Part shown: positions 1 to 64,000 of the stretch, one piece after another | How the letters are laid out: each line of letters opens with the position of its first letter | Position numbering within the stretch: position 1 is the stretch's first letter | IMG/VR virus record: IMGVR_UViG_3300029893_000001 | Coordinates: 328,329 to 392,328 of that record | DNA: 64,000 nt | Direction: 5' to 3' (one strand) | Notes under the pieces: generated by a model | Database searches by the model: none | Told to the model about the DNA's origin: nothing | Seen by the model: only the letters and a program-made list of their open reading frames with translations | Program-made: the position numbers and the translations under genes

Positions 1-566
1 TGGGCTTCTTTGCACAGCCTTAGTCCGGCGTCGAATTGATCATCTTCTGTAGCCCCGGCGGTGGTTTTGAATCCTACTAGGAAGATGTCTTTGCGGGTCT
101 CGCGAATCTTGCTGATGATCTTGGCAGCGGGGTATAGAGACATTAAGTAAGACGCACTCTTGCCGTCAGTTTGACGGGTTTGAAGTCTCGGCTGGTCCTT
201 ACCTGAGTCTGTGTTGGTATACACTATACCATCAAAGTCCATACGCGAACCGGAACTAGAGGTATCCTTGATGAATCCTTCGAAATCGCACATCGCTACA
301 GAGAAGAAAACCATCTTCGACTCAGGATCGGCTACAATCTTTTCGACGAGCTTCTCGACATCGGAGTTGGTTTCAATCTTAGAGTCAGGCGATCCCATCT
401 TAGTAAGATGGAGACAAACCTCCATACCTTCGAAGAGAGGGTTTGGCCAATAGGTGATCATTCTGGCAATTGCTCTAGCTGTCTTGCCGCCGGCTGGAGC
501 CGAAAGAGCAAGATGGGGGCGCACGTGGAATAGAGTACCGCCACCAAGTACGTGAATCTTCTTCAT
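1..566 (-). CDS. CoaB-like (phosphopantothenate-cysteine ligase / DFP C-terminal domain) protein, runs off the window edge
   Basis: Not in the ORF track; translated by hand from ATG at 566: MKKIHVLGGGTLFHVRPHLALSAPAGGKTARAIA...VAMCDF...IFLVGFKTT, matching the CoaB motifs (TxGGT..SSGxxGxAIA, AAVSDF, LVGFK). Confidence 0.7.
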   Translation of the reverse strand, partial: MKKIHVLGGGTLFHVRPHLALSAPAGGKTARAIARMITYWPNPLFEGMEVCLHLTKMGSPDSKIETNSDVEKLVEKIVADPESKMVFFSVAMCDFEGFIKDTSSSGSRMDFDGIVYTNTDSGKDQPRLQTRQTDGKSASYLMSLYPAAKIISKIRETRKDIFLVGFKTTAGATEDDQFDAGLRLCKEA

Positions 567-570
567 TCGC

Positions 571-1470
571 TTAGCTCCAGACAAAATCAGTCGAAGACCG
601 GGGGTTCCATCTTTTCACCGGAGTACACAACTGCCGGCTAATTTCCTGTAGATACGTCCTGCCGTATTTTCCGTCTTCTAAGGACTTTTCCAGATGGCGC
701 GTGGAGTCATCTCGAAAGATTTCTCTCGACGCCATCCCGGCTCCGTAAGCGAGGGCAGCCACAGTGTCGGTGTCTCCGCAAAATCCAACACTCCTGACTA
801 GGAGTGCCATCGGATCGTTAGAGGATCTTATCGCAGTTGCAGCGGCTTTGACGCAGGGAATTCCGTCAGAAGGACAGAATCCATTCCAATCGTTTCCCCA
901 CTCATACCCAGGCACGTAAGCGTCGAGGTATTCATGGAGATCTTTCTTTGGTCCTAAGCCATACCAGAAGTAGTGGTACATCAGGGCTGCGGCTGCAGCA
1001 CTGTCCCTCCCCTCCTTGGTATTGTGTGTAACTGACGCCTGCAGATGCGAAAACCAAATCACCTTTTCTGGTGTGTCATAGACTCCTGCAGGCAACGCTC
1101 GCATCGCAGCCCCAGAACGACGGCTATCTGATTTGATTCTTGCGAGGAAATCCTGCGTGTCGGCGACTGTCTTCAAGAACTCGAAGAAGTGCTTAGCGTA
1201 TGTTTCTCGCGGGTCTCTCTTGAAAATCCGAAGGAAGTTTTCCGCAATCTTCTCTTGTGAGAGACCGTATGGGCTGTGTCGATGCTGCAGTACAAGCTCC
1301 GCGATCGCGATCGACATCTGTGTGTCGTCCGTGTACTCACCAGGACCGTGGGGCCCCAATGCATGAGCGAAGAATGTTTCGCCCGTGTTGTTCTCTTCCA
1401 CAAACATACGGGGCCGGAATTCAAATCCGGCCCCGTATGCGTCCCCTACTGCAATATCAACGAGAAGCAT
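571..1470 (-). CDS. ADP-ribosylglycohydrolase (DraG/ARH family)
   Basis: Motifs GDAYG, YTDDTQM, GAAMR, VTH and GDTDT in the canonical order. Confidence 0.92.
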   Translation of the reverse strand: MLLVDIAVGDAYGAGFEFRPRMFVEENNTGETFFAHALGPHGPGEYTDDTQMSIAIAELVLQHRHSPYGLSQEKIAENFLRIFKRDPRETYAKHFFEFLKTVADTQDFLARIKSDSRRSGAAMRALPAGVYDTPEKVIWFSHLQASVTHNTKEGRDSAAAAALMYHYFWYGLGPKKDLHEYLDAYVPGYEWGNDWNGFCPSDGIPCVKAAATAIRSSNDPMALLVRSVGFCGDTDTVAALAYGAGMASREIFRDDSTRHLEKSLEDGKYGRTYLQEISRQLCTPVKRWNPRSSTDFVWS

Positions 1471-1864
1471 CGTCGTTCTCCATGAACGGTAGCTGTGTCA
1501 CTTTGCTGTCCGTAGCCCCAAGCGCACGAGCCACATCATCCGGAGAGACTCGCTTCGTTGTCGGCGGCGTTAGGCGTATACCGGGCGGCGTGACTTGGGT
1601 AGAGCGCTCGTCAAGGACTTCCCGAACAATCGCACGAATGCGGTCCCGCTCTTCCTCGGCCATCCCCTTCCTCATGAACAGGTATCCAACCAACAGAGCT
1701 ACTGATGAAACGAGCAGATAGTGAAGAAACGGAGTGACAACCTCCATGTCCTCAGAAGCCATAACTGCTGCAGTCATGAAAACCACCCCTGGCGCAAGGG
1801 CTAAAATGGCCCCGAAACTACGGATCCAAAGCCATCTTGAACGAACAGAGATGGGCCGCTTCAT
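1457..1864 (-). CDS. Hypothetical membrane protein with two TM segments
   Basis: Two hydrophobic stretches; start moved to MKRPISV, directly after the stop of ORF 1867-2079. Confidence 0.6.
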   Translation of the reverse strand: MKRPISVRSRWLWIRSFGAILALAPGVVFMTAAVMASEDMEVVTPFLHYLLVSSVALLVGYLFMRKGMAEEERDRIRAIVREVLDERSTQVTPPGIRLTPPTTKRVSPDDVARALGATDSKVTQLPFMENDDASR

Positions 1865-2083
1865 ACTCACCTCGCTGGAGGAATGCTGCTTTGTCGTTGA
1901 GTAATTTTCTTCAACAGAGACAGCAGGAACGCAATGTCCCGAGACGGAATCCTTCGCACCGTTGATTTGGTTTGCTCCCATTCTCTAATCTCGTCTGGAC
2001 TAGAGGACGGGCCGGGTCCCGTCCAATAGTATGAGATTTGTTGAACGGCCCGGCCCTCTTCAGGATTTAGTATGGACATTCGG

Positions 2084-3406
2084 TTATCGCAGGGGTCTGT
2101 TTGCGGTTTTGGGTGAAGCTTTTGTAGAACTGTGAGTTGCCGAATCTACTTTGTAGGGACGCGGACGCCGTGGTGTAATTCTAGTGGCGTCAGACTTGGG
2201 CTTCACGGTCTTTGGTTTCCAGCCGTACGACTTCGCAATCTTGAAAACGTCGGCTAGCAAAACCTTGTCGTGAAGTAGAGTCGTATCATTCGACATAAAT
2301 CCAACGGATCCACGACGATTGAAGCCTGGGATCTTGGCAGGAGGCCACTTGTTCACCTTCAGTGTCGAGTCCTCAACAAGTCTGCAGAGGATTGAGTCTG
2401 CCTGTGCTCGCTCGACCGGCGGCACTTGTATGTATTGAGCCAAGCGGCCGTTCCGAAGTAGAGCTGGTTCGATTTCGGTCTTCGGAGCGTTGGTGGTCGC
2501 GATCACTCGGATGTCAATGACATCTCCGAGAAGACCGCTAGTAAGGTTCAGCACTGATGAGATCGCTGGCATATTGTCTGCCGCTCTCGTAGTCAGTATG
2601 GAGTCTGCGTCCTCGCAGATGAGGACTGTCGGCCCTACATAAAGTGATTCATCTTCTGAGTGCATGCCTCCTTCTTCTTGAAGGCTGAGAAGCGCACTCA
2701 CTAGTGATGGATCACCTAGATTTGGAACCATGGCGGGCGGGACGAAAATGAACTTGGCAGAGGGAATCTCGTGGACCAAAGAACGAATGAGGAATGTCTT
2801 GCCGCAGCCAGGCGGTCCCTCCAAGATGGTCAAACGACCATCAGGAAATGGGGTTTGAAGGTCAGAAACCGTCTTTGTAATTGCATCACGAATTGACGGG
2901 TCGTAGTTCTCAGTCTCTAGCGGTACTGCCGCGAATCCAAGGGGATTCGGCCGAATCCCTTGCTCCGTCTGAACTAGAATGTAAACTCTGCCTCGATTTG
3001 TCTTAGCCTGACGAAGGATGTTTTCGTGAAGGAATTTGCGGAAGGTCTCAGCGAAATCATAGTCCGTTGTGACTACGTTCACGCCAAGCTGAACGCTTTC
3101 ATCCGCACTTGTGATGAAGGCCGCTCCAGTTTCCCATACGTATACTTCTTCGAAGTCATCATCCCAGACATAGAATGATTCTTCGACGCGAGCGGCTCCT
3201 TGGCTTTGGAGTAGTTCAGAAAGCTGCTGATACACTTTCTCGTGGGCTACGGGGCCTGCTGCTCCGACGCGGAGCGGAGCAGGCTCACCCTTTTCAATAG
3301 CCCGAAGAGCAAGAGCCTGTTGAGCCCACTGAAAAACCCATTCGTGGGTATCGCTTCGAACTGCAGCAGGGGTCTGGGCTCGATTCCACCAAGCTTCCTT
3401 CGACAT
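2084..3406 (-). CDS. AAA+ ATPase
   Basis: Walker A GPPGCGKT, Walker B LICEDAD, sensor IATTN, arginine finger PALLRNGR. Confidence 0.9.
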   Translation of the reverse strand: MSKEAWWNRAQTPAAVRSDTHEWVFQWAQQALALRAIEKGEPAPLRVGAAGPVAHEKVYQQLSELLQSQGAARVEESFYVWDDDFEEVYVWETGAAFITSADESVQLGVNVVTTDYDFAETFRKFLHENILRQAKTNRGRVYILVQTEQGIRPNPLGFAAVPLETENYDPSIRDAITKTVSDLQTPFPDGRLTILEGPPGCGKTFLIRSLVHEIPSAKFIFVPPAMVPNLGDPSLVSALLSLQEEGGMHSEDESLYVGPTVLICEDADSILTTRAADNMPAISSVLNLTSGLLGDVIDIRVIATTNAPKTEIEPALLRNGRLAQYIQVPPVERAQADSILCRLVEDSTLKVNKWPPAKIPGFNRRGSVGFMSNDTTLLHDKVLLADVFKIAKSYGWKPKTVKPKSDATRITPRRPRPYKVDSATHSSTKASPKTANRPLR

Positions 3407-3451
3407 TCGTTTTCCTTTAGACTAACTCAAGTGTTGTTGAGACTAGAGCCG

Positions 3452-3838
3452 CTACTGACTCAGTATGTACTGAGCCCAGTGATGGGTTGTCCTCAGCACA
3501 GACGCCATATCAACTGGCTTCTGCTCGTTGAAGGCGTCTAGAGCTGGGTCTGCCACTTGTTGGATCTCCCTCAGGGCAGTACGGGCCTCATCACGTTCCT
3601 TCACGAGCTTCTTTACAAGACTCATGAGGTTCTCAACAACTTCAGGCGCCTGCGCGAATGCCTTGGCCTCTAAGTCAGAGTCGAACCGGCCGATTGGAGT
3701 ACTGAGGTCCTCACAGACGAAGACGCAAGGATTTCCGTCTCTGTCCGCCCCAACAACCCGCTTTCCAGGATGCACCTTCGACCAAGTTTCGTCAAGCTGT
3801 TTCAAGAGGTGCTCGATTTGTCTGCTATCGGTAGCCAT
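3452..3838 (-). CDS. Hypothetical coiled-coil protein
   Basis: GAGG RBS before MATDSRQ; downstream of the promoter motif at 3929-3944. Confidence 0.6.
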   Translation of the reverse strand: MATDSRQIEHLLKQLDETWSKVHPGKRVVGADRDGNPCVFVCEDLSTPIGRFDSDLEAKAFAQAPEVVENLMSLVKKLVKERDEARTALREIQQVADPALDAFNEQKPVDMASVLRTTHHWAQYILSQ

Positions 3839-4179
3839 CAACCATTCCTCGGTTGCTGCCTTACTAAGGCAAAACGCACCTCGGATCACGAAAATCGTGG
3901 CCTGCTTAGCAGGACTTTCTCCAATTCCACTATCGTTAGGGTTCGGAGACCGAGGTGCGTCTAACTCTCATCAGATAACGTAGCGGTTTTCGAGACTCTA
4001 TTGTTGCTAGTTATCTAGAAACATGCGTCAGCATATTACCCAACGAATTCTAGGAGTTGCAACTCATCTTGCGGACCTCGCCGCAGATCGCCGCCAGCTC
4101 TCGGATATCATTCGATAAATTCATCGTATAGCAGTATCATGTATCAGTCGTTAGAAGCCATCGCGCATCAGGAAAGAAT

Positions 4180-5886
4180 ATGCATATCATCATCACGAAT
4201 AACACCCGCTCAGTAGTTAGCATCAACAGCACTCTGGGTGTTGTACAAGCTCTGAGCGTAAAGACTGCAGACCTTTCGCTCAATGAGCTTGAAAAGATTG
4301 CGCCGCGGCTACATGAATTACAGCAAGCGGGCTTGATCAGCTTCAGCGTAACTCCGACAACGAGTTCTAATGATGACTTTGCAGAAGGGGCTACGATTGC
4401 GTACTTGCAGAGCAACTTCTTTCCTACGTTTCCTGCAGTTACGCGATATGTATATGTAGCAGCCACAGGTGATGACGACACCGGTGACGGCACGAGGGAT
4501 AATCCCTGGGCGACTGTCGCTCGCGCGTTTCGTGACGCGCCGAAGATCATTCGTCAAGAATCAACTTCGGACAGTATCAACTATGTAATCCGCATCGTGG
4601 CGCCGTATGACGGCCCACTCGGGAAGATGTCCTACATTGTGCAGGAATACACGCAGATCCCGGGTAACGGTCTATTGCCGCCGAATTTCTCTATCGTTGT
4701 GCAGTCCTGGACCAACTCTGCCGATCTCGGCGGAGTGGATGATCCGCGCTATACGCTCGTGGCAGGGCCCTTGACGCCAAGTGCGGCAGTAGTGTTCGCG
4801 GGTAACAGGGCGAAGTACACGATGCCTGGTGGGACGATCACTGTGAATGACCAGTGGTCTGGCAATTTCGTGCGAATCTATCAAGGTGGCGTTGAGGTTG
4901 CGCGCGGGATCATCCTTCGCACCGTTTTGTCCACGCAAGAATTGTTGGTCCATCCGACGCAGGATTACGTCCCGGCTGTAACAGACGAAATTCGTATCGT
5001 TCAACCGAGCGTGAATCTTGGTGGCATTCCCGGTGGTGCTACGCAGACCTCTTCACAAGTCCGTGCGCTAACGGAGGGCACCTTTACCACCGTGCGTTTC
5101 GAGAACATCCGCATAATGGATAGCCTGACGGTTAGCGGTAATAGTTTCTGCATCTTCTCCGGTTGCCAACTCAATGCAAATGGAGGTGGTGGCGCGTGCA
5201 ATACGTCCGATAACGGACACGCGTTCCTGTCGCCAAGTACGCTTTCCGGGGTATCGATCGACACGACGCTCCAACCAGGATCGGTACTAGTGCGAACTGG
5301 AGGTGGTTTCTGCTGTGCAGGCAGGATCTCGCTTTCGAATGGTTGTGTTCTACTCGGCGATTATTGGCCTGGAAACTTTCCTGCTACTGGACTATTTACC
5401 ATCAACTCAACAGCGACCCTTCGTGGGAAGATTACTCTCACTGGCCGCATGGAAGGACGTGTGAACCTAAGCGGACCGAGCGTAGCGAAACCGACGCTAC
5501 TCATCCATCGAAGTGCCGGTGCGATTCTTGATGCAGGTGTCGGCGCGCAGATAGTAACGCAAGGCGTAATCGCTGTCGATGCTGGAGCAGCTCTCGGTAA
5601 CGTATTTACGATCAAAGACGCGCGAATGATGGCATTCAGTACAGCGACGCAGCTCGTGCCAGCTGATTCAGGCGTTCCTACGATGGCGTCTGGGATCCCT
5701 GTGGAAGTTCAGCGGGATGGATCTGCCCAGGTCAATACGACTTCAACGCTGGCAGGTGCTGGTGGTGTGGATGTGAAGGCAGGAGATAATGCTGGTCTTA
5801 CATGGGCAGCGCTAGCTGCTATCGTCGGACCTCCGGCCAAGCGGAGCACGGATAGCGGAAAGCAGGCTACTGTGTGGGCCCCTTGA
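4180..5886 (+). CDS. Putative virion structural / fibre-spike protein with a pectin-lyase-like beta-helix region
   Basis: YVYVAATGDDDTGDGTRDNPWATVARA motif typical of beta-helix and tail-spike proteins; Gly/Thr/Val-rich; opposite strand to its neighbours; N-terminal domain shared with 54126-54944. Confidence 0.65.
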   Translation: MHIIITNNTRSVVSINSTLGVVQALSVKTADLSLNELEKIAPRLHELQQAGLISFSVTPTTSSNDDFAEGATIAYLQSNFFPTFPAVTRYVYVAATGDDDTGDGTRDNPWATVARAFRDAPKIIRQESTSDSINYVIRIVAPYDGPLGKMSYIVQEYTQIPGNGLLPPNFSIVVQSWTNSADLGGVDDPRYTLVAGPLTPSAAVVFAGNRAKYTMPGGTITVNDQWSGNFVRIYQGGVEVARGIILRTVLSTQELLVHPTQDYVPAVTDEIRIVQPSVNLGGIPGGATQTSSQVRALTEGTFTTVRFENIRIMDSLTVSGNSFCIFSGCQLNANGGGGACNTSDNGHAFLSPSTLSGVSIDTTLQPGSVLVRTGGGFCCAGRISLSNGCVLLGDYWPGNFPATGLFTINSTATLRGKITLTGRMEGRVNLSGPSVAKPTLLIHRSAGAILDAGVGAQIVTQGVIAVDAGAALGNVFTIKDARMMAFSTATQLVPADSGVPTMASGIPVEVQRDGSAQVNTTSTLAGAGGVDVKAGDNAGLTWAALAAIVGPPAKRSTDSGKQATVWAP

Positions 5887-6379
5887 TCTCGTTAGCAGTA
5901 ATGATGTATCAATACTGGGCAGAGGTTACGAGAGAAGGTCAGGACATGAGGGGCCAGTTCACAGACTCGAACAGGTCCAGAAGGACATACAATTCGCGTT
6001 GGAGACTTTTCGTATTCTAGACGCTCTATACCACACTGAAAAGCTTCGCTACGGACCCAGGTCACCGCAAGCGGGCCAAATGCAAACGGCCCTGGGACTG
6101 TCATCCCCTCAAGAGAGACCTTCCCCGGACCGTCCTACGCGATCGCTGTCTTGGAAATGATTTAGCGGTAAGCTCCGATGGCGTCGGGACGCTTGACCAC
6201 GCTAGTGATTGATACCTGGTCTTCAGGGCCTGCTCGCCTACTCACCCACCAGTAGGCCACTTTCGCGATAATCTTACTTCGGAAAAACCGGTGCCACAGA
6301 ATCTCCCAACGAGGGGTACCTAGATTTCCGTCCGAAGACATGCCTTCATGAACTACTATCCAGTTATAGGATGTAATGC

Positions 6380-6748
6380 TCATCCAAATACCGGACCCTT
6401 GTAGTCATCGTCTCTAGACGTACCTACTGTGAATTCCTCGCCTGGGCGTACGCGACCTCGACCTACATTCACTATGTAATGGCACATAGAGACCCAGGCA
6501 ATCTCTTCTTCGACCCTGAGACGCTCAGAGTTCTTGAGCTTCTTCTCAAGCTCCCTGTAGCGCTTCAGAATAGCCTTTCTGGCATCATCAATAGCGGCTT
6601 CGCGGCTATCCCCTTCTCCCTCAATTCCTGTCTCAATCCAAGTGGCTACCCAGTTAGACCCACCACCTGCCAACTCAAGGGGAAGAGGCGAGTCAAGATG
6701 TAGCTCTGTATCTTCTAGGGTCTCCAAGTATTCACTCTGAGTCGTCAT
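6380..6748 (-). CDS. HicB-like antitoxin-fold protein
   Basis: WVATWIETGIEGEGDSREAAIDDARKAI fits the HicB N-terminal GxTxEEAxxxxxEAI pattern; no HicA recognised nearby. Confidence 0.5.
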   Translation of the reverse strand: MTTQSEYLETLEDTELHLDSPLPLELAGGGSNWVATWIETGIEGEGDSREAAIDDARKAILKRYRELEKKLKNSERLRVEEEIAWVSMCHYIVNVGRGRVRPGEEFTVGTSRDDDYKGPVFG

Positions 6749-6992
6749 CGTGTCCTCTGCTCTTTCGTATTAGCTTGCAGATCTCGGCTTCTTGTTCCGG
6801 AGTAAGGTCTAAAGGGTCCCCATCGTATTCTGGCATTTCTGGGGGAATCCAGTCCTCGGCTTCAGCCTGCAGCTTTGCTAGTTCTGGGGTGAGGACGTCA
6901 TGGAAGAAGAGCTTTTCTTCCTCCTCCACATTTTTCTTGGTCCTCTTCACTTTTGCCATTTTACAGACTATCTACGGGTCAGGGACGTAGAT

Positions 6993-7178
6993 ATGCAAGA
7001 CCACCGTCTATTACAACTCGCTCGACGCCTTGAGAGGCTTGCCGCTCTTTCTATTCTCGCCCGGAAAAAGAAGAAGCGCAAGAAGAAAAAGAAGCGCAAG
7101 GACTATGCTGGCGCTCCTGCTGACGCTCTTGACGTGACATTTGGCGGGGACGGCGGTGGTGATGGAGGCGGCGGTTAG
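6993..7178 (+). CDS. Small very basic protein (poly-Lys/Arg, Gly/Asp tail), possibly DNA-binding or virion-internal
   Basis: MQDHRLLQLARRLERLAALSILARKKKKRKKKKKRKDY...GGDGGGDGGGG; AGGGA upstream. Confidence 0.55.
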   Translation: MQDHRLLQLARRLERLAALSILARKKKKRKKKKKRKDYAGAPADALDVTFGGDGGGDGGGG

Positions 7179-7337
7179 GGCCGCAGAGAAGCCTCTTCGA
7201 GTTTCTCTAATTCACTGCGTAGCCTCTGAAGGTAGCAGTCAACGCAGAACTCTTGTGGCGTTTCGACGAACGGCGGCTGCAACTGCCTGGATCGTACCAG
7301 AGGTACTGGGTTGTGGCAATCGTAGCAAGCTACGACC

Positions 7338-7985
7338 TTAGCCGCGGAGATTCGGTAGCCCATTGATCTGGTGTAAGCTGATTACATCTGAAGACAAGAA
7401 TTGAATCTCCTTATCCCAGATCCAACGTACTTCCTTAATCTCGTCGTAGTTCATAAGGATGTCGGAAGCATAAGAGTGGACCACCGTGAGAATGCCATCT
7501 CCGATGAATCCAGGTATGTTCCATCCACGATCGGCTGCAGCCTCGATAGGATCCCACCCATAAGAGTCACATGTGCTGGAGGACAGGTGGGACAAAACGT
7601 CTACAGACATGTACTTGCGGTCTTCGGGGTCCTCAGGGAATAGTCGACTATTGCGTTCTCTGGTAGACTCTCCGCATTCAGGACAAAAGCGTGCCTCGGA
7701 CTTGACTGCTTTTTGGCAACATGGCGGAAGTATAGCTGCTTCGGAGTCAAGAGAAAATCCCTTGTGGTACTTCACAACCGCCAAATAGGCGGCTCTTAAT
7801 GAAGCAAACGAGACTTCCCACGCCTCCCAAGGCGTTGGCGCATCCGGAAATTCTACGCGCATCCCATTGTCGTTGCGCAAACTCATAACGACAGGGCTTG
7901 TCGAATTGCTCTCGACATACCCATCGTAGAACATGAAGATGTTGTACTTTGCGGGATTCAACGGTAGGTCATGAACTGATTCCAT
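7338..7985 (-). CDS. Hypothetical protein with a zinc-ribbon motif
   Basis: CC..ARFCPECG motif; in operon order. Confidence 0.55.
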   Translation of the reverse strand: MESVHDLPLNPAKYNIFMFYDGYVESNSTSPVVMSLRNDNGMRVEFPDAPTPWEAWEVSFASLRAAYLAVVKYHKGFSLDSEAAILPPCCQKAVKSEARFCPECGESTRERNSRLFPEDPEDRKYMSVDVLSHLSSSTCDSYGWDPIEAAADRGWNIPGFIGDGILTVVHSYASDILMNYDEIKEVRWIWDKEIQFLSSDVISLHQINGLPNLRG

Positions 7986-8508
7986 GACGCAAACTCCTTT
8001 CGTTCCACGCTCGAACTAGAATCGGCGTGGGATCGAGCAATTCTTCCGGCTGCGGATTTCCCTTTTTCCACCAAACAGTACTGCGAGTACCTGGAATGTA
8101 CAGTTCCAGGTGAAGCATGAATCGTGAGTGTCCCGGTATATCCGAACGCTCTTGGCCTGGCTTCAAAACAGGAACTACGTTTGCGATTTCCTGACCTACG
8201 CAAACCAAGTCTCCTGCGGATACCTTCGGAGTCACTTCTCCATAGGCGATGACACCGCTTGGCCCCTCGACAAGAATGACGTCAGTAGGAAGCCACCAAG
8301 GAGACTCAGGAGGTCCTGTGAATTGCTCAATGCACACTACCCTACCGGTTTCCATCGCTAGGACCGGTGCGTTCTCGCGCGTATAGATGTCCACTCCAGT
8401 GTGAACGTCGTGTTTCCTGACGGCCCCGAACTTCCCTTCTTTTGAAAGGAGTCTAGGGAACTCAGTCCACTCGTAAGGGAGAGGAAAACAAATCTCGGTC
8501 ATTCGCAT
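7969..8508 (-). CDS. M23 family metallopeptidase
   Basis: HTGVDIY (HxxxD) and MLHLE (HxH-like, first His replaced) motifs; start approximate. Confidence 0.8.
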   Translation of the reverse strand: MRMTEICFPLPYEWTEFPRLLSKEGKFGAVRKHDVHTGVDIYTRENAPVLAMETGRVVCIEQFTGPPESPWWLPTDVILVEGPSGVIAYGEVTPKVSAGDLVCVGQEIANVVPVLKPGQERSDIPGHSRFMLHLELYIPGTRSTVWWKKGNPQPEELLDPTPILVRAWNERSLRHGISS

Positions 8509-9691
8509 ATGATTCTCGGAATGCATCGAACGCGGCTACAGCCGGGCCCAGGAATTCTTCCTTAAGGCACAACTCATCACAGAGCATGATGTTCCGATAC
8601 CCAATATCGTACAACCATGCCAGCTCAGAGAAATCGGAGCACGCAGGCACTGGAGACCTGACTATCGACAGCAGCAGCCTCGACGCCACACAGGCTTCTG
8701 GGTCGTGCGCCAGAATCATCTTCTGTGCTGTCAGGATTTCATGGGGTCTATCCAATTCAACGTACAAATCTCCGCGAGCGGTGACTAGAGTCAAGTTGTC
8801 TCTCTTCTTGAATTCTCTGGATACGTATTCGAGTCCCTTCTTAGACTCGATCTTCAGCATCACCTCAGCATCGCGTCCGACCAGCTCAAGAAATTCGTCT
8901 ACGTCGCGCTGCGATTCGACATAAGACAGGAACCACTTCGTGAATCCAGCCTTCTTCACGCGAGCGATCTTCTCAAGCTCCGAAGGAACAAATTGGTCTC
9001 CGCCAACTACGAGGCTTGGGTGGCGGATGTGAATCGATTCGCCCTCTCTCACCATGTACTTGGGACCGCCCCTAAAGACCAGCCGGTATCCGTCATCAAC
9101 GACACGCTCTAGCAGGGCAGTGTCGGCTCCCGCCTTAAACAAGACAGGAGTAGGGGTGGTCACCGAAATGGGGTGGTTGAGACGAATCTCCAAGTGGGAT
9201 GTCTCTGGAAGAACCTCTACAATTCGTAGCTGTCGGCCCTTGATGTCGTAGAAGAGCGGAACGGTTCCTTCGTGGCGTTCGGCCTCTACAATTTTCAGCT
9301 CCTTATCCAACTCTGGCAGTGCCATCATGGCACTATTGAGCCGAATGCCAGAAAGCCTGGGGTCGTTTAGGAAGGGGCGGAAGTGGGGGAAGCTGGGCCA
9401 GAGAGTGACCAGAAGCTTGAGATCAGTGTCCATCGATTTGGCTTCTGCCCGAATTGCAAGGGAAGCTTCCTTGGAGATTCGGTGCAGACGCACCCGAAGA
9501 AACCATAGAGTCGCAACGTAAGCGATTCCTGCCAAGACCAGAGCTAGACTCCCCGCTCCCACGGCTCGCATCCATGCCTCTGGACCGGCAAAGATGATAA
9601 TGAGACACGCGGTAAGAAGAATCAGGGGTACAATGATCTGACCAGCCCTGACATACCAAGGCATGTGGAAGGTCACTTGAGAAGTTTTCAT
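8462..9691 (-). CDS. Pyruvate-kinase-like barrel protein with an N-terminal hydrophobic extension
   Basis: LLVTLWPS, IRLNSA, DIKGRQLR, KIESKKGL and ARGDL correspond to PK barrel motifs; no C-terminal allosteric domain. Confidence 0.75.
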   Translation of the reverse strand: MKTSQVTFHMPWYVRAGQIIVPLILLTACLIIIFAGPEAWMRAVGAGSLALVLAGIAYVATLWFLRVRLHRISKEASLAIRAEAKSMDTDLKLLVTLWPSFPHFRPFLNDPRLSGIRLNSAMMALPELDKELKIVEAERHEGTVPLFYDIKGRQLRIVEVLPETSHLEIRLNHPISVTTPTPVLFKAGADTALLERVVDDGYRLVFRGGPKYMVREGESIHIRHPSLVVGGDQFVPSELEKIARVKKAGFTKWFLSYVESQRDVDEFLELVGRDAEVMLKIESKKGLEYVSREFKKRDNLTLVTARGDLYVELDRPHEILTAQKMILAHDPEACVASRLLLSIVRSPVPACSDFSELAWLYDIGYRNIMLCDELCLKEEFLGPAVAAFDAFRESYANDRDLFSSPLRVD

Positions 9692-10662
9692 GCTAGAGGC
9701 TTCGTCTTCGTTCCGGTGCCAGGTCGATGCAAGGTGCTGGCGCCTTTGGCGAGAGCCTTGGTGGGCGGTGCTGCAGCATGGACTGTCTCAAGAGACTTCA
9801 TCACCGTAGCTACCTGCGCAGGCGTCTGCCGGTCATTCAACTCCTTCTTGAAGTAGTCGATCTTGCCGGTCTCTCTCGCGAAAATGCCAAAGATCACGTC
9901 TACGACGCGACCAGCTTCAGGGAGGAAGACGACACGATCTTCGCCTACCAAGCTTGCCCAAACTCGATGTTGATGGCTGTTGGTCGGGTCCGACTCTCCA
10001 CCTCCCTGGTAAGGCTTGCGGATATAGTACACAGAGTATTTCTCAGCCAACTCCGTGAAGACATCCTTTGTCGTGGCCATCTTCGGTGCAGCGGTGTGGG
10101 CATACCGCTCCGAGACGTCAGGAGAAATGGTGTCGTACGGCAACTCGTCTCCAATCATGATGAAGATTGGCTTACGAACCGCCATAGGCATCTCGACGTT
10201 TCGAGCGAAGTAAAGGGCCGCCAGTTCGTAGCTCTCCCTCCCTCCGCCTCCGCCGCCTCCTTCAATTACGAGGCTAGTTAGCCTAGCCTTCATGTCCTCA
10301 CCGTTGGCGAATTCTCCGGCCTGCATCGGATACTTGTCTGAAAACGCATCTCCGACAGCAGCGAAGCAGACTTCAGCCCCATCTCCGAAGTACTCCTTCC
10401 TCATCTCATGATCGAGGTAAGGGAGCTTCGAGAAAATAGTCGCAGGCCATTCACCCATGGACCCAGTGACATCACAGACGATCACAATGGGCGCTGGGCT
10501 ACTCGTCTTGATCGACCTTGGAAGCATGTCGATCGACGTCTTCCCTGCAGACGTGGCGGTCGCATAGCTTCGTCCGGCATAGGCGTCGTACGCCGCACGA
10601 GCGGACGCAAAGCTGTCGCCGCTAGACCATGTTGCCGGAGTGTAGTCATCACCTTCAGCCAT
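9688..10662 (-). CDS. von Willebrand factor A (vWA) domain protein
   Basis: MIDAS-like DVTGSMG, then GGGGG..ESYELA and IMIGDE; start at MAEGDDY after GGAG. Confidence 0.85.
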   Translation of the reverse strand: MAEGDDYTPATWSSGDSFASARAAYDAYAGRSYATATSAGKTSIDMLPRSIKTSSPAPIVIVCDVTGSMGEWPATIFSKLPYLDHEMRKEYFGDGAEVCFAAVGDAFSDKYPMQAGEFANGEDMKARLTSLVIEGGGGGGGRESYELAALYFARNVEMPMAVRKPIFIMIGDELPYDTISPDVSERYAHTAAPKMATTKDVFTELAEKYSVYYIRKPYQGGGESDPTNSHQHRVWASLVGEDRVVFLPEAGRVVDVIFGIFARETGKIDYFKKELNDRQTPAQVATVMKSLETVHAAAPPTKALAKGASTLHRPGTGTKTKPLA

Positions 10663-10897
10663 TTTGCTTCTCCTTGGTGGTCTTCTTGGTCCACTCAAAA
10701 ATGAGATTGACTCCCCTACTGAGGTATACCGCCTCTCCCTCGTCAAACCCCGGAGGGATCACTACGTAGGCTCGTAGTTCTGATTCCTTTGGAATCGAGA
10801 CTCCACGTTCCGAGAGAAGTTGAGCAATCTGCTCGGTTGATAGCGACACCTTACCCTTTTCGGTTTCGGTAGTCTCGATTTGGACGCTCAGTTTCAT
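10655..10897 (-). CDS. Small hypothetical protein translationally coupled to the kinase
   Basis: ATGA overlap with the kinase stop at 10894-10897. Confidence 0.55.
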   Translation of the reverse strand: MKLSVQIETTETEKGKVSLSTEQIAQLLSERGVSIPKESELRAYVVIPPGFDEGEAVYLSRGVNLIFEWTKKTTKEKQNG

Positions 10898-11922
10898 GCC
10901 GTGAAACCCGGAATTGGCTTGAGGTTTGATTGATGACGGCCGAACGAATCGACCCTCATTTGATGAAACGTCTCGATCAGATTCTCTTTCGACCAGTTTG
11001 GTCGAGAGAGGGGGTCTCTTACAATCAAACGCTTCACGAACTTGCACATGGGATCTGGAGTCGACGCTGGAACCTTGAGAGCTGACACCCCGTCGTAACT
11101 ACCGGTGAGACAATACAACATGGTCTTACCCAGGCTGTACAAGTCTGTCTCCGGAATTGGAGGCTTCCCGTCCACCATCTCCGGGGCCGAAAATAATTCG
11201 GTGTATCCCTTGGCTGCCGTCTTCCCGGTAGGACGAATGGCTGCCAGTCCGAAATCGACCAACACGGCGAGATGCTTGTGTGGCTGCACGATGACGTTCT
11301 TCGGCTTCAAATCTCCGTGCACGACGCCGTGTTGGTGAAGGTATAACAGTCCGTTCAAGAGACGCTGGGTGATCCATGCCACATTCTCTGGGTCCAAGCG
11401 TCCAGCCTTGTCAACGACCTCCTCCAGCGTTGGACCCTCAACATAGGACATGACGAGGATGATGCTCCCATCATCATGGCGAATGACATCCCTCATGGCA
11501 GGCAGTGCGTAGTGCCTCATGTCCCAAAGCGCACGAGCCTCGTCCATGAGGATAGCCTCTGATTCTGGGCCTGTCATGAAGCCCTGCTTAAGGCAGGCCG
11601 GATGCTTGAGGATGAGGTGCTCAGCTTTGTATGTAGCGCCAAAGCCGCCCTCTGCGATCTTCTCGACAACACGATAGTTGCCAATAATCGTGCCTTTCTT
11701 CGCGAGCTTCTCGAAGCGGGCGCGCTTTTGGGCGCTTACAAGGATACTGTGAGCCTCATTGATTTCCTTGGCCATGGTGTCGTCACCCCCTGACCGATCA
11801 GGATGGTACTTCACCAGCAAGGCCTTCTTGGCAGCGTCAAGAACTTCTCGCGACGCATTCACGGAGACCTGAAGGATGTCGGCCAACTCACGGAGAGTCT
11901 CCGCCTTTTCAACCAAACCCAT
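10894..11922 (-). CDS. J-domain (DnaJ) fused to a Hanks-type Ser/Thr protein kinase
   Basis: KYHPDR J-domain motif; kinase GGFG loop, HGDLKPKN, DFG, APE and DLYSLG. Confidence 0.92.
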   Translation of the reverse strand: MGLVEKAETLRELADILQVSVNASREVLDAAKKALLVKYHPDRSGGDDTMAKEINEAHSILVSAQKRARFEKLAKKGTIIGNYRVVEKIAEGGFGATYKAEHLILKHPACLKQGFMTGPESEAILMDEARALWDMRHYALPAMRDVIRHDDGSIILVMSYVEGPTLEEVVDKAGRLDPENVAWITQRLLNGLLYLHQHGVVHGDLKPKNVIVQPHKHLAVLVDFGLAAIRPTGKTAAKGYTELFSAPEMVDGKPPIPETDLYSLGKTMLYCLTGSYDGVSALKVPASTPDPMCKFVKRLIVRDPLSRPNWSKENLIETFHQMRVDSFGRHQSNLKPIPGFTA

Positions 11923-12019
11923 GGGTCACCTAGTTCTTCTGCGGGCTGGATGCGGGCTTTTCGGCGGGAAGCCCATACAGCTCTGCGATTCGATTGTGCG
12001 CCATCTAGTACCCTCCAAC

Positions 12020-12060
12020 GAGAATCGCCAGATGGTCACTCTTACCATCTGGCGATTCTC
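12020..12060 (-). terminator. Perfect 17-bp hairpin after ORF 12062-12604
   Basis: GAGAATCGCCAGATGGT-7nt-ACCATCTGGCGATTCTC. Confidence 0.6.
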
Positions 12061-12061
12061 T

Positions 12062-12604
12062 TCATGACGATTCCCTCTCTACGAGAAGGGGGCCAATGAG
12101 CCCGGTTTGTGTGTCCCAATACCTTTTTCGCTCCAAGAATCTCGAAATTGCGGGAGCAAAAGAGGAGTCCACGGGCAAGTATTCCTGTCTCATCTGAGAC
12201 ACCAGCCTTTGTAGGTGCGCCACCTGCTGAGCAGCGTAGGCTTTCCTAGCCCGCAGTGTCTCTGTCGTAAGCGAGTCCAAGAACACGCGCAAGTCTCTCC
12301 TTAGGGACTTAGGTGTCTTCAGAGGCGGAGCAGAAACTACAACAGGAGCAGGCGCCGTGGGGGTTTTCTCGGAAATGAGAATCTTCGTAATACGCTCTGC
12401 GCTTTTTCGCTTCTTTTCAGATAGATCCGGCGGTCTGTGGAGAGACTCGGCTTCAATGCCAACAATCTCCTGGAATTCAGCGAGGTCTGTGGCCAGTGTC
12501 CGAAGACGAGTTCCGTTCCTGGCATTCCATTTTGACCGCTTCCTGTGGTTTTGAGTTTTCTTGGACCCGAATTTTCTCCTAAGACCTCGGTAGGTCCGAC
12601 CCAT
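12062..12604 (-). CDS. Basic hypothetical protein
   Basis: GGAGG RBS and promoter motif 12625-12640 directly upstream. Confidence 0.65.
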   Translation of the reverse strand: MGRTYRGLRRKFGSKKTQNHRKRSKWNARNGTRLRTLATDLAEFQEIVGIEAESLHRPPDLSEKKRKSAERITKILISEKTPTAPAPVVVSAPPLKTPKSLRRDLRVFLDSLTTETLRARKAYAAQQVAHLQRLVSQMRQEYLPVDSSFAPAISRFLERKRYWDTQTGLIGPLLVERESS

Positions 12605-13275
12605 GCTTGACCTCCTCGCTACTTACTATCGGCAGGGTTCAAGGTTCATGAGTCTGCTCCTTCAACCCACCATGTGTAGTTGCAAGCCAAGCAGACGTAC
12701 TTGTAGTCTTCATATCCACCACATGACGATTCCCACATTCGACAAATGGCTTCCCTCTGCTCGCACTTTCGGCAGCAGTATTTCTCCTCTTCCGGAGGAG
12801 AAAAGGTTCCGCTTAATTCTGACATGGGTTTGTTGTGCATCAGGCACCTACCACAACAATAGGCTTATACTCAAACACCGTTAGGAAATGGTAGGCTTTC
12901 GAGTCACCAACCTGGCCTTCGTAGATCTTTTCCTCTGGCTTTAGGTCTCGACCGAAAAAGGTGCCACGAACCCTACTAATATCCGCAGCATTGGGCTTCT
13001 TGACTTTGTTCCCGTCGCGACGGTAAGCGATCACGTGATAGCTGACTTTCTTCACGTCCGAGTCTTGGATGTGAAGAGGAGACACACAGGCCAACACGTG
13101 TAGGTTTTGCCCCCGCATGTGAAATTGGTTTGTGAGTCTTCCCTCGTACTCAGTCTCCTCGCCCTGGATCCACACACGCGAATCCAGTTCATCGGGTAGA
13201 ACTCCGGCCAGTGCTTCTCCGACCCATTCGCCATCCTGTTCAGTCGCAGCGATTGATACAGTCATTTTATTCCAC

Positions 13276-13905
13276 CTACTTTCTAGGTCCCGTGCGTTCG
13301 TCATGAATTACGACAGAGCGCTCTGGCACCAAAGTTAAGATCTCGTCTGAGACGTTACGTCGGGCCTGCTGCTCGTACTTGTCTCGAAAATGTTGAGACA
13401 GGTAAATCTGATCTCGTGCAAGAAGACCAAGAAGAATACGACGCCTCCCTTCACGGAAGGTATTTTCGTCTAGAAAAGCGTACTCTCTTCGAATCTTCTG
13501 TGTGTAATCTAGGTATTCCGCCTCAGAACGTCCTAGGATCGCTAGATCGATGTCGAGGAAGTAGGAGAACAGATGAGTATGTTCCCACGTATAATCAGGA
13601 ATTTGATGATCGGATGTCGACATGATCATGTCGTACACAAGGTGAATGGGGACACTCTCTACGCCACCAGGATAAAGAAGATCCGCGCTATTACACTCGT
13701 TGACACCCGGAGGGGCTTGTGGGTCATAGACCGCGTCGTGGAACCAAATCGCAGCCTCCAACACGGAGGCCTCATCGTCAGAGACGAAAGGACGCACATC
13801 ATGCAGCTCTCGAAGACAGTGCATGATATGGTCAAGATTGTGGTAATGACGATGGGGCTCGGTGTAGAGCGTTACCAGGTGGGCTCGTTGCGCAAGCGTA
13901 AGCAT
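13276..13905 (-). CDS. HD-superfamily metal-dependent phosphohydrolase
   Basis: RHYHNLDHI, WFHDAVYDP, DIDLAIL and IRREY motifs. Confidence 0.88.
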   Translation of the reverse strand: MLTLAQRAHLVTLYTEPHRHYHNLDHIMHCLRELHDVRPFVSDDEASVLEAAIWFHDAVYDPQAPPGVNECNSADLLYPGGVESVPIHLVYDMIMSTSDHQIPDYTWEHTHLFSYFLDIDLAILGRSEAEYLDYTQKIRREYAFLDENTFREGRRRILLGLLARDQIYLSQHFRDKYEQQARRNVSDEILTLVPERSVVIHDERTGPRK

Positions 13906-14180
13906 CCTATGCTGTTTACACAGCGTGCTCACGCTTCATGCAATGCGGACATTTTAGACGGACCGTCTTAGGACGTTCGGTGAATGTTCCATCAACACCC
14001 CAGCCCCCATTTTGCAGAGCATCTAGGATATCTTGTCCTGTTTCTTGCGGGGATTCCATCGAGAAGGGCTGGACACTGTGACAGCGCGGCTCGTCGCAAC
14101 GAGCATGCATCGTGATAGACATTATTCACCTCCGTCAGTTCATTATTCACCATCCAGAATAGCGCAGAGATCACCCCCAA

Positions 14181-14405
14181 TCACTGGAGGCGTCCGACCT
14201 CTTTGCCGTCAACTGGAATTAAGATACCTTTTGGGAGGACAGGAACATCCGAGAAGGCGTTGTCTACCTCCCCTCCTTGTCCAAATCGCTCATCAATTAC
14301 TGATTCAAGCTGCTTCGGGCTGAAGCGAATGCATAAAGGATTAGGGCATTCAGCGGTAGAGAACCCTACGTATGCATCGTTCGCACCACAGGTGGGACAC
14401 TTCAT
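14181..14405 (-). CDS. Small Cys4 zinc-finger protein
   Basis: CPTCG...YVGF..AECPNPLC; module shared with 14411-14896 and 27755-28105. Confidence 0.6.
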   Translation of the reverse strand: MKCPTCGANDAYVGFSTAECPNPLCIRFSPKQLESVIDERFGQGGEVDNAFSDVPVLPKGILIPVDGKEVGRLQ

Positions 14406-14410
14406 CTTGC

Positions 14411-14896
14411 TCACCCAGAACAAAGAAATTCAAAGGTTTCGTTCTCTTCGTCGAAGAGAATAGCGGTAGTATAGAGCAATTCATAGGATGAGCCATGTAA
14501 CTCAACCTGGACCTGGTAGGTGGTCTCGTTGGACGACGTTAACGTAGCCGTGAACGGCTTGCCAGATACTGTAGCGAAGGCCCTATCACCTTTGGGCACC
14601 TCGAATCTAGTAAGGGTGATGGACTCACCTTCAACAGAGTGGCATAGCTCAACATAGAGAGGATTCGTTGTAGTCTTGATGGTTATCATCTCGACAATTT
14701 CAGGATTCTCTATGACGATTATACGGGCCTTCAATTCTTCGACATAGCGAAGGCCGGGTACTGTCTTCCCTAGACATGCGTCTTTGTGCCTCTGCGAGAA
14801 ATAGAGACAAGCGGCGTTGACGCACTCAATCGTGAAGCCTGAATTGTAGACTTCTTCCGCACTGCAAAAGGGACACTGTGCCACACTACTCTCCAC
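14411..14896 (-). CDS. Hypothetical protein with an N-terminal Cys4 zinc finger
   Basis: CPFCS...YNSGFTIECVNAAC. Confidence 0.6.
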   Translation of the reverse strand: MESSVAQCPFCSAEEVYNSGFTIECVNAACLYFSQRHKDACLGKTVPGLRYVEELKARIIVIENPEIVEMITIKTTTNPLYVELCHSVEGESITLTRFEVPKGDRAFATVSGKPFTATLTSSNETTYQVQVELHGSSYELLYTTAILFDEENETFEFLCSG

Positions 14897-15653
14897 TACC
14901 TAAGCGGTAGAATTGACCACGTTTGATCATTCGCGCCAAACGTTGGCGGTATGACTCTTCAGATTCGCTGTCTCTACGAGGAATGACTTCGCTTGCCAGA
15001 TCAACTGCCAGGCACCAAATTGAATTGGTGCAATGCGTAATTGGAGTACCTACAGTCCTAGCGTCGCGTCCTTCTCCCACCGTGCACGGTCGGCTCGATC
15101 TCGCTCTTAGCCGGCGGCCGAGGGCGGGCTGGGAGCCAAGAACGCCGTCAGGCGATCCGTGCCCGCGGTCACGGCCTCGTGGGCTCCGGCGCGGGCTCGT
15201 CGAGTGCCAACTTTGCCACCTCAAACAGCCGCGCCCATAAGGTCGCTTCGTCGCCCTTTTCCGGGCGGGGCTTCCTGACTTCCGTGCAGAATACGCAACA
15301 ACACTCTAATTCTGCAGTTGTCCAGACTAAGTCGTCGTACTTAGGCATATCCGTCCTCGATATCCCATTTACATCGGGTGCAGTACGAGTTACATCGGGT
15401 GCAGTACGAGTCTTCGGTGTGAAAAAGACCTATTCCACATTTGGTACAGTTGCGAGTAGCTTTTGCTCTGGTTGAGCATGCGATACACTGCCAATCAAAA
15501 GGCTTTGGCTCTCCCGCGTCGATTGCTGCAGCTCGAACTCGTGAACACGTACATCCGTTCGGGTCTGAAAAACATATCCGTTCCCGCCGCTTAAAAATGA
15601 GATTCGTGCGCCGCGGGATTGCACGAAACTAAAGCGTGGCTTAATGTCCATGC

Positions 15654-15845
15654 GTGCGCGGGGCGACCGCCAGCTCGCCCGACTGGGACCGCCTCTTCGA
15701 GATCGCGGCCGCCCAGGATGGGCTCTTCACGACGCGGCAGGCGGCCGAGGCCGGCTATTCGCCGCAGCTGCTCGCGCACCATCTGGGCGCCGGACGCGTG
15801 ATCGAGGAACCCTCCCGCGCGCCAGCGGTGAGCATTGGGGAGTGA
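15654..15845 (+). pseudogene. Truncated AbiEi-type (type IV TA) antitoxin N-terminal fragment
   Basis: WDRLFEIAAAQDGLFTTRQAAEAGYSPQLLAHH fits the AbiEi wHTH start; very GC-rich; frame ends after about 60 aa; preceded by TTGCAC-17nt-TAATGT. Confidence 0.7.
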
Positions 15846-16155
15846 CCCCGACGAAAAATGAAGTAGATGGACTAGGCGGGAGTTGAACGCCGCACGACGC
15901 CCAGGGTTGCCCGGAAGCATTGCCCCGAACGCCATCCCTCTAGCCCTGAACCCTTATCTGTTCTTGCGCTGGGACTTTCGGGCCATCTTCCGGCGCTTCC
16001 GGTTCTGAGCCTTCCGCTTCTGCATTTGCCTCATACGGGACGCTGTGGTTACCCCAGTTTCGTACGCCTGAACGTCAGTTGTGGTATCCTGCGCCTCTTC
16101 CGCTAGGCTGTCCTGAAGATTTGCGTTCGTGATGTTGTCGGGAACATGCATTTCA

Positions 16156-16701
16156 CTAACCTATTCGTCTAAGAGAGGGTTCGCCTAAGAGGTGAATGGC
16201 TCTTTCCACGTTTTTTCTCGTAATTCCCACCCGGGAATCGGTCTGCACGAGGAACTGCTCTCGTGGGATACGAGTGCAGCGAACGAGCCGATCCCAATCA
16301 TGCTCCTGGTCATCCAGGACCACAAACTTCTCTACCTGGTCGACAAAAGCCCACATGAAGAGGAAGTCGTAAATCTCGTCCGCACGAGTTGTTTCCTCGT
16401 ACACGCTCCCATCTTCATTCGTCGTCCACTGCAGGAGAGGCGTTGCTGCCAACACGGGGCGCAGCCCGGCCCGAGCCAGTACGACGCTCATTCTGGGGTC
16501 GGACCGGGTACTACTCGACAGTATGATATCCGCTCCCGTCTGGTCTACGATTTCGTTGACCAGCAGGACTTTGGACGGGTCGATCCACCGGACGAGATCA
16601 TCAATCGTGGACTTGAGGTCCGGGACCAAATTGTTTCTTCGCCCCCAATCGACATCGTTGAGGACGCCGTCTACATCAAGGAAGAGAAACTTGAGACTCA
16701 T
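16156..16701 (-). CDS. HAD-superfamily phosphatase (Swiss-Army-knife RNA-repair-like HAD)
   Basis: FLDVDGVLN, IILSSS, RADEI and VVLDD motifs. Confidence 0.85.
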   Translation of the reverse strand: MSLKFLFLDVDGVLNDVDWGRRNNLVPDLKSTIDDLVRWIDPSKVLLVNEIVDQTGADIILSSSTRSDPRMSVVLARAGLRPVLAATPLLQWTTNEDGSVYEETTRADEIYDFLFMWAFVDQVEKFVVLDDQEHDWDRLVRCTRIPREQFLVQTDSRVGITRKNVERAIHLLGEPSLRRIG

Positions 16702-18202
16702 GCACGTTTCCAGTCGTCCGTGCGGACCAACTCAACGATACGATATTCCGCGTCCGTTCCTGCGCGCTTCCAGCCATCCTGGGTCTTGACATACCACACG
16801 GTGCCTCTGCCTCGGTACGTTCTGACGCTAGCATGGTTTCCGATGGAAACCTCGATGCTCAGTTCCTGTTCACCGGTGCCCAGAAACCGTCGGCTCAGAA
16901 GCTGCCAATGCGCGGCCTCTGCCAACACCGCTCCACCTGCGCGGAGGATAAACCGCACCGCGAACACAGCGAGGAGAGCCACGCCGCAGACAAGCAAAAT
17001 GGCGGCGATCGTGTCAGCCACAGGAATCTGTCTCTATGTAATAGAAATTAGGGTCTGTGACGCGATGCATCTCCGGCAGAAAATCCACCAAAATTCGAGT
17101 CTGGCCGATTTGAGCCCAGTCAAAGGGTCGGTCCCGTTCGTCCACGTCCTCCACCATTTCCATGACAATGGGGTCGTAGATCAACTCCTCCCACGCTTCG
17201 AACGACATCACGACACGCTTGACGCCATCGATGCTCCCGATGAACTCGAAAGTGTCAGTGAATTCCACGGCGCGACCGGTCGCCTTGATCTGCCGTAGCT
17301 CTTCACTCCGTGCTGGCCACAAGTCCAGATCCAGCGGGCCCACCAGACTCTGGAGTTTTTGTAAGAGACTCAGATTCATCGTACGTACTTTTGGTTCAGG
17401 GCGGTAAGAAAAGAGTCTTCGAGATAAGCGTCGCGATCGGCGCAGAACTCCTCGTACTCTGGAGTTCCTTTTGCCGGCCACGGAATTTGGTCTTCGGGTA
17501 TCGGTTCTTGTGGAGTGAACGCCGGCTCCCCGGTTTTGGCGAGAACCACGTCAGTACGAAGGCAGTCACTGCACGTCAGGAACATGCCGAACGGCAGCTT
17601 CTTCTTGCAAAAGCGGAAGCACCAGGGGCACCGAGTGAAGTACCCGTTCTCCGCCGCGCGTGTTTTCCACTGATCCATCACGGAAAGCTCTCAATCAATT
17701 CTGCTTTTCCTGCTTTGATAGGATTTCGCCTACGTGCAGCTCGGGCGCTTATCTTGCGGGACCCTGTTCGGGTACTCGTTGCGAGTACTGTTCGGCGTGC
17801 CCAGACCCAGTCTTTACCAAACTTGAACCCGATCTCAGCCCCCGTGTGCATCCGGAAGGTGGATCGCTTTGACGCCGCTTTCCCCCGGACCAGTCCGAGA
17901 GTTGACGGGTTCTTTCCGCCCACGATGACTCCGACTGAGCCGTCGTGATGATGGTACGCACGAACTACTTTCATGATACACCCCAGACACACGCAGCCGC
18001 TGTTGGTGCGCTCATCTCGTCTTTACTGTGCAAGTGCTTACTTGAGGCTACGGTCGTCTTTTGCCGAGAAGTAAGCAGAACCGAGCATGTACAACACCAC
18101 AAACCCGATTATAGCAAGTGGTGTGGTAACGGCGACGTAGATTAGGGCCAGCGCGTGAATCCAGTCCATGGGTCCTCCCCACTTAAATAGGGGAGTTAGG
18201 AC

Positions 18203-18928
18203 TCAGTCCTCATCTTCGTAGCTTTCTTCCTCGGGAAACTTTCCGTAGACTTTCTTGTAAACAGCGCGGGCACGCGATTCGTTCTTGGCAGGACGGAATT
18301 CCTCATACGTATTTACAGTAGAACTGTATACGCCCTCGCCCGCGAAGGCGTCACCCTCATCGTACGTAGCGATCGTAAATGTGAGGGTAGGGTACATGAG
18401 GAGGAGCTTTTCGAAGATCGGCGCCGGGAAACTCCAAGCTGTCTGAAATTCGAACAGGAATTGGCCACCAGGGACATCATGCAAATGTACCTTGACCTCG
18501 TACGAACTCCACTTCGTTCCCCAGTGTGCCTTGTTCCACTCATACCAGTCTGTGAAACCTGTCGCGTCGTATGCCTGGGCGCTTTTCTCTCCGGCTAGAA
18601 CGGCCTGTGGCTTCTCTTTCTTGAGCCACTCAAGGAACTCTTCGCGACTGTTTATGAAGGCAGGGGCGGCACGAGGATACTCTGCCCTGAATTGCTCCCA
18701 CGAGATAGGCGATGGCTTTCTGGCCAAAAATCCAGCGTAGAGCCCCCGAAGAGCATACAAGCCCATCTGGGCGTGCGTACTCGATTCAGTTCCTTCAATC
18801 TCCGGTGGTGTTGGGATGATCTTGTTGAAGTCAAAGGGCTCATCCCCTTCGAAAAGGTCAGCCCTGAACTTGGCTACGTCTTCACTCGGTCCCGAGACGG
18901 CACATTGCGTCGTAACGTGATTCGGCAT
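18203..18928 (-). CDS. DUF1281 / YubB-ferredoxin-like family protein
   Basis: MPNHV start, FDFNKIIP, WYEWNKAHWGTKW and FQTAWSFP motifs. Confidence 0.75.
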   Translation of the reverse strand: MPNHVTTQCAVSGPSEDVAKFRADLFEGDEPFDFNKIIPTPPEIEGTESSTHAQMGLYALRGLYAGFLARKPSPISWEQFRAEYPRAAPAFINSREEFLEWLKKEKPQAVLAGEKSAQAYDATGFTDWYEWNKAHWGTKWSSYEVKVHLHDVPGGQFLFEFQTAWSFPAPIFEKLLLMYPTLTFTIATYDEGDAFAGEGVYSSTVNTYEEFRPAKNESRARAVYKKVYGKFPEEESYEDED

Positions 18929-18938
18929 TTCAGTTCTC

Positions 18939-19523
18939 CTAAACGCGGCTGCGCAGGTACGCCCAGCGCTCTTCGAACATGGATTGGAAGGCTGTTTCTA
19001 GTGGTCGGGGCTCTGTCATCACGACCTCGTAAATCTTACGGGCGGCGAGGAAGTCGTAGATTCGGCCCGACTCTACAATTTGGATCGCAAAGTCCAACAC
19101 CCGGAAAGCGTGGTAGACTCTCTCAGGATCATTGATTCGAATGCCCTTGGAGTAATCCGCTTGTGCCTTTTCTAGCGCAGAAAAGACCACCCGCTCTCGA
19201 TGGGCATCATCTTTGACCTTGAAGGTCTCGAATTCCACCAGACGCTTGAGTATGTGGGACGAAGGAGCAAATACGCACTCCAGCGAGAAGATGTTCCCGT
19301 TCCGGAGGCTGTCTTGGAACGAGGAGATTCCTCGAACGATGACATCAATTCCAGTGCCACGAGCTAAGTCGTCTCGGGTGCAGTCAGCCAAGACCACCAC
19401 GTAATCACGGTCCGATTCCGGCGTAGCCGTTCCGTACACCTGGCTCCCAACGCGAAACGCCGCGAGGACTTCCTTATCCTCACGGCGTGCAACATGAAGC
19501 ACCTGTTGGTATTCAGGTTCCAT
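18939..19523 (-). CDS. Nucleotidyltransferase (Pol-beta superfamily)
   Basis: VGSQVYGTATPESDRDYVVV (GS...DxD); start moved to MEPEYQ. Confidence 0.85.
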   Translation of the reverse strand: MEPEYQQVLHVARREDKEVLAAFRVGSQVYGTATPESDRDYVVVLADCTRDDLARGTGIDVIVRGISSFQDSLRNGNIFSLECVFAPSSHILKRLVEFETFKVKDDAHRERVVFSALEKAQADYSKGIRINDPERVYHAFRVLDFAIQIVESGRIYDFLAARKIYEVVMTEPRPLETAFQSMFEERWAYLRSRV

Positions 19524-19909
19524 TGTTCCACTCAGCCCTGCCGCCAGTGTCCTGCCAGCGCAATTGGGTCTCGAAATGGTCGTCTCCATCCCACCGAGGA
19601 GCAAATGCTGCAAACACACCTACCCGACGACCTGTTGTCTTCTGCACGTAAGGAAACAGCTCACCTCGACGGTAAGCCCAAACCCCTCCGTGAATACGCC
19701 TGAGGTGTTCGATGATTCGCCCGCCTAACCACCTACGTCTCGTCAGCACGGCGTCACCAAAAGACGAAGAATTCGAGCCAGAAGAATGATAGCCCTACCG
19801 AGAAATTTCCTTTGTCAACCCGCACCCAATGCGACCTACGCTGAGTCCACCAACGCGGGCACCACTGAACTACGAATTCACACCCAAGAAGAGCAAGTCG
19901 CATATCAAT

Positions 19910-20299
19910 TCAACGGAGGTCTCTGTATAGTTCGAGAATCGCGTTGTCGTTCATAGTGATATACTGGTCGAAGGGAAACCAGTGGATGCCACGTACGTAC
20001 TCTGGCATGAATCCAACTTGCTGGTTGTAACAGTCGACCACGACAATGGGATGTTCGTTGTCCTGAAGCTCTGAGGAAATTCCGAAGCCGGTTTCCTCTT
20101 CTTCGGAGCCGCGAGTCATGGCATTGAACACCATTCGAGCAAGGTAGGCAGGGTCATCCCACCTAGCCTTTCGCTGAAGCACGTTCTGCACGATGACTGG
20201 AAGCTCGGACCCTAACCAGTGGGTGTAGAGGAATACACCGTTCTTGGACTCGGGTATGGAACCTCGCTTCGGGAAAAACACATTTGCACGGTCGCCCAT
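19910..20299 (-). CDS. Conserved phage hypothetical protein (MGDRA...YxHWxG type)
   Basis: Strong AGGAGG RBS; promoter motif 20355-20370 upstream. Confidence 0.7.
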   Translation of the reverse strand: MGDRANVFFPKRGSIPESKNGVFLYTHWLGSELPVIVQNVLQRKARWDDPAYLARMVFNAMTRGSEEEETGFGISSELQDNEHPIVVVDCYNQQVGFMPEYVRGIHWFPFDQYITMNDNAILELYRDLR

Positions 20300-20738
20300 G
20301 ATGAACCTCCTTACAGAGATTTAGTCGCAGCCCGGCTGGAGACTACTCTTCTGTACTATCGTTAGGGTTCGACCGGCCACGGGCCTCCAGATCGTCAGCG
20401 AGAGCTGCGTAGAGGTTCTCCTCGTCGTCGGTGACCGCCCGGTTTCCAGGCCACGCATTCAGGCTCTCGGACGAGCGAGCCTGCTCTGCAGGACAGGGGT
20501 ACATCCCTCGTTGTGGGGGCTCACCCGTGAACGAGATCCTCTTATCGATTCGATCTTGCTGCAACTCCGGATGCATATCGCAATACTTGCATTTGCCTGG
20601 TGCGTGAAGGATTCGATTGTCACAGTGCGGAAATTGGGCCATCATCCTCACCTCCGTGAGACTAAGATTGGGCTGGTCTGAACTGAGTCTGCCCGTTCGA
20701 ACGCCGTTTCTGTAGACCTCTCGGTTACTCATAATCTC

Positions 20739-21164
20739 TCACACTCCCATGAAGTAGCGGGCCGGCTCGCGGCCGACGATCGGCGTTACCTTGTTCCAGA
20801 ATTCAAGCGACGCGTCGTTCCATGCAGTTCCGCGCAGGACGGCAGACGGGTAATACGATCGGGCTGCCTCTACCAGGCTTCTACCTATGCTCCGTCGTCG
20901 GCTCTTTCGGTCCACATACACGCCGATGCGTGTGACGCCCCCACGAATTTGAGGCCTGCGCGCAAGAAGAATGCCATGGACGCCGCCTCGTGGTCCCTCG
21001 ACGTAAAACATCCGAATGCTCTTCTTGTCTCCGGTCTGTTTTACATGGGCTTCATGACCTGAGAAGTCACCATTTTTCAGTCGCAGACGTTGGATCGCCT
21101 TTGCTAGGCGTTCATCCTGAAGGGCGTCAGCGAGCCATAAAGACTTCACAGAAACGGCGCTCAT
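20739..21164 (-). CDS. GNAT-family acetyltransferase
   Basis: VYVDRKSRRRSIGRSLV motif A and NDASLEFW motif B. Confidence 0.75.
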   Translation of the reverse strand: MSAVSVKSLWLADALQDERLAKAIQRLRLKNGDFSGHEAHVKQTGDKKSIRMFYVEGPRGGVHGILLARRPQIRGGVTRIGVYVDRKSRRRSIGRSLVEAARSYYPSAVLRGTAWNDASLEFWNKVTPIVGREPARYFMGV

Positions 21165-21687
21165 CGCTGAATCCTCTCTGCGAACAGAAACTTGAACCCC
21201 TCCATGGGGACGAGGTTGAACTCAGATCCACAATGGTCGCACTTCACGTTGACCGCCATGCCGCCGCGGGGCCCCACCATCAACTCTCCGGTCTCACAAT
21301 CGGGACAGTGGCCCCTGCTCTTCTCAATGAAGTGCTTTTACCACTGTGTGAGCGTGCCTGATGTAGAACGCTTTTCTCTGGGGCTGTCGAGCCGACTAAT
21401 AATGTAGAACGCTTCTTTTCCGGGGCTTTCGAGCCGAACAGAGAACGAAACCACGAAACTACGTGCATACTGCTTCTCCAGACAAGTTCAGTACCAGTAC
21501 GAGAATTGAATGGCACGCTTAAAGACGTGCAGGGTGATCCGGTGCAGGGTGATCCGGAAGCACCGGTCACCCTGCCAATCCTCTGCGGGAGCTACTTGAA
21601 AGTAGAAAAGCCGATTACTCGACCAAGTACGGAACCCATTCTCTTGCCATGATTTCATGGCTGCCACTATCGGCAGGGTTCGTCACT

Positions 21688-22218
21688 CTAAAAGTCGACC
21701 TGGCTCTGCTTGAAGCTCCAAGTGAGCCAAGCGTGCATTTCATCATGGTCCCAGATCGTCTCGTCTCGGATGAAAGCCTGCCATTCTTCAGCCGTAGCCG
21801 GGCGTATAGCCCCCTTCAACTTCTCGTCGTAGTCGTCCCCCTCAAGGTTTCGAATCCATCCTCCACTGACACTGCCACTCCAGACGTAAGTGCCGTCGAG
21901 GGGATGCTCTCCTACCATCTCTTCGGCTACATCTCTGGCAATCATGCCTTCGAGGTAATAGCTAATCGCTGTTCCCTGATAGTAGAGAATGTGCGGTACT
22001 CCGAACTGGACGATCACGAGCGCTTTGCTCGGAACAAACGGCTCCTTGTTCGTGTCTTCGTTCGTGGAAGGTGCGTTATCGAGGGAGGCGAGAAGAGTTG
22101 TCCTCTTCTCCTCACGGATTTCTTCTGCGGCCCGGTCCAAATCGAATTCAAATACACCACTCATGTTGTGCTCGACACTCCTTTCCGAACGAACAACCTC
22201 CCACGTACCCCCGTTCAA
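21688..22218 (-). CDS. Acidic hypothetical protein
   Basis: Long ORF in the dominant orientation; start uncertain. Confidence 0.55.
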   Translation of the reverse strand: MNGGTWEVVRSERSVEHNMSGVFEFDLDRAAEEIREEKRTTLLASLDNAPSTNEDTNKEPFVPSKALVIVQFGVPHILYYQGTAISYYLEGMIARDVAEEMVGEHPLDGTYVWSGSVSGGWIRNLEGDDYDEKLKGAIRPATAEEWQAFIRDETIWDHDEMHAWLTWSFKQSQVDF

Positions 22219-22290
22219 GGAGTCCTAGGGAAAGGAACTTGAAAACGGCCTCGGCCTGCGGTCTAGTACCCGCCGTGGAGGGAGCCGTCC

Positions 22291-22593
22291 ATGATCAAGG
22301 CATTGAGTCTAAACGTCGTGCGAATCGAGCTGCAAGACCGAGAGGCAGACTCCGCAATCGTCTTTACAAAGGAAGGACCTGAGGCCACGTGGCGGATGAT
22401 CGGGTATCAACAGTGGTCCGACCTATCTCGGAGACAACGCACCCTCATCATGACAGACATGATGACGAGCAGTGTCTTGGCCGTGATCGGCAAGTTCGTC
22501 GACACACGCCAAGAACGCCTCACTGTGGCTGAGACGTCACTCTCTGGCGTCGCGGAGCCAGTGACAAGTCCGCAGACGGTAGCAAGAAAATGA
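22291..22593 (+). CDS. Hypothetical protein on the plus strand
   Basis: GGAGGGAG RBS; fills the gap between minus-strand genes. Confidence 0.6.
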   Translation: MIKALSLNVVRIELQDREADSAIVFTKEGPEATWRMIGYQQWSDLSRRQRTLIMTDMMTSSVLAVIGKFVDTRQERLTVAETSLSGVAEPVTSPQTVARK

Positions 22594-22630
22594 GGTACCA
22601 CTGCGGCGGACGTCTACACTAGGAGATAAC

Positions 22631-23023
22631 TCACAGCACCTTCGAGTTGCCGACCGTCGAGTGGAAGCAGTCGGCGCCGTCAGGTGGACGGGTGAGTCGG
22701 TAGCTCGGAGGCAGCCCTAGCTCCAGTCGAATCTCCGTGAGGCGGTCCGAATAGCAGTTGAACCACCAGTACACATCATTGTGGTGGAGAAAAGTTTCGT
22801 AGGAAAACTCCACCATCGTACCCTGATATTTGCCCCATGCCTCTGTTTTAGGCTTTTCTCCGCGAACGACGGTGATGTGGGGCGGGTACTTTTGGGGTCG
22901 GCAGACATAATAGGGAGGCACCAAAGACCGCAGAAAACGGTGCAGCTCTGGGTCGACAAGAACCACCAAGCGGTAGTAGTCGTCTTTCACACAATAGTCG
23001 AGGGCCCCCAAACTAAGATGCAT
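22631..23023 (-). CDS. 2H phosphoesterase family protein
   Basis: Two HxT motifs, PHITVV and FHSTVG, about 70 aa apart. Confidence 0.8.
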   Translation of the reverse strand: MHLSLGALDYCVKDDYYRLVVLVDPELHRFLRSLVPPYYVCRPQKYPPHITVVRGEKPKTEAWGKYQGTMVEFSYETFLHHNDVYWWFNCYSDRLTEIRLELGLPPSYRLTRPPDGADCFHSTVGNSKVL

Positions 23024-26000
23024 TTACTGATCATGCTCGCCAACCAGGGCGAGCAATTCCCTTGCAAGCGTACGAGTCGCTTCACGAGAAAGCTCCGAGA
23101 TTCTTCGCACCACTCCAGGCTTTCCACTAGGCTGTGTGAACATTACCTTGCCCGTGTCTTTTACGACATGGACACCGAACACTCGTTGGCGGTCGTCCTC
23201 AATCCACAGGACGTCCCCTTCTCTACGTACCTTACACATTCAAGGCCAGCCTATGTTCTACGAATTCCCAAGGAACCAGCTCGCCTGACCAGTTTAACTT
23301 TACGACGGTCTCGGGCCAACGTCTTGTTATAGCGTCGCGAGTTGGTGCCCAGCCGCGCATAAGGCAAGCCCGTACCTCTTGAAGAGATGCATCTGCGAAG
23401 ATCTGCTTTTCGTAGCTCGTGCTACGAGCGGGTAAAATAAGACGGGCCACCTGACCACCCAGGTCAACGTAGCAGGCATTTTCTTCGTCGTACCCCCAGC
23501 CGTCACCGCTGCAAGGAACAACGACAGCATTCAATCTCAGAAGCTTTTCACGACGAACGGCTTGATGATGCGCCTTTCGTGCAAGTTTATTGAGGAGTTT
23601 GCGCCTTCGTTTTGCTGCACGTTTGGTGACCTTCATGACTCAGTCTCTTCCGTGACAATCTTCTCGTGAAGATGATCGAGAGAGTCTCTGTGGAAGGCCG
23701 AGTAGGAGTCAGGAGCATCGTGCTCACTATCCCAAATCTGCACCCAATCTCGGCGCCAACCAAATTCACTTCCTTCCCCACTAAGAAGACGATAAGCCAC
23801 TTGAAACGCTTCTAGGCGGGTAGCGTGAGAAGAGTGGAAGTCCTCCATTCCTCCGCATGGATAATAGTTGTCTCCAGAGAAGACAAAGTATCTCTTTTCA
23901 GCCATTCAGCAGCGCCTTCTTGGCGTTCCTACGGTCCGGGATACGACTGCTTTCGATGTAGGCCACAGTCAGCATACCACGAAGGAAATTGACAACGTCA
24001 TTTCTGTCGGGGGAAGCAAATGTGACGCAGCCATCACTCACATCGAGACCAGGCTTGGCCACTCCAAGTTCGCCGCTCCTATCCCACCAACCTTCGGCCT
24101 CTTCGGACCATTTCACCCTGACAGGACGTGTGCCCCACAGTCCTCCGAGGTTATACCGAGTGGCATACATGATTTTGTGCTCTGGGGTACGAACTTCTTC
24201 TTCCTCTCGGGATAGTCTCATGATGCTCTCCTACCAAACCTTGAACATTAAGCCGGGTCTGTTGTTACAATTCCGGCACACATACAGTGGATCACTGGCC
24301 GGCGCTCGACAAACCATTTGTGACTTCCACGGCCGACATCGTCTCTGGCATGATCCGCATATGGTCCAGCGACGCATCGGAGTAAGCAGCAGTATCAGTA
24401 TTAGGCGACGTCTAACGCATTGAAAGAGCCGTTGAACTCGCAGTTGCCTCCGCTGCGGCTTATCCAGCAATAGAACACTGCTTCTGTATGGACTCATTTC
24501 AGATGACTCTTATTGACGCATAGTTCGTTAGCAGCACGCAGATGAGCAATAGTATGCCCCGCGTCCTCTGTTCCATCTGCTTCTACGAGGACTGGTTCCA
24601 ATGCGTCTATCAGACGTTTTCTGGATGGAAGGCGGTCGGAAACCGCCGATGTGCCCAACAAAACTGCGATAGCCGTGTCTATTTCATCGGTGCGTATCGA
24701 TCCGGCCCACACATCCAACATGGAATCTACTTCAAGGAACTTTCCATTATGGAGCAGCCGATCAATATGCTCCAGGTAGTCCAATATCGATCTACCTTTC
24801 AGGCTTTCACCCACCGACGGAACAAAACGGACCGTGGCGTTCTCCTTGCTTTGCTCCGCAGCAATGACACGGCGTAGGCTGCCACCTAAAGTGGTGGTCT
24901 TGTACTTCTGCGATGTCCGCATCGAAACATTCCTCTTGGCACAATTCTTGATGAGGACACCCGGATGTCCATGCCTTGCAAATGACGCCGGTTACGTCGT
25001 TCTCGTCTGAATCCTGGGTCATTTTCTTCTTTTGGGTGGCTTTGACCGACGATGCCATTCTCGAACGCCTAGTGTATCTTCGAAAATGAGGCGCATCTTT
25101 TGGCCCTCAACAACGGGACCACGAATGTTCAGCTCGGTCCACGTGTGGATGTAATCAGGCTCATCCTCTCCATCGGGATGGAACTGGGCACAGCCGATGA
25201 GGTGGTACCGGCCCTCCCAATCTCTCCAATATGAATCTGTCCAATAAGTCAACCACCCCATACGCTCTGTGAGTGGACAGAAGGCACGAACGCGCGTTTT
25301 GGTTGCCATGGGTCAATTACTATCGCGAGGGTTCGCTGCCATGCGGTGACGCTGTGGCAGGGCTATGCTCGCCGCGAGCCGACGACCCAGCAAAAGCCGA
25401 TGCTGAGGTCGCTAGTTGCCATTGCAACTCGAATCGCGAAACGCTCGAATTCCTCGTCTTCTGCTGTGGTCATACGGCCACCAGCGAGATAGACTTGATT
25501 TCAGGGGAAAACATTTTGCCGTCTTTCCTCACCAAAATGCACTTGTAGCTCCCTGATTCATCGCCGGCTCTCAACAAGGCCTCGTCGAGAGCCCTGATGG
25601 TCGCCTTCAGCGTCTTGCGATGTGTCTCCGGCTCAAACCAAAATCCGGGATCCCAACTGGCGCCCGGATACCAAGAGGAAAACAGGATGTATTCTGCCCG
25701 TCCCCAGTTTGCATGTATGGGGCATTGTTCTGAGGCCATGACCCGTTGTTGATCGCTGATGAGCCCACAGGAGTGGAGCAGTGCTATTGCCTGTTCTTTG
25801 GTCATTCGCCGAGTCCTAGTTTAATGCCCAGGTGCTGCTCAACCGCCCCAAAGTAGTTAATTGGAGCGATAGTGAAATCCTCGACAGTAAGGCGACGACC
25901 GAGTCTGCTTTCCAGACACAGGAAATGAAGGTACCCTTCGCGCTCAGGACCTCGGGTGACGGATTCCCAGAGCGAGTCGAAGACCATGTACATTTCCTCG

Positions 26001-28869
26001 CACTCTAACCCGCAGTGAAGACAAAGCCTCAAGTACCAACGAGGCCTTCCCTGCTCGTCCTCACCCACGCCGAGCATCCAAGGCTTCACTACACGAATCT
26101 TTTGCACGTTCAGTTCACCTGCTCTGGAATGCACCAGTCAGCGTGGTAGTCACACCCGGAGCAAGTCACCTTGTGCCAGTCGCCTTCGACGGAAGTTACG
26201 CCACCTTGATACGCGTCGAGCTTCTTGATGAGAGCGCCGCCACAGTCGGGGCATTCTCCGCGGATAACCTTGCGACGCTCTTCATATAGACTAGCGAGGA
26301 TTTCTTCTCGCGTCATGCCGTCATTGTTGCTCATAAGAAAACGAATTCTCCACTCACAAGTGTGCCGGTGTGAGTCTCTCCGTTCAGGACCCGAACCAAG
26401 CGCCCTTGGGCATCAACGTGGTACCGCGGGATATCAGGCGAGAGGTCCAACGTGACACCGGATTTTGCTAGCGCAGGCGCCGCACGCTTCAGCGCTTCAT
26501 GGCTATCGCGAAAGCTCTTCTCTGTTTGGGAAGAGGTTACCTCTTCAACCAATTGGATCGAAATCAAACGGGGTTCGAAATACAAGCCCAAGTTTCCCCA
26601 ATCAAAATCGTCCCACCAAGGAAAATCGTCGTCTCCCTTGGTATAGATGGCTGCCTTGTTGGGATCGCGAGTTGGAGATCCGCTAGGCGTGACCATGTCT
26701 CCGAGCTTGTACGTTCTGGAGCCAAGGCCTACCGTGCTGCCTTTTACTCGGGTGCGACACACCACAACGTAGCGTTGGCCACGTTTTAGTTTCTTGATGT
26801 GCATTAGGTTGTTACCTGGACAACGAGCCATATGATTCCAGCCGATACTCCAATCATGGCAGCTGAAATGGTGAGATAGACAGCCAGGTGCCACACGTTG
26901 CGGCTTCCTGTTTTGTCCAGCAACCAATCGTAGAGGCTCATCGTCGCTTCTCCTGGATGTTGAGCTTGAACTTGATTGTCACGGGAATGTAGTCCCGAAA
27001 TACCTTTTCAAGTTGATCGACAATCCTGGCCTCGTCCCTGAGGTCCGAAAAGTAACTCGTGTGAACGATGACTGAGATTTCATCGTGCATGTCATTACAA
27101 ATGGACACTCCCCTGACACCAGGAACTGACAATGCCAAACTCTCAATGTCACGCACAGAGTTACTGAACGGAATCTTGTTCTGAAGTTGCGACACCAAAC
27201 GCGGCAAGCTGACCGCGAAGCGGGCGGCGCAATCAGGTGCCTCGACAGGCTCAATCGTCCCGCCGATACGCTCGACAACATTGAGACGGGCTGCAGTCTC
27301 GCTGTTGAGGAGAAGGTCAAGGTCCGACTTCTGCTTATTGAAGTACCCTAACGCGTCTTCTTCAATTTCTCGAAGACTTGGGCCTCTCCAGCTCCTAGTG
27401 TCTCTCAGACGCTCGTTTCTTACGTACACGAGCCATTCAGAGTCGTCTCGACACTCGTAGCAGGTTATAGTCCAGTTTCCTAGCTTACCTTTGAAATGGG
27501 AAGAAGCTCCGGAGGCCGAGGTAGAGTGCCTCTGACACTCTACCCCAAGGAATGTAATACTGGACTCTGTCTTCCTCACGCTGGAACGTACCCCTGCGAC
27601 CGAATACGGTCTGCTGTACGTAGGTCCGTTCACACAGCCCTCGATAGTACCATTCCGCTTGAGTCTAAGCCTTAGCTCAATGCTATTGGTAATAGGCTCT
27701 CGCGTAATAGTGGCAAAGTCATGACCATCTAAGAATCTACCAAACAGGGTAATCCTACCATCCCACGGGCTGGCAGCTATTCCTACGATACAAAATTGTG
27801 CCCACTTGCCGTTCCAGCCGGGACGTTCTGCAAAGTCGCGGACCTCTGCCCGAATCGAACCCGAGGCGCACACATTGCGCATCTTGGGGCTCACACCCAC
27901 AAGACTCCACTACTTTCTTGCAGGTAGCGCATTCCGCGTAATTGTACTCTGGATGGCGCTTGAGCTGCTCAGCGTAGCGACAGTTGGGGTTCGAGCAGTC
28001 GGCACTCTCCATCAATCCTGTGTACCCGCACGGACTTCCACAGGCGACGCACGTGTTCTTGTATTCCATCGCTACCTCTCTAATCCATTTGAGAAACCTT
28101 CTCAATGATCTCTACGGTTCCAAGGCCCACGAAGTCGGTGCCTGCTTCATGGTCACTCCATACCCATGTCGTTCCCAAGCCAACGAATGAAGCCAAGCAG
28201 GTCCTCGAACCCGTAGCCGGCCTTTAGCGCTTCCTCACCAAGAAAGTGGCGATTGATGTACCGAGCCATCAGGGCGCTGAAGCGATCGCTGAAAATCTGT
28301 CCGGGCTTGATCTGGTGTAGCCGAATGCTCTTCAGTTCTTCTTTAACGCGAGCGCGCAAAAGCTCGTCGTGAATCCCGGAACCCACAATCCCGGAACCCA
28401 CGCACCCCTCGTAGTAGGCGTGCAAGCCAGACATTGCATCAAACAGTTCTTCTTCGGTCAAGTTGCTTATCCTATTGGAGTGGCGTTCCCCAATCCCAAC
28501 ATTATCGCTAGGGTTCACCAGCTACGGGTACCTCTTAAAACACCCATACCCCTATTTGGGGGCTAAAATGGGAAAGGGAAATTACGGCTTGGGCCGACGC
28601 CGGTGTGCGATCTGCTCGAACTCGGCGAGCCCGACGTTTTGCACCAGATGAACCAGCTCCTGGAGAGGAACGATGCGAGCCCGCCGAGCCCGGTCATGAG
28701 TCTCCCATAGCTCCACGTAAGGAACAACGGTCCCGTCCACCGTGTAGGTCACGACACGCATGTAGTGCGCACCGTCGCGTGACTTCGACAGTACCTTATG
28801 CACCCGACCGGTGAACCCAGCACGTCGCATCCTTCGGCGTTCGAGGATGATGGAGTGAGGCGTAGCCAT
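23024..28869 (-). other. Run of about 18 small, abutting hypothetical ORFs, several Cys-rich
   Basis: Abutting or overlapping minus-strand ORFs (e.g. 23232-23636, 23633-23905, 23898-24221, 24494-24922, 25019-25309, 25470-25805, 25802-26134, 26110-26334, 26938-27900, 28582-28869); no family recognised with confidence. Confidence 0.6.
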
Positions 28870-28898
28870 GACCCGACTGTTACAGAACCCTGAGGGAT

Positions 28899-29162
28899 TT
28901 ACTCCGTCGCCACTGAACTCCTATACAAGTCGATCTTGTCCTGCAGAAACAACCAGAATTCCGGCGTGGTCCCGAGTGCCTTCGACAGCCGTAGCGCGGT
29001 CAGCGGTGTGATCGACTGATGGCCGTTGACAATTCGATTCACGGTCTCTGTCGTCATACCGATATGTTTCGCCAGCTTCCTCTGCGAAATGCCTGCAGGC
29101 TCCAAGAATTCCTTTCGCAGGACTTCACCAGGTAAAGTAGGCATTCTGTTTTTAGGAGTCAT
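28899..29162 (-). CDS. higA: HigA-family antitoxin (HTH), orphan
   Basis: PTLPGEVLRKEFLEP.GISQRKLA...IVNG..SITPLTALRLSKALGTTPEFWL.LQ is the HigA consensus; no HigB adjacent. Confidence 0.9.
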   Translation of the reverse strand: MTPKNRMPTLPGEVLRKEFLEPAGISQRKLAKHIGMTTETVNRIVNGHQSITPLTALRLSKALGTTPEFWLFLQDKIDLYRSSVATE

Positions 29163-30134
29163 GTTGCTTTTCTCACAAGGGATGGCGCAGTTGGGATTAC
29201 TACAGCTCTGTTGTATCAGTTGATTGTCTTTCTGCCCGGAGCAGTTGTAGTTCGGCTAAGTCGAGTCCTGTCATTTTTGCGATGACTTCGTCACTCGGAT
29301 CCACAGAGTCGGCGAGAATTCCAACCGCACGTCGCAGTCTCTCGTTATTCGAGAGCAGCATCCTAATGAGCGCGGTGAGCGTTCTGATATCCTTATGAAC
29401 GTCTGGGTTGGTCTTTTCCCACCGCAATTCGATCGTCTGAATTGTGTTTCGTACGATATCGCTCATTAGCTCCTACCCAAAGTGTCTTGTGCATCCTCCA
29501 CGTCTTCCTCGCTCCAACCCCACACAGGGCCGAGAGCGTCGAGAAGACGATCCACCAAGGCATCGTATGTTTTGGGAGTTCCTCGGGCCTTGCTTGCCCT
29601 CCACACGTAGGAGAGCACTATCACCATGGTGTCCCCGTGAACACGTTGCGGGTCGAGGTGGCGCAAAACGTCTTCGACGAAAGCTACGTCTCCCCGAGCG
29701 AACGCACTGTCGAGGGCTTTCGTCAAATTGATCCCTGCGCGCATGGGAGCCTTAATGCTCTCTTCGGCACAGTCTGCGACAATTTGTGATGCTTCTTTGG
29801 TGTCCATGGGTTATTCCGCGAAGAAGGCGAGGGGTGCGTTCGGGTGCTTGTTGCGTTGCTTCGTACCCATACCCTTATCCCGACAGAAAATGGAAAGGGT
29901 ATTTCCGGGATCTACTAAATCATTCTGAGTGGTCTTTGAATTCATAGGCGTCTTCATAAGGGTTTTCACAGAAGTGAAAATAGATGCCCAAGCACTCGTG
30001 ACAGAGATCTTCCTTGCGGCAGGTTTCACAGACATTGATTTGATCCGCTGGAACAGCGTCCCCGCAGTTGCCGCAAACAACTTTTGTGTCTGTTTCAGAC
30101 ATACTAGTACCTCGTTTTAACCCATACCCATATT

Positions 30135-30968
30135 TCAGGTTGATTCTGGTTTTCGCCGTTGTGCAGTCCTGACACGGTGGCAGCAGGCACAGACCAGTTC
30201 ACACTTTTGGAGTTCAGCCTTGAGAGCCTTGAGCCGACCTTGGCTAGCTAGGTCAGAAATCGAATACTGCTTCTCATACTCGGGTAGGTGATCGAAGTCC
30301 ATGGCCTCCGGCGGGAACTCCCACCCACAATCGGTGCATGGATTCGCCTTGAGCTTATCCAGAAGCCTCCTGCACTTTCGAACTTTACGTTGGCGTCGAA
30401 CCTTCGAGCACTCCTTGCAGGTACGGATTTGATCGAGTCGAATCGTAAGTGTGAATTCCCTTGTGGGCTTTACTTCACCACAGTATTGACACTCACGAAG
30501 TTCTTCAGGGTCAAATCCTTTCTCCCATTCTTCAAGCTGAGATTTCCTCTGACAGAGCTTACAGTGAACAACTGCGTCCTCAAGTAGTTTCCGAAAGCTA
30601 CGAACCGAACGTTCTAATTTTGCTGTGAGTGGCACGTCCTCTAGCTTGGCTACTAGCTTCTCTTTCGCACCACAAGAGCCGCATCTCATTTTCTTGAGCG
30701 CTGCTTTCAGAAGTTGCTTATTGCGTTCTGCGTACTTGGCGTAATAAGCGGCCCGTTCTTCTGGTGCCTTCGGTACGTACGTTGACTTCTCTTCACGTGC
30801 CGCCAACAGTCGCCGACGTTCATTGACACGCTCACGATTTTCTTTGGCCCACTTCCGCGCTTTCGCCTTGCAGCATTCCTTGCAATAGCTTTGAGGCCTC
30901 TCGTTATACACGTAGAAATCGTTGAGAGGTAAGACAGCCTCACACGCGCGGCATTGCTTTGTAGACAC
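30135..30968 (-). CDS. HNH endonuclease with N-terminal Cys repeats (probable homing endonuclease)
   Basis: CTDCG...MDFDHL...ELQKCELVCACCHRVRT; N-terminal CRAC..F..YCKEC repeats. Confidence 0.8.
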   Translation of the reverse strand: MSTKQCRACEAVLPLNDFYVYNERPQSYCKECCKAKARKWAKENRERVNERRRLLAAREEKSTYVPKAPEERAAYYAKYAERNKQLLKAALKKMRCGSCGAKEKLVAKLEDVPLTAKLERSVRSFRKLLEDAVVHCKLCQRKSQLEEWEKGFDPEELRECQYCGEVKPTREFTLTIRLDQIRTCKECSKVRRQRKVRKCRRLLDKLKANPCTDCGWEFPPEAMDFDHLPEYEKQYSISDLASQGRLKALKAELQKCELVCACCHRVRTAQRRKPEST

Positions 30969-31400
30969 TAGTTTCTTCCGAGAAAGACCCTAGTACCTAT
31001 TTACAGACCCTAGCCGTCTTTTTTTTTTCTAAACTGGGAAAGGGTTTTCCGGGACCTGGGATTTCAACTTCGCTTGTCCCAGACGAAGCGATGCTCAGTC
31101 GTCTTCCACAAGCTTCCACAAGGACTCGATCGGTTTACGTTCTCCCAACGTGCAGCGATATCTCTCACCTCCCGTGCACGTGAATTCTACGTACGGTGTG
31201 TACGAGCCCCACTGCCCCACGGTCCAGCCAACCGAGTGAATCGTTTCGACCGTCACCTCTAGCTCGCCCACCTTGTACGTCTCGCCTACCTCAAGCATGC
31301 GTCAGTCTCCTACTCTCCCCGCCCCGAGCGTCGCACGAACCCACTCCCGAACTCAAGCAGTTTCTAGGAACTCAGTCCCCTACTACCCAGTTTACCGGGT

Positions 31401-31577
31401 GCCCCAAAATCCATTTTGGATTTTGGGGCGTGAAAAACCCCCGGAGGGTTTTTCACTGGTTTTTGCAAAGCAAAAACCAACGCATTTTGCCGGGTAGGCA
31501 AAATGCGAGGCCCATTTTGCTCCGGGCAAAATGGGCGGGAGGCCGTTCGCTGGATTTTCCCCGGAGGAAAATCCAGC
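31401..31577. repeat. Tandem array of six perfect palindromes (10-13 bp arms with A/T tracts)
   Basis: 31401-31429, 31430-31456, 31457-31479, 31481-31507, 31510-31536 and 31549-31577, each checked base by base. Confidence 0.95.
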
Positions 31578-31588
31578 CCTTAACGGCC

Positions 31589-31620
31589 GACTGGCCCGGG
31601 GCTTTTGCCCCGGGCCGGTC
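31589..31620 (-). terminator. GC-rich hairpin after the lipoprotein gene, followed by GGCCGTTAA
   Basis: GACTGGCCCGGGGC-TTTT-GCCCCGGGCCGGTC. Confidence 0.7.
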
Positions 31621-31876
31621 AGTGGCAGGACACCCAGAATCCGGGCCGGACCATGACGGCCCGATTGACCCGGCGGGTGACGTGCGCCCCGTACCGATTG
31701 CACGCGGCCTGCGTTTCGGCGAGGAGCGCATCCCCGCTCGACGCTTCCGAGCGGGGCGTCGAGGAATACTCGACGCGGGCCGGCGTCGTCGCGCCGCAGC
31801 CCGAGGCGAGCAGCACGATGCAGACGAGCAGGAGCGAGAAGAGGCCAGCGCCGAGAGCCTTGATTTCGTCCATCAT
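31619..31876 (-). CDS. Putative small lipoprotein
   Basis: Hydrophobic signal ending in lipobox-like LASGC; GGAGG RBS and promoter motif 31902-31917. Confidence 0.65.
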   Translation of the reverse strand: MMDEIKALGAGLFSLLLVCIVLLASGCGATTPARVEYSSTPRSEASSGDALLAETQAACNRYGAHVTRRVNRAVMVRPGFWVSCH

Positions 31877-31981
31877 TATTCGGTCCTCCCTTGTGCCGAC
31901 TAGTATCGGGTGGGTTCGCTCCTCTTAAATGGAGAAGCCCCCGGGCATCCGCCCGGGGGCTATTCCCTTGTTGCCCGGAAA

Positions 31982-32452
31982 TCAGCCGGGCAACAAATCG
32001 TTCAGCTCGTCGAGGAAATCGTCGACCTCCCCGTCCGAAGCCTCCGCGGGATCCGGGGTCGGCTCGGGAGCCGGAGCGGGGGCCGGCGCCGCCTTCGGAG
32101 TCGCCTTCGGTGCGGCCGGAGGCGCCACCGGAGCCGCTCCGCCGAGGCTCGACAGATCCAGATCGTCGATCCCCAGGGACAGCGCCGGAGCGCTGGCCGG
32201 CGGAGGGGTGGGCGCAGCCTTCGGAGCCTCGGGAGCCTTCGCGGCGCCCTTGCCCTTGCCCTTCGGACAGCCCCGGGCGTTGTGCCCCTGCTCGCCGCAG
32301 GTGCCGCAGGTGTAGGTCGGGGCCGGAGCCGCCATCACCGCCGCCGTGGCCAGCGTCGAGATGGGAACGACCGCGAAGCCCATCGCGCTCAGCGCCCGCA
32401 CCACCTTGCCGAACTGCTCGTCGGTCATCTTGTCGGTCATCTTCTTGCTCAT
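31982..32452 (-). CDS. CCHC zinc-knuckle protein with a Pro/Ala linker and acidic C-terminal tail
   Basis: CGTCGEQGHNARGC is C-x2-C-x4-H-x4-C; own promoter (32497-32512) and hairpin (31925-31961). Confidence 0.8.
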   Translation of the reverse strand: MSKKMTDKMTDEQFGKVVRALSAMGFAVVPISTLATAAVMAAPAPTYTCGTCGEQGHNARGCPKGKGKGAAKAPEAPKAAPTPPPASAPALSLGIDDLDLSSLGGAAPVAPPAAPKATPKAAPAPAPAPEPTPDPAEASDGEVDDFLDELNDLLPG

Positions 32453-32722
32453 GATCATGATTCCTTTCCGGCGAGGCGTCCCTCGCCTCATTTCCTAGTA
32501 TCGAATGGGTTCGTTTGGCCGACTAGCGCCGCTGACGCTCCGCGTGACGCCGCGCCAACTCGGCGCGGGCCTCCTCGATCGCTAGAATCTCGTCCACGTC
32601 CAAACCGTCGTACATGGGGCAAAAACCTCCGTTCGCCGTCTAATATCGGCCGGGTTCGCCCAATTGACATTTCGAGAGTAGCTTAAACGGGCTTTGGCCC
32701 GGGTTTCCCCGGGCCGCCCGCC

Positions 32723-33139
32723 TCACGCCGCCTTCGTACGGGCGGCCAGCTTGGCGGCGACCGCCTTGCTGTACGCCGCCGCCTTCTCGTAGACCGCCGC
32801 CGCCAGGTGCAGATCGAGCCGGCCGATGCTCGACCCGAGGCACACGTGGCCCTCGGAGGGCACCCCGAGCACCAGCTTGTTCCCCTGGCCGCAGATCCAC
32901 CGCTGGAGACGCTGCCGGTTGCCGCTCGACGCCTTGGCCACGAAGACGTCGTGGACCGCGATGCGCGCCGGGCCCGGCGTCCCGTCCTCGCCGTGCATCG
33001 AGCGGAGCACGATGCCGAAGGACTTCACGCCCTCCCCGGCGGAGCCGACCTGCGCGCCGGTCGCGGCGTCCAGGTGGAAGACCAGGGCGGGGGCCAGCGG
33101 GAGATCGCGGGTGACGTCGTACGTGTTCTTCTTCGCCAT
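32723..33139 (-). CDS. Hypothetical early protein
   Basis: Own promoter (33187-33202), RBS and downstream hairpin-TTTAA; strong GC3 bias. Confidence 0.75.
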   Translation of the reverse strand: MAKKNTYDVTRDLPLAPALVFHLDAATGAQVGSAGEGVKSFGIVLRSMHGEDGTPGPARIAVHDVFVAKASSGNRQRLQRWICGQGNKLVLGVPSEGHVCLGSSIGRLDLHLAAAVYEKAAAYSKAVAAKLAARTKAA

Positions 33140-33210
33140 GATTCACCATTCTTTCTGGGGCGCCGTGCCCCGTCGTTGTACCGACTAGTATTGTCAGGGT
33201 TCGGAAAACT

Positions 33211-33344
33211 TGGCGGAGTCACATCGATGCATGGGTGGAGCCCGTGTCTCTGTGCAAGTGACTCGCTCCCGACGAGTATGTCCCTACGTGCAGCTTGCCG
33301 GTAACGTAGAGGGAGACCGCCGGGCGGCTATCATTCCTCCGCCA
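33211..33344 (-). ncRNA. Candidate small structured RNA
   Basis: Starts just after promoter 33351-33366; 8-bp terminal stem TGGCGGAG/CTCCGCCA plus internal hairpins; only a 16-codon ORF follows the RBS-like sequence. Confidence 0.4.
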
Positions 33345-34241
33345 TTCACTACTATCAGCCGGGTTCAAATCCCTCTTAAACGCGAGAAGGCCCGGGGCTT
33401 TTGCCCCGGGCCCCATCACCCGACCTTCCGAATCGGGGCGACGATGACTCGACTACGCAGCTCGCGCCGCTCTCGGAGCTTGCGGATCTGCAAATCGAGA
33501 AGCGCAATCGTGGCATCGAGCATTTCCCTTTCCTCGGGATCTTGCTCCCTCACACGCTTGCGCAGCGCCTCCGCTTTCTCACAGAGGAGTGCACGAATGA
33601 CATGATCGTTCATTATTCACCTCCCACCAACTACTATCGAGCGGGTTCAATTGCTATTCGGGAGTAGGGTCACGCGGAAATAGGAAAATGCCGACCAATT
33701 AATTTTGACCCATAAGTGGTAAAGTATGTAACCGCTCGTTCACACATTCTCACGCTTAAGTACGTATACGCTCGCAGCCATTGCGAGCTTGCTTGTACCC
33801 ACTGCGAAATAGCCTAATAAGGCATGTACGCTCGCAGCCATTGCGAGCGGGGCGGGGCGTTAAAAGGCTACGGGCCCCAGAGGGGCCCTATCTCCTCGCA
33901 GCCGTTGCGAGAAATGGTCCTAGTAGTCCATCCGTCCGCTCGGAATGGGACCCGAGCCGAGCAGGTAGGCCAGCGCCTCGACCCACGCCGCTCGTCCAGC
34001 GGCCAAGTGAGACCTCAGGACGAAAATGCTTCCCAACGCTCCGACTTGCAGATCGAGAGCAAGTCGAGCCTGGTGCTCGTGGTAGCGTGCCGAGCCGACC
34101 GCTAGAGCAGCACGAGCACACTGATCACCGAAATCTTTCTCCGTGGCCATCGTTGCCTCCTCGCCGATTATTATCAGCTGGGTTCAATTCGTGCGCGGTT
34201 AAATGCGTAACGGCTGCGAGGAATCTCGCAGCCGCTGCAAA

Positions 34242-34401
34242 CTCCCAAAGGGAAACTGGAATCCGTACTCAATCACTTGTCCGACTTCGTTGTCGGGGTG
34301 TCTTTCGGGACCACACGATTCCCGCTTCTACGCCGAAGCTCCACGAAAGATCGTATGTTTCCAGCGTCCCTTTGGGAGCCCGATTTTTCGGTGAATCGGG
34401 C
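34242..34401 (-). ncRNA. Candidate structured RNA
   Basis: Perfect 12-bp stem 34242-34253/34367-34378 enclosing several short helices, plus an 8-bp hairpin 34378-34401; intergenic. Confidence 0.5.
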
Positions 34402-34428
34402 GAACCGTTCTCGCAGCCGTTGCGAGAA

Positions 34429-34767
34429 TCAGGCGGCCGTGCCGAGCACCTTGCCCATCGACAGGAACCGGCCCTTCTCCCCGCGGAGCCTCAGGCGCAG
34501 ATCCCCGCTCTCGTGGGCGTCCCGGATCTTGTCGCCGAGGCTCACCCGCACCCCCGCCTGCTTGCCCTGCTTCCTCAGGAACTCGCGGGCCTCCTCCGCC
34601 TCCTGCTGCTGCGCCTGCTGCCGCTCCTTGAACTGGCGGCGGGACTTGGCCTCGCGCTCCTTCGCCTTGCGCTCCTCGGAATCCTGCCAGAAGCGGCGCT
34701 TCACCTCCGCCGGGTCGAGGCGGCGGGTTCCGGGGACGAGCGTGGTGCGGGTCGCGTTCGTGGTCAT
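34429..34767 (-). CDS. Basic/coiled-coil hypothetical early protein
   Basis: AGGAGG RBS, promoter 34805-34820, strong GC3 bias. Confidence 0.75.
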   Translation of the reverse strand: MTTNATRTTLVPGTRRLDPAEVKRRFWQDSEERKAKEREAKSRRQFKERQQAQQQEAEEAREFLRKQGKQAGVRVSLGDKIRDAHESGDLRLRLRGEKGRFLSMGKVLGTAA

Positions 34768-34892
34768 GATTATTCCTCCTGGGCCGGAGCCCGTTGCCCC
34801 GACTAGTATCGGCCGGGTTCGGCCGACTAGGGAATTAAACGCGCAACGGCTGCGAGATTTCTCGCAGCCGTTGCTTGTGTAGAGTCAGTGGG

Positions 34893-35075
34893 TCAGGGGA
34901 TGCTGACCTTCGCCTCGACCGTCGCGGAGTCGAGATCGATGGCCTCGCGGCACGAATCCACGTCCACGATGTCATCGTTACCCACGAGCACATCCCACAC
35001 GAGAGATTCCGCCTGCTGGGGACTCTCGGCCGTGACTTTCACCGTCACGGTCACAGTGAACTCCTGATCTTCCAT
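34893..35075 (-). CDS. Small acidic protein in a direct-repeat-flanked cassette
   Basis: Promoter 35097-35112; flanked by 19-bp direct repeats 34870-34888 and 35109-35127. Confidence 0.65.
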   Translation of the reverse strand: MEDQEFTVTVTVKVTAESPQQAESLVWDVLVGNDDIVDVDSCREAIDLDSATVEAKVSIP

Positions 35076-35123
35076 TTTGCATTTCCCTCGCTAACTATTA
35101 TCCGCAGGGTTGCTTGTGTAGAG

Positions 35124-35402
35124 TCAGCCCAGGTCGAAGGGGTACTCCGAAGTGACGTCGCCCCACAGACGATCGTCGTCGCCGTAGTAGTGGTGCGTGG
35201 CCGTCTCCGGGATCACCGGATTCTCCCGGTCGTCGTTCCTGTAGACACAGAAGCGCTCCCCCGGGCAGCAGTCGCCCAGGAAAAGCATTCCCGCTCCCAT
35301 CAGGACGATCGTCTCGGCCGGCGTTCCCTGCGGGGCCACGAAATGCACCACGGTGACGTCGCGGTCGCTTTCGTAGCGCACGGAGTAGTCGTTGACGTTC
35401 AT
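35124..35402 (-). CDS. Acidic hypothetical protein, paralog of 48301-48564
   Basis: Shared YSVR...VLxGAGxL...CVY...YxDDD pattern; promoter 35425-35440. Confidence 0.7.
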   Translation of the reverse strand: MNVNDYSVRYESDRDVTVVHFVAPQGTPAETIVLMGAGMLFLGDCCPGERFCVYRNDDRENPVIPETATHHYYGDDDRLWGDVTSEYPFDLG

Positions 35403-36404
35403 TCGGCTTTCCTCCTCAGCGACTATTATCGTCGGGGTTCACGTCCGACACGAAAAGCGCGTTAAATGAAACAACGGCTGCGAGAAATCTCGCAGCCGTT
35501 GCGTGCCTTGGGAACTTTGGAACTACAGGACCACCCATCCCCAGAAGACGGCCCAGGCGATGAAGCGGATCGGCCAGCGGGTCCAGGAGTCATTCTGCCA
35601 GAGGCAGAGCAAAATCCAAGTGACCCCGAACGCCGGCCAGAGCGTATTGAACCACGGGATCACCTGGACGATTCCGCACCAGATCCAGTACGTCAGCAGG
35701 AAGCACGTGGAAATGTTGCAGAAGAACTCCACCCAATCCGAGATTTCCATCTCGTTGTGCGGGGTGTAGATCGTCCGGCCCGTCTCGTGGTCCCTGTAGA
35801 CCTTGTACGTGGCGCGGAGCGGGCGGATGCTCGGCTGGAGCCGGCGGATATTCTTCGGGTTGGGCATGGGTCGTCTCCTCGCTGACTATTATCAACAGGG
35901 TTCTCGCAGCCGTTGCGAGAAATTAAAGTAAGATGGCCCCGGGTTTCCCCGAGGCCCTCTTTTCATCCGAGCGGCTGACTGAGAGCCACCGCACGGCGTC
36001 GAGCGTGGATCGGATTGCTCTTCCAGAAGCGAGCCCAGAAATCGCGCTCCGCTTGCTTCGCCTCGTGCTCATTCCTGTACTGCAATTGAACGAGCAGATC
36101 GGCGTATTCCCCATCCCACTTGGGGTCGTACTCCAGCGACTCACGAACGAGCTGGAATCCCTCCGTTTCGACGACCGCCTCGGCCCGGAGCGCCCGGAGT
36201 CGGTACGGGACGAATCGGAGGAGCGCCTCCCGATAGTCAGCGTCGTTTGTGATGAATCGGCTCGCCTGTCGGAGCCAGTCGGCAGCCGACTGTTGCTCTT
36301 TCATGACTCGCCGATACAGCACCTCGGAGAACGGGATGATTTCTGCCATTCAACCTCCCTTCGCCGATTATTATCAGCAGGGTTCTGTGCGGCCGTGAAT
36401 GTCC

Positions 36405-36592
36405 TTAAAGCACGAAAAGGCCCTTGCTAGGGCCCTTTCGCGGGTCATTTCGGCAAAAGCTGACCAGGCTCGGAATACCAAGGCACGTGGTCGTGTACCT
36501 TGGTTAGCCTTGCCCCTTTTCGAGTCCATTATTGGTGGCTCGCCTTACGGGTGGGAGGGTGCAGCCCGGATGGAAACGGAACGAGAACACCA
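36405..36592 (-). ncRNA. Candidate structured RNA with its own promoter and terminal hairpin
   Basis: Promoter 36596-36611; no RBS; nested stems 36477-36486/36495-36504, 36466-36470/36506-36510 and 36443-36447/36461-36465. Confidence 0.45.
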
Positions 36593-37163
36593 TTTAGTAT
36601 CGCCAGGGTTCTCGCAGCGGCTGCGAATCCCTAAATCCCGATCCAGTAGTTGTCCAGGTCGCTCAGCTTCACGCTGGTGATCTCGGGATTGTGGTCCGGC
36701 AGACGTTGCTTGGCGAGTCGACGGACGTGAACATCGAACTCCTTTTTGTCCCTCGTTCGCGTCAGGACCGTGAATCTGTCCACCGCCGACTTCCCGTCGA
36801 CTTCGTAGCACAGTTCGATGAGATACTTCATTTTCCGCCTCCTCGCCGAATATTATTGGCAGGGTTCTCGCAGTGACGGCGAGAATTTAAATTGAGAAAG
36901 GCCCCTCGCGGGGCCCGTCTCAGTCGTCGCGGAGGCACGGGGTCGGTCCCCCGCAGAATCCGCAGCGCCCCGGATTGTGGTACGCTGAGAGCACGTGATT
37001 GTTGGCCACGTGCTCCGGCTCGAAATAGTCTTCGGTTTCCCGAACTTCCATTCCTTCCGGGGCTTGCTCGTCGTCGAGGAGACGCACGGCTCGTGCCGTG
37101 GTCTTGCCGGGGTTGGCAATGTAGTAGCGGATGGTCATGCCGAATATTATCGGCAGGGTTGAA

Positions 37164-37236
37164 TCGGACCGGTGGGATTCGAACCCACAACGTCCCGGTT
37201 ATGAGCCGGGGGCTCTAACCATTGAGCTACGGTCCG
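37164..37236 (-). tRNA. tRNA with CAT anticodon (Ile2-lysidine or Met), no encoded CCA
   Basis: CGGACCG-TAGCTCAATGGTTAGAGC-CCCCGG-CTCATAA-CCGGG-ACGTT-GTGGG-TTCGAAT-CCCAC-CGGTCCG-A; full cloverleaf. Confidence 0.95.
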
Positions 37237-38702
37237 ATGGTTTTCACTAGGTTACGTTTCGCGTTACTTTGTGCGAACGATTCAGGCCCAGATCCCAGGC
37301 GCCGAATCCGGTTGCTCCGGGATCGGGATGTATTGGTTTCCCACGAATCCCGCCGCCGCGTCCAAGGCGACCACACGGGGGAATGTCACCGCAGGGTGCG
37401 GCTCATCCTCCCAATAGGCTTCCCACGCAGCCAGAGCGAGATACTGCAAGAGCAGTTTTTCCATTATTCACCTCCTCGCCGTATCCATACGGGCTTGCAC
37501 CACTTTTCTCAATGACACGAGGCCTTGGGTCGCTGTCTTCCCACAAACGTATGGGTGCAACCCATACGTTTTCGCCTTTGGTGTACACGAGAATCAACCT
37601 TGGACAAATTGATCGGGTGTTCCGCAGTTCCACACCCTCAAGGGTGTGCCCCAACGGGTCGGCTCCTCGGTCCAGTCGAAGTGGATCCGGCGGGAGTTCC
37701 CCTTCCGAATCCAGAACTTCCCCCTCGCATCCTGAGGCCGACTCCACACGTCGGCCGAGACGTTCATCGAGTCCAGGAGATCGTTGACGATTCCGTGGAA
37801 ATCCACCCAATCCTGCCACTCCAGAAAGCGAGCCTTCGGCTTCTTGCGGGGCGGGAAAGTGACGACGCACTCTCCGGGGTGATTCCCGCAGTATTCCTTC
37901 GCGGTCACGAGGCGGACGCGCTTCAGAAGGATCGTCTGGCCATCGACGCACGATTCCACGTTGAAGCGACCGTCGGCCCGCACCTTCTTTTGAAGGGCTA
38001 CGTGGATTCGCTCGACGTCGCTGCCGTCGAGCACCTTGATTGAGTACGGCATGATTATTCCTCCGTGGGTTGGTCCAGCGAGCTTTAGTATCGGGAGGGT
38101 TCTCGCCGTGGCTGCGAGAATTAAACTGGAAACGGGCCCCGGGAAAACCCCGGAGCCCGTTTTCTAGAACTCGCCCTCGTCGTCGTCCACCGCGTCGAGT
38201 GCGTCTGGACGTCCGAGGCCGCCGTCGGGCCCATGAGGGTGGTACCTCTTTTCCTTGTGGATGTCCAGAAAGAAGAGCGCCTCTTGCAGCGAACGCACCC
38301 TCTTTGGATTCTTCGTCCGCACCATTTTTGGGTTCGTCAGGGAATCCTTCGAGACCCACTCCTCGACGAGAAAGAAAACCTCCGGGCACCCATCGAGAGG
38401 AGCCGAGGGCCCGGTAATATTCTCGATGACGGTCGAGATTCGGCCTCGCTCGTCCGAGAAAATCACCGTGGTCGGCTCGAAATCGGTGAGCTTTTCGATG
38501 ATTTCACTGTAGGTGAACTTTCGCATTTGTTCCCTTCTACCGACGGTATCGGTACTCCTCGTCCACCTCTTGCTGCGTGGGCTCCCTTCCGAGCCTCTTG
38601 CGCAGATCGTCGCGGGCCGCGTTCCACTTGCGCTCGTCCTCCGCCCTTTCGAGAGCGCAGGCCGAGCATCCCATCATCATGCACATGGTCGCCTCCCTCT
38701 GA

Positions 38703-38917
38703 GAGCGAGGCTCGGAGCCGGAATCCGAGATTAGTCTGTTTTCGCCTCTTGGCCTAGCTCCGCCTCCGTGCCTAAACCTACACGGCCAGCCTCTACACTA
38801 GGTTGCAGACGAATCCAGGGTCTAGCCGCTTTTGCCTTGGATGACTAGTCCTCGGCGCTTGCACCCACGGGGGCGTCACCCCTTGGGGTATCTGGATTCC
38901 GGCTCCGAGCCTCGCTC
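38703..38917 (-). ncRNA. Candidate 215-nt structured RNA closed by a perfect 24-bp stem
   Basis: 38703-38726 is the exact reverse complement of 38894-38917; starts 17 nt after promoter 38934-38949; multi-helix interior. Confidence 0.7.
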
Positions 38918-39023
38918 CTCGCCGTCGTGGTCTACTATCAGGAGGGTTCAACTCCTCTAATTAAACAGAGAAAGGGGCCTGTGGCCCTTCTCCCTGTTTT
39001 GGAATCTCGCAGTGGCGGCGAGT

Positions 39024-41505
39024 CTAGTAGGCCCGGCTCACCACCGGAAGCCCACGCAGTTCCTCGACTATTCCCTTGAAGGCGACCTCGACCTCGCCGG
39101 TGTCGGGCAGCTCGACCGTGCGATCGATTCCGTAGAGATCCTCCAGGAACTCCCGGAATCCAGGCGTGTCGCCGCGGAACGGCTTGTTGAGAAGCCACTC
39201 CGCGAACTCTTCTCGGCGATTCCAATCCAGATCCTTGGCGACCTGCGTACCGATTGCCACCCCGAGGATACAATATCCTCGGACATCCCAACGATCGATG
39301 AACGACCTCGCGCTGCTGTCGCTCGAAAAGACTCGACACGAGTAGTGCACGTGCCAGTAGCCCCACTTCGCCGCCGGCTCGCTCTCCCTCACGTCGTCCA
39401 TGGAGGCGTAGGAACCCATTTCCGGGCCCCACCCATCCGACGACGGCATCGCCCTGACGAACGTATGGGCACTGTCGTAGCGATTTCGGATGAAGCTGCC
39501 GTCCGGCATCTTGAAGGCGTTGATCTGGTGGCAGTGCGGGTGCTTGAGATCCTCCTCCAGCGACTGCTTTGCGCTCTCGACGCTGCGCTCGCAAAAGAAC
39601 CTCCACGAGAGCACCGCGCTGATGAGCCGCTGCCAGACCTTGTGAGAAATCTTGTTGTTCATTGTTCTGCCCTCCTCGCTCTAACTATTATCGTCGTCGA
39701 CTACGATCCGATGCTCCCCATTCGCGGCGCATGCTGAATCACGTAGGAGACGCCGGTCAAAACCCAGCCAGCGGGAGTGTGGCCGTAGATGTTCACGCAG
39801 AACGTGAACACCAACACGGCGACGATGACGTACCACCTCTTGAGGGTTTCCACGATTGATTGACCTCCTCTCGCCGAACTATTATCGACGGGGTTCGCCG
39901 TCATATCGAGAACGACGAAATGCCCTCCGGGACTTACCGGAGGGCATTTCGTCAGGATTCCACGATCTTGCCGGCGTCGAGATCCACGAAACCGATGTGG
40001 ACGTACTTCCAGCCCGTGCTTCCAATGAGCGTGGGCGAATCCGGGAGACGCTCCGGAGCCTCGGCGAACGTGCAGCCCTCTCCGACGAGCAGGAACGCCA
40101 AGTGGCCGAATCCAGAGGAATCCACCGCCGCGTTTTGGTAGGCTGCCCAGCGAGTTCGCTCGCGCTGTCGAGCGCGCATTTGGCTCAGGACTTCCTCGTC
40201 GATTTGGAGATCATTGGTCGTCATCATGTCCCTCAGTACAGGTTCACGTAGACGCTATCGCCCACGATTTCCATCGCGTCCCGGACCTTTTGGGCCGCGT
40301 TCATTTCCTCGACTTCGCAGCGATCCCACGTCGCTCTCTGGTCGAGCACGTCGCGGAGAGCAGCCGGCGTGACGAGCACCACTTCGGTGTCGCCCCAGGT
40401 GAACGCGTTGGTGATGAGTTCCGAGACGATCTCGTATTCCTCTTCGGAGAGGAACTCCGAGAGCGTGATGAACTGGCACTCGAAAAGCGTCGGTCGCTTC
40501 ATGGCCTCCTTTCGGTCGCAGTCTTCGCAGTTGCCTGGACCGCGAAACTCGAAGACAGTCGGACTGATTTCCTGGCCACACGTCTTGCAATGATATTCGG
40601 CCATGTTTTTCTCCTCGCCTATTATTATCGACGGGGTTCGTGGTAACGACAAACGCAGAATAGGCCCCGAGTTTCCCCGGAGCCTATCTCTCTCACTTGT
40701 TCCTGAAGTACGTCTCGTACCCGATGTCCTTGGTGGACATCAGATTGTGCTTGAGATTCATGGACTCGCCGCTGAGCATGCGGCGCATTTCCTTCTCGCT
40801 GACGAAATCCACCCACTTCTCGTCGTGTTCGGGCCGAATCATGTGGTAGTTCTCGGGGTGAGAGCCCGTCGAATCGTAGTCGGTCCACTTCATGATCTGT
40901 TGCGTGGTCCATCCGACCGCCGGCATTCCGGTCATGTCGTAGCACCCGCGATTGACCAATTCGGTGGCCACCACTTCGTGCCCTTCGATGACCAGCTTGA
41001 CGATCGGCCAGTCCTCGGGATCGAGAACGTTGTCGCTGAGTCGGGCGTAGAGAATCGGCTTTCGCATCTTACCTCCTCGTTAAACGCGAAAAGGCCCCTT
41101 TCGGGGCCTCTGCTATTCCTCGGGAGCAAGTAGCAGCATGGTTTCGGCGGCGTGAGTCAGCGCACCCCACTGGAGTGCTTCCTCCTCGCACACCGCCTTG
41201 TACGCGCGTTGAAGTACACGCAGAAGCACACGCTGCTCGAATTGAATCCGAGCCTCGCCGATCATTTCGTCGAGGGGCGGGCCCTCGTCGTTGTAGTAGG
41301 CGATGCACGCCGGCTTCATCTGCGGGAACGTCTCGCAGTACAGCCAGTCGAGCACGCTCTTGTATTCGTCTTCCCTCGGAGGGGCGATCTTTCGCAGCGC
41401 CTTGGCGTGTTTGCTCGTGCGGAGCCACGCCTCGACCTCCGGGAAGAGGCTCGACGTGAGAGGCCCTCGAACGACGCAAACGCACACCATCTGGAGAGCA
41501 CTCAT
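39024..41505 (-). other. Early-region hypothetical ORFs
   Basis: 39024-39662, 39952-40227, 40233-40604, 40693-41067 and 41113-41505, mostly with clear GGAGG/GAGG RBS. Confidence 0.7.
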
Positions 41506-41531
41506 TATTCACCTCCTCGCCATTATTGAAT

Positions 41532-41604
41532 TGACCCCAACGGGATTTGAACCCGTGTTCTCGCCGTGAAAGGGCGGCGTCCTAGGCCACTAGACGATGG
41601 GGCC
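41532..41604 (-). tRNA. tRNA-Glu (TTC), no encoded CCA
   Basis: GGCCCCA-TC-GTCTAGTGGCCTAGGAC-G-CCGCC-CTTTCAC-GGCGA-GAAC-ACGGG-TTCAAAT-CCCGT-TGGGGTC-A; own promoter 41620-41635. Confidence 0.95.
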
Positions 41605-41882
41605 GTGTCCTCGCCGATTACTATCGGCGGGGTTCACTTCTTTCCGTGGGTGGACTCCCACCATTTCAGATACTCGTAATCCTTTCGGTCGAGCATCCGA
41701 TAATAGGACTCGGGGTCCGCGTCGAGTTGGTATTCATTCTCAGCGGCGTTTTGGTCGACGCCAGGAAATGTCTCCTCGTACCTGACTCGTCGATTTTTCT
41801 TACGCTGTTTCTGCTGTCGTCGCCGTCGCATGGGATATTATTCCTCGGGTTAACGCCGAATAGGCCCCGAAAGGCCATCGGC

Positions 41883-42830
41883 AGAAGCGAATCGCAGTGG
41901 GGAGGCCTACAGAGGCGGATAAAGGCAAACCAATACCCGGAACCCTCGGTTCCGACGGGATTCGAACCCGCATCACCGCCGCACCTGGTGCCACAGGACG
42001 CCCACTAGACAGCTCCGCGTTGGCACTCACGGAACGTTCATCGTAGGTCCCTGTAAGCCGCCCCACTGCGATTCGCTTCTTGGTTATTGTTTCCGCAGAT
42101 TCAGTTTCCTCCGCCCTGCGCTGCGGCTCAATCTGAGTGACCATGAGAAGGGAGTGCAGTATTCGTTAGCCTCGTTGGAGATAGTGTGCCCTTTGACTGC
42201 CGAGGGTGCAATAGCAATCTGCACCTAAACATAGGCCCGGCAATCTACAGACGATAGTCCAGCGAAGCACCGAACAATGCGTGTAACCTACGCGATGGTC
42301 AAACAATCGAGATGAGTACGAAAGGGAGTTAATTGGCGAGTCAAGGCGTCCTCCTAACGAGACTCTTTTGGGCCAGCTTTCGCTTTTAAGTGGCGTGGAG
42401 GTACGACACAATCTGCAACGTCCAGTAGCAGAAGCCCTGCCCTTGTACTCAGAACATTATCCAGCATATGCTGGAAGCGAATGGCTATGTTCCTTCGCCA
42501 CCCGTTCCCCTTGAGCCGCCTTTAGCGGACGCTCATTGGTCCTATCGGAAGCCTAGGCACATCTTGCCCAAGATTCCAATAGTATCAATTCAATCTCCGA
42601 GCGGTCCAGCCAGGGGGACCGATCCCTGCCACGAACTTAGCGGCGGCGCGTCATTCGTGGCTATATAGTCTCGAAGTGGTTACGACTCTTGCCCGACAAG
42701 TGTCGCAGCAATCAACTGGTCCAGGGGAAGGATTCAGTTGAGTAGGTATGCTTAGTTGCTTCTTGGCGGGTTTCCTACTAAACCCAGCCAGTCATAAGCT
42801 GTAGAACAGGAGAATCATTTCCAGTCCTCC
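41883..42830 (-). ncRNA. Candidate large (about 950 nt) structured RNA with a 3' circularly permuted tRNA-like module
   Basis: Largest gap without a credible ORF; many hairpins; 20-bp perfect stem 41883-41902/42061-42080; canonical T arm GCGGG-TTCGAAT-CCCGT at 41955-41971; 5' boundary uncertain. Confidence 0.7.
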
Positions 42831-42877
42831 GGCTGTGGGATTCATTAAACGCGAAGAGGGGCCCGAAGGCCCCTCTT

Positions 42878-43432
42878 CTATGCGTCCACCATCGCCCGAC
42901 GGCTCCAGTAGAGGATTGCCTTGGCGAAATCCTCCGCCGAATAGGTGGCCGGCGTTCCTCCGGGGAGACCCAGGAAGTTGCGGGCCATCGCCATCGGAGT
43001 CTGGGGCTCCGGCTCCTCGGTGGGGCGGGCGTTGATCGAGACGATCTCCCACTCGCATTCCGTCGAGGCGTCGTTGCCGAGAACGTCGTGCCTGTAGAGC
43101 ACGATCTCGACGACCTTCGCGGGAGCCTTCTCGCCCTTCGCACGCACCTCGATGTAGGGCTCCTCGCCCTCTCGCCGCGCCGAGAACGTCGCCCGGAGCG
43201 TCGTCTTCGGAGTGACCTCGATGACGCCACACTTGAAGTAGTGCGCCTGACTCTCGGTCATCGGGATGAGCAGAACGCCGTCGCGGTAGCCCGGCTTCGC
43301 CTCGGAGAACTGCTGCTCGACGAAAGCGATGAGCACATCCCACTTCGCATCGTGGGTGGCGATGAAGTGTGAGAAGGGGCTCTCCGGCGTCTGGCGACGC
43401 ACGAAGTCATTGATTCCGATGAGGTTACCCAT
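42878..43432 (-). CDS. DUF3228-like protein
   Basis: FVRRQ..., Y/FxARRxxExP, IVLYRHDVL, WEIVSI, EPQTPMAMARNFLG..GG..Y...ILYWS pattern; promoter 43466-43481. Confidence 0.7.
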   Translation of the reverse strand: MGNLIGINDFVRRQTPESPFSHFIATHDAKWDVLIAFVEQQFSEAKPGYRDGVLLIPMTESQAHYFKCGVIEVTPKTTLRATFSARREGEEPYIEVRAKGEKAPAKVVEIVLYRHDVLGNDASTECEWEIVSINARPTEEPEPQTPMAMARNFLGLPGGTPATYSAEDFAKAILYWSRRAMVDA

Positions 43433-44280
43433 GATTGATTCGGCCTCCCTTTGCCTCGCCAAACTACTATCGATTGGGTTCAGTCCCTCTCGATCGCGGA
43501 GAAGTCTCCCAGGTTCCACGTGGTGTGAGTGGGCTGCATGATGCCGAGAACCTGAGTTCCGTAGTTCTTCTCGTAATCCCAGGTGTTGAAGTCGCCCCGC
43601 GACTGAGCGTAGGCAGCGATGACAGCCTCTCGTGGAGAGCACGAAAACGTCTGCTCGTGGCAGGTGGCGAGGTTGAGGACAGTGGTGAACATGATTGATT
43701 TCCTCCTCTCATTAAACGCGAGAAGGGGCCCGAAGGCCCCGTTCTTAGTGACTCCAGGAGCGACGCACACCCTTCGAGAGGCGGCGAATCATTCGCTCCT
43801 CCTGAGCGATGACCTTCCTGGCGACCGGATTGAAATCGCGCAGGTCATCGCGCGTTGGGTAGATCCGGTCGATGTCCAGTCCGAATCCCCTACCGCTGTG
43901 ATGGCTGAAGAGACTTACATGACCAGGAAAAGCCATCGTCTCGATGTAGTGTCCAATCACGACTGTCGAGATCGTGACGTGCCGGGTCTTGCACCACGTG
44001 CGGTACTCCGGACGAAAGAGATCCCAGGACTTCGGGATGCGCCGTCCGTACCACCGGATGATCGGCTGCTTGAAGACGACCTTCGTGACCCTCTGGACCT
44101 GACCGTCCTTGTGGGTGATGATCTCGGTGGAGCGCCGGAGAGCGCCGGAGAATGTTGCTCATGATTGATTGCCTCCTCTGATTGATTGCCTCCTCGCTCA
44201 ACTATTATCGGCGGGGTTCAGCGTTCTCTTAAACGCGAGAAGGGGCCCGAAGGCCCCTCGTACGCAGCTCACTTAGTGAG

Positions 44281-44904
44281 CTAGTTGGTCTCCGAAGGAG
44301 GCGGCAGGACAGCCGATGGCCTTCGGGGAGACGCCCACTTTTCCGCGGCCTGTTCGATGTTGCCATCCGTCAGGGTGCCGACTTCCATCCTGATGAAGTG
44401 CATCGCCTCATTTCGGTAACGATCTGCTTCGAGCGAATCGCAGAAGACCTCGACGAGATTCTTCGCGTCGGCCAGACCGAGGCCGTGCATCTCGCGGGCC
44501 TTCTTGATGGCGGGGATCTTCCTGCCAGTGTTGTTCGGACCTCCGACCACCGCCATGAACTTCGCGGCGGGATCGAGATCCTTGACGGGGAAGGGGCACT
44601 GCTTTCCGATGTTGCCTCGGATGCGATCGTTGTCGTACTTGAGGCGACCGTTCTCCTGTCGGAGCGTCGCGATCTCTTCGCGCTGAAGAGCCACGGTCTT
44701 GTTCATGTGAGACCACTCACAGACCATCGCCGACGCATCGGCGTGGATCGACTCCAAGAGCGACGAGGCGCCGAGCACCATCGCATAGATGGGCACCAAC
44801 ACCAGGTTGAAGGGCTCGTCCTCGACCTGTTCCTTGAGACGGTCCGCGGCGTCTCGGACCATCGTCGTCAGGATCTCCAGGTTCTTCACGAACGTGTCGT
44901 ACAT
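44281..44904 (-). CDS. Protein containing a ribosomal bL12 (L7/L12) C-terminal-like domain
   Basis: RKIPAIKKAREMHGLGLADAKNLVE versus the bL12 consensus KIxVIKxVRxxTGLGLKEAKxLVE; N-terminal coiled coil. Confidence 0.75.
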   Translation of the reverse strand: MYDTFVKNLEILTTMVRDAADRLKEQVEDEPFNLVLVPIYAMVLGASSLLESIHADASAMVCEWSHMNKTVALQREEIATLRQENGRLKYDNDRIRGNIGKQCPFPVKDLDPAAKFMAVVGGPNNTGRKIPAIKKAREMHGLGLADAKNLVEVFCDSLEADRYRNEAMHFIRMEVGTLTDGNIEQAAEKWASPRRPSAVLPPPSETN

Positions 44905-44995
44905 TACCAATTCCTCCGGGCCAGAAGTTGGCACTTAGTATCGCCAGGGTCCAACCCCTTAAGCAAGAAAAGGGCGGCCCCGAAGGACCGCCAAT

Positions 44996-47900
44996 TCATC
45001 GGTACATGTTGGCTTCCTGATGGGAAGCCCAATCGTCGTTGACGATCTCGGCGAGTTTGCGAGCAACCTGCTCACCGTACTTCGAGATCCACTCTTGGAG
45101 TTGTTCCCCCGAGAGCGGCTTGATCTCGTATCCGACCATCGGGTCGGAAGCCGGAAGAGCAGGGAAAACCTGCGGCGGGTCCGAGAAGGCAAACTTGGTG
45201 GGTTGCATCGTCTCGACGACGGTGGCGATCACGAGATATTCCACTCCATCCAGAGTGAACTCGTGCTCCCTTTCGGGATAGGTGAAGCTCTTGTGATTCA
45301 CTCGCCCTCCTTCTGGTTGAGCCGACTGAGACACGTCTCGCAGATGATGACTTCGCCACGCGTCATCATGCGACCACCGCAGTCTCCCCGCGGATTGTTG
45401 TTCCAATTCACGCAGTCATCCAGAGCGTACAGGCCGGTGACTTCGACAACCTCCGGAGAGGCGTCGCGGTGGTCGTAGATGCCCAGCTCCCACCGACCGT
45501 CGGCCATCTTCTGACCGGTGGTGTTGGACCAGTTTTCTCCGACGCACCACGGCTCCGGGAGAAGTTCCTCGACCTTCGTCGGATCGTTCGGACAGATGAT
45601 GAGGCGCTCGTCGAGATTGATCTCCGTTCGATTCGCCACGTCCAGCATGGACTTGAGCCACTCCCGAGTCTGGCGTCGAGCAGGAATGGTGTTTCGTCCC
45701 CGAAGAGAAGTCTCCGAGAACAAATCCCACTTGCTCAGGTCAGCGAACTCGCTGGGGAAGACGTAGCATTGTCCCAGAGGGGTGATCAGCGCCTCCGCAT
45801 GCTTGACCAGGAAGTCGATTCCCGGATTCATCGGATCGAGATCCTTCGAGAGATCCCAAAAGGGCGCCCTCTCCGAGACGATGATGAACAGCTCGCCGGC
45901 CGGAAGGCACGTACGAATCTGTTGGATGTTGGCTCCTGAGAGGTCACCCCACCCCAGCTTCTCGCCGAGACGATTGTACCAGGATGCATTGTGGAAGAGA
46001 TCGTCCATGAGGCACTGACCCTCACGGATGATCTGTTGGAGCGGCTGTGCGCTCTCGTGGACGGACGCCTTGAACTCCTGGACCCACTGGCCGTCCCTCT
46101 GGATGGTCCGATAGTCGAACATCCCGTAGAGGAGAAGCGAGCGAACGAGGTTTGCCATGATCATTTCCTCCGGTTGTGGTCGTCGCTCTGTGTAGTATCG
46201 GCCGGGTTGACGCCCCCTCGACTACGTTCCCAATTCCCAACGGGTTCAATGTCGTAATCTACAAACACACGACTCGCAATCTCAGCAGCCTTGGTCATTC
46301 CATGAGATCGTAAGGTATCTGCAATCTTGCCTCTCATGTATGTCTGGCCCTGATGAAATCGCTTTTTCGTGAGCCTCTTTTCGACGTGTGCGTGGTGCTG
46401 CCGGTTGATCTGAAACCTTCTCCAGAGATTGCCGGAGGTATTTTTGAGGCGATCTATTTCCTCGATCAGCTCCATCACAACGAGATTGTCCGTGGCCTCA
46501 GCTTCATCCCAAAGCTGGTCGATTCTCTCGTTTGTCAGATGACTCATTGAAAATCTCCAAGGAGACCTTAAACGCGGAAAGGGGCCCCGGTTTCCCGGAG
46601 CCCCTTTCTTACGCGGCCTGAGAGACCGACGGCGCCTGCTTCCCGGGCACCGCCTTGAACTTGAGGAAGCGCGCATCGTCGAACGACTTGAACTGCTCGG
46701 CGTCGTTGAGCTTCATGCTCAGGTAGTTGAGGCGGTGCCAGTTGACGAACGCCTCGTGGTACTTCTTCTCGGCGGCGGCCCGCATCGAGGTACCCTCCGG
46801 GTAGCGGTTCATCGTCTCGCAGTGCTTGTTCGCCTCCGCGCCCCAGTAGTCACGGGCGGGCCGCAGGAAGACCATCATCACCTTGATGATGGCGCTCGCC
46901 GGCAGCACCTTGAGACGGTCGGCGATCGAAAGAACCTGCTCCTTGATGGTCATGATCAATACTCCCGGTTAGGGCGGCGTCATTGCCTCATAGTCTAGTA
47001 TCGGCAGGGTTCACTGATTCTTGGAAGTACGTTTCTCGTAGGCTGCACGTTGCTGAGGTGTCATTGCAGCCTCGGCTCTCGCCAATGCTTCTTCGAAAGA
47101 ATGGTCAGAGCGGCCCTTCTCAGTAGTAAGTCGGGCCCCACGCTTTCCGGTGCGGTGGTACCCCACCGAATATCCGTACACCTCGCCCTCTGGAGAGACC
47201 CATCCATCCGGCCCAGGCTTTTCCGTGCCTGTGAAGCGTCGCAATACGTACGCAAATCCACGAGGGCCCCATTGAAGCTGGGCTATTTCTTGTGCTTCGG
47301 CTTCAGTCATAGTGTCCAAACGAGAAATGCCCGCTGACCGCGGGCATTTCTCAGAGGCGACCCACCTTGGGCCGACGGGAGAGCACGACTCGGCGGGGTC
47401 GCCACCGACTGTTGCAGAGACAAGAGAGGGTGCAGTATCCTTCTCGCGAGAACATTTCGCTGTATCTCGCGACTCGGTTTTTGCACCCCCAGCAGCGAGG
47501 TAGCGATTTGTTTCGCAGCGCTCGCTGCCTCTCTAGAACGTTGGTGAGGTCCATGGTCAGCTCTTGGGGCGACGCACCTTCTTCGCGCGGCCCTTGATCT
47601 TGCCGAGGTCCAGCCCGATCTCGAAGTCGTCGGGCGTCATCGTGACGGTGCGGCCGGCGACGTACACGCCGTCCTCCTTCTTCGTGTCCTCCACGAAGAC
47701 GAACGTCCTCGTGCGCTTCCCCTTCACGCCCTGGTAGCGGAACGTACCACGGATCTGCTTCGGCTTCTCGCCGAACTTGAGGAGGCGCTTCTTCTCCTCA
47801 TCCGTGAGGGGCACGCCGTTGAACTTGTAGGGCTCGGTGCGAATGGGCTGGAGCATGATTATTCCTCCCGGCTGGGGTTGTCTCAACTACTATCAGCCGG

Positions 47901-50900
47901 GTTCAGCCCTTTATTAGTATTAGTCTTCGGGCCCGGACACTAAATGGGTTCTAAGGGCCTCCGGAGTTTCAGCCTCAGGCGACCAGCGGTCTTCTATCCA
48001 GTATCCTTCCTGGTGTCGACGACCGTTTATCCAAAGGTTGTAGTGGTCGTTTTGGATGTCACAGTGGCAGGTGTGAGCCGTCGAACGCAATATGCGTAGC
48101 GGATACGGCCCTTCCATCTCGAAGCGATCGGATATCACATCATACAGCCAGCGAGCCCTGACCGCCGTCTTCGGTGGCTCTCCTTTAAGGATCTCCCTTG
48201 GATGTTCAAACCGTCCGCTGAGCCATGCAACAGCTATTGCGTTGAATATTTGTTGCTTGCTGCTCAGATCAATTTCGTTGCTGGACAAGTCTGTGCTCCC
48301 TTAGAAGTCTATGTCGAAGAACTCGGTAGGCTCACTCTCCGAGAGGACAAGATCGTCGTCCCGATAGGTTTCTGAAACGTGGTCTCCCTGAGGAAGGGGC
48401 GTATTGGTGTCGTCATAAACGCACCAATCTCCCTCGCCGAGCCCTCGAATGTAGAGAATCCCAGCCCCAATTAGGACCACTTGCTGCGAAGCAAGTTCGC
48501 CTACTTCAAACTGGATGTGATCGATCTCCGCATCATCCGTTTTGTGTCGCACGCTATAGCGCATATTTGCTTGGCCCCTTAAACGAGAAAGGGCCCTTAC
48601 GGGCCCTCTCTCAGTCGTCTGTCTCGATCTCGAACTTGACTCCTCCGGATTCCATCACGAGAGTCTTCGCCCGGGCCTTCGCCCGGCCTTCCTGCCACTC
48701 CTTCTCGTAGGGGAACTCCGAGGAATCCACCCACTCTCCGGCCGCGAGGCGCTGGCAGATTGCTTCGCACTCGTTCCAGTGACAGGCGTCGTCGGCGAGC
48801 ACGGCGACTCGTGTCAGGTGTCCGACCTGCGTAGCGAACAGCACGGAAATCGGATGCAGATGCACCCAATCCGATCCCCGCTGCGGCTTCGAGACGTCCA
48901 TGATGTCTTCGCGGTGGGCCTCCTTCCACAGGAGATCCATGACCTTCGAGTAGCTGCGGAGAACCGCCCTCAGATTGCAGGCACTCTGGGCGTCGAGCGC
49001 CAACTGTGCTGCCCGCTGGATCTCCTCCTGATGGAGGATTTCCTCTTCGGTGGTGCGGCCCTTCGCGATGTCGATTTCCTTTTGGCTGACCATGATTTTC
49101 CCTGTTGGTTGATTAGTAGTCGTAGTCGAGTTCGTAGTCGTACCCGTAGTCGTCGTACCCATCCAATTCGTCTTGACGATCCAACTCCCACTCGGAATCC
49201 CAATCCGTGTAGTCGTAGCTGTCCGTCAACGACTCCTGGTAAAGGTACCAATTCTTCTCCTCGTCGTGGTCGACGAAGAAATCCTCGTAGGGAAGAATCG
49301 GCCCCAGAGAATATTCGTGCAGGCCCTCGGCAAGGGCAGCGGACTCAGAAAGCTCTGGACGTCGCATTGATTCCTCACGATTGGATTGTCATTGCCTGCT
49401 GTCTAATATCCCCAGGGTTCGACACGCCGAAGGGCCCCGGATGGGCCGCCTCGGTTAAAAGGCCTTGGCGTCAGGAGTCGCGGACCACGACTTCGTACTC
49501 CAGCTGCGGGGAATACGGGACGTCTTCCCATTCGGGAGGAATGTCTCCGAGCTTCTTGGCCAGTTCGCTTCGCGTATCAGGCTTGCGTCGCTGTAGCCGG
49601 ACGAGTGCTCGACCCTCGCCAATCCGCTTCATGGAAATACCTTCCATCCACAGGACCGCGCGAATCTGAGCAGGAAGATCTTCGTGAGTTGCCTGGAACT
49701 TATAGAAGATCGTAGTCCAGTGCTTCTCCATGATTCGCTTCATCTCTTCTTGGACGCTCAGAGATGGAGCCGTGTCGAGCAGACGAACCATCAGCCGATA
49801 TTCGCTCGACTTGCAAATCGAAACTTCCTCGATAACCGGCTGAATCCGGGTCATCGAGATGTAGTTCTGGAGATAGACGTCCCTGTAGTTTTGGGCGTCC
49901 CTTTCGGTCTGAAACAGGAGAGCCCCGCCTCCCTCCCCGTACAGGACCCGATTCTCCAACGTCTTCGATAGCTCCGTCAGCGGATGGCACAGAGCGAACA
50001 TCTTATAGCTTTCCATCACTGCCCCTCGGTCAGTAGAAGAACATTAGGTACACGTAGACGACCCCCGCCGCTACTATTGCAACGGGGGCGAAATAGTTGT
50101 CGAAGATGTACCAGAATCTCTCCATCAGACCTTCTGAAGAGTGTTCCTGAAGTCGTTGAACTTCGTGTCGGGGATTCGTCGCTTCACAATCTCCTTTCCG
50201 CTGGAGTCGAGAACGTGCAGTTCGACGACCCCATCGGAATTCCTTGCGAAGATTACGCTTTCGCCGGCCACGCCGAAGGTCATTTCGGCTGCGACAGTCT
50301 TCTTGTGTTCGTGGATCGAGACTTCGTCGTCCATGGTTCCTCCTCATTAAACGCGATTAGGGGAGCTTTGGCTCCCCTAATCTCTATTCATCGATGCTGA
50401 GGGCCTCTTCCATTTCGTCGTCCGACGAATAGCCGAGGAGCGTCTGCATGCCATCGACAGCCCACCGGAGATATTCGATCTCACCGTAGGAGTCGCCCTT
50501 CTCCAGGTCGGAGAAATCTTCCCCATAGATGTCACCGAGGTCAGCGGCGAGCCTATCGATGGCCTCTTGAGCCTCCTCGGAGAGGCCGGTGCCATCACTC
50601 ACCACACTGTGAAGGTGGAGGAGCGCGCTCCGAATCTCGACGACGGTGTTTTTCTCGTGGGCCATTATTCGCTCCTTCTGCGGCGATGACGCCGCCATCT
50701 ATACTATCGTCGGGGTTCGTGCTTGATTAAAGCGAGAATGGCGCCCTTGAGGGCGCCCCTCTCACGATCCGATTCCGAACCCGTAGTCCTCGCCGCCCCA
50801 CGTATTGTAGGGCCGAGTCATGAATCCGTTCGGATGCCTACGCTGCGGGAACAGCACCCTGACGACGTACCCGCGAGGATCTCCATCGAAGCGGACACGA

Positions 50901-53554
50901 ATCTCGTCGTTCACTTCCCGAAGGAGCGTGCGGATTTCATCCTGAAGCCGCTCGTCCTCCTGCTTTTCCCTCTCGGTGAGGCCACGATTGCAGTCGTGCT
51001 CAGCGAGCATTCGCATTCTCGACGCCTTTCGGCAGACGATCTTGCTGATCTCACTGAGACGATGCATGTCGACGTTCTTGGCGTTGTACTCGCCGAGGTG
51101 CTTTCGGAACTCGCGTTCGTTTTCGCTCATGATTGATGACCTTGGTAGTTCAGTTGAACTTCGGATGGTCCTCGTCCTGCTCTTCCTTGGGGACCTTCAC
51201 CTTGTCCTGCTTCATGACACGCCTCCTAGTCAGCCGTATTCAGTGTGTTGTCCGGGGCGGCGGGCCTGTCACTCCCGTAGTAAGGAGCCGCGTAGTAAGT
51301 CTGCGGACCCTCCCCAGACGACAGGTTGCTGGCGTCGACCAACATCGCTTCGATGGTTTCGAGCGTATCGGTGGGCAGCGTGGCGGCACGCTTCGCCAGC
51401 TTTTCGCAAAGCTCCTGTACGTGTTCCCTCAATTCGGTTGACACGTTCACGTCCCCTGATCGATGCGTTCGAGAATCTTGTCGTACATTCCGGAGGCCAT
51501 CACCTTGTTCCACCAGTCGGGTGGATAGGCGTGACCGCGGCGAAGCTTCATCACGTCGCATGCGTACCGAAGATCGGCGTACACCTTGACCTCTTCGAGC
51601 GCCCTGATCTCTTCCGGCAAAAGCGGCGTCTTCGGATCGAGCTTGCCGAGCTTCTCGGCGGTGCAATGAGCGCTCAGCCGAATGCTCCGGTAGTAGGAGA
51701 CGGTCGCGCTGTCGAGCGGTACTCCCTTGGCGGGATCGATGTTGAGGGTCTCGACCTTGAGTTCCTTCGTGAGCTTTTCCATGATCATCATTTCCCTTTC
51801 ACCAGAGATCCCAGCGAACTAGGCGAGCCTTGTATTCCTCACGAATCAAATCCAGCGTGTCGAGGAAGTGGAGAACTTCTTTTCGATAGCTGAACTTGTC
51901 CGAGTCCAACTCGATTTTGTATCGAGCTGCGTCCTCATCTCCCCGTTCGAGATAGAAGATGACCGCGTTGAGAACGGAGTGTGCCTCGTTCGGATTGTCC
52001 GCCATGAACTTCTTAATGGCTTCGACCCGAACGAGATCGTACGGCGAGACATCGGCCATCAGACTGGCTCGTCGAGAAGCTCCGACGCCTTGGCTGCCAT
52101 GCGCATCGAGAGACGCTCGCAGCGCAAGTCGCCGCCTTCGGGAGCGAAACCTCCCTTGCGACGCCACTCTCTGTAGTTCGCGAGGAACTCCTCTGCCTCT
52201 TCGAGATCGCCGTCTTCGATGGCGCTTTCAGCGCAGTCGAGTGCTGCTTGCGGGTCCATTATTCACCTCTTTCAGTCTAGAAACACGCGGTTCGGACCTG
52301 GCTCGTGATCCTCACTAGGAAAAACTTCGAACATGCGATTCGCCCATTCAATGTCCCGCACACTTCCAGTGCTGAGTGTCCACTTGAAAGGGACTCGCGA
52401 GAAGACGGTACGAATCGGATAGCGATCCAGGCCAGCGGCGGCTCTCCACCGCTCCGCGTCATGACGTGTTCGGAAGACGTATTCGGCCGTCCCGGGAGGA
52501 CGCGAACGCCAGACGATATAGCCGCGGGCCAATTCTGGTGCGTTGGATTGACGGCCCTCGCAAGTGTCGCACACTACGGTGAGCAGAAGCAACACCATTT
52601 TGTTGCCGCACTGATCGCAGTACATATCTCCCCTCCTCACGTCCTCGGAACGAGATCGAGCGCCAGATTCAGCGCCTTGAACATCCCCTCGTCGGACGGA
52701 ACCTGGTAGGTGATCGGCTCCGGCTCGACACCACCGAGCTGCTCCAGCTCCTCCCTCGTGAAGAGTCTCCGGATGGTGGCATCCCATTTGACCCAGACCT
52801 CGCCAGGCTTTTGTTCCTTTGCTGGGGGCTCGATGCTGACAAGCCACTCTCGGCCATCCGGTCCCGTGATCTCGGCGGTGATTTTGTGATAGATGATCAT
52901 TCCCATTTGCTCACCTCGCTTGCCGATTAATATCGGCAGGGTCCAAACGACGAAAGGGCCCCATTGGGACCCTTCGTCAGTTGGCATCGGGTGACGCTAC
53001 TTCTTCTCCTGCTGAAGGCGAAGCAGGTCGCCGAGCGTGGGCTGTTTGTAGCTCTTATCCCGACAGCCGCTTCGGAAGTCGTAGCGCTCTTTTCGCTCGG
53101 CCTCCTCTTTGGCTTTCTGTGTGCAGCGGCAGTGCGCTTCGTAGCGGCCATACCCGTAGGGTTCGTAGTCTACGGTGACTACTTCTCCGCACTTCGAACA
53201 CACCTTGTCGTCATCCATTGTCATGTATTTCTTTTCCACCGTGGGACCATCCAAGCCAGTAGTATGGCTCGTATCCAGGAGAGCACAAGGGTTTTGCTAC
53301 TCCTGCGACTACCTTGTGCATGTATCCAAGCCGATAGGCTTGGTGCATTTCGTCCGTCCAGGGGCGTGGGAAGTGGCGATCCGCTCGGCGGCCCACCTGA
53401 ATTCCCTCGGCACTCACGGATTCGATTTCCGGTAGGAGTGCCGCAGCCTGAGCGTCGGCGTCCGAAGGCCAGATTGCGAAGTCGCCGTTGATTTCTACGC
53501 CGTACTCGGAGCACAGACTCACGAGTGCAGCGAGGAATTCTCGTCGGTCCTTCA
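44996..53554 (-). other. Run of about 25 small early hypothetical ORFs, many acidic
   Basis: e.g. 45298-46158, 46609-46953, 47557-47856, 47920-48288, 48301-48564, 48611-49093, 49113-49367, 49471-50016, 50125-50334, 50384-50665, 50762-51130, 52059-52259, 52637-52906; punctuated by promoter motifs and hairpin-TTTAA elements. Confidence 0.7.
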
Positions 53555-54010
53555 TTAGATTCCCACCCTTTCCGCACACTCGGGACCGAAGCCAGTCCGA
53601 ATGGATTCCGGTACGGTGAGCTGTCGACCGCAGCGTCCGCAGCGTCCGGCGTGATGAAACTCGAACTCGATCGGGAAGTCCCTCTGGTCGTGGAAGAGGC
53701 GCTGGAAGAACCATTTCCAGGCCACTGCCGACGGAGCGGCCTCGCTGATTTGCCCCCTACTGGAGTGCTTGAAGCGCGGCGGGTGAGTGTGCCTTTCGAA
53801 ACCGTAGGCTGGGAAGATGGTTCCGAAGAACCGATAGTCGCTGGTATTGTCCGGGCCGTTCAGAAGGGACACCCAGAAGATGTCGCCCTTCTTCTTCTGA
53901 GTCACCTTGAACGTGTACCGGCCTTTGCTGAGCCGGTTTTCGATTGTGAAGATCGCATGCCCCCCGAGGACGAAGCGGCGAATATCAGGCTTGGAATGGA
54001 TGAGCGACAT
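53555..54010 (-). CDS. DUF6011-like zinc-finger protein
   Basis: CGRCGRQLTVPESIRTGFGPECAER; GGAGG RBS; promoter 54045-54060. Confidence 0.8.
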   Translation of the reverse strand: MSLIHSKPDIRRFVLGGHAIFTIENRLSKGRYTFKVTQKKKGDIFWVSLLNGPDNTSDYRFFGTIFPAYGFERHTHPPRFKHSSRGQISEAAPSAVAWKWFFQRLFHDQRDFPIEFEFHHAGRCGRCGRQLTVPESIRTGFGPECAERVGI

Positions 54011-54125
54011 GATGATTACCTCCCGCTGATTTTTGTCCTCGGTTAGTATCGGCAGGGTCCGGTTCAATCAAAATCTCCTGGCAGTTATTTGGGGACGTCA
54101 CTTCCCTCCACCGGAGAATATTGAT

Positions 54126-54944
54126 ATGGCTAGGGTAACAATCACCAACAACCAAAGCAGCCAGTACGTAGTCCCTGCTCCTATTAGGAAGAGGCTTACG
54201 GCGGGTGAAACCGAAATCTTTGACGGCGTGTCCCTCACCGAAATGGAACGGTCTGTTCCATTTAAGGACGCTATGGAGGCCGGCACGATTACTGTCGTGG
54301 TAGGCTCCGATCCCAGCGTCCCTGATTCGATTGAGCTTTCTCCGGTTAGCGTTCACCTTAGTGGCAAGGGTGCAAATCTCCGCACGGATGAGTTCACTAA
54401 CCCTGCGGCAGCAGATGTTGACGCCATTAAGACATCCATTGCAACTGCTGATGCACAGCAGGTGTATTCCGGTGCTGCTCTTAACGGCGCTGTCGGCTCC
54501 GATGAAATGATTCCTCCGCGTAATCCCACCGTGACCTCATCGGCTCACGCGGATGTAGATGCAGTCGCTGTTGTTTTCTCGGGCTTCGTTAGAAACGAAG
54601 CAGGAGAACTTGTGGCCCAGACATGCACTGTTACCGTCACAGACGGTGGTGGTGTCACAGACGCAGGCGATAGGCCTATGAGTATTGTGAGTTCTATCAC
54701 AGTACCAGCCATGGCCGGCACCGGCGGCTCTCTCCAGTTTGGATTTGGAGATATGCTTGGCCTGGCGGCTAAGATGAAATCTCGTGCTGGTCTCCTCGCT
54801 CCTATTCGCCAGGTAGTTGCCGGGGCGGTAGTCACTACAGGCACGTTTGCTACCCCGTCTGGAAGCGCTGTCACCGGTTACACGGCAGCGTCGGTGCCAG
54901 ACGGCACCCGCGACTACGCTCTTACGTACGAAGTCGACGCCTGA
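54126..54944 (+). CDS. Putative virion structural (decoration-type) protein
   Basis: Ala/Gly/Thr/Val-rich; plus strand; GGAG RBS; N-terminal domain shared with 4180-5886; followed by a bidirectional terminator. Confidence 0.65.
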   Translation: MARVTITNNQSSQYVVPAPIRKRLTAGETEIFDGVSLTEMERSVPFKDAMEAGTITVVVGSDPSVPDSIELSPVSVHLSGKGANLRTDEFTNPAAADVDAIKTSIATADAQQVYSGAALNGAVGSDEMIPPRNPTVTSSAHADVDAVAVVFSGFVRNEAGELVAQTCTVTVTDGGGVTDAGDRPMSIVSSITVPAMAGTGGSLQFGFGDMLGLAAKMKSRAGLLAPIRQVVAGAVVTTGTFATPSGSAVTGYTAASVPDGTRDYALTYEVDA

Positions 54945-54961
54945 TCGTAGGACAGAAAAAC

Positions 54962-54998
54962 AAAAAAAGGGCAGGCCATTTCTGGCCTGCCCTTTTTT
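54962..54998. terminator. Bidirectional intrinsic terminator between convergent genes
   Basis: A-tract-GGGCAGGCCA-TTTC-TGGCCTGCCC-T-tract. Confidence 0.9.
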
Positions 54999-55900
54999 CT
55001 TACTCTCTCGGAGTCGTGCCAGGATCGACGGCACCCCGCCCGATCATGTAGTACGACGATCGCTCTTCGGGTTCTTTGTTGAGGACCCGATCGATCGCCT
55101 CATCGATTGCAGTTCGGTTCTCTCGAATGAATTGACGAAGCTTTCGCTCGCCACCCATTTCGGACCGCCACCACCTGTAGAGACCCTCGTCGTTCCGAAC
55201 CCAGAGTTCTCGCTCTTCGTCGTTTCGCGAGCGCTTCCCCACGTTCAACACTCCTTCCATGGCGCCACGGTGAATCCGACGTCAGCCTCATCAGGGAAGC
55301 GGTCGCACATTTCCCTGTACGCCTCGCCGGCCGAATTCGCTCGGATGTAGTACCCCTGACGCGCTGAGGTATCCATCGCACCTGGAACGTTCTTACCGAT
55401 GTACGGAGCCTCACGAGTACATCGGTACATGAACGAACCGTGCTGTTCCTTCTTTTCAGGTGCCATGATTACTTCCGGGTCGGGCGGTATGGAATCGTGG
55501 TGTCCCGCGTCTCGTAGAGGCGATCCCTCTGAATCATCCTAGCGATGTACTTCTCCTCACGGTCGAATGACGGAGGAGGAAAGGCTGGAGGGAACATCTG
55601 GCCCTTGTATTCATTGTACGGCTCGGCCATCAGCACATCCCCCTGACGTGCTGGTACTTCTCGTTGACCAGCTTCCAGTACCGTCTCATGGACATGAGCT
55701 TCTTTCCAGCCCCACGATGAATGATCGTCCGATTTCCCTTCTTGTTGAGAGAGCTTCGAGCAATCACCGAAGGGCTATCCGGGTAGGTGGCAGCCCGCAC
55801 CTCCGCCTCTTCCCTGGATGGGTGGAAGGACACCAAAGGCTTTCGGCCTTCGATGTTCTTCACCGACACTCGGTAGATGTATCGTGCCATCTTGTTCTCC

Positions 55901-56617
55901 TCAGTCGCAGAAGATTTGGCCGTCGTCGCCGACGTAGAAGTACGTCTCTCCGAACTTCTTACAGGCTTCCGTGAGCTTCTTGCCCACATCTCCCAGCCCG
56001 CGGTCCCAGAATCCGACCCCGTGCCCCTGACGCGTCAACCAGAAGTCGTGCCCTGCCAGCGCCGGCCCCGTGTAGCCGTCTCGTGGCGCGTACATCTCGT
56101 ATGCCGCGGCGAGAAGCTCGGCGTTGTCTTGCTGAAACTTCTGGCAGTCGGACTTGATCTTGACCATCGATTCGGAGGCGATGTCGTGAACTCCGTAGTG
56201 GTCCTCCAGAGGATCGTCCGCGTCGTCGGAGCTGCTCCACAGAGCGGCTTCGATATACGCCTCGGTGAACTCGTCGAGTTCCTCCTGATTGCCTTCGAGA
56301 CATGCCAGGAGTGCTCGCATCACGTCTTGGCTGGCCTTGACTTCGGTAGGAAGCTCTCCGAGATTTCCACGCATCATCTCGATGAGATCGTTCGCGGATT
56401 CCTCACTGAGATCCCACTGCCACATTTCCTCGTCGCGGCCAGCTCGGACGGCACGGCCAGTCTCGGCGGAGCGTCCGTAGAACTCCGGGTGCTCCTTGAT
56501 ATTCATCCCGGTGCCCCACGAGGCCCACGAGAAGAATGCCTGCTTGATATTGATGTCGTTCGACTGGACGATGATGTTATCTCCGTCCCGACGTACCTTG
56601 ATTCGAGTGATCGACAT
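55901..56617 (-). CDS. Conserved acidic phage protein (GHDFWLTRxGHGxGFWDR type)
   Basis: Motif AGHDFWLTRQGHGVGFWDR; GGAGG RBS; promoter 56636-56651. Confidence 0.75.
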   Translation of the reverse strand: MSITRIKVRRDGDNIIVQSNDINIKQAFFSWASWGTGMNIKEHPEFYGRSAETGRAVRAGRDEEMWQWDLSEESANDLIEMMRGNLGELPTEVKASQDVMRALLACLEGNQEELDEFTEAYIEAALWSSSDDADDPLEDHYGVHDIASESMVKIKSDCQKFQQDNAELLAAAYEMYAPRDGYTGPALAGHDFWLTRQGHGVGFWDRGLGDVGKKLTEACKKFGETYFYVGDDGQIFCD

Positions 56618-56649
56618 TATTGCCTCCTCACTTTTATTATCAGCCGGGT

Positions 56650-57006
56650 TCACGCCTTGTGGATCCAGACCTCACCGAGGACCTTTCTGATCCTCACCAG
56701 GATAGAAGAGCATCCTGATGGGATGTCTTTGTCCCATCCATTCTTTCTGGCCTCGGTGGTGCTCTTGAAAACCGACAGCGACTTCAAGAGCTGTGGCATT
56801 CTCCAGTCAGGAGGGGCCGTGAAAAGAAACGTTCCCTTCTGTGGAATAGAGATAGCGGCCTCTTCGTCGGAAAGTTCCCCGATAAGAACAGTCCCAAAGT
56901 CTTGCACCTGAATCAGGGAGGTCCCCTTGAAGGCACAAGTACGAGGAAGGTAGCTCACAAAATCTGCAAGATTGATCGGAGCAACATCGAGATTCACTCT
57001 ATTCAT
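56650..57006 (-). CDS. Hypothetical protein with a possible S4-like RNA-binding motif
   Basis: QLLKSLSVFKSTTEARKNG resembles the S4 LxxxGxxxSxSEARR helix pair. Confidence 0.4.
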   Translation of the reverse strand: MNRVNLDVAPINLADFVSYLPRTCAFKGTSLIQVQDFGTVLIGELSDEEAAISIPQKGTFLFTAPPDWRMPQLLKSLSVFKSTTEARKNGWDKDIPSGCSSILVRIRKVLGEVWIHKA

Positions 57007-58013
57007 GATTAGTCCTGCCTCGTCTACAGTGCATCCACCTTGACACGTGCTGCGTAGAGAGCCACCGAAGCCTCCTCCAGCTTTTCAGCAGCAGGCTCAG
57101 TGACTTCCTTCTTCCAATTGGTTTCCCTAAGTCTACGAAGAAGATTGTTGATCTCGTCGTTGATAGCGACTAGCTCTTGGCGGTCGTGGTCCATATTAGT
57201 TCTTCTCCTCCCCGAGTGAAACGAACTCGTTTACGTATGCCTTGCGGTACACTTCCTTGACTTCCGAATCCATGATCGAAGCGTAACTCTCCGACTCACC
57301 AAGGCGCTCTTCGGCCTCAGCCTCGTCGAGAACGGCCTCCGGGTCACCATCGAGGATTGCTTCGACTTCCGTTCTTGCATCGGCCCGAGCATTCTTCTCG
57401 ACGTGTCTAAGAAACTGCTTGAATAGAGGAGTCATAGTTCCTCGTAGTGCCACTCGCGATCAGCGTGAACGTCTTGCTTGTTGAGCTTGCGGTTCCAGTA
57501 CTCCAGGAGAGGTGCAATCTTCTGGCTCGGCATTAGGAAGACAGAGCTTACTCCGCTTTGTCCGGAAACCTTTTCCGTCCATCGGTACTTGACTTCCTTG
57601 ATGAAAACGTCAGATCGGTCTCGCGAGTAATGAATGCCGGCTTCGTAGTATTGAGTGGTCATTTCGGTCTCCTACATGTCTCCCCAAAACCAATCCTTCC
57701 CGCAGTCTGGGCAACTAGTTGCCATCGGGCCGGCTGGAGTAGAGTGCTTGCATTTATTTCGAAGAGACACGTACTCCTTTTGTAGTACGCGAAGCTCCTC
57801 TTCGAGCTTATGACGTTTGTCGTCTAGCTCTTTTCTCTTTGATCTGATTTCTTCAGGAGACATGGTAGAGTCCAGGTTAAATGCGAAAGGGGGCGGGCCA
57901 CCGGCCCGCCCCCTTTCAGAGGAGTCTAGCTGCTGCGAGCAGCACACCGGAGGCAATTGCGAGGAGGGCGACGACTTGCGCCATTCGCAGCAGTAGAACC
58001 TCGTCGTTCATGA

Positions 58014-58343
58014 CTAGAACCCGACCGCCAGCTTCTCGAACAGCGGCTCCGTCAGGAAGTACGAACCGGGAGCGTTCTCGTCCTCGAACACCTCGCGGCT
58101 GTTCAGCTCGACGTTGCTCACCTTCTCCAGGAACTTCTGGATCTTCTTCTTGGGGAGCCCTGTCTCCTCGGCGATCTCCGCCGCCGAGAGCGAGTCGCCG
58201 CCGGCATCCCGAAGGCACTCGATGATGCGCTCCTTGCTGGAGAGCGTGCGGGTGATGAGTTGCGGCGCGTCCTCGCTCGCCTCGTCCGTCTCGTAGCGCT
58301 CCGGGATTTCGCTGCCGCTCGACATGTGGGAGAGATTCAGCAT
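58014..58343 (-). CDS. Winged-helix/HTH DNA-binding protein
   Basis: RIIECLRDAGGDSLSAAEIAEETGLPKKKIQKFLEK; AAGGAG RBS; promoter 58388-58403. Confidence 0.65.
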   Translation of the reverse strand: MLNLSHMSSGSEIPERYETDEASEDAPQLITRTLSSKERIIECLRDAGGDSLSAAEIAEETGLPKKKIQKFLEKVSNVELNSREVFEDENAPGSYFLTEPLFEKLAVGF

Positions 58344-59258
58344 TGATTACTTCTCCTTCGGCGACCCTTTGCCGCCTTGTGCTGACTACTATCGGCGGGG
58401 TTCACGCTTCTACGGAGAAGCGGCGCGGCGAGCGTCGTGGAGCTTCGAGAGCAGTTCCTTGAATTGCCGACGCTTGGTTTCTGGAGTGGCTCCTCCGAGC
58501 ACTTTTGTGTCCTCGTTAATGCGCTCCATATGTTCGATCAGGAGCAACAGCTCTTCTAGGGAAAGCTCTAGATAGACCATCTCACACCACTTGCGTCTTG
58601 TCGAGATCGAGTTCTGACGCTACCAGATCGTAGGTGTCGGTGGGTAGAGCGGGTCCTCCACCGTCGGCAAGAATCGCATTGACCTTATCGAAGGCTTCTT
58701 GGATTCGTCGTTCAGAGTTGGGGGCAAAGTGCTGCTCTGCTAGAGCGCAGTGGAGACACTTGCGATCGCAGGAGGCGCACACTCGACGCACGACCTTAGC
58801 AGCCTCCCGGTACCCAACGCTCCTATCCTCTCGAATCCTGTTCATCTCGGCAAGTGCCTTGGCTCTTCCGTGCTCATAGAAGAACTTACGGTCGGAAAGA
58901 AGACGATCTTCGTAATCCTTCCTTTGCCTTTCGAGCACCACTTCCCACATCTTACGATTCCTCGTGATGTAGAACATCGCGATCGCGGAGAGTATCCCCA
59001 GCAGAGCAAGCACTCCCAGGGTACTTCCAGTAACAACCTCCACCACTGTTTCCATAACGGATTCATCCTTTCAGATGAGATCTCTTTCGATTCCGTACTC
59101 GGCGACTCTGACTCCACGAATGCGTTTGGCCCTCTTCTCTAGAGCCTCTTCGAGTTCGTCGAGAATCGCCTCAGCCTTGCTCTTGCTCGGGGTCCGCAGG
59201 ATCTCCTTGATCGGATCTCCTGATTCATCGTAGGCAATGATATTGTAGGCCCACTTCA

Positions 59259-59753
59259 TCAGCCCTCGAACTCCATGAAGAAGTCGAGCACCTCATCTTC
59301 CGACGGATTGGAGAACCTGTACTCACGGGGCCAGAACTTCATCGGATCCTCGAAGCGCTTCTCCATGTTCTTGACGTGACCCAGCGCAACGCCGTGGACG
59401 TTCCGTTGTGCCGCCGTAATAGCATCGATATCAAGACGAACGATGCCCGTCTTGTATCCATATGCCCGTCCGGCCTGGACGTAGGGAGCCATCTCCCAAT
59501 TTTGCGTATGAGTATTGTCCACCACGACCAGACGCTCGCCCCTCTGGAGAGCCTCGACCGCCGTCCGGAAGCACAGCCCATGGCCGTCGGCCAGCTTCGA
59601 GGGATCGAAGCGGTACACTCCTTCGGAGTCGAGGTGGATGAAATCGGCCGAGCAGTGGACGAGCGTCGGCACGATGATCTTCAACACCTCGGTGAACGTG
59701 GACTTACCTGCTCCCGAGATTCCTCGAAGGATGATTAGACTCTGCATCTTCAT
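59259..59753 (-). CDS. P-loop kinase (AAA_33 / N4BP2-like polynucleotide kinase)
   Basis: LRGISGAGKST, CSAD, VVVDNTH and RNVHGV motifs. Confidence 0.85.
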   Translation of the reverse strand: MKMQSLIILRGISGAGKSTFTEVLKIIVPTLVHCSADFIHLDSEGVYRFDPSKLADGHGLCFRTAVEALQRGERLVVVDNTHTQNWEMAPYVQAGRAYGYKTGIVRLDIDAITAAQRNVHGVALGHVKNMEKRFEDPMKFWPREYRFSNPSEDEVLDFFMEFEG

Positions 59754-60671
59754 CGCTTTTCGCCTTCCTCGATTTCTCTGATCGATCGGATGTGGACGTG
59801 CTCGTACGTCTTTCCCCATTCCTCACGGGCCACTGACTCTGCCGACTCTCGGTCGGGAGCATCCACTTCGAGATCCGGTAGCATGTAGAAGATTCCGATA
59901 GCCCCGACTTGGCGCCCTTCGGCACGGACCTTGAACCTCATGGCTTTTCGTCTCCGCTTATTCAGCTCTGAATTACGTATCATCTGGCGCGGCACTAGGC
60001 CAACTATCAAGAAAGTCGACAAGAGACTTAAGGATCTTGTAGTCTTCCATTCCTAGTCTCTTTTCACAGAAAGTTACTAGTTGCTGGAAGGTCTTGATGC
60101 CACTAGCCTCCTTAAGCAAAGCACGTTCTTCTTGTAGTGTGATGTCCTCGTTGGTAAACATCTCACCAACTATTGGCTTGATACGCTGATTTACGTACGC
60201 CAAAACTAGCTTGTAGTTTGAACTACCCATCTTGTTCCAATTCGCTACTATCGTCTGGGTTCGTTAGCGCCGAGGCATCATCCACGGCCACGCGAAAAGG
60301 CACGTCGCGTAATCAAGAAGCGTAGGGCGCGGACCCTCAGGCGGGCTAGTGATGAATGCCGCTAGGCACCACCACAATCCAGCAGCCAGATACAGAAGAC
60401 CAAGACCAGCGAGAATCCAAAGGGGAATGAACATCAGTAACCTCCACTCCTTAAACGCAGAAAGAGCCGGGGTGGCCGACTCTTTCTACAGGACTATGAA
60501 AGTTTCTGACCGACGTGGGGACGCTCGCCCCTCACTTGCTCGACGAATGTCGGTAGGCCGGTCTTTCGCTGTGCCTTTCGTGCACATTCCTGAGCCTCGG
60601 AGAGCAGAGCCTCCCCGAAGACTCCGAGGACAATGCGACCTTCGCTGGTCACGACGTGCCAGGTTGGCTTG

Positions 60672-61028
60672 TCAGTCTCCATCCCACACACCGTCCGGTC
60701 GAAGCTGTGCCATTGCGATCAGCTGGAACAGTGGACGCTTGGCATTTCCCTCCGTGGGGCTCCAGTAGTCTTCGTCCACGTCGTCCCCGAGTTGCTCTGC
60801 TGCCCTCTGGAGAACCGGAATCGATTCCGCTCCGGTCATCCCGTAGATGGTACGGATTCCCTTCTCCCCGAACACTCGGTAGTAGTGCTTGCTGTAGTTG
60901 TAGGTGATGTTCAGCGAGGCTTCCGTCGTGCCGCCCATCGCATACGTACCACCGCGCATGTGATGGATTGTGTCGAAGTGAATCGTCTCTTTCGAGACGG
61001 GGTCCTTCAGGTCGATGTCGTAGCTCAT
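60672..61028 (-). CDS. Conserved phage hypothetical protein (MSYDI...NITYN type)
   Basis: Motif pattern and GGAGG RBS. Confidence 0.65.
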   Translation of the reverse strand: MSYDIDLKDPVSKETIHFDTIHHMRGGTYAMGGTTEASLNITYNYSKHYYRVFGEKGIRTIYGMTGAESIPVLQRAAEQLGDDVDEDYWSPTEGNAKRPLFQLIAMAQLRPDGVWDGD

Positions 61029-61357
61029 CGTCAGTCCTCCGAGATTCCGAGAGCGACTCGCTCGACTCGCGTGAGCTTTGCGATCGCCTGTTCTCGGAGC
61101 TTCTTGACGTTTACGTGAGACATCTTCATCGTGATGTCTTCGACGAGGAAGTATGACTTGGAATCATTGTCATCTTCGTCGAGCACCGCGATGGCCTTCT
61201 TCTCTCCAGCGTAGGAGCGATACCCGCCGCCCTCTTTCTGGTAGGCCATCGCTTCCGCCTTTTGGAGGAAGTACTTCGGAGTGTGGCGTCGGTCTCCGTC
61301 GGTGTCGTCCACCTGATAGACCGTGACCAGATTTGCTGTGAGTGGCATCATGATTGA

Positions 61358-61936
61358 TTAGACCTCCTCTTCTTCGTGAGCATTCCAGTTGGCGACGAAG
61401 ACTGCCACCATGGATGGCGTCCAGGTTTCCCGGAAACCCTCGCCCTTCTCAGAATGGACCCAATTCAAGAACGCGTCTTGGGATTCCGATTGGGCCACAT
61501 CCGCCGGAACCTCGACCATCCCAGTATCCCAACCGTATTCGGTCAGGAAGTAGACCTCGATCTTCTTGAAGGACGGGATGGTACGGAACTTCAGGGCGTG
61601 AGCCTTGAGGTACACGGTGTGCTCGTCGCCCCAAAGGTCTCCCCGCTCGCCGTCGTACTCGACGTCGGAGTAGTCATCCTTCCAGCGAGCCCCGACCAGA
61701 GGGAAGCCTTCCATCTCGGAGAACACCTTGACCACTTCACGATCCGGGAACGTGTGGAATTCCCGGTGGTCGTGATGCATGACCGTCCCGATGCACTTCA
61801 CGATCTTCGGGAAGTACTCGGGATTCGTGAGGCTGCGATGAGCACCGACTCGGATGCGGTATCGCTTCCCCTGGAAATCGTACTCGGCTTCGAGATCGTA
61901 GCTGACCACGAACTTCGGATTCTCGTTATCGCTCAT
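61358..61936 (-). CDS. Hypothetical early protein
   Basis: GGAGG RBS; promoter 61971-61986. Confidence 0.7.
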   Translation of the reverse strand: MSDNENPKFVVSYDLEAEYDFQGKRYRIRVGAHRSLTNPEYFPKIVKCIGTVMHHDHREFHTFPDREVVKVFSEMEGFPLVGARWKDDYSDVEYDGERGDLWGDEHTVYLKAHALKFRTIPSFKKIEVYFLTEYGWDTGMVEVPADVAQSESQDAFLNWVHSEKGEGFRETWTPSMVAVFVANWNAHEEEEV

Positions 61937-61988
61937 GATTATTCCTCCGCTGCTGCCCTGGTTTCGCTTTACTATCAGCAGGGTTCGG

Positions 61989-62453
61989 TTAGCAGTGGTC
62001 CCAATCGTATGCAACGAGTCGACCGTCTACAGTGCGACCCACTTGCCCACCATCGATTCCCCATGTCCAATCTGGTTTCTCAGACCAACCAACATGTTCG
62101 ACATATTCCATCCGGAGTACAGCGATGCCAAGTTCTTTTCCCAAACTGTCGTCGAAGTTACATCGGGCAAGGAACTCGGGCTGTTCATCCCAAGAGTTTG
62201 CCTCGTAGAAGTTGGCGTGGAAACCGGTCTCATTGAGAGGGATCTTGATTACTTCGGTAGGGCTGATGCGAAAGCAGATCCGATTTCGTCCCTCTCCAAT
62301 CTCGGGACCGAAGCGGTCTCGGGCCTTTTCTATTGCTTCTCGGCAAACGCTTCTGAGTTTGTTTTCATCCTCAACTTCGACGATGAAGGACGGCTGCCTA
62401 AGCAGATTGATATCTTTGGAAGCCTTCGTCTTAGGTACGTATTTCTTAGGCAT
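61989..62453 (-). CDS. Minimal protein-kinase-like fold protein
   Basis: IGEGRNRICF..VIKIP...N..EA...LRMEYV resembles a kinase N-lobe and hinge; the C-lobe is very short. Confidence 0.45.
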   Translation of the reverse strand: MPKKYVPKTKASKDINLLRQPSFIVEVEDENKLRSVCREAIEKARDRFGPEIGEGRNRICFRISPTEVIKIPLNETGFHANFYEANSWDEQPEFLARCNFDDSLGKELGIAVLRMEYVEHVGWSEKPDWTWGIDGGQVGRTVDGRLVAYDWDHC

Positions 62454-63865
62454 CGTGAACTGGACACTGCCTTGTGATAGGAAGGTCTGCGTCGTTGCAG
62501 TTGCAGTAATAGATTGAACCATCCTCTACGACGGCCTCATCCGGTCCAGGAATCGGGGGACATTCTGAAATCGGTTCGCTCCACCACCATCCCTTCCAGG
62601 AAGTCCCTTCAACAAGTACGTGGTCAAGCCCCCGTACAGGATGCTGCGGGCAAAATAGGGCGCCGCTGGGTAGGCTCGCCACTGTAAGCAACCCAACTAC
62701 ATCCCAATTATTAGCCCGAGTCCAGTATACCCCAGGCTGATTCGGCATCACGCGCTGCCACATAAGACCTCCTTAAACGAGCAAGGGCCCCGCAGGGCCC
62801 ATGCTCAGAACGTCGCCGAGCCCGTACACCAGGCTTCAGCAATCTCTTGGAAGGGATCACTGTCGGGGTCCAGGTTCCAGTCGACTTGCTTGGCCAACTG
62901 CGGATTGGCTTCGATGATCCTGTCGATGGTGCTGACGTCCGAGTAGTCGATCAACTCGGACTCTGCCGTGACGATCATCTCGTTCAGATCGTTACTCACT
63001 TCGTCCAGCAAACCATCGACTTCGATGTAATCGTATCCAGCGAAGTGTAGCTCGTAAGACGGAGTGAGCGAGCAGATGTGGACGTGCAGATTGCGATCGA
63101 ACACGTACACTGTCCAGATCGCAGTCGTCATCTCCTGGATGTCTTCTCTCCAGAATCCGCGACAGGGAACCTTGACCAGCCAGTAGTCCGGCGGGACCTT
63201 GCGCTCCTCGGCGACGTCTTCCATGATTAGTCCTCCCACGGATCCCGATGGCGTCGAGGCCCGTAGATGTGAGTGTAGATGATACTATTGCCCCAAGGAT
63301 CGTTGCATCACTCCTGGAAGGGGACTTCCTGCTGGAACCCCTTTCGCTCCAGCAGATCCGTCATGGCATCCGCCATCTTCTGGGCCATTTCGTAGCCCAG
63401 GAATGTCGTGCCCAGCGAATCCTTGAACGTCTTGTCGGATCCCTGCCAACGAGACACGAATGTGAGGGTCTCGTGCGCTCGTTCGCTTTCTCCCGTCGCT
63501 TCTCTCGACAGGTAGATTCGCGCACCGTAGCCAGCCGCAGCCGGTGTCGTGAAGAACAGCTTGTGCTTTCTCATTATTCATCCCTCTCGATGGAAGCGGG
63601 TGCGGAGGCTTCAGCACTCGATGAAGAATCCGCCGTGGACCGTCATGACATTCGCGAACTGCTCCTCGTAGATATCGAGGACCTTCTGCGAAGTCTCGCC
63701 GAGTTCCACCGGCCTGAGCATGGCTCGGTAGATCCGAGACAGCCTGAGCCCCTCCCGTCGGAGAAGCGTCTTGAAACTCTCCTCCGTCAGGATGTATTCC
63801 ATGTCGAGATACGTACGCATCCAGCCGTTGAGGATACGTTCACGGTCCTTGTCGAGGTTCAACAT
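62446..63865 (-). other. Hypothetical early ORFs
   Basis: 62446-62763, 62805-63224, 63308-63574 and 63611-63865 with RBS; promoter 63900-63915. Confidence 0.65.
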
Positions 63866-64000
63866 TCTGCCCTCCCGGCGCCAGCCGTTGCTACTATTTA
63901 CTATCGGCTGGGTTCGCTACTCGCTCACGTGCGATGCGATCCAACCAGGACTGGTTCTCTGGAGAGTCGATCCGGGACACAACCTTTTCGACCCACTGCT

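What the first reader, a model, noticed from the sequence alone, without database searches (positions are those of the whole stretch)
31401..31588. Six back-to-back perfect A/T-tract palindromes at the boundary of the early region
Seen: six different perfect palindromes of 23-29 bp, the first five abutting with 0-2 nt gaps. Each arm carries a T4-5/A4-5 tract, and three share a CCGGA/TCCGG loop. Because the arm sequences differ but every one is perfectly symmetric, selection appears to act on the symmetry rather than on a tandem duplication. The array lies where promoter density drops from about 36 copies in 33 kb to 6 copies in 31 kb. Established: T5 has a palindrome- and repeat-rich injection-stop signal at the end of its first-step-transfer DNA, and hairpin clusters also mark origins and packaging sites. 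Inference: an injection-stop, terminal-repeat boundary, origin or cruciform/protein-binding array.
Basis: partly seen in the sequence, partly recalled or inferred. Interest (0 to 1): 0.78.

Follow-up and report, generated by a model that had tools for sequence, protein, structure and literature searches.

The report
Hairpin stack ending a promoter-dense phage region
A giant phage from subsurface metagenomes carries a unique 236-base block of eight back-to-back hairpins, six of them perfect and all different, exactly where its densely promoted block of small genes ends; it most likely acts as a two-way transcription stop, but its unusual build leaves a DNA-level role open.

Summary
Six perfect palindromes (31401-31577) sit with a seventh GC-rich hairpin (31589-31620) and a weak eighth (31385-31400). 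Together they form the most structured 180-nt stretch, and the densest A/T-tract cluster, of a jumbo-phage record of at least 392 kb. The block lies in the 320-nt gap between two minus-strand genes. Upstream on that strand, a promoter-like motif (TGAACCCTGcCGATAnTAg) occurs 32 times in 32 kb. Downstream it occurs 6 times in 31 kb. GC content falls from about 70% to about 50% at the same point.

I found no support for a T5-type injection stop, a genome end, an origin or a packaging site. Most of those tests were weak, and no diverged relative covering this region or RNA data exist.

My best reading (about 0.4) is a compound two-way terminator or insulator. H4 on the sense strand and H2 on the antisense strand are each followed by the T-tract arm of the central hairpin H3. 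These are the best hairpin-plus-U-tail signals measured in the phage.

H1-H6 are nevertheless unlike the phage's 21 canonical terminators. They have AT-rich centres with GC clamps, loops of 3 or 5 nt, and no G·U pairs. A DNA hairpin or cruciform role (about 0.25) therefore remains open.

The parts
31385..31400 (-). H0: weak 6-bp hairpin (ACCCGG uaaa CUGGGU on the minus strand, one G·U pair)
   Evidence: Fold (-7.3 kcal/mol on the minus strand, -4.3 on the plus strand).
31401..31429 (.). H1: perfect palindrome GCCCCAAAATCCA ttt TGGATTTTGGGGC (13-bp stem, 3-nt loop, A-tract in the 5' arm)
31430..31456 (.). H2: perfect palindrome GTGAAAAACCC ccgga GGGTTTTTCAC (11/5, A-tract in the 5' arm)
31457..31479 (.). 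H3: central palindrome TGGTTTTTGC aaa GCAAAAACCA (10/3). Its 5' arm supplies a U-tract in either transcription direction.
31481..31507 (.). H4: perfect palindrome CGCATTTTGCC gggta GGCAAAATGCG (11/5)
31510..31536 (.). H5: perfect palindrome GCCCATTTTGC tccgg GCAAAATGGGC (11/5)
31541..31588 (.). H6 (31549-31577, GCTGGATTTTCC ccgga GGAAAATCCAGC, 12/5) plus a 7-bp outer helix GGCCGTT/AACGGCC
   Evidence: -30 kcal/mol with the outer helix.
31589..31620 (-). H7: GC-rich 14-bp hairpin with a 4-nt loop that overlaps the TGA stop of the 85-aa gene. Its 24-bp core is an exact copy of the canonical terminator at 33389-33412, but its tail is degenerate (GGCCGTTAAGG).
31466..31507 (-). Sense-direction intrinsic-terminator signal: H4 followed by UUGGUUUUUGCUUUG
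   Evidence: Flagged. U-tail score is 2.94, against a median of 1.47 for the phage's canonical terminators.
31430..31471 (+). Antisense-direction intrinsic-terminator signal: H2 followed by UGGUUUUUGCAAAGC
   Evidence: Flagged. U-tail score is 2.09.
31619..31876 (-). Upstream gene: 85 aa, with a signal peptide and a lipobox-like LLASGC. It is the last cassette of the promoter-dense region.
   Evidence: translation. Called as a gene in three independent annotations.
31901..31917 (-). Last promoter-like motif of the dense series (GAACCCACCCGATACTA)
31095..31298 (-). Downstream gene: a 67-aa ORFan with a strong SD. No consensus promoter motif lies between the array and this gene.
   Evidence: no position-weight score above 0 in 31250-31700.
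30135..30968 (-). 277-aa HNH endonuclease, second gene downstream of the array
   Evidence: phrog_2255 at 1.2e-31, with endonuclease VII families hitting the N-terminal part. Weak match to PDB 4h9d.

Best explanation
The block is a compound, two-way transcription stop (an insulator). It closes the promoter-dense, GC-rich region of small gene cassettes.

Nearly all genes are read on the minus strand. RNA polymerase leaving the last cassette, the 85-aa gene, transcribes H7, then H6 and H5. It then meets H4, which is followed directly by UUGGUUUUUGCUUUG, the T-tract arm of H3. That is a canonical hairpin-plus-U-tract release signal. Polymerase coming the other way meets the mirror arrangement, H2 followed by the same H3 arm.

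Because the hairpins abut by 0-2 nt, the U-tract that follows one hairpin is the 5' arm of the next. A polymerase that reads through folds that U-tract away and meets the next signal. The remaining hairpins would serve as pause sites, back-ups and 3'-end protection.

Shown: the structures, their position, the U-tail scores and the promoter-motif step. Inferred: that the motif is a promoter, that RNA actually ends here, and that the downstream 67-aa/HNH/HTH genes use another promoter or regulated read-through.
For: Position: the block fills the gap between two co-oriented genes, directly after the last of 32 closely spaced promoter-like motifs and at a sharp GC step.

Terminator signals: H4(-) and H2(+) are picked up by the terminator scan. 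Their U-tail scores, 2.94 and 2.09, are the highest and among the highest of the hairpin tails scored (two canonical sites reach 2.43-2.67). The median for the 23 scored CRTTTAA-site hairpins is 1.47, and 21 of those are stable.

Context: H7 copies a canonical terminator but has lost the usual U-rich tail, so extra stop signals make sense here. The phage routinely uses long perfect palindromes as terminators: 49 perfect hairpins, and 22 of 23 intergenic CRTTTAA sites are preceded by one. It has a sigma-70-family gene, and no T7-type RNA polymerase was found, though that search's positive control also found nothing, so this is uninformative. Host-type termination rules therefore probably apply.

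Fit to the anatomy: perfect symmetry fits a signal that must fold when read from either strand. The 0-2-nt abutment is explained by sharing of U-tracts between neighbouring hairpins.
Against: H1-H6 are a different class from the phage's own terminators. None of the 6 has a 4-nt loop, against 17 of 21 canonical terminators (Fisher p = 7e-4). They have AT-rich centres with GC clamps outside, the reverse of the canonical design, and they lack the CUUUC-GC-GUUUAAG tail.

Only one hairpin per direction has a good U-tail. H1, H3, H5 and H6 do not.

The array has 68 pairs with no G·U. Canonical terminators have 13 G·U among 282 pairs, plus bulges. RNA-only selection would tolerate G·U.

There is almost no plus-strand transcription known to need stopping.

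The downstream 2.7-kb gene set has no recognisable promoter of its own, which is awkward if the stop is tight. No RNA data exist.
Confidence: 0.38

Rival explanations
1. DNA-level structural element. The palindromes act as DNA hairpins or cruciforms, extruded by supercoiling or formed on single strands. They would mark or operate a genome landmark such as a replication or priming site, a terminal-repeat or ejection-pause boundary, a recombination junction between modules, or a target for a structure-specific protein.
For: All 68 pairs are Watson-Crick, whereas canonical RNA terminators here carry G·U pairs and bulges. The design is 'inside-out': AT-rich centres, which favour melting and nucleation (established for cruciform extrusion; my own knowledge), with GC clamps at the base. 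All loops are odd in length (3 or 5 nt). The block is by far the densest A/T-tract cluster in the genome. DNA-parameter hairpins are stable, at -9 to -14 kcal/mol. It sits exactly at a compositional junction in a region with strain-level indels. An HNH endonuclease gene lies two genes downstream; its N-terminal part also matches families annotated endonuclease VII at E 4e-7 to 6.5e-5.
Against: There is no repeated protein-binding motif or iteron and no DnaA-box enrichment. GC skew shows no inflection. The replication genes are about 175 kb away and the terminase 85 kb away. Contigs cross the block in every sample. Contig depths give no hint of doubled coverage on the dense side (a weak measure). 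Palindromes of 23-29 bp are near the lower size limit for extrusion in vivo. The HNH gene is probably a mobile homing gene.
Confidence: 0.25
2. Post-transcriptional RNA element. The hairpin block forms the 3' UTR of the early mRNA, or a 3'-derived small RNA. It would protect upstream messages from 3' exonucleases, separate the upstream and downstream cistrons by processing, or sequester an RNA-binding protein.
For: On the sense strand, 236 nt fold into eight consecutive hairpins with almost no linker (z = -9.7). The block starts inside the stop codon of the upstream gene. H6 with its outer helix is a 19-bp bulged stem. A CX2CX4HX4C zinc-knuckle protein is encoded two genes upstream (a lead only).
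Against: No Rfam family reaches threshold. The phage encodes no RNase III. The loops share no consistent motif. One hairpin would be enough for 3' protection. The absence of G·U pairs argues against purely RNA-level selection.
Confidence: 0.17
3. Non-adaptive by-product. In a hyperplastic region built from promoter-ORF-terminator cassettes, decayed cassette junctions were turned into perfect palindromes by intramolecular template switching. The block has no dedicated function.
For: The region is a patchwork of repeated terminator and promoter modules. There are exact 24-bp hairpin copies at 31593 and 33389, and a CGGCTGCGAG hairpin family at 34211, 34843 and 35472. Strain-level indels are flanked by repeats. 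Template switching is known to perfect quasi-palindromes (my own knowledge).
Against: Six abutting perfect palindromes with one shared architecture, found nowhere else in at least 392 kb, are hard to obtain without selection. T-tract-first hairpins cannot derive from the A-tract-first canonical terminators.
Confidence: 0.12

Closest known systems
Intrinsic (factor-independent) bidirectional and tandem terminators of bacteria and phages, such as the early terminator TE of T7 at the end of its class I genes (my own knowledge)
   Same: An RNA hairpin followed by a U-tract. An A-tract/T-tract symmetry that lets one site work in both directions. A position at the end of an early, heavily promoted gene block.
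   Different: There are eight hairpins rather than one or two. Only one per direction has a proper U-tail. The stems are AT-rich in the centre. U-tracts are shared with the neighbouring hairpin.
This phage's own canonical terminators (GC-rich perfect stem, 4-nt loop, CUUUC-GC-GUUUAAG tail)
   Same: Perfect palindromes at gene 3' ends. H7 is an exact copy of one of them.
   Different: H1-H6 have 3- or 5-nt loops, A/T tracts inside the stem with GC outside, no conserved tail, and weaker stems (-11 to -21 against a median of -24 kcal/mol).
T5 injection-stop (iss) region (10.1101/866236)
   Same: A non-coding, palindrome-rich locus at the edge of a block of early genes.
   Different: The T5 locus is about 1.6 kb, lies in a 10-kb terminal repeat, has direct repeats, 131-bp inverted repeats and paired DnaA boxes, and is conserved across relatives. 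None of these is seen here.
REP/BIME clusters of enterobacteria (my own knowledge)
   Same: Clusters of extragenic palindromes at operon 3' ends, linked to mRNA stability, attenuation and gyrase binding.
   Different: REPs are a dispersed multi-copy family with a consensus sequence and a RAYT transposase. These hairpins are single-copy and all different, and no Y1 transposase is encoded.
Mimiviridae 'hairpin rule' transcript ends (PMC4402537)
   Same: Signals defined by palindromic structure, not sequence. My pattern search found arrays of 6-8 distinct perfect A/T-tract palindromes between genes in giant-virus fragments (L202 3098-3377, L211 4841-5043).
   Different: That is a eukaryotic-virus system with its own RNA polymerase, an RNase III and polyadenylation. 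This phage has no RNase III and no evolutionary link to it.

Membership tests
Canonical intrinsic terminator | A stable hairpin directly followed by a U-rich tract | tested here: met
   Met for H4 on the minus strand and H2 on the plus strand only. Not met for H1, H3, H5, H6 or H7, whose U-tail scores are 0.01-0.95.
This phage's canonical terminator class | GC-rich centre, 4-nt loop, and a CUUUC-(GC)-GUUUAAG tail | tested here: not met
   None of the 6 has a tetraloop, against 17 of 21 canonical terminators (p = 7e-4). There is no CRTTTAA tail. Only H7 matches, and its tail is degenerate.
T5-type injection-stop signal | Paired DnaA boxes | tested here: not met
   The window has 5 one-mismatch matches against 8.2 expected. 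None lies within 1 kb of the array.
T5-type injection-stop signal | A large non-coding region with direct repeats and long inverted repeats | tested here: not met
   The gap is 320 nt. Only short two-copy direct repeats are present, and there are no long inverted repeats.
T5-type injection-stop signal | Location inside or at the edge of a long terminal direct repeat; two-step DNA transfer | not testable with these tools
   Only assembled contigs were available. The record's ends are assembly breaks.
Replication origin | A strand-skew inflection, iterons or initiator boxes, and proximity to replication genes | tested here: not met
   There is no skew inflection (weak, since skew tracks gene strand). 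There are no iterons. Pol A lies at 184-187 kb and the array at 359.8 kb.
Packaging (pac/cos) site | Adjacency to terminase genes; genome termini | tested here: not met
   TerL is at 274.1-276.1 kb and the portal gene at 277.0-279.3 kb. Contigs run through the array.
REP/BIME | A dispersed multi-copy palindrome family with a RAYT (Y1) transposase | tested here: not met
   H1-H6 are single-copy in the genome. PF01797 is absent.
Any curated RNA family (Rfam 15) | A covariance-model score at or above the gathering threshold | tested here: not met
   The best local hit is RNAI at 27.3 bits against a threshold of 47.
Cruciform-forming or structure-specific protein-binding DNA | Extrusion under native supercoiling; binding or cleavage by a protein | not testable with these tools
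   Only DNA hairpin energies could be computed: -9 to -14 kcal/mol for H1-H6 and -18.4 for H7.

The most novel reading that the evidence does not exclude
The block is a DNA-level landmark defined only by structure. It would be a row of easily melted palindromes with AT-rich centres and GC clamps that form hairpins or cruciforms. These would physically mark the junction between a hyperplastic early region and the core genome, for example as an ejection pause, a terminal-repeat boundary, a priming site or a recombination site. This would be a class of cis element in which symmetry, not sequence, is what is selected.
Probability: 0.2. Interest if true: 0.75.

Novelty: new variant of a known kind. 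Interest (0 to 1): 0.5.

Why it matters
If it is a terminator wall, it shows a compact design principle: overlapping tandem terminators in which each U-tract doubles as the next stem, working in both directions. That would be useful as a strong, short, non-repetitive insulator for synthetic biology. It also marks how a huge phage fences off its fast-evolving block of small early genes.

If instead the DNA structure is what matters, it would be a rare case of a phage cis element selected purely for symmetry. It would then give a handle on how giant phages organise DNA entry, replication or module exchange, which is essentially unknown for uncultured jumbo phages.

Tried and rejected
Relatives:
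- blastn of the locus against 50,697 phage records found nothing.
- The 277-aa and 85-aa neighbours found no relatives in IMG/VR.
- The 67-aa and 320-aa neighbours are ORFans among 5.8 billion proteins.
- TerL-based relatives at 71-85% identity are fragments that stop about 36 kb short of the syntenic place and hold no such arrays.
- The nearest cultured phages (PaBG, NCTB) share only about 32% TerL identity.
- Every contig that carries the locus is the same phage with an identical array, so no covariation test was possible.

Other searches and checks:
- A promoter 14-mer scan of IMG/VR gave only single chance hits.
- A hairpin-pattern scan found analogous arrays only in giant eukaryotic-virus fragments.
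- RNA data: the three metatranscriptomes of the same study hold none of the sampled words, and one of them laid on the locus gave nothing.
- Read-level terminus or coverage analysis was not possible because only contigs are kept.
- No Rfam family reached threshold.
- CCGG and CCGGAG are not avoided or enriched genome-wide.
- A-tract spacing is 7-16 bp (and one 27-bp gap) and is not in helical phase, so I rejected static DNA bending.
- There is no sigma-70-like or consensus promoter inside or just downstream of the array.
- Searches for a T7-like RNA polymerase (whose control also found nothing), a Y1 transposase, RNase III and Pfam terminase domains in the genome found nothing.
- I did not run the protein-nucleic acid complex prediction. 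Shuffled controls destroy the hairpins, so neither outcome would have been decisive.

Full report
**What the window is.** The window is the last 64 kb (328329-392328) of a 392,328-bp IMG/VR virus record. The phage comes from subsurface and rock metagenomes.

It encodes a family A DNA polymerase fused to a UDG domain, an SNF2 helicase, a topoisomerase II A subunit, a ribonucleotide reductase and rIIA. It also has a large terminase (274.1-276.1 kb), a portal protein (277.0-279.3 kb) and its own sigma-70-family factor. No T7-type RNA polymerase was found, though that search's control also found nothing. The nearest cultured phages, PaBG and NCTB, share only about 32% terminase identity.

By a crude codon-usage gene call, nearly all of about 600 genes lie on the minus strand, except one structural block at 271-306 kb.

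The record is not the whole genome. Its end at 392328 is an assembly break at a 77-bp repeat. Other contigs, including a 403,515-bp JGI contig and a 19-kb contig from the same sample, continue for at least 16 kb.

**The observation.** The six palindromes are exactly as described, and each is perfect:

| Hairpin | Coordinates | Stem bp / loop nt |
|---|---|---|
| H1 | 31401-31429 | 13/3 |
| H2 | 31430-31456 | 11/5 |
| H3 | 31457-31479 | 10/3 |
| H4 | 31481-31507 | 11/5 |
| H5 | 31510-31536 | 11/5 |
| H6 | 31549-31577 | 12/5 |

The gaps between them are 0, 0, 1, 2 and 12 nt. The block is larger than reported:
- H6 is extended by a 7-bp outer helix (31541-31547 with 31582-31588).
- A seventh, GC-rich hairpin, H7 (31589-31620), overlaps the stop codon of the upstream gene.
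- A weak eighth hairpin, H0, sits at 31385-31400.

On the sense (minus) strand, 236 nt fold into eight consecutive hairpins with almost no linker (z = -9.7).

**Statistics.** The genome holds 49 perfect hairpins with stems of at least 10 bp, against 2-6 in Markov shuffles. Seven of them lie in these 220 bp. After correcting for GC, the array is the most structured 180-nt window of 6,536, at -7.0 SD. It also holds 13 A4+/T4+ tracts in 180 nt, where the genome mean is 1.0 and the runner-up has 6. The hairpin design with an internal A/T tract and short inner stem occurs nowhere else in the record.

The array is identical in two JGI assemblies, one NCBI MAG, and Logan contigs from three studies. 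It is real DNA, not an artefact.

**Context.** A 17-nt motif, TGAACCCTGcCGATAnTAg, occurs about 70 times, almost always on the minus strand and usually 10-20 nt before a Shine-Dalgarno sequence. That it is a promoter is an inference from its position.

In the window the motif occurs 32 times between 31.9 and 64 kb, and every 0.2-0.9 kb next to the array. It occurs only 6 times between 1 and 31 kb. The extra 16 kb beyond the record's end carries one copy per 2-3 kb.

GC content falls from 62-75% just right of the array to 47-52% left of it.

The array fills the 320-nt gap between two minus-strand genes. Upstream is an 85-aa gene with a lipobox-like motif (31619-31876), which has the last dense-series motif at 31901-31917. 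Downstream is a 67-aa ORFan (31095-31298). After that come a 277-aa HNH endonuclease, small ORFs and an Xre-type HTH gene.

No consensus motif and no sigma-70-like promoter lies between the array and the 67-aa gene.

**The phage's normal terminators.** Twenty-two of 23 intergenic CRTTTAA sites on the minus strand are preceded by a hairpin, and 21 of those are stable. The canonical form has a GC-rich, mostly perfect stem whose outer end is an A-tract/T-tract. Its loop is 4 nt in 17 of 21 cases, often UUCG, GAAA or GUAA on the minus strand. The tail reads CUUUC-(GC)-GUUUAAG. These terminators contain 13 G·U pairs among 282 pairs, plus bulges, so they are selected as minus-strand RNA.

H7 is an exact 24-bp copy of one of them (33389-33412), but its tail is degenerate.

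H1-H6 differ from this class in four ways:
- None has a 4-nt loop (p = 7e-4).
- Their centres are AT-rich and their bases are GC clamps, the reverse of the canonical design.
- They lack the conserved tail.
- All 68 pairs are Watson-Crick. That would be expected in roughly 0.3% of cases at the canonical rate of imperfection (my estimate).

**What speaks for transcription termination.** Because the hairpins abut, the T-tract arm of one serves as the U-tract of its neighbour. On the sense strand, H4 is followed by UUGGUUUUUGCUUUG. On the antisense strand, H2 is followed by UGGUUUUUGCAAAGC. Both U-tracts come from the central hairpin H3.

Both signals are called by the terminator scan. Their U-tail scores, 2.94 and 2.09, are above the canonical median of 1.47. 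Weaker junctions (H5 to H4 on the sense strand; H3 to H4 and H4 to H5 on the antisense strand) add further chances to stop.

This reading explains the abutment, the internal T-tracts, the need for symmetry (function from both directions), the position after the last early cassette, and the weak tail of H7. I therefore favour a compound two-way terminator or insulator, at about 0.38.

**What speaks against it, and for the rivals.** A phage that makes excellent canonical terminators has little obvious reason to stack six unusual ones. Most of the six lack a U-tail. There is little known antisense transcription to stop.

The inside-out design, the strict Watson-Crick symmetry, the odd loop lengths and the extreme A/T-tract density are all features of DNA that melts and folds back easily. 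A DNA hairpin or cruciform role therefore stays plausible, at about 0.25.

Nothing positive points to a particular DNA function, however. GC skew shows no inflection. There are no iterons or DnaA boxes. There is no Y1 transposase. The terminase is 85 kb away and the polymerase about 175 kb away. Contigs cross the array in every sample, and contig depths give no hint of doubled coverage on the dense side (a poor measure).

A purely RNA-level role such as 3' protection, processing or a protein sponge gets about 0.17. No Rfam family reaches threshold and the phage has no RNase III.

A non-adaptive origin by template-switch perfecting of decayed cassette junctions gets about 0.12. The region is a patchwork of repeated promoter and terminator modules with strain-level indels.

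The T5 injection-stop region is a 1.6-kb non-coding stretch inside a 10-kb terminal repeat. It carries many direct repeats, 131-bp inverted repeats and eight paired DnaA boxes, and it is conserved among relatives (10.1101/866236). Every one of these features that could be tested is absent here. The terminal repeat and stepwise entry could not be tested.

**Limits.** No diverged relative carries this region. The flanking genes are ORFans among 5.8 billion proteins. Related IMG/VR contigs end about 36 kb short of the syntenic place. No covariation test was therefore possible. No RNA run holds the locus, and only contigs, not reads, were available.

A pattern search for one of the hairpins found similar rows of 6-8 distinct perfect A/T-tract palindromes, but in giant eukaryotic-virus fragments between capsid genes. 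There, structure-defined hairpins end transcripts (PMC4402537). This is an analogy, not kinship.

**Verdict.** This is a real, unique and statistically extreme structure. It is most economically read as an unusual two-way terminator stack that closes a hyperplastic early region. There is a meaningful chance that the DNA symmetry itself is the functional feature.

Noticed in passing
window 31593-31616 and 33389-33412 (island 31590-33400): An exact 24-bp hairpin (GGCCCGGGGCttttGCCCCGGGCC) occurs at both ends of a 1.8-kb island of 62-75% GC. The island holds three small genes, each with its own promoter-like motif. It looks like an inserted or duplicated cassette block bounded by the same terminator.
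   Followed up: partly
window 31982-32491 (-): A 156-169-aa protein carries a retroviral-type zinc knuckle (CGTCGEQGHNARGC = CX2CX4HX4C) and a Pro/Ala-rich acidic tail. It is encoded two genes upstream of the hairpin block. The nearest ESM Atlas clusters are phage proteins with zf-CCHC families (leads only).
   Followed up: partly
whole record; e.g. window 34843-34874, 42853-42878, 50355-50382, 57885-57917: The phage has a very regular terminator grammar: a perfect GC-rich hairpin with a UUCG, GAAA or GUAA tetraloop on the minus strand, then CUUUC-(GC)-GUUUAAG. Of 23 intergenic CRTTTAA sites, 22 have this form.
   Followed up: yes
whole record; window 31901-31917 and 37 other copies in the window: A 17-nt promoter-like motif, TGAACCCTGcCGATAnTAg, has about 70 copies, nearly all on the minus strand. 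None lies between 185 and 309 kb, the structural and late part of the genome. It does not look like a sigma-70 -35/-10 promoter. The polymerase or sigma factor that reads it is unknown.
   Followed up: partly
genome 272030(+), 321038(+), 332338(+) = window 4010, 268330(-), 258382(-) and others: A second upstream motif, (C/G)TTATCTA, is enriched before genes that lack the first motif, in 12 upstream regions. It may be another promoter class.
   Followed up: no
window 63925-64000 (genome 392252-392328) and loci L143, L148, L144: The record ends at a 77-bp repeat that flanks a 5.6-kb segment (T4-type RNA ligase, metallophosphatase and small ORFs). The segment is present in some samples and absent in others. 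The genome continues for at least 16 kb beyond the record.
   Followed up: yes
window about 27877: The NCBI MAG copy has a 100-bp insertion here relative to this record. Several Logan contigs break at the same point, which suggests a variable repeat.
   Followed up: no
window 33162, 33164, 33166: Three substitutions within 5 nt separate this record from every other assembly of the phage. Otherwise there is essentially no variation over 12 kb.
   Followed up: no
window 10894-11922 (-), 571-1470 (-): The region downstream of the array (on the minus strand) holds accessory genes: a Ser/Thr protein kinase fused to a DnaJ domain, and an ADP-ribosylglycohydrolase.
   Followed up: no
L202 3098-3377 and L211 4841-5043 (IMG/VR giant-virus fragments): Rows of 6-8 different perfect A/T-tract palindromes with 3-nt loops lie between NCLDV major-capsid-protein paralogs. 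They are probably stacked 'hairpin rule' transcript-end signals.
   Followed up: partly
genome 108494-108543 and 109417-109457: Two very long perfect hairpins (24-bp and 19-bp stems) lie in and near a 0.7-kb gene-free gap. This is the second most structured place in the genome.
   Followed up: no

What the first reader, a model, noticed from the sequence alone, without database searches (positions are those of the whole stretch)
31902..63915. Unusual compact promoter GAACCC-N4-GATAnT with no -35 box, about 42 copies
Seen: fixed 4-nt spacing, one strand only, placed before RBS-led genes, tRNA-Glu and the ncRNA candidates. Apparent leaderless starts (ATG at 37138, 41831 and 25309) lie 5-9 nt after the GATAnT hexamer, placing it at about -10 and GAACCC at about -22 to -17. 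This matches neither sigma70 -35/-10, ECF AAC-N16/17-CGT nor sigma54 GG-N10-GC. Inference: recognised by a phage-encoded, possibly virion-packaged RNA polymerase, sigma factor or activator.
Basis: partly seen in the sequence, partly recalled or inferred. Interest (0 to 1): 0.68.

Follow-up and report, generated by a model that had tools for sequence, protein, structure and literature searches.

The report
Megaphage-specific promoter without a -35 box
An uncultured 392-kb phage marks about 75 transcription units with one 18-base signal that looks like a bacterial -10 promoter box joined to a phage-specific upstream extension, and two related giant phages use their own versions at the same gene positions, so it is very probably a private promoter code, although its reader is not proven.

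Summary
GAACCC-N4-GATAnT occurs 33 times exactly in the window and 41 times with one mismatch or fewer. It occurs 64 times exactly in the whole 392,328-bp virus record, or 75 times by weight matrix. Every copy is on the minus strand, where shuffles give 0.01.

The full signal is yGAACCCTGCCGATAnTAr, about 27 bits, with nothing conserved where a -35 box would lie. Sites are intergenic and often follow GC-rich terminator hairpins. They precede SD-led genes (start codon 19-22 nt on), SD-less ATGs (4, 7 or 9 nt on) and three tRNAs.

Two complete relatives carry their own variants:
- G001: AAAGTCCGnCGATrcTA
- G004: CAACCCTGGCCAyACTA

These variants sit upstream of orthologous genes. The positions matching sigma-70 A-11 and T-7 never vary.

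No T7-like RNA polymerase gene was found; that test was validated on T7. No beta/beta' domain was found either, but that test is weak. The genome encodes one primary-like sigma factor.

Best reading: a -35-less, extended -10-type promoter for a multisubunit RNA polymerase, with phage-specified specificity, most likely through that sigma factor. It is a new variant of a known kind.

The parts
3929..3944 (-). class I promoter site, exact
   Evidence: next called start 90 nt downstream
12625..12640 (-). class I promoter site, exact (consensus TGCC spacer)
   Evidence: SD-led 180-aa ORF 20 nt downstream
20355..20370 (-). class I promoter site, exact
   Evidence: 129-aa ORF 55 nt downstream
21666..21681 (-). 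class I promoter site, exact
   Evidence: SD-less ATG 7 nt downstream
25319..25334 (-). class I promoter site, exact
   Evidence: SD-less ATG at 25309 (9 nt downstream) opens the 96-aa ORF 25019-25309
28501..28516 (-). class I promoter site, exact
   Evidence: overlaps the start of a called ORF and the downstream unit is unclear
31902..31917 (-). class I promoter site, exact; low-coordinate edge of the dense cluster
   Evidence: strong hairpin plus TTTAA upstream; SD-led ATG about 25 nt downstream
32497..32512 (-). class I promoter site, exact
   Evidence: 158-aa ORF 38 nt downstream
32642..32657 (-). class I promoter site, exact
   Evidence: hairpin plus TTTAA upstream
33187..33202 (-). class I promoter site, 1 mismatch (CAATAC)
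33351..33366 (-). class I promoter site, exact
   Evidence: -40.9 kcal/mol hairpin region upstream
33633..33648 (-). class I promoter site, exact
   Evidence: SD-led 65-aa ORF 19 nt downstream
34170..34185 (-). class I promoter site, exact
   Evidence: repeated GCAGCGGCTGCGAGA hairpin upstream; ORF 19 nt downstream
34805..34820 (-). class I promoter site, exact
   Evidence: terminator-like hairpin 34843-34874 just upstream; 112-aa ORF 37 nt downstream
35097..35112 (-). class I promoter site, 1 mismatch (CAACCC)
   Evidence: ORF 21 nt downstream
35425..35440 (-). class I promoter site, exact
   Evidence: terminator-like hairpin 35471-35502 upstream; 92-aa ORF 22 nt downstream
35888..35903 (-). 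class I promoter site, exact
   Evidence: hairpin 35935-35956 upstream; SD-led ATG 20 nt downstream
36370..36385 (-). class I promoter site, exact
   Evidence: 128-aa ORF 20 nt downstream
36596..36611 (-). class I promoter site, exact; no ORF close by (possible small RNA)
   Evidence: no Rfam family matches
36852..36867 (-). class I promoter site, 1 mismatch (CAATAA)
   Evidence: ORF 20 nt downstream
37146..37161 (-). class I promoter site, 1 mismatch (CAACCC), directly after tRNA-Met
   Evidence: SD-less ATG at 37138, 7 nt downstream, 72-aa ORF
38087..38102 (-). class I promoter site, exact
   Evidence: 152-aa ORF 34 nt downstream
38934..38949 (-). class I promoter site, exact
   Evidence: hairpin 38971-38990 plus TTTAA upstream
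39881..39896 (-). class I promoter site, exact
   Evidence: -41 kcal/mol hairpin region upstream
40624..40639 (-). class I promoter site, exact
   Evidence: 123-aa ORF 19 nt downstream
41620..41635 (-). class I promoter site, exact, driving tRNA-Glu
   Evidence: tRNA-Glu 41532-41604 starts about 16 nt downstream
41837..41852 (-). degenerate copy TAACCCGAGGAATAAT (2 mismatches)
   Evidence: ATG at 41831, 5 nt downstream, opens a very basic small ORF
43466..43481 (-). class I promoter site, exact
   Evidence: 184-aa DUF3228 protein 33 nt downstream
44204..44219 (-). class I promoter site, exact
   Evidence: hairpin plus TTTAA upstream
44937..44952 (-). class I promoter site, 1 mismatch (GGACCC)
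   Evidence: hairpin 44973-44992 upstream; 207-aa protein with an L7/L12 C-terminal domain 32 nt downstream
46194..46209 (-). class I promoter site, 1 mismatch (CAACCC)
   Evidence: 286-aa ORF 35 nt downstream
46997..47012 (-). class I promoter site, exact
47889..47904 (-). class I promoter site, exact
   Evidence: 99-aa ORF 32 nt downstream
49405..49420 (-). class I promoter site, exact
50703..50718 (-). class I promoter site, exact
   Evidence: hairpin plus TTTAA upstream
52929..52944 (-). class I promoter site, 1 mismatch (GGACCC)
   Evidence: ORF 22 nt downstream
54045..54060 (-). class I promoter site, 1 mismatch (GGACCC)
56636..56651 (-). class I promoter site, exact
   Evidence: 238-aa ORF 18 nt downstream
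58388..58403 (-). class I promoter site, exact
60247..60262 (-). class I promoter site, exact
   Evidence: ORF 16 nt downstream
61971..61986 (-). class I promoter site, exact
   Evidence: 192-aa ORF 34 nt downstream
63900..63915 (-). class I promoter site, exact; high-coordinate edge of the window cluster
   Evidence: the ortholog of its 84-aa gene in G004 also carries the G004 variant upstream
41532..41604 (-). tRNA-Glu(UUC), transcribed from site 41620-41635
37163..37237 (-). tRNA-Met(CAU), immediately upstream of site 37146-37161
34843..34874 (-). 14-bp GC-rich hairpin followed by GCGTTTAATT; terminator-like, repeated family
35471..35502 (-). second copy of the same 14-bp hairpin, terminator-like

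Best explanation
The motif is the main ('class I') promoter of an uncultured, distantly PaBG-like megaphage. It drives the dense block of small, terminator-insulated genes in window 31.9-64 kb and about 40 further units elsewhere in the genome, including tRNAs.

Proposed mechanism: a multisubunit, bacterial-type RNA polymerase carrying a sigma-70-family subunit reads it.
- GATAnT acts as the -10 element. A-11 and T-7 are the bases flipped into sigma region 2 pockets.
- The contiguous upstream ten bases, GAACCCTGCC at about -22 to -13, replace the missing -35 box as the second specificity determinant.
- Transcription would start roughly 5-10 nt after the hexamer. This gives either very short SD-containing leaders or leaderless mRNAs.

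Specificity is set by the phage, not by a generic host consensus. The prime candidate reader is the phage's single primary-like sigma factor (450 aa, G000 246993-248345, - strand, outside the window), bound to host core enzyme.

Shown: the motif, its strand and position rules, its lineage-specific variants at orthologous positions, the sigma gene, and the absence of a recognisable T7-like polymerase.

Inferred: promoter activity, the start site, and above all which protein reads it.
For: 1. Statistics. There are 64 exact and 75 matrix sites on one strand and none on the other, against 0.01 in shuffles. The motif carries 27 bits over 19 positions, and no upstream column exceeds 0.28 bits.
2. 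An unbiased 7-mer enrichment in regions upstream of genes recovers the motif words as the top hits.
3. Position. 56 of 75 sites have a CDS within 120 nt, and 3 sit 16-24 nt before tRNAs. ATG-plus-ORF starts peak at 19-22 nt (33 cases, SD-led). SD-less starts peak at 7 and 9 nt, 6 each against 1.04 expected per offset.
4. A GC-rich hairpin of -15 kcal/mol or stronger lies within 70 nt upstream of 46-51% of sites, against 14-20% at random positions. The figure is 63% in the window cluster, and the hairpin is often followed by TTTAA. Intrinsic-type terminators fit a multisubunit polymerase.
5. Comparative. Complete relatives G001 and G004 lack the exact motif. They carry 77 and 49+10 copies of their own 18-nt variants in the same register. 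AA(-21,-20), C-17, G-15, A-11, T-7 and A-6 are invariant, while -22, -19, -18, -16 and -12 differ.
6. 10 of 16 (G001) and 9 of 14 (G004) orthologs of promoter-proximal genes also have the local variant upstream. The background is 8.7% and 7.3%.
7. A second, independent motif, (c)TGTAAAr, shows a sharp peak of SD-less ATGs 7-8 nt downstream. That is the same distance as the 7-nt SD-less ATG peak after class I hexamers, which supports a -10-type geometry for both.
8. Reader. There is one sigma-70-family gene (Pfam region 2, 31.6 bits against a cut-off of 24). It aligns to SigA/RpoD through regions 2-4 (E 3e-20). A low-confidence model (mean pLDDT 59.6, under 50 across residues 247-317, which include region 2) matches E. 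coli sigma-70 over its whole length at TM about 0.34.
9. The region 2.3-2.4 sequence FVGHARWWIRQ matches the -10-reading core as I recall it from E. coli.
10. Region 4.2 has a 4-residue deletion in the first helix of its HTH, and the protein ends just after AERLRQ. This fits promoters without a -35 box.
11. The T7-type polymerase family PF00940 is absent from all three megaphages, while the same search scores 360 bits on T7.
Against: 2. The sigma gene lies in the 125-kb block that has no class I site (G000 184-309 kb). It sits among virion and replication genes, behind a conserved SWIM-like ORF and with no promoter of its own. How it would be present when the presumed early cluster fires is unexplained.
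3. The sigma helices expected to read -12 and the extended -10 region (WWIRQSML, IRVSSNTWQHYAKLE) are invariant or nearly so in eight relatives. Yet the class I motif differs between lineages at -12, -16, -18, -19 and -22.
4. The invariant class II motif, found in all sigma-bearing relatives, would be an equally natural target for that sigma.
5. -12 is G or C, not T. The TG sits at -16/-15, one position off the canonical extended -10.
6. SD-less ATGs at 1 and 4 nt fit a start site next to the hexamer better than one 7 nt away.
7. Only three complete genomes were available, so no sigma-residue/motif covariation statistics are possible.
Confidence: 0.45

Rival explanations
1. The host's own primary-sigma holoenzyme reads class I promoters directly, or with a small phage-encoded or injected co-factor that binds the GAACCC half. 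The phage sigma would then serve the other promoter class, (c)TGTAAAr. The dense cluster would be true early genes, expressed before any phage protein is made.
For: - A-11 and T-7 are what any primary sigma needs.
- The cluster looks like a classical early region: small ORFan genes, each with its own promoter and terminator.
- The sigma gene lies among class II-type, class I-free late genes.
- The DNA-reading helices of the sigma are invariant, as is the class II motif in all sigma-bearing relatives.
Against: - No known primary sigma uses a contiguous -22 to -6 signal without a -35 box and with G/C at -12 (established knowledge).
- The upstream half differs between related phages while the sites stay in place. 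A conserved host sigma would not be expected to impose that.
- G004 uses different RBS words from G000 but has the more similar motif, while G001 shares the RBS style but has the more divergent motif.
- The host is unknown; the GyrA search was uninformative.
Confidence: 0.27
2. An unrecognised phage-encoded RNA polymerase reads the 18-bp signal as one contiguous promoter, as T7-class or N4-class enzymes read theirs, and starts at the conserved purine right after GATAnT. It could be single-subunit or highly diverged, and could be delivered with the DNA.
For: - The signal is contiguous, about 27 bits, and nearly invariant within a genome. Its upstream 'specificity' half changes between relatives while the AT-rich ATAnTA end is kept. 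From memory, this is the pattern among the T7, T3, SP6 and K11 promoters.
- The base after the hexamer is always a purine: 65 A and 10 G.
- SD-less ATGs occur 1 and 4 nt after the hexamer.
- Several large conserved proteins (2813, 1687, 1156 and 931 aa) have no family assignment.
Against: - PF00940 is absent in all three genomes, although the same search finds T7 at 360 bits.
- No RpoB or RpoC domain was found. This test is weak, because it found only one phiKZ subunit, at 27.8 bits.
- The 2813-, 1687- and 931-aa proteins have no sequence relative in the PDB, which holds the N4, crAss-like, phiKZ and AR9 polymerases.
- The only conserved DxDGD-like motif, in the 1156-aa protein, looks like a calcium-binding loop.
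- The A-11/T-7 invariance and the 7-9 nt spacing shared with class II leaderless starts are explained by sigma geometry and not by this model.
- The motif has no hairpin, unlike N4 promoters.
Confidence: 0.13
3. The motif is not a promoter but a signal read in RNA or DNA for another purpose, such as an RNA-processing site at the head of each cistron, an antitermination site, or a binding site for a repressor or partition protein.
For: It is strand-specific and intergenic, which an RNA-level site would also be. No direct evidence of initiation is available.
Against: - Strong terminator-like hairpins lie just upstream of about half of the sites, so a new start is needed there.
- The motif precedes tRNAs as well as CDSs.
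- No self-complementarity is evident by eye in the 18-nt consensus; this was not computed.
- It keeps the -10 key bases.
- SD-less ATGs cluster at the same distance as behind the independent TGTAAAr motif.
Confidence: 0.05

Closest known systems
Extended -10 ('TGn') promoters of sigma-70-family holoenzymes, including the -35-less middle and late promoters of Thermus phage P23-45 (from memory)
   Same: There is no functional -35 box. A -10 hexamer with A-11 and T-7 is joined to directly adjoining upstream bases that add specificity. The polymerase is multisubunit.
   Different: The extension here is ten bases long (-22 to -13) and almost invariant. TG sits at -16/-15 instead of -15/-14. -12 is G or C. 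The extension differs between related phages.
Phage-encoded sigma factors with private promoters: SPO1 gp28 and gp33/34, T4 gp55 (late TATAAATA), phiEco32 gp36 (single -10-like element) (from memory)
   Same: A phage supplies a sigma subunit to host core enzyme and marks its genes with a consensus that host sigma does not use. The T4 and phiEco32 promoters also consist of one -10-region element only.
   Different: The sigma here is a full-length, primary-like protein with regions 1.2 to 4, not a minimal or ECF-like one. The link between this sigma and this motif is not shown. The motif marks the presumed early cluster, whereas those systems act at middle or late times.
T7-class single-subunit RNA polymerase promoters (T7, T3, SP6, K11) (from memory)
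   Same: A contiguous signal of about 17-23 bp, nearly identical in all copies within a genome. Its upstream specificity block diverges between relatives, and its AT-rich end next to the start is conserved. T3 even shares the word AACCCT.
   Different: No T7-like polymerase gene is present (validated search). The A-11/T-7 pattern and the 7-9 nt distance to leaderless ATGs fit sigma geometry.
PaBG-like ('Lupandier') jumbo phages (PMC7412058)
   Same: Terminase about 32% identical. DNA polymerase I fused to a uracil-DNA glycosylase domain. A divergent sigma-70 gene and no RNA polymerase genes are described. CTGTAAA is enriched upstream of PaBG genes too.
   Different: PaBG has no class I-like high-copy motif. 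Its sigma is not detectably related to this one. The paper reports no promoter analysis.
phiKZ/AR9 virion and non-virion multisubunit RNA polymerases and their promoters (PMC7598289, PMC5449584)
   Same: Jumbo phages that use private, -35-less promoter signals. Early genes are served by a packaged enzyme.
   Different: No beta/beta'-like genes were detected here, though the test is weak. As I recall them, the AT-rich phiKZ and AR9 consensus sequences are unrelated to this GC-rich motif.

Membership tests
sigma-70-family -10 element | Conserved A at -11 and T at -7 of a hexamer | tested here: met
   In G[A]TAn[T], A and T are invariant in 75/75 (G000), 77/77 (G001) and 49/49 (G004) sites, while the other hexamer positions vary.
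sigma-70-family -10 element | T at -12 | tested here: not met
   -12 is G in G000 and G001 and C in G004.
sigma-70-family -10 element | Transcription start about 6-9 nt downstream of the hexamer | tested here: inconclusive
   SD-less ATG-plus-ORF starts peak at 7 and 9 nt, 6 each against 1.04 expected. An independent motif shows the same peak at 7-8 nt. ATGs at 1 and 4 nt also occur, and no 5'-end data are available.
canonical sigma-70 promoter (-35/-10) | TTGACA-like element 16-18 bp upstream of the hexamer | tested here: not met
   No column between -51 and -23 exceeds 0.28 bits in G000, 0.15 in G001 or 0.54 in G004. The consensus scan finds only weak chance-level pairs.
extended -10 promoter | TG at -15/-14 | tested here: not met
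   G is at -15 (58/75) and T at -16 (53/75), one position upstream of the canonical register.
ECF sigma promoter | AAC at -35 and CGT at -10, separated by 16-17 nt | tested here: not met
   GAAC and GATA are separated by a fixed short spacer, 4 nt between the two hexamers.
sigma-54 promoter | GG-N10-GC at -24/-12 | tested here: not met
   No such dinucleotide pair appears in the consensus.
T7-class phage RNA polymerase promoter | A cognate single-subunit polymerase gene (Pfam PF00940) in the genome | tested here: not met
   There were 0 candidates in G000, G001 and G004. The same search scores 360.6 bits on T7.
T7-class phage RNA polymerase promoter | A contiguous, highly conserved signal of about 17-23 bp ending at the start site | tested here: inconclusive
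   Contiguity and conservation are met: 26-31 bits over 19 positions. Whether the start site abuts the motif is unknown.
N4 virion RNA polymerase promoter | Promoter forms a small DNA hairpin | not tested
   No self-complementarity is evident by eye in the 18-nt consensus, but the motif itself was never folded. The hairpins seen lie 15-25 nt upstream of the motif and vary.
phiKZ-type multisubunit phage RNA polymerase system | Split beta/beta'-like genes | tested here: inconclusive
   PF00562 and PF00623 find nothing in the three megaphages. In phiKZ itself they find only one subunit at 27.8 bits, so sensitivity is low. PHROGs and PDB sequence searches of the large proteins gave no polymerase hit.
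sigma-70 family (the protein at G000 246993-248345) | Region 2 with the aromatic/basic -10-reading core; regions 3 and 4 present | tested here: met
   Pfam Sigma70_r2 scores 31.6 bits against a cut-off of 24. NCBIfam RpoD/SigA-type models align over residues 229-447. The profile against PDB SigA gives E 3e-20 over regions 2-4. A low-confidence model (mean pLDDT 59.6) matches E. coli sigma-70 over 460-520 columns at TM about 0.34. Region 4.2 carries a 4-residue deletion.

The most novel reading that the evidence does not exclude
A clade of uncultured megaphages runs most of its genome on a private promoter code. The code is a full-length, primary-like phage sigma factor (or another phage-supplied reader) that needs no -35 box and instead reads a contiguous -22 to -6 signal. 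The upstream half of that signal has been rewritten in concert at some 50-80 sites per genome as the lineages diverged. This would be a set of natural, mutually orthogonal sigma/promoter pairs, and a sigma-based analogue of the packaged polymerases of N4 and phiKZ.
Probability: 0.25. Interest if true: 0.8.

Novelty: new variant of a known kind. Interest (0 to 1): 0.6.

Why it matters
Transcription programmes are known for only a handful of cultured jumbo phages, and for none of the metagenomic megaphages. This work gives a clean, testable promoter map for a 392-kb phage: about 75 class I sites plus a second, often leaderless, class. It also shows that related megaphages keep the sites but change the code.

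It would also offer ready-made orthogonal sigma/promoter pairs for synthetic biology. In either case the motif can be used now to delimit transcription units and small RNA candidates in these genomes.

Tried and rejected
- Near-identical DNA in cultured phages: none found.
- Scan of IMG/VR for GAACCCTGCCGATA: only scattered single chance hits, so not informative.
- Exact motif or core pattern in relatives: absent. This led to de novo discovery of their variants instead.
- Genome fragments G002, G003, G005-G009: no class I-type motif. They mostly cover the class I-free late block, so this says little. A frequent word in G009 proved to be a coding tandem repeat.
- PaBG genome: no comparable high-copy motif, and its sigma is not detected by our profile.
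- Second sigma gene: an HMM of the eight sigma sequences finds no paralog at E below 0.5 in three proteomes. The two weak candidates had no Pfam or PHROG support.
- DxDGD-type catalytic motifs: the only conserved one looks like a Ca-binding loop.
- Promoter in front of the sigma gene: none. A conserved SWIM-like ORF abuts it.
- Host inference from GyrA: about 35% identity to assorted bacteria, so uninformative.
- Sigma structure model: mean pLDDT 59.6, with the region 2 core below 50. It was used only for overall architecture.
- Literature: the PaBG paper describes the sigma but no promoters. The 'moraphage' paper concerns a different lineage.
- All gene calls outside the tools' ORF lists come from my own simple codon-bias caller. 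They miss some small ORFs.

Full report
**Observation**

The pattern GAACCC-N4-GATAnT occurs 33 times in the window, always on the minus strand, where dinucleotide-preserving shuffles give 0.01. Allowing one mismatch gives 41 sites against 0.69 in shuffles. Thirty-five of these lie in 31902-63915.

The window is the last 64 kb of a 392,328-bp IMG/VR virus record (53% GC, rated complete). That record holds 64 exact copies on the minus strand and none on the plus strand. A weight matrix built from them finds 75 sites, again all on the minus strand.

Column counts extend the signal to yGAACCCTGCCGATAnTAr, about 27 bits over 19 positions. The base after the hexamer is always a purine. No column between -51 and -23 exceeds 0.28 bits, so there is no -35 box.

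**Anatomy and context**

Genes run almost entirely on the minus strand, except for a plus-strand block at about 262-308 kb. Class I sites are intergenic. Fifty-six of 75 have a called CDS within 120 nt. Three sit 16-24 nt before tRNA genes: tRNA-Glu in the window, tRNA-Gln, and a CUA-anticodon tRNA. Sixteen have nothing called nearby.

I pooled the 201 sites of the three genomes described below. ATGs that open ORFs of 60 codons or more then peak in two places:
- At 19-22 nt after the hexamer (33 cases), with a Shine-Dalgarno word.
- At 7 and 9 nt (6 each), without one, against 1.04 expected per offset.

In window 31.9-64 kb there is a site roughly every kilobase. The genes there are small and mostly without family assignment. 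The GC content there is 55-64%, against 51-56% in the first half of the window.

Sixty-three percent of sites in that cluster have a hairpin of -15 kcal/mol or stronger within 70 nt upstream, often followed by TTTAA. Random positions give 14%. The arrangement is therefore terminator, promoter, short leader, gene, repeated many times.

An unbiased count of 7-mers upstream of all called genes returns the motif words as the strongest signal in the genome.

**Relatives**

The phage has no near relative among cultured phages. Several features place it at a distance in the PaBG-like group (PMC7412058):
- Its terminase is about 32% identical to those of PaBG and NCTB.
- Its DNA polymerase I carries a uracil-DNA glycosylase domain.
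- It encodes a divergent sigma factor.

Searches with the sigma and the terminase found two complete IMG/VR genomes, G001 (423,825 bp) and G004 (388,485 bp), plus several fragments. None contains the exact motif. Each complete genome has its own 18-nt version in the same register:
- G001: cAAA(G/C)(T/C)CCgnCGAT(A/G)cTAa. 77 sites on one strand, none on the other.
- G004: CCAACCCTGGcCA(T/C)ACTAg. 49 sites on one strand and 10 on the other.

Numbering the hexamer as -12 to -7, the invariant bases in all three are AA at -21/-20, C-17, G-15, A-11, T-7 and A-6. Positions -22, -19, -18, -16 and -12 differ by lineage.

The sites are positionally conserved. Sixteen G000 promoter-proximal genes have an ortholog in G001, and ten of those orthologs carry the G001 variant upstream, against a background of 8.7%. 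For G004 the figures are nine of fourteen, against 7.3%. One orthologous pair has an SD-less ATG exactly 7 nt after the local hexamer in both genomes.

All three genomes share the same layout. A block of about 120 kb is free of class I sites. It holds DNA polymerase, an SNF2 helicase, terminase, portal, other virion genes, a ribonucleotide reductase and the sigma gene.

**What could read it**

A T7-like polymerase is unlikely. Pfam PF00940 finds nothing in G000, G001 or G004, while the same search scores 360 bits on T7.

Beta and beta' domains are not found either. That test detects only one phiKZ subunit, at 27.8 bits, so it is weak. Pfam and PHROGs assigned ordinary functions to many of the large proteins: gyrase, RIIA, terminase, portal, tail proteins and an M23 peptidase. 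They gave no polymerase hit. The three largest unassigned proteins have no sequence relative in the PDB.

The genome encodes one sigma-70-family protein of 450 aa at G000 246993-248345. A profile of eight orthologs finds no paralog. Its features are:
- It aligns to SigA/RpoD through regions 2-4 at E 3e-20.
- An AlphaFold model matches E. coli sigma-70 over its whole length, so it has a primary-like architecture. The model is low-confidence (mean pLDDT 59.6).
- Region 2.3-2.4 reads FVGHARWWIRQSML. As I recall it, E. coli has FSTYATWWIRQAIT.
- Region 3.0 (IRVSSNTWQHYAKLE) differs from that of primary sigmas and is invariant among the eight.
- Region 4.2 lacks four residues of the first HTH helix, and the protein ends right after AERLRQ.

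**A second promoter class**

While looking at the class I-free block I found (c)TGTAAA(A/G). Called starts peak sharply 7-8 nt downstream of it, 25 of 124 occurrences, and those starts lack a Shine-Dalgarno word.

TGTAAA followed by 8-9 nt and then ATG is present in all sigma-bearing relatives. CTGTAAA is also enriched upstream of PaBG genes.

This class matters here for two reasons. It shows that leaderless expression is normal in these phages. It also places an independent -10-like word at the same distance from leaderless ATGs as the 7-nt SD-less ATG peak after class I hexamers.

**Interpretation**

I am confident (about 0.9) that the motif is a promoter. I am fairly confident (about 0.75) that a sigma-containing multisubunit polymerase reads it. 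Four observations support that reading:
- A-11 and T-7 are invariant across lineages while other hexamer positions drift.
- The distance to leaderless starts fits sigma geometry.
- Intrinsic-type terminators flank the units.
- No polymerase gene is found.

The concerted change of the upstream half at conserved sites argues for a phage-supplied specificity determinant rather than a generic host consensus.

Which protein supplies that specificity is open. The phage sigma is the only recognisable candidate, and its damaged region 4.2 suits promoters without a -35 box. Two facts count against it. Its gene lies in the class I-free late block. Its DNA-reading helices are invariant, which fits the invariant class II motif at least as well. 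I therefore put the full statement (phage sigma plus host core reads class I) at 0.45. The rivals stand at 0.27 (host primary sigma, alone or with a co-factor), 0.13 (an unrecognised phage polymerase) and 0.05 (not a promoter).

**Limits**

The host is unknown. Gene starts come from a simple caller of my own. Only three complete genomes carry the motif family, so covariation with protein residues could not be tested. Comparisons with T4, SPO1, phiEco32, P23-45 and the T7-class promoters rest on my own knowledge, not on tests run here.

**Verdict**

This is a real and statistically overwhelming feature. It is a new, lineage-specific variant of the known theme of phage-private promoters without a -35 box. 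Its reader is unresolved, and it comes with a clear set of experiments that do not need the host.

Noticed in passing
G000 281258(+) = L185:1258; G000 254527(-), 210953(-), 40649(-), 29783(-); also in G001, G004, G002, G003, G005, G006: A second candidate promoter class, (c)TGTAAA[A/G], is followed 7-8 nt later by an SD-less ATG, which suggests leaderless mRNAs. Twenty-five of 124 occurrences have a called start at exactly 7-8 nt. It is conserved in all sigma-bearing relatives, and CTGTAAA is also enriched upstream of PaBG genes.
   Followed up: partly
G000 105653-105726 (L176:5653-5726), - strand: A tRNA with anticodon CUA, which ARAGORN calls 'Pyl' and which would read TAG. It is preceded by a class I promoter at 105765. 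The genome carries 44 tRNAs in all. Whether TAG is recoded in part of the genome was not examined.
   Followed up: no
G000 130644-131041 (L177:10644-11041), - strand: A phage-encoded tmRNA with an unusually long tag, ANNVVSLFGNVVANDNGTAEPLPLAA. From memory, the ANNVVS opening resembles cyanobacterial tags, which is a possible hint to the host.
   Followed up: no
window 34843-34874, 35471-35502 and about 34215-34250, - strand: A family of near-identical 14-bp-stem hairpins (GCAACGGCTGCGAGA-loop-TCTCGCAGCCGTTGC) is reused as terminator-like elements between early genes. Shorter TCGCAGCC/GGCTGCGA arms abut several promoters, for example at 35903, 36611 and 38102.
   Followed up: partly
window 44281-44904, - strand: A 207-aa early-cluster protein carries a ribosomal L7/L12 C-terminal domain (Pfam 28.3 bits, cut-off 25.9). 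It may interfere with translation factors.
   Followed up: no
G000 248225-248686 (L009:2301-2762), - strand: A conserved 153-aa ORF with a CxC...CxH pattern that looks like a SWIM zinc finger lies directly upstream of the sigma gene and overlaps its annotated start in G000, G001 and G002. The true sigma start may therefore lie further downstream.
   Followed up: partly
G000 26418-28490 (L172:6418-8490), - strand: A 690-aa protein matches phrog_1735 at E 5.6e-236. It is about 45% identical to proteins in more than 500 phage records, including N4-like phages, phiCbK and Salmonella, Klebsiella and Bacillus phages. It has no Pfam family and no known function.
   Followed up: no
G003 130702(+), 161058(+), 153673(+); G002 10100(-), 25755(-): The fragments G003 and G002 show another upstream word, cTTATCTA, a few nucleotides before ATGs. 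It may be a further lineage-specific -10-like element.
   Followed up: partly
G004, whole genome: The words enriched just upstream of start codons in G004 are AAAGGA, GAAAGG and AGAAAG rather than the GGAGG-type words of G000 and G001. This suggests a host with different ribosome-binding preferences.
   Followed up: no
G000 184527-187412 (L180:4527-7412), - strand: DNA polymerase I is fused to an N-terminal uracil-DNA glycosylase domain, the arrangement described as unusual for PaBG-like phages. The class I-bearing part of the genome begins immediately downstream of this gene in both G000 and G001.
   Followed up: partly
G000 70421-70470: One class I site overlaps a GTAAAA word (GATAGTAAAA). 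It is followed by a perfect hairpin terminator shared with a convergent plus-strand GTAAAA word, so it may be a very short transcript or a regulatory arrangement.
   Followed up: no

What the first reader, a model, noticed from the sequence alone, without database searches (positions are those of the whole stretch)
31925..62800. Hairpin followed by a conserved CGTTTAA about 8-10 nt downstream rather than a U-tract
Seen: about 25-30 GC hairpins followed by TT(C)TCGCGTTTAA-like tails with only 2-3 T next to the stem. The plus-strand late-type gene instead uses a classical T-tract terminator (54962-54998). In several cases (41080, 43712, 50347, 60451, 62773) TTTAA is followed at once by the next RBS with no GAACCC promoter, so full termination would orphan those genes. 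Inference: a phage-RNAP-specific or leaky terminator, an RNA processing or stabilising site, or a second hairpin-type promoter class (N4 virion RNAP promoters are a precedent).
Basis: partly seen in the sequence, partly recalled or inferred. Interest (0 to 1): 0.6.

Follow-up and report, generated by a model that had tools for sequence, protein, structure and literature searches.

The report
Short-U-tract terminator hairpins in jumbo phage
The repeated 'hairpin then TTTAA' signals are most likely leaky transcription stop signs for the host RNA polymerase, paired with a phage promoter to make small gene cassettes in an uncultured 392-kb phage; this is an unusual variant of a familiar device, not a new kind of machinery.

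Summary
Twenty-three strong RNA hairpins, all on the minus strand of window 31929-62806, are each followed within 0-4 nt of the stem base by TTTAA; 12 read CGTTTAA. Ten more lie elsewhere in the 392-kb phage genome.

The elements work as sense-strand RNA: G.U wobbles, GNRA/UUCG loops, and stop codons abutting the stem.

The phage has a sigma factor, no T7-type RNAP domain and no beta-prime catalytic motif. The signal therefore most likely acts on host RNA polymerase.

Related uncultured phages keep hairpin+TTT(T)AA downstream of rIIB, with compensatory stem changes. The two most distant ones keep it although they lack the GAACCC promoter. Two relatives replace TTTAA there with TTTT(T)GTGG, so it is interchangeable with an ordinary U-run.

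Best reading: non-canonical, probably leaky, intrinsic terminators/attenuators. They are built like E. coli rrnB T1 and arranged with a compact promoter in PeSL-like cassettes. The phage-RNAP-specific and hairpin-promoter readings are not supported, and RNA processing is not excluded. No RNA data exist, so function is inferred.

The parts
62773..62806 (-). hairpin + CGTTTAA, followed by SD and ATG 9 nt later with no promoter
60451..60489 (-). hairpin + CGTTTAA, followed by SD and ATG (16 nt)
57877..57918 (-). 16-bp hairpin + gcaTTTAA; no promoter or start codon nearby
50727..50765 (-). hairpin + TTTAA, GAACCC promoter 8 nt downstream
50347..50384 (-). hairpin + CGTTTAA, followed by SD and ATG (12 nt)
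48579..48612 (-). hairpin (GUAA loop) + CGTTTAA, followed by a start codon (14 nt)
46568..46615 (-). hairpin (GAAA loop) + CGTTTAA, followed by SD and ATG (20 nt)
44229..44272 (-). hairpin (UUCG loop) + CGTTTAA, promoter 9 nt downstream
43712..43745 (-). hairpin (UUCG loop) + CGTTTAA, followed by SD and ATG (19 nt)
42845..42884 (-). hairpin (UUCG loop) + CGTTTAA; the stop codon lies inside the stem base
41080..41113 (-). hairpin (GAAA loop) + CGTTTAA, followed by SD and ATG (12 nt)
38961..38996 (-). hairpin + TTTAA, promoter 11 nt downstream
38121..38164 (-). hairpin + TTTAA, promoter 18 nt downstream
36887..36922 (-). hairpin (GCGA loop) + TTTAA, promoter 19 nt downstream
36405..36442 (-). 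hairpin + TTTAA, promoter 19 nt downstream
35923..35961 (-). hairpin (GAAA loop) + TTTAA, promoter 19 nt downstream
35462..35502 (-). 14-bp hairpin (GCAACGGCTGCGAG arm) + TTTAA, promoter 21 nt downstream
34835..34874 (-). 14-bp hairpin (same arm) + CGTTTAA, promoter 14 nt downstream
34199..34239 (-). hairpin (related arm) + TTTAA, promoter 13 nt downstream
33860..33903 (-). hairpin + TTTTAA
33376..33419 (-). hairpin + CGTTTAA, promoter 9 nt downstream
32683..32719 (-). hairpin (GAAA loop, AAA bulge) + CGTTTAA, promoter 25 nt downstream
31925..31966 (-). hairpin + TTTAA, promoter 7 nt downstream
47315..47353 (-). variant: 13-bp hairpin + CG-TTTGG
39905..39953 (-). variant: 17-bp hairpin with no TTTAA, followed by a promoter
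54962..54999 (.). classical bidirectional terminator (17-bp stem, A-run and T-run flanks); the contrast class

Best explanation
These are non-canonical intrinsic (factor-independent) terminators or attenuators read by the host's multisubunit RNA polymerase. Each has three parts: a GC-rich core hairpin; a lower stem in which a purine-rich ascending arm (GAGAA/GAAAA, often closed by CG) pairs with a pyrimidine-rich descending arm (UUCUC/UUUUC + CG); and, directly at the stem base, a short U-tract followed by two adenines (UUUAA, or UUUUAA in relatives). Inferred mechanism: when the polymerase is transcribing UUUAA the GC core has already folded. The lower stem then zips up and pulls the descending arm out of the RNA:DNA hybrid, leaving only weak rU:dA and rA:dT pairs, so some complexes release. 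With only 3-4 U's, and with the stop codon (and so the terminating ribosome) overlapping the stem base, release is probably partial. That would make the elements attenuators that grade expression along multi-gene units and insulate neighbouring cassettes, while the hairpin left at the RNA 3' end protects the transcript. Together with the compact promoter YGAACCC-N3-YGATA-N-TA they form promoter / 1-4 small ORFans / terminator cassettes, analogous to PeSLs of T4-like phages. Shown here: the structure, the strand, the position, the conservation and the lack of a phage RNAP. Inferred: actual termination, its leakiness, the zipper mechanism and the role of AA.
For: RNA-level, sense-strand structure: stems hold 29 G.U pairs against 2 A.C mismatches. 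The sense fold is more stable than the antisense fold in 22 sites, less stable in 5 and equal in 6. GNRA (6) and UUCG (3) make up 9 of 24 four-nt loops. Terminator-like asymmetry: A(5')-U(3') pairs outnumber U-A pairs 100 to 20. Position: 22 of 23 window sites follow an open frame whose stop ends at a median of -1 nt from the stem base. TTTAA starts 0-2 nt after the stem in 29 of 33 sites. Host RNAP: no PF00940, no PF00562 and no DFDGD-type motif in six frames, with one sigma-70-family gene present. Evolution: syntenic relatives (rIIA 43-69% identical) carry hairpin+TTT(T)AA on the sense strand. At the junction after rIIB, 6 of 8 genomes have TTT(T)AA and 2 have TTTT(T)GTGG after a homologous hairpin. 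The five homologous hairpins give 16 consensus pairs, 8 of them with compensatory changes. L051 and L052 keep the tail without the GAACCC promoter. Precedent: the K-12 rrnB T1 sequence has the same layout, with an AAAACGAAAGG arm, a CCTTTCG arm and then TTTTAT. GC-rich Streptomyces use long hairpins with weak U-tracts (PMC12207403), and species-specific stems with short U-tracts serve as non-canonical terminators (PMC13714241). Leakiness: 7 of 23 sites are followed by SD and a start codon with no promoter, and relatives do the same. d'Aubenton-Carafa-type scores are mostly below zero for window sites. A generic scanner that needs at least 5 T's finds only about 4 of 23 sites. The phage uses a long T-run terminator where convergent genes meet (54962-54999). 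The sites co-distribute with the promoter motif (Spearman 0.60, p = 0.005).
Against: No transcript 3' ends are available: no RNA run holds this phage. By E. coli criteria, 4 or fewer U's is typical of non-intrinsic ends (PMC13714241). The G/C residues next to the U's, and the near-invariant AA (23 of 26 terminator-like hairpins in the array, and most sites in relatives), are not explained by the textbook model. They could mean that a protein or a nuclease reads the sequence. The host is unknown, so its polymerase's requirements are unknown. The terminator score formula was recalled from memory and used with modern energy parameters. Absence of a phage RNAP rests on Pfam models and one motif search, so a very divergent enzyme could be missed; the 2813-aa ORF has no match to anything.
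Confidence: 0.6

Rival explanations
1. RNA processing and stabilising site. The polymerase reads through, an endoribonuclease (RNase E/Y-like, host or phage) cuts in the single-stranded UUUAA at the hairpin foot, and the hairpin then protects the upstream mRNA from 3' exonucleases. The downstream mRNA starts just before its SD.
For: UUUAA is the only A/U-rich single-stranded stretch between a stable hairpin and the next SD. GUUUA partly matches the RNase E consensus RAUUW (from memory). The conserved AA is easier to explain by sequence recognition than by the textbook terminator model. Seven sites, plus several in relatives, lie inside polycistronic units. U-tracts of 4 or fewer are typical of processed ends in E. 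coli (PMC13714241).
Against: At the orthologous rIIB junction TTTAA is replaced by TTTT(T)GTGG, which behaves like a U-tract rather than a specific cleavage motif. Thirteen of 23 sites are followed by their own promoter, where cutting would serve little purpose. The A/U arm asymmetry and the rrnB T1-like layout are hallmarks of terminators. No nuclease candidate was identified.
Confidence: 0.17
2. Factor-dependent signal. A phage or host protein recognises the hairpin foot with UUUAA and either enforces termination or, later in infection, suppresses it, acting as a temporal switch over the cassette array.
For: The AA is conserved beyond what a U-tract needs, across phages with 43-69% rIIA identity. 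Many orphaned downstream genes would benefit from regulated read-through. UUUAA is shared with the boxA core (from memory).
Against: Only five bases are shared with boxA, and positions after TTTAA are not conserved. No candidate factor was found. The tail is interchangeable with TTTTGTGG.
Confidence: 0.08
3. Mainly a DNA-level repeat. The conserved tails mark cassette boundaries used for recombinational shuffling (PeSL- or integron-like), and conservation reflects copying rather than RNA function.
For: Sub-families of near-identical hairpins exist: three GCAACGGCTGCGAG, three GGGGCC-ttcg-GGCCCC and two GGCCCGGGGC. Window proteins have no relatives in IMG/VR, and most of those scanned match no Pfam or PHROG family. 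Metagenome contigs break at the repeats. PeSLs are a precedent (PMC2839356).
Against: Thirty of 33 stem cores are distinct while TTTAA is kept. Orthologous sites in diverged phages keep the structure through compensatory changes. The strand-specific RNA features (G.U pairs, tetraloops) are not expected for a purely DNA signal. No inverse core lies 5' of the hairpin and no integrase was seen. This reading is compatible with the terminator function and does not replace it.
Confidence: 0.05
4. Hairpin-type promoter for a virion or phage RNA polymerase (N4 precedent), with transcripts starting in or after TTTAA.
For: Geometry allows a start just upstream of the SD at the seven promoter-less sites. 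One 2813-aa ORF has no detectable family.
Against: No RNAP domain or catalytic motif was found. Stems have 10-19 pairs and mostly 4-nt loops, against N4's 5-7 bp stems and 3-nt loops (from memory). The fold favours the non-template-sense RNA. Stop codons lie inside the stems, and 13 sites are followed at once by a different promoter.
Confidence: 0.02

Closest known systems
E. coli rrnB T1-type intrinsic terminator
   Same: An A-rich ascending arm pairs with a U-rich descending arm, closed by CG, with a GNRA loop and a short U-run followed by A at the stem base. The K-12 sequence reads ...AAAACGAAAGG...CCTTTCG-TTTTAT; G000 reads ...CGAAAAGGGCC...GGCCCTTTTCG-TTTAAT.
   Different: rrnB T1 has 4 U's plus further T-rich sequence downstream and is a strong terminator. 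The window copies replace several arm U's with C, have only 3 U's and are followed by G-rich SD or promoter sequence, so they are probably much weaker.
PeSL (promoter-early stem-loop) cassettes of T4-like phages (PMC2839356, PMC4122927)
   Same: Composite promoter plus stem-loop terminator/attenuator units flank small ORFans in plastic genome regions. The nt-1 stem consensus is A3-4 G3-loop-C3 T3-4. The phage carries rIIA and rIIB and relies on host RNAP.
   Different: PeSL promoters are sigma-70-like (-35/-10); here the promoter is a compact YGAACCC-N3-YGATA-N-TA motif with no -35. In PeSLs the stem-loop often lies within the promoter; here it precedes the promoter by 7-25 nt or stands alone. 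Recombination and mini-circles were not tested.
Weak-U-tract, long-hairpin terminators of GC-rich bacteria (Streptomyces; PMC12207403) and species-specific non-canonical terminators (Neisseria DUS; PMC13714241)
   Same: Long, very stable hairpins with a short or poor U-tract, and a lineage-specific sequence signature.
   Different: Here the signature is in the tail (UUUAA) rather than in the stem, and it belongs to a phage clade whose host is unknown.
boxA / nut antiterminator sites
   Same: A hairpin next to a sequence containing UUUAA.
   Different: Only the pentamer is shared. There is no conserved CAA after it and no GCUC before it in most copies. Twenty-three copies placed after stop codons do not fit an antiterminator loading site.

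Membership tests
Canonical intrinsic (Rho-independent) terminator | GC-rich RNA hairpin encoded on the sense strand | tested here: met
   Median 14 pairs, dG -25.9 kcal/mol, z -5.6; sense fold favoured 22:5; compensatory changes at an orthologous site
Canonical intrinsic (Rho-independent) terminator | U-rich tract of about 8 nt (at least 5 U) immediately 3' of the stem | tested here: not met
   Only UUU(U) followed by AA. A generic scanner needing 5 T's in 8 nt finds about 4 of 23 sites. Scores are mostly below zero.
Canonical intrinsic (Rho-independent) terminator | Located just downstream of a stop codon, in the direction of transcription | tested here: met
   22 of 23 sites; median distance from stop codon to stem -1 nt
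Canonical intrinsic (Rho-independent) terminator | Produces RNA 3' ends in the U-tract with RNAP alone | not testable with these tools
   No RNA runs hold the phage
PeSL-type regulatory cassette | Composite promoter + stem-loop between genes | tested here: met
   13 of 23 sites have the GAACCC-type promoter 7-25 nt downstream
PeSL-type regulatory cassette | Sigma-70-like early promoter (-35 and -10) | tested here: not met
   The promoter logo shows no -35, only tGAACCCtGcCGATAnTA. Sigma-70-type matches are not clearly above shuffles.
PeSL-type regulatory cassette | Flanks ORFans in a hyperplastic region | tested here: met
   Window proteins mostly lack Pfam/PHROG hits and have no IMG/VR relatives
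PeSL-type regulatory cassette | Mediates recombination or mini-circle formation | not testable with these tools
   Only indirect: metagenome contigs break at repeated hairpins
N4-type hairpin promoter | Phage-encoded (virion) RNA polymerase | tested here: not met
   No PF00940, no PF00562, no DFDGD motif; the 2813-aa ORF has no family hit
N4-type hairpin promoter | Short 5-7 bp stem with a 3-nt loop, functional on the template strand | tested here: not met
   10-19 pairs, mostly 4-nt loops, G.U pairs favour the sense RNA; the N4 features are recalled from memory
boxA (NusB/NusE site) | Consensus GCUCUUUAACAA | tested here: not met
   Only UUUAA is shared; flanking positions are not conserved; the consensus is recalled from memory
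RNase E-type processing site | A/U-rich single-stranded segment next to a stem-loop; cleavage yields 5'-P ends | tested here: inconclusive
   The sequence context is compatible; cleavage is not testable. Replacement by TTTTGTGG at an orthologous site argues against a specific motif.
Rfam families | Match to a curated covariance model | tested here: not met
   Only two tRNAs pass their family thresholds in window 30000-64000; two weaker matches fall below their gathering scores

The most novel reading that the evidence does not exclude
The UUUAA at the hairpin foot is a sequence-specific recognition element for a dedicated factor that sets or lifts termination at dozens of cassette boundaries. 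The factor could be a phage-encoded or host endoribonuclease, or a termination/antitermination protein. That would make this a new, clade-wide class of sequence-plus-structure transcript-end signal in rIIA/rIIB-bearing jumbo phages, older than their phage-specific promoter.
Probability: 0.15. Interest if true: 0.7.

Novelty: new variant of a known kind. Interest (0 to 1): 0.4.

Why it matters
It provides a working regulatory grammar for an uncultured clade of tRNA-rich jumbo phages from subsurface and rock metagenomes: a compact promoter, a short-U 'UUUAA' terminator/attenuator, and cassette architecture. This helps define transcription units and early-gene cassettes from sequence alone.

Standard terminator finders, which require a long T-run, miss nearly all of these elements.

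The case offers a natural series of long-stem, 3-U terminators for testing how far lower-stem pairing can substitute for a U-tract.

The tail signal outlasting the promoter in evolution suggests it is matched to the host transcription or RNA-decay machinery, which may help with host assignment.

Tried and rejected
- Near-identity search of the phage collection with 8 kb of the window found no match.
- PolA tblastn found GenBank relatives at only 27-28% identity.
- An IMG/VR scan for the combined terminator-promoter pattern gave 15 single, chance-level hits.
- The IMG/VR relative G001 covers only the core 150-319 kb and has no hairpin+TTTAA, so it says nothing about the array.
- Three window proteins found no relatives in IMG/VR.
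- No run on record as RNA holds the phage. DNA contigs from four metagenome runs (two studies) are almost identical to the window (3 SNPs, none in a site), so they give no natural covariation.
- MAFFT alignment of the 33 paralogous sites only anchored on TTTAA and put the loops out of register. An 8-genome alignment of the orthologous site was also out of register. I used loop-centred counting and the 5-genome alignment instead.
- TAA of TTTAA as a back-up or real stop codon: no frame preference, 12/14/6.
- Avoidance of TTTAA outside the hairpins: not special, because all T-rich A/T pentamers are rare there. TTAA is only mildly depleted genome-wide, ratio 0.80.
- TTTAA as the sigma-28-type -35 of the downstream promoter: the spacing varies from 12 to 30 nt and fits in only two cassettes.
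- Integron attC: no inverse core 5' of the hairpin, the GTTRRRY core is not matched, and no integrase was seen.
- Hairpin strength in SD-followed versus promoter-followed sites: -23.8 against -26.3 kcal/mol, not significant (p = 0.27).
- Host identification was not achieved.

Full report
What the window is. The window is the last 64 kb of a single 392,328-bp IMG/VR viral contig that CheckV rates 100% complete. Its GC content is 0.53, rising to 0.56-0.63 in window 32-64 kb. The contig carries 44 tRNA genes and a tmRNA, all on the minus strand, a family-A DNA polymerase fused to UDG, and an rIIA/rIIB pair. No GenBank phage is close: the best PolA identity is 27-28%. DNA runs from subsurface and rock metagenomes hold it, and no run on record as RNA does.

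Checking the observation. CGTTTAA occurs 12 times in the window, always on the minus strand and only between 32683 and 62779. The expectation is 3.9, and none of 100 shuffles reached 12. Every copy follows a GC hairpin. Searching for TTTAA preceded by a stable fold gives 23 sites in window 31929-62777 and 10 more on the minus strand elsewhere in the genome. One of those, near 137.6 kb, is a 25-bp perfect palindrome that carries the motif on both strands. In window 31.9-63 kb, 23 of the 24 minus-strand TTTAA pentamers are at a hairpin foot, and the plus strand has 4. This is not avoidance of TTTAA elsewhere, because other T-rich A/T pentamers also occur only 2-8 times; TTTTT occurs 6 times, so ordinary U-runs are almost absent from the array.

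The hairpins are real. They have a median of 14 pairs and a median dG of -25.9 kcal/mol, and a median z of -5.6 against dinucleotide shuffles. Thirty of 33 stem cores differ from one another, and own-arm pairing is 0.98 against 0.47 between sites. Two more hairpins in the span have variant tails: CG-TTTGG at 47352, and none at 39953.

Anatomy. That 'spacer' (UUCUC, UUUUC, then CG or CGCG) pairs with a purine-rich stretch 5' of the core. When the stem is extended, TTTAA begins 0-2 nt after the last paired base in 29 of 33 sites.

The arms are strongly asymmetric. A(5')-U(3') pairs outnumber U-A pairs 100 to 20, and G-C pairs outnumber C-G pairs 193 to 125. This is the A-tract/U-tract layout of intrinsic terminators. 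The E. coli K-12 sequence downstream of rrfB shows that rrnB T1 has the same design: an ascending arm AAAACGAAAGG, a GAAA loop, a descending arm CCTTTCG, then TTTTAT. Genome sites outside the window, with tails such as CCCTTTTCG-TTTAAT, are very close to it. Window sites are a GC-richer version, with tails such as CCCCTTCTCGCG-TTTAA.

Which strand and which molecule. The stems contain 29 G.U wobbles and only 2 A.C mismatches. The sense fold is more stable than the antisense fold in 22 sites, less stable in 5 and equal in 6. Nine of 24 four-nucleotide loops are GNRA or UUCG. The functional form is therefore the minus-sense RNA, not a hairpin on the template DNA strand.

Context. Twenty-two of 23 window sites follow an open frame whose stop codon ends at a median of -1 nt from the first stem base, and 16 of these 22 lie within 8 nt. 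Thirteen sites are followed 7-25 nt later by the promoter-like motif. Seven are followed directly by SD and a start codon 9-20 nt away with no promoter: 62777, 60455, 50351, 48583, 46572, 43716 and 41084. Three are followed by longer non-coding stretches.

The promoter motif has the consensus tGAACCCtGcCGATAnTA. It has 64 copies in the genome, all on the minus strand, and no conserved -35. Its core resembles the sigma-28 -10 element GCCGATAA (PMC2859248). Terminator sites and promoter motifs co-distribute along the genome (Spearman 0.60, p = 0.005).

Which polymerase. The genome has no T7-type RNAP domain (PF00940), no beta-subunit domain (PF00562) and no DFDGD-type catalytic motif in any of the six frames. 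It has one divergent sigma-70-family gene with regions 2-4. The largest ORF (2813 aa) matches no Pfam, PHROG or NCBIfam model. The simplest reading is that the host core polymerase transcribes the phage, so the signal must act on a bacterial multisubunit RNAP.

Comparative evidence. The array region itself has no relatives in IMG/VR. The one IMG/VR relative covers only the core of the genome. Metagenome variants are nearly identical to the window. The rIIA-like protein, however, has homologues at 69-43% identity in the large metagenomic protein index, and seven syntenic loci were fetched.

Five of these loci (57-69% identical) carry the GAACCC...YGATA motif on the sense strand only, with 3-5 copies each. 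The two most distant (47% and 43%) have none. Six of the seven have strong hairpins followed by TTTAA or TTTTAA on the sense strand, several of them followed at once by SD and ATG; the seventh, L053, has only a weak fold before its single TTTTAA.

At the junction downstream of rIIB, six of eight genomes (G000, L045, L047, L050, L051, L052) have hairpin + TTT(T)AA. Two (L048, L053) have a homologous hairpin followed by TTTTGTGG or TTTTTGTGG. Aligning the five clearly homologous hairpins gives 16 consensus pairs, 8 of which keep pairing through changes on both sides.

Three conclusions follow. The structure is under selection. The TTTAA tail is older and more widespread than the phage-specific promoter. 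TTTAA is functionally interchangeable with an ordinary U-run.

Mechanism. Shown: the structure, strand, position and conservation of the elements, and the absence of a detectable phage RNAP.

Inferred: the elements are intrinsic terminators or attenuators. When the polymerase is adding the U's and A's of UUUAA, the GC core has already formed. The lower stem can then extend to the foot and strip the descending arm out of the hybrid, so that only weak rU:dA and rA:dT pairs remain and some complexes dissociate.

Termination is probably incomplete, for five reasons:
- The tract has only 3-4 U's.
- Classical scores are mostly below zero for window sites (the formula was recalled from memory).
- A generic scanner finds about 4 of 23 sites, yet it finds the classical terminator at 54962-54999.
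- Seven downstream genes have no promoter of their own.
- The stop codon overlaps the stem base, so a terminating ribosome would hinder folding.

The phage does use a long-T-run bidirectional terminator where convergent genes meet. This suggests the weak form is chosen on purpose. The near-invariant AA remains unexplained. It may widen the weak-hybrid window without creating a strong T-run, or it may be read by a factor.

Comparison with known systems. In architecture, the closest match is the PeSL cassette of T4-like phages. These are composite promoter plus stem-loop terminator/attenuator units flanking ORFans, with stems such as A3-4 G3-loop-C3 T3-4 (PMC2839356, PMC4122927). The promoter type differs, and recombination was not tested here. 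In terminator design, the closest matches are rrnB T1, the long-hairpin, weak-U terminators of GC-rich bacteria (PMC12207403), and the species-specific non-canonical terminators with short U-tracts (PMC13714241). No Rfam family matches.

Verdict. This is a new variant of a known kind, of moderate interest. The main uncertainty is the complete lack of RNA data and of a known host.

Noticed in passing
window 31401-31616 (minus strand): Seven back-to-back perfect hairpins (10-13 bp stems) with A/T-run cores such as GGATTTTCC/GGAAAATCC. They lie exactly at the GC step (0.54 to 0.63) and at the low-coordinate edge of the cassette array. Function unknown; they could be an origin, a packaging site or an insulator.
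   Followed up: no
window-wide, e.g. 44219, 41635, 34820; 64 copies in the genome: A compact promoter-like motif, tGAACCCtGcCGATAnTA, found on the minus strand only and with no -35. Its core resembles the sigma-28 -10 element GCCGATAA, and it often extends to the palindrome GCCGATAnTAnTCGGC. Five relatives (L045, L047, L048, L050, L053; rIIA 57-69% identical) share it on the sense strand only; relatives at 43-47% lack it. What reads it is unknown; the phage's own sigma factor is one candidate.
   Followed up: partly
window 34843-34874, 35472-35501, 34211-34234; 35901-35921, 34408-34428, 36865-36885, 38100-38120: The 14-mer GCAACGGCTGCGAG forms the ascending arm of three terminator hairpins. 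It also lies inside promoter-proximal hairpins (TTCTCGCA-acggc-TGCGAGAA running into the GAACCC motif). Metagenome contigs break at these repeats.
   Followed up: partly
window 54962-54999: A classical bidirectional terminator (17-bp stem flanked by A6 and T7) where a plus-strand ORF (54033-54944, no family hit) meets minus-strand genes. It is the only canonical long-U terminator in the array.
   Followed up: partly
genome 137611-137672 (outside the window; L036): A 25-bp perfect palindrome that carries TTAAACG...CGTTTAA. It is a bidirectional version of the element.
   Followed up: no
genome 105653-105726 and 130644-131041 (outside the window): ARAGORN calls a tRNA with anticodon CUA, which would read UAG, among the 44 tRNAs. 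It also calls a tmRNA with a long tag peptide. Many early genes end in TAG, so possible late-stage stop-codon suppression deserves a look.
   Followed up: no
window 37164-37236 and 41532-41604 (minus strand): Two tRNA genes (Met and Glu) sit inside the cassette array. tRNA-Glu begins about 31 nt downstream of the G of a GAACCC motif (41635), which limits where that promoter's transcription start can be.
   Followed up: no
L045 19251, L047 20287, L048 14586, L053 10441; window 32683-32719: A recurring subtype of the element has an internal AAA bulge and a GCC closing segment (hairpin-aaaGCC-TTTTAA). It is shared between the window phage and four relatives.
   Followed up: partly

What the first reader, a model, noticed from the sequence alone, without database searches (positions are those of the whole stretch)
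33771..39022. A 17-bp palindrome CTCGCA-N5-TGCGAG repeated 15 times within 5.3 kb only
Seen: all copies are intergenic and none was found outside 33.7-39.0 kb. Four (35903, 36611, 36867, 38102) share a base with the first G of the GAACCC promoter box, and three of these fill the gap between a TTTAA element and the promoter. Three head-to-head pairs (34204/34225, 34840/34861, 35468/35489) form larger hairpins that replace the usual GC hairpin before TTTAA. Inference: a binding site for a dimeric phage protein. Options are an operator or activator site for a subset of early promoters, a parS-like centromere cluster, or a recombination site. Tight clustering and copies away from promoters favour a structural DNA role.
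Basis: partly seen in the sequence, partly recalled or inferred. Interest (0 to 1): 0.74.

Follow-up and report, generated by a model that had tools for sequence, protein, structure and literature searches.

The report
Repeated dyad in phage intergenic cassettes
A 17-21 bp palindrome recurs at the boundaries of about a dozen tiny early genes in one 5-kb stretch of a 392-kb subsurface phage; single copies most likely dock a protein beside promoters and doubled copies act as transcription stop hairpins, so it is a local variant of known phage regulatory cassettes, not a new kind of element.

Summary
The cluster is real, but only 5 copies match CTCGCA-N5-TGCGAG exactly. Eleven match with at most 1 mismatch. 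The count of 15 needs six half-degenerate members of three head-to-head pairs. The conserved core is CTCGC-N7-GCGAG, in full TTCTCGC-N7-GCGAGAA. All exact copies in the whole 392-kb phage genome lie in window 33771-39022, and all are intergenic.

The dyad is a sub-family of terminator-TTTAA-promoter cassettes. These cassettes separate single-ORFan transcription units in a GC-rich early block (31.9-50.7 kb).

- Four copies are fused in one register to the phage promoter box GAACCC-N4-GATAnTA. A fifth is fused to a degenerate box.
- Three pairs form 12-14 bp hairpins followed by TTTAA, which are predicted terminators.
- The remaining four copies lie in 3' UTRs or in a promoterless spacer.

Arm cores are 97-98% identical between copies and centres 56-61%. 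That fits an operator for a dimeric DNA-binding protein, but no binder could be identified or tested.

I found no ParB, integrase, resolvase or RAYT gene and no host REP family, so the centromere, recombination-site and REP readings lose support. The closest analogues are T4-type PeSL cassettes and the 17-bp dyads of Cluster O mycobacteriophages. I rate it a new variant of a known kind, of moderate interest.

The parts
33771..33787 (.). Single dyad, exact match. It lies in a 312-nt spacer downstream of a terminator and about 120 nt from the next promoter. It sits inside a 22-nt repeat identical to the one at 33827-33848.
   Evidence: D6
33831..33847 (.). Single dyad, exact match, 60 bp from the previous copy, just after the TTTTAA of a terminator.
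33895..33911 (.). Single dyad, exact match. It lies in the 3' UTR, 9 nt after the stop codon of the 76-aa ORF (33920-34150, minus strand) and before a GC hairpin plus TTTTAA.
34204..34241 (-). Head-to-head pair (34204 and 34225). It forms a 12-bp stem with a 4-nt loop, followed by ATTTAA. Predicted terminator at the end of a structured 3' UTR.
   Evidence: D8; -25.1 kcal/mol
34410..34426 (.). Single dyad, exact match, full 21-bp form. It starts right after the stop codon of the 112-aa ORF and is fused to a degenerate box (GAACGG, no GATAnTA element).
34840..34877 (-). Head-to-head pair. It forms a 14-bp stem with a 4-nt loop, followed by GCGTTTAATT. It is the top-scoring terminator-like site of the region.
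   Evidence: -29.8 kcal/mol
35468..35505 (-). Head-to-head pair. It forms a 14-bp stem with a 4-nt loop, followed by TTCATTTAA. Predicted terminator.
   Evidence: -27.3 kcal/mol
35901..35921 (.). Full 21-bp dyad (17-mer at 35903-35919) between TTTAA and the promoter box. It shares GAA with GAACCC.
35887..35903 (-). Promoter box GAACCC-N4-GATAATA of the 114-aa membrane ORF.
36611..36627 (.). Single dyad with 1 mismatch, 3 nt after the stop codon of the 66-aa ORF. It is fused to the promoter box (36595-36611) of a non-coding, structured transcript of about 190 nt.
36865..36885 (.). Full 21-bp dyad (17-mer at 36867-36883) between TTTAAA and the promoter box (36851-36867) of the 66-aa ORF.
38100..38120 (.). 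Full 21-bp dyad (17-mer at 38102-38118) between TTTAA and the promoter box (38086-38102) of the 152-aa ORF.
39006..39022 (.). Single dyad with 1 mismatch, 1 nt after the stop codon of the 212-aa ORFan and 17 nt before a GC hairpin with TTTAA.
   Evidence: -6.2 kcal/mol, no better than shuffles
34870..34888 (.). A 19-bp direct repeat, identical to 35109-35127. The two copies bracket the 60-aa ORF and its promoter. In the second copy the repeat runs straight into the promoter, which reads CAACCC.
   Evidence: (D20)
35109..35127 (.). Second copy of the 19-bp direct repeat.
   Evidence: D20
28899..29162 (-). HigA-like HTH_3 protein (87 aa). It is the only clear Cro/C1-type HTH gene in the 392-kb genome. 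It is an untested candidate binder, not shown to belong to the system.

Best explanation
The copies are one lineage-specific family of a dyad. The core is CTCGC-N7-GCGAG and the full form is TTCTCGC-N7-GCGAGAA.

**Setting.** The dyad is built into composite terminator-TTTAA-promoter cassettes. These cassettes separate single-ORFan transcription units in the GC-rich early block of a 392-kb phage.

**Single dyads (inferred).** They are operators for a dimeric sequence-specific DNA-binding protein.
- At four promoters, plus one degenerate box, the site overlaps the upstream edge of the promoter box by 1-3 bp. A bound dimer would there occlude or contact the polymerase.
- At the copies just after stop codons and in the spacer, a bound dimer would act as a roadblock or insulator between units.

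**Head-to-head fusions (predicted from sequence).** They are inverted duplications of the same 14 nt. They form long hairpins followed by TTTAA and act as intrinsic terminators.

**Spread (inferred).** The family spread locally by recombination or template switching between cassettes, as PeSL cassettes do in T4-type phages.

The binder is unknown. The HigA-like HTH_3 protein at 28899-29162 is the only recognisable candidate nearby.
For: - **Clustering.** All exact copies in the 392-kb genome lie in 5.3 kb.
- **Position.** All 15 copies are intergenic by two independent sets of gene calls.
- **Register.** Only 4 of 62 promoter boxes carry the dyad, and all four carry it in the same register.
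- **Conservation.** Arm cores are 97-98% identical between copies and centres 56-61%. The spacer length is fixed.
- **Weak hairpins.** Arm changes are uncompensated, and the single copies fold weakly, at -6 to -12 kcal/mol. The copy at 39006 is no better than shuffles.
- **Pairs.** They score as the best terminator-like sites of the region, at -25 to -30 kcal/mol, against -23.5 for a canonical GC hairpin here.
- **Cassette confinement.** Terminator-TTTAA-promoter cassettes occur only at 31.9-50.7 kb.
- **Recombination trace.** A 19-bp direct repeat brackets one ORF cassette.
- **Lineage-specific.** A relative that shares the promoter has no dyads in its 58-kb fragment, so the dyad is not part of the promoter itself.
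Against: - No binding protein was identified. The 14 ORFs of the cluster and 30 neighbouring ORFs have no DNA-binding family, apart from HigA-like and a weak winged helix at 58 kb.
- The outer arms of the pairs are degraded while the centre is kept. That fits descent and hairpin function better than binding of a dimer.
- Purifying selection on a hairpin would also keep the arms. The copies may be too young to show covariation.
- The left arm equals the start of the usual terminator tail (TTCTCGC). The dyad could therefore be a by-product of palindrome formation.
- No transcript data exist, so promoters, start sites and terminators are inferred from sequence only.
Confidence: 0.4

Rival explanations
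1. The dyad is a purely structural stem-loop of a PeSL-like cassette. It attenuates or terminates read-through and supplies short homology for cassette shuffling, with no dedicated binding protein.
For: - The pairs are clear terminator-like hairpins.
- The dyads sit at cassette borders in an ORFan block.
- A 19-bp direct repeat brackets one cassette.
- A hairpin-loop flip between sister assemblies shows that template switching at hairpins is ongoing.
- The left arm equals the canonical terminator tail.
- PeSL stem-loops also sit at variable places around promoters (PMC2839356).
Against: - Single dyads are weak hairpins without a T-run.
- Three of them lie after the terminator, where little RNA would be made.
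- The arms keep the same sequence in all copies while the centres diverge.
- Positions 6/12 and 7/11 pair in some copies and not in others.
- The indels seen between sister assemblies do not use these repeats.
Confidence: 0.3
2. The dyad works as an RNA hairpin read by an RNA-binding factor. The factor could be a boxB/nut-like antitermination signal, a processing site or a 3'-end stabiliser.
For: - Four copies lie in 3' UTRs directly after stop codons and ahead of terminators.
- The block is packed with terminators that a late read-through device could override.
- One pair stem contains a G-U pair that only works in the transcribed sense.
Against: - Three copies lie between terminator and promoter, and two lie in a promoterless spacer, so most would not be transcribed.
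- In the transcribed sense, positions 7/11 are an A-C mismatch in 5 of 9 copies.
- Loop sequences vary.
- No Rfam family matches.
Confidence: 0.1
3. The dyads are a parS-like centromere or another structural DNA array that loads a partition or condensing protein.
For: The sites are a tight cluster of palindromes. Three of them lie in a promoterless 260-bp stretch, spaced 60 and 64 bp apart. KorB of plasmid RK2 shows that one protein can serve partition and promoter control (my own knowledge, not tested here).
Against: - The genome has no ParB_N match and no RHH_1 match.
- The sites follow transcription-unit borders.
- The pairs are terminators.
Confidence: 0.04
4. The dyads are REP/REPIN-like or attC-like mobile or recombination sites, moved by a transposase or recombinase.
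For: The copies occur as intergenic singlets and inverted doublets after stop codons, like REP and REPIN elements. The array of small-ORF cassettes also recalls integron cassettes.
Against: - The phage has no Y1 transposase, tyrosine integrase or resolvase gene.
- No GTAG head and no GTTRRRY core are present.
- The exact 17-mer is not a repeat family in any of 185,579 species genomes. There were 79 hits, about the 70 I calculate for a random 17-mer in 596 Gb, and at most 3 per genome.
- The units are far shorter than REPINs.
Confidence: 0.06

Closest known systems
PeSL cassettes (promoter-early stem-loop) of T4-type phages (PMC2839356, PMC4122927)
   Same: Both are composite terminator/promoter modules in intergenic gaps of a hyperplastic block of ORFans. 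Both carry a conserved stem-loop at or beside the promoter. In both, each small gene is its own transcription unit and short repeats bracket gene cassettes.
   Different: The promoter here is GAACCC-N4-GATAnTA, not sigma-70-like, and has no AT-rich upstream region. The dyad is a specific 17-21 bp sequence rather than a G-run/C-run stem. It marks only about 12 cassettes in 5.3 kb. Single copies are weak hairpins. Recombination at the repeats is only hinted at, by one 19-bp direct repeat.
17-bp dyad repeats of Cluster O mycobacteriophages, TGTTCGG-N3-CCGAACA, more than 30 copies (PMC4351075)
   Same: Both have invariant inverted arms and a variable centre of fixed length, occur in many copies and are mostly intergenic. 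Both are predicted to bind a dimeric protein, and in both the function and the binder are unknown.
   Different: The Cluster O repeats are spread genome-wide, one third lie inside genes, and most are not at promoters. The repeats here are confined to 5.3 kb, all intergenic, four fused to promoters, and three doubled into terminators.
Stoperators of Cluster A mycobacteriophages (PMC9283540, PMC6550527)
   Same: Both are many repressor-type sites in short intergenic gaps near stop and start codons. Stoperators are thought to stop elongation as well as initiation.
   Different: Stoperators are asymmetric 13-14 bp sites with one orientation. They are bound by a monomeric immunity repressor of temperate phages. 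Here the site is a dyad, and no integrase gene or repressor was found.
KorB operator (OB) sites of plasmid RK2 (my own knowledge, not checked here)
   Same: Both are palindromic sites, some abutting the upstream promoter element and others far from any promoter, all bound by one protein.
   Different: KorB is a ParB-family protein, and no ParB_N gene exists here. The RK2 sites are plasmid-wide rather than clustered.

Membership tests
PeSL-type composite promoter/terminator cassette | A promoter and a stem-loop combined in one short intergenic module | tested here: met
   (D2, D5)
PeSL-type composite promoter/terminator cassette | A strong sigma-70-like early promoter with an AT-rich upstream region | tested here: not met
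   The promoter is GAACCC-N4-GATAnTA. The sigma-70 scan finds 4 weak sites against 1.9 expected, none at the dyads.
PeSL-type composite promoter/terminator cassette | Lies in a hyperplastic region and flanks ORFans | tested here: met
   The 14 ORFs have no Pfam or PHROG family. One ORF has no homologue at all. The 58-kb fragment of the relative has no dyads or cassettes. Sister assemblies differ by indels next door.
PeSL-type composite promoter/terminator cassette | The stem-loop terminates transcription | tested here: inconclusive
   The pairs are terminator-like by scan and by folding energy. Single copies are weak and lack a T-run. No RNA data exist.
PeSL-type composite promoter/terminator cassette | Indels and mini-circles arise by recombination between the modules | tested here: inconclusive
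   A 19-bp direct repeat brackets one ORF cassette. The two deletions in the 403.5-kb sister assembly have 3-5 nt junctions inside genes, not at dyads.
Operator of a dimeric DNA-binding regulator | Dyad symmetry with half-sites about one helical turn apart and a fixed spacer length | tested here: met
Operator of a dimeric DNA-binding regulator | Arm sequence conserved more than the spacer, without compensatory changes | tested here: met
   Arm cores are 97-98% identical and centres 56-61%. Arm changes are uncompensated.
Operator of a dimeric DNA-binding regulator | Fixed position relative to the promoter | tested here: met
   Four copies share the G of GAACCC and one abuts a degenerate box. 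Ten of the 15 do not abut a box.
Operator of a dimeric DNA-binding regulator | A cognate protein binds the site | not testable with these tools
   The complex job for two HigA-like chains plus DNA was not folded.
parS/ParB centromere | A ParB-family gene in the same replicon | tested here: not met
   No ParB_N match at E<=1, while the control genomes ring.
REP/REPIN elements | A RAYT (Y1 transposase) gene and a large copy family in the genome that carries them | tested here: not met
   The phage has no Y1_Tnp match. The exact 17-mer reaches at most 3 copies in any of 185,579 species genomes. The host itself is unknown.
Integron attC / tyrosine-recombinase site | An integrase gene, and RYYYAAC / GTTRRRY core sites | tested here: not met
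   No Phage_integrase or Resolvase match. The cores are absent from the aligned copies.
CRISPR repeat / solitary repeat unit | Regular repeat-spacer period, or identity to a CRISPR repeat | tested here: not met
   Spacings range from 21 to 1235 bp. The phage's own array has an unrelated 36-nt repeat.
Stoperators (Cluster A mycobacteriophages) | An asymmetric site in one orientation relative to transcription | tested here: not met
   The site is a dyad.

The most novel reading that the evidence does not exclude
A virulent huge phage uses a dyad-binding dimer as a stoperator-like insulator and timer. One protein would sit at the border of every cassette in an ORFan block that may hold host-takeover or anti-defence genes. 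It would shut promoters at four borders and block read-through at the others. The same sequence, palindromised by template switching, would also supply the block's terminators. In that case the dyad would be a self-renewing source of regulatory parts as well as an operator.
Probability: 0.15. Interest if true: 0.6.

Novelty: new variant of a known kind. Interest (0 to 1): 0.4.

Why it matters
Huge phages from uncultured hosts are almost unknown at the level of gene regulation. This window gives a readable grammar:
- a 17-nt promoter used 62 times on one strand;
- a terminator type (GC hairpin plus TTCTC..TTTAA);
- a dyad that marks one sub-block of early ORFans.

If the dyad is an operator, it defines a small regulon of early genes and gives bait for finding its regulator. 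If it is only a stem-loop linker, it extends the PeSL idea of cassette shuffling beyond T4-type phages, to an unrelated lineage with a different promoter. Either way the result is useful for annotation but not surprising to a specialist.

Tried and rejected
**Searches for relatives that carry the dyad**
- Exact 17-mer in IMG/VR: 7 single hits, judged chance.
- Region against GenBank phages: only the tRNA matches.
- Paired form in JGI metagenomes: 4 unrelated hairpins.
- Relatives of two cluster proteins in IMG/VR: none.
- Homologues of the 152-aa ORF exist in other phages, but their loci share neither the promoter nor the dyad.
- The 212-aa ORF has no homologue.
- The promoter 17-mer found one relative, a 58-kb fragment syntenic with genome 288-341.6 kb. 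It has six promoters and no dyads, and it stops short of the cluster.

**Population data**
- Contigs of four public runs were laid on the region. No variants appeared in the cluster, and contig breaks fell at the paired repeats.
- Sister assemblies are identical over the cluster.

**Search for a binder**
- Pfam and PHROGs found nothing for the cluster ORFs.
- The protein atlas gave no DNA-binding lead for three ORFs.
- The AlphaFold model of the 152-aa ORF is confident (pLDDT 88.5), but its only matches are weak ferredoxin-like folds, none below E 0.001.
- The complex job for the HigA-like dimer with the dyad was not folded and counts as no evidence.

**Ideas rejected**
- CRISPR mini-array: the spacing is irregular and the phage's own repeat is unrelated.
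- A general TTCTC-Nx-GAGAA signal: not enriched outside the cluster.
- ACGGC as a special loop: not enriched.
- Tandem 482-bp duplication: no homology beyond the modules.
- A link to a Sulfurimonadaceae element that shares the exact 17-mer: identity stops at 18-19 nt.
- Literature search for the motif: nothing relevant.


Full report
**Context**

The window is the last 64 kb of a single 392,328-bp IMG/VR virus record. CheckV rates it 100% complete and it is linear. The same DNA occurs in subsurface and rock metagenomes, and no RNA run holds it.

Nearly all genes run on the minus strand. A 17-nt box, GAACCC-N4-GATAnTA, occurs 54 times in strict form and 62 times in relaxed form, always on the minus strand and never on the plus strand. 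It sits upstream of Shine-Dalgarno sites and start codons. I treat it as the promoter, on sequence grounds only.

Pfam models found no T7-like or multisubunit RNA polymerase gene and one sigma-70 gene. The enzyme that reads the box is therefore unknown.

Window 32-48 kb is GC-richer than the rest, 57-64% against about 53%. A second signal is confined to 31.9-50.7 kb: a GC hairpin followed by TTCTC..TTTAA, placed 7-21 nt before the next promoter box. This block is a string of single-gene units, each with its own promoter and terminator. Their products have no Pfam or PHROG family.

**The observation**

- CTCGCA-N5-TGCGAG occurs exactly 5 times, against none in 100 shuffles.
- With one mismatch there are 11 copies, all between 33771 and 39022.
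- In the whole genome, all 5 exact copies and 6 of 9 one-mismatch copies lie there.
- All 15 are intergenic by my ORF calls and by independent JGI gene calls.

An alignment of the nine single copies shows that the invariant part is CTCGC-N7-GCGAG, with one further fixed base in the centre. Positions 6 and 12 vary. Four copies extend to a perfect 21-bp dyad, TTCTCGC-N7-GCGAGAA.

**Anatomy, read in the sense of transcription**

- *Fused to a promoter box.* Four dyads (35903, 36611, 36867, 38102) share the G of GAACCC. In the 21-bp form they overlap the box by three bases. Three of them exactly fill the 18-19 nt between TTTAA and the box. A fifth (34410) has the same junction with a degenerate box. 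Only these 4 of 62 promoters have it.
- *After stop codons.* 39006, 36611, 34410 and 33895 start 0-9 nt after a stop codon. 39006 and 33895 are then followed by a normal terminator.
- *In a spacer.* 33831 and 33771 lie in a 312-nt spacer after a terminator and carry an identical 22-nt repeat.
- *Pairs.* In the three pairs the same 14 nt occur twice in inverted order around a 4-nt loop. They give 12-14 bp stems of -25 to -30 kcal/mol followed by TTTAA, against -23.5 for a canonical hairpin here. Two of the three are the two best terminator-like sites in the scan. The outer arms of the pair members are degraded while the centre is kept.

**What the conservation says**

Between copies, the ten core arm positions are 97-98% identical and the seven central positions 56-61%. 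In the four promoter cassettes the non-functional stretches have also diverged (D2). The arms are therefore held as tightly as the promoter box.

The few arm changes are not compensated. Positions 6/12 and 7/11 pair in some copies and not in others. Single copies fold at only -6 to -12 kcal/mol, and one is no better than shuffles. The spacer length never changes.

This pattern is what a dimeric DNA-binding protein gives: two 5-7 bp half-sites with centres 12 bp apart. It is not proof. A young family of hairpins under purifying selection could look the same.

**Alternatives tested**

- *Centromere.* No ParB_N and no RHH_1 match.
- *Recombinase site.* No tyrosine integrase or resolvase match.
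- *REP element.* The phage has no Y1 transposase. A scan of 185,579 species genomes for the commonest 17-mer gave 79 single-copy loci. That is about the 70 I calculate for a random 17-mer in 596 Gb, and no genome has more than three.
- *Sulfurimonadaceae element.* Nine of those 79 hits fall in one multi-copy non-coding element of Sulfurimonadaceae and Helicobacteraceae MAGs. Identity to the phage stops at 18-19 nt, so I treat it as coincidence.
- *CRISPR.* The spacing is irregular. The phage's own array, outside the window, has an unrelated 36-nt repeat.
- *RNA family.* Rfam matches only the two tRNAs with confidence.

**Relatives and population**

No other phage in the collections carries the dyad. 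One IMG/VR fragment of 58 kb shares the promoter (six copies on one strand). It is 64-72% identical in nucleotides to genome 288-341.6 kb over the long syntenic matches. It has no dyads and no TTTAA cassettes, and it ends before the cluster. The dyad is thus not part of the promoter and is lineage-specific.

Two sister assemblies of the same phage are identical across the cluster. They differ nearby in two ways. Three linked substitutions at 33162-33166 flip the loop of a 5-bp hairpin into its reverse complement, which is a template-switch signature. Two deletions (40049-43331 and 43554-46045) have 3-5 nt junctions.

A 19-bp direct repeat brackets the 60-aa ORF and its promoter (34870 and 35109). 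The second copy runs directly into a promoter that reads CAACCC, as if a dyad flank had been joined to a box. The left arm of the dyad equals the first seven bases of the usual terminator tail. Together these points suggest that the family arose and spread by palindrome formation and recombination among cassettes.

**Mechanism I commit to**

Single dyads are operators for a dimeric protein (inferred, confidence about 0.4).

- If GATAnTA is a -10-type element, the site is centred near -31. That is a repressor-type position over the place where a -35 contact would fall.
- If transcription starts right after the box, as in T7-type promoters, the site is centred near -25.
- Copies after stop codons would act as roadblocks or insulators.

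The pairs are intrinsic terminators. This is predicted from sequence, and I consider it likely.

The binder is unknown. The only clear Cro/C1-type HTH gene in the 392 kb is a HigA-like protein 4.6 kb away. A weak winged-helix protein at 58 kb has a different dyad next to its own promoter box. That hints that dyads beside the box are a recurring design in this phage. The complex prediction was not run by the tool, so there is no evidence either way.

**Comparison with known systems**

The closest systems are:
- PeSL cassettes of T4-type phages (PMC2839356, PMC4122927);
- the unexplained 17-bp dyads of Cluster O mycobacteriophages (PMC4351075);
- stoperators (PMC9283540).

The element works like a PeSL sub-family with an operator-like stem. 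It is not a member, because the sigma-70-type promoter is absent. It is not a stoperator, because the site is a dyad. I class it as a new variant of a known kind.

**Limits**

There are no transcript data, no host and no relative that covers the region. Promoters, start sites and terminators are sequence inferences.

Noticed in passing
G000:C1:50409-50740 (outside the window): The phage carries a CRISPR array of five identical 36-nt repeats with unique 37-40 nt spacers. The repeat is unrelated to the dyad. I did not search for cas genes.
   Followed up: partly
window 36402-36594 (-): A transcript of about 190 nt with no credible ORF runs from a dyad-fused promoter to a GC hairpin with TTTAA. 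It folds at -76.5 kcal/mol (z -3.2) and matches no Rfam family.
   Followed up: partly
window 34196-34430 (-): The 3' UTR of the 112-aa ORF is strongly structured (z -7.3). It starts with a single dyad, holds a 12-bp long-range stem, and ends in a paired-dyad terminator.
   Followed up: partly
window 38684-38932 (-): The 249-nt leader of the 49-aa ORF is closed by a perfect 24-bp inverted repeat (38703-38726 and 38894-38917). The fold has z -5.3 and matches no Rfam family. The 49-aa product has a faint sigma-70 region 3-like stretch.
   Followed up: partly
window 33162, 33164, 33166: Sister assemblies differ by three linked substitutions that turn the loop of a GGGGC/GCCCC hairpin into its reverse complement (ACGGC to GCCGT). 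This is a template-switch signature. The loop equals the commonest dyad centre.
   Followed up: partly
window 40049-43331 and 43554-46045; also 27877: The 403.5-kb assembly from a sister sample lacks these two stretches. The junctions have 3-5 nt microhomology and lie inside genes. The same assembly has a 234-bp insertion at 27877. These could be real variants or assembly artefacts.
   Followed up: partly
whole genome; window examples 12640, 47012, 61986: A 17-nt promoter-like box, consensus GAACCCTGCCGATAnTA, occurs 62 times on the minus strand and never on the plus strand. A 58-kb IMG/VR relative shares it. Pfam models detected no phage RNA polymerase gene.
   Followed up: yes
window 58404-58421: A different dyad (7-bp arms, 4-bp centre) ends 1 nt before the promoter box upstream of the weak winged-helix gene 58014-58343. 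It may be that gene's own operator.
   Followed up: no
window 35872, 36354, 36836: Three promoter modules are spaced exactly 482 bp apart, twice in a row. The units between them share no significant similarity (z 2.3 and -0.1).
   Followed up: yes
L018, L028, L030, L038, L042, L046, L052, L053, L075: Sulfurimonadaceae and Helicobacteraceae MAGs hold a multi-copy non-coding element of about 350-450 nt. In the copy whose neighbouring genes I checked (L052) it is intergenic. It ends in two hairpins and a T-run. The second hairpin is identical to the commonest dyad 17-mer, and the first hairpin shows compensatory changes. It has no Rfam match.
   Followed up: partly
window 37137-37237 (-): The 3' end of tRNA-Met runs almost directly into a promoter box (CAACCC...GATAATA), which is followed 6 nt later by the start codon of the 72-aa ORF. 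That mRNA would be nearly leaderless.
   Followed up: no
window 37594-38052 (-): The 152-aa ORF behind one dyad promoter belongs to a family found in many unrelated phage contigs (42-66% identity). The family has an invariant YCGNHPG..C and LEW.DW motif. The model is confident (pLDDT 88.5) but has only weak ferredoxin-like matches, and the function is unknown.
   Followed up: partly
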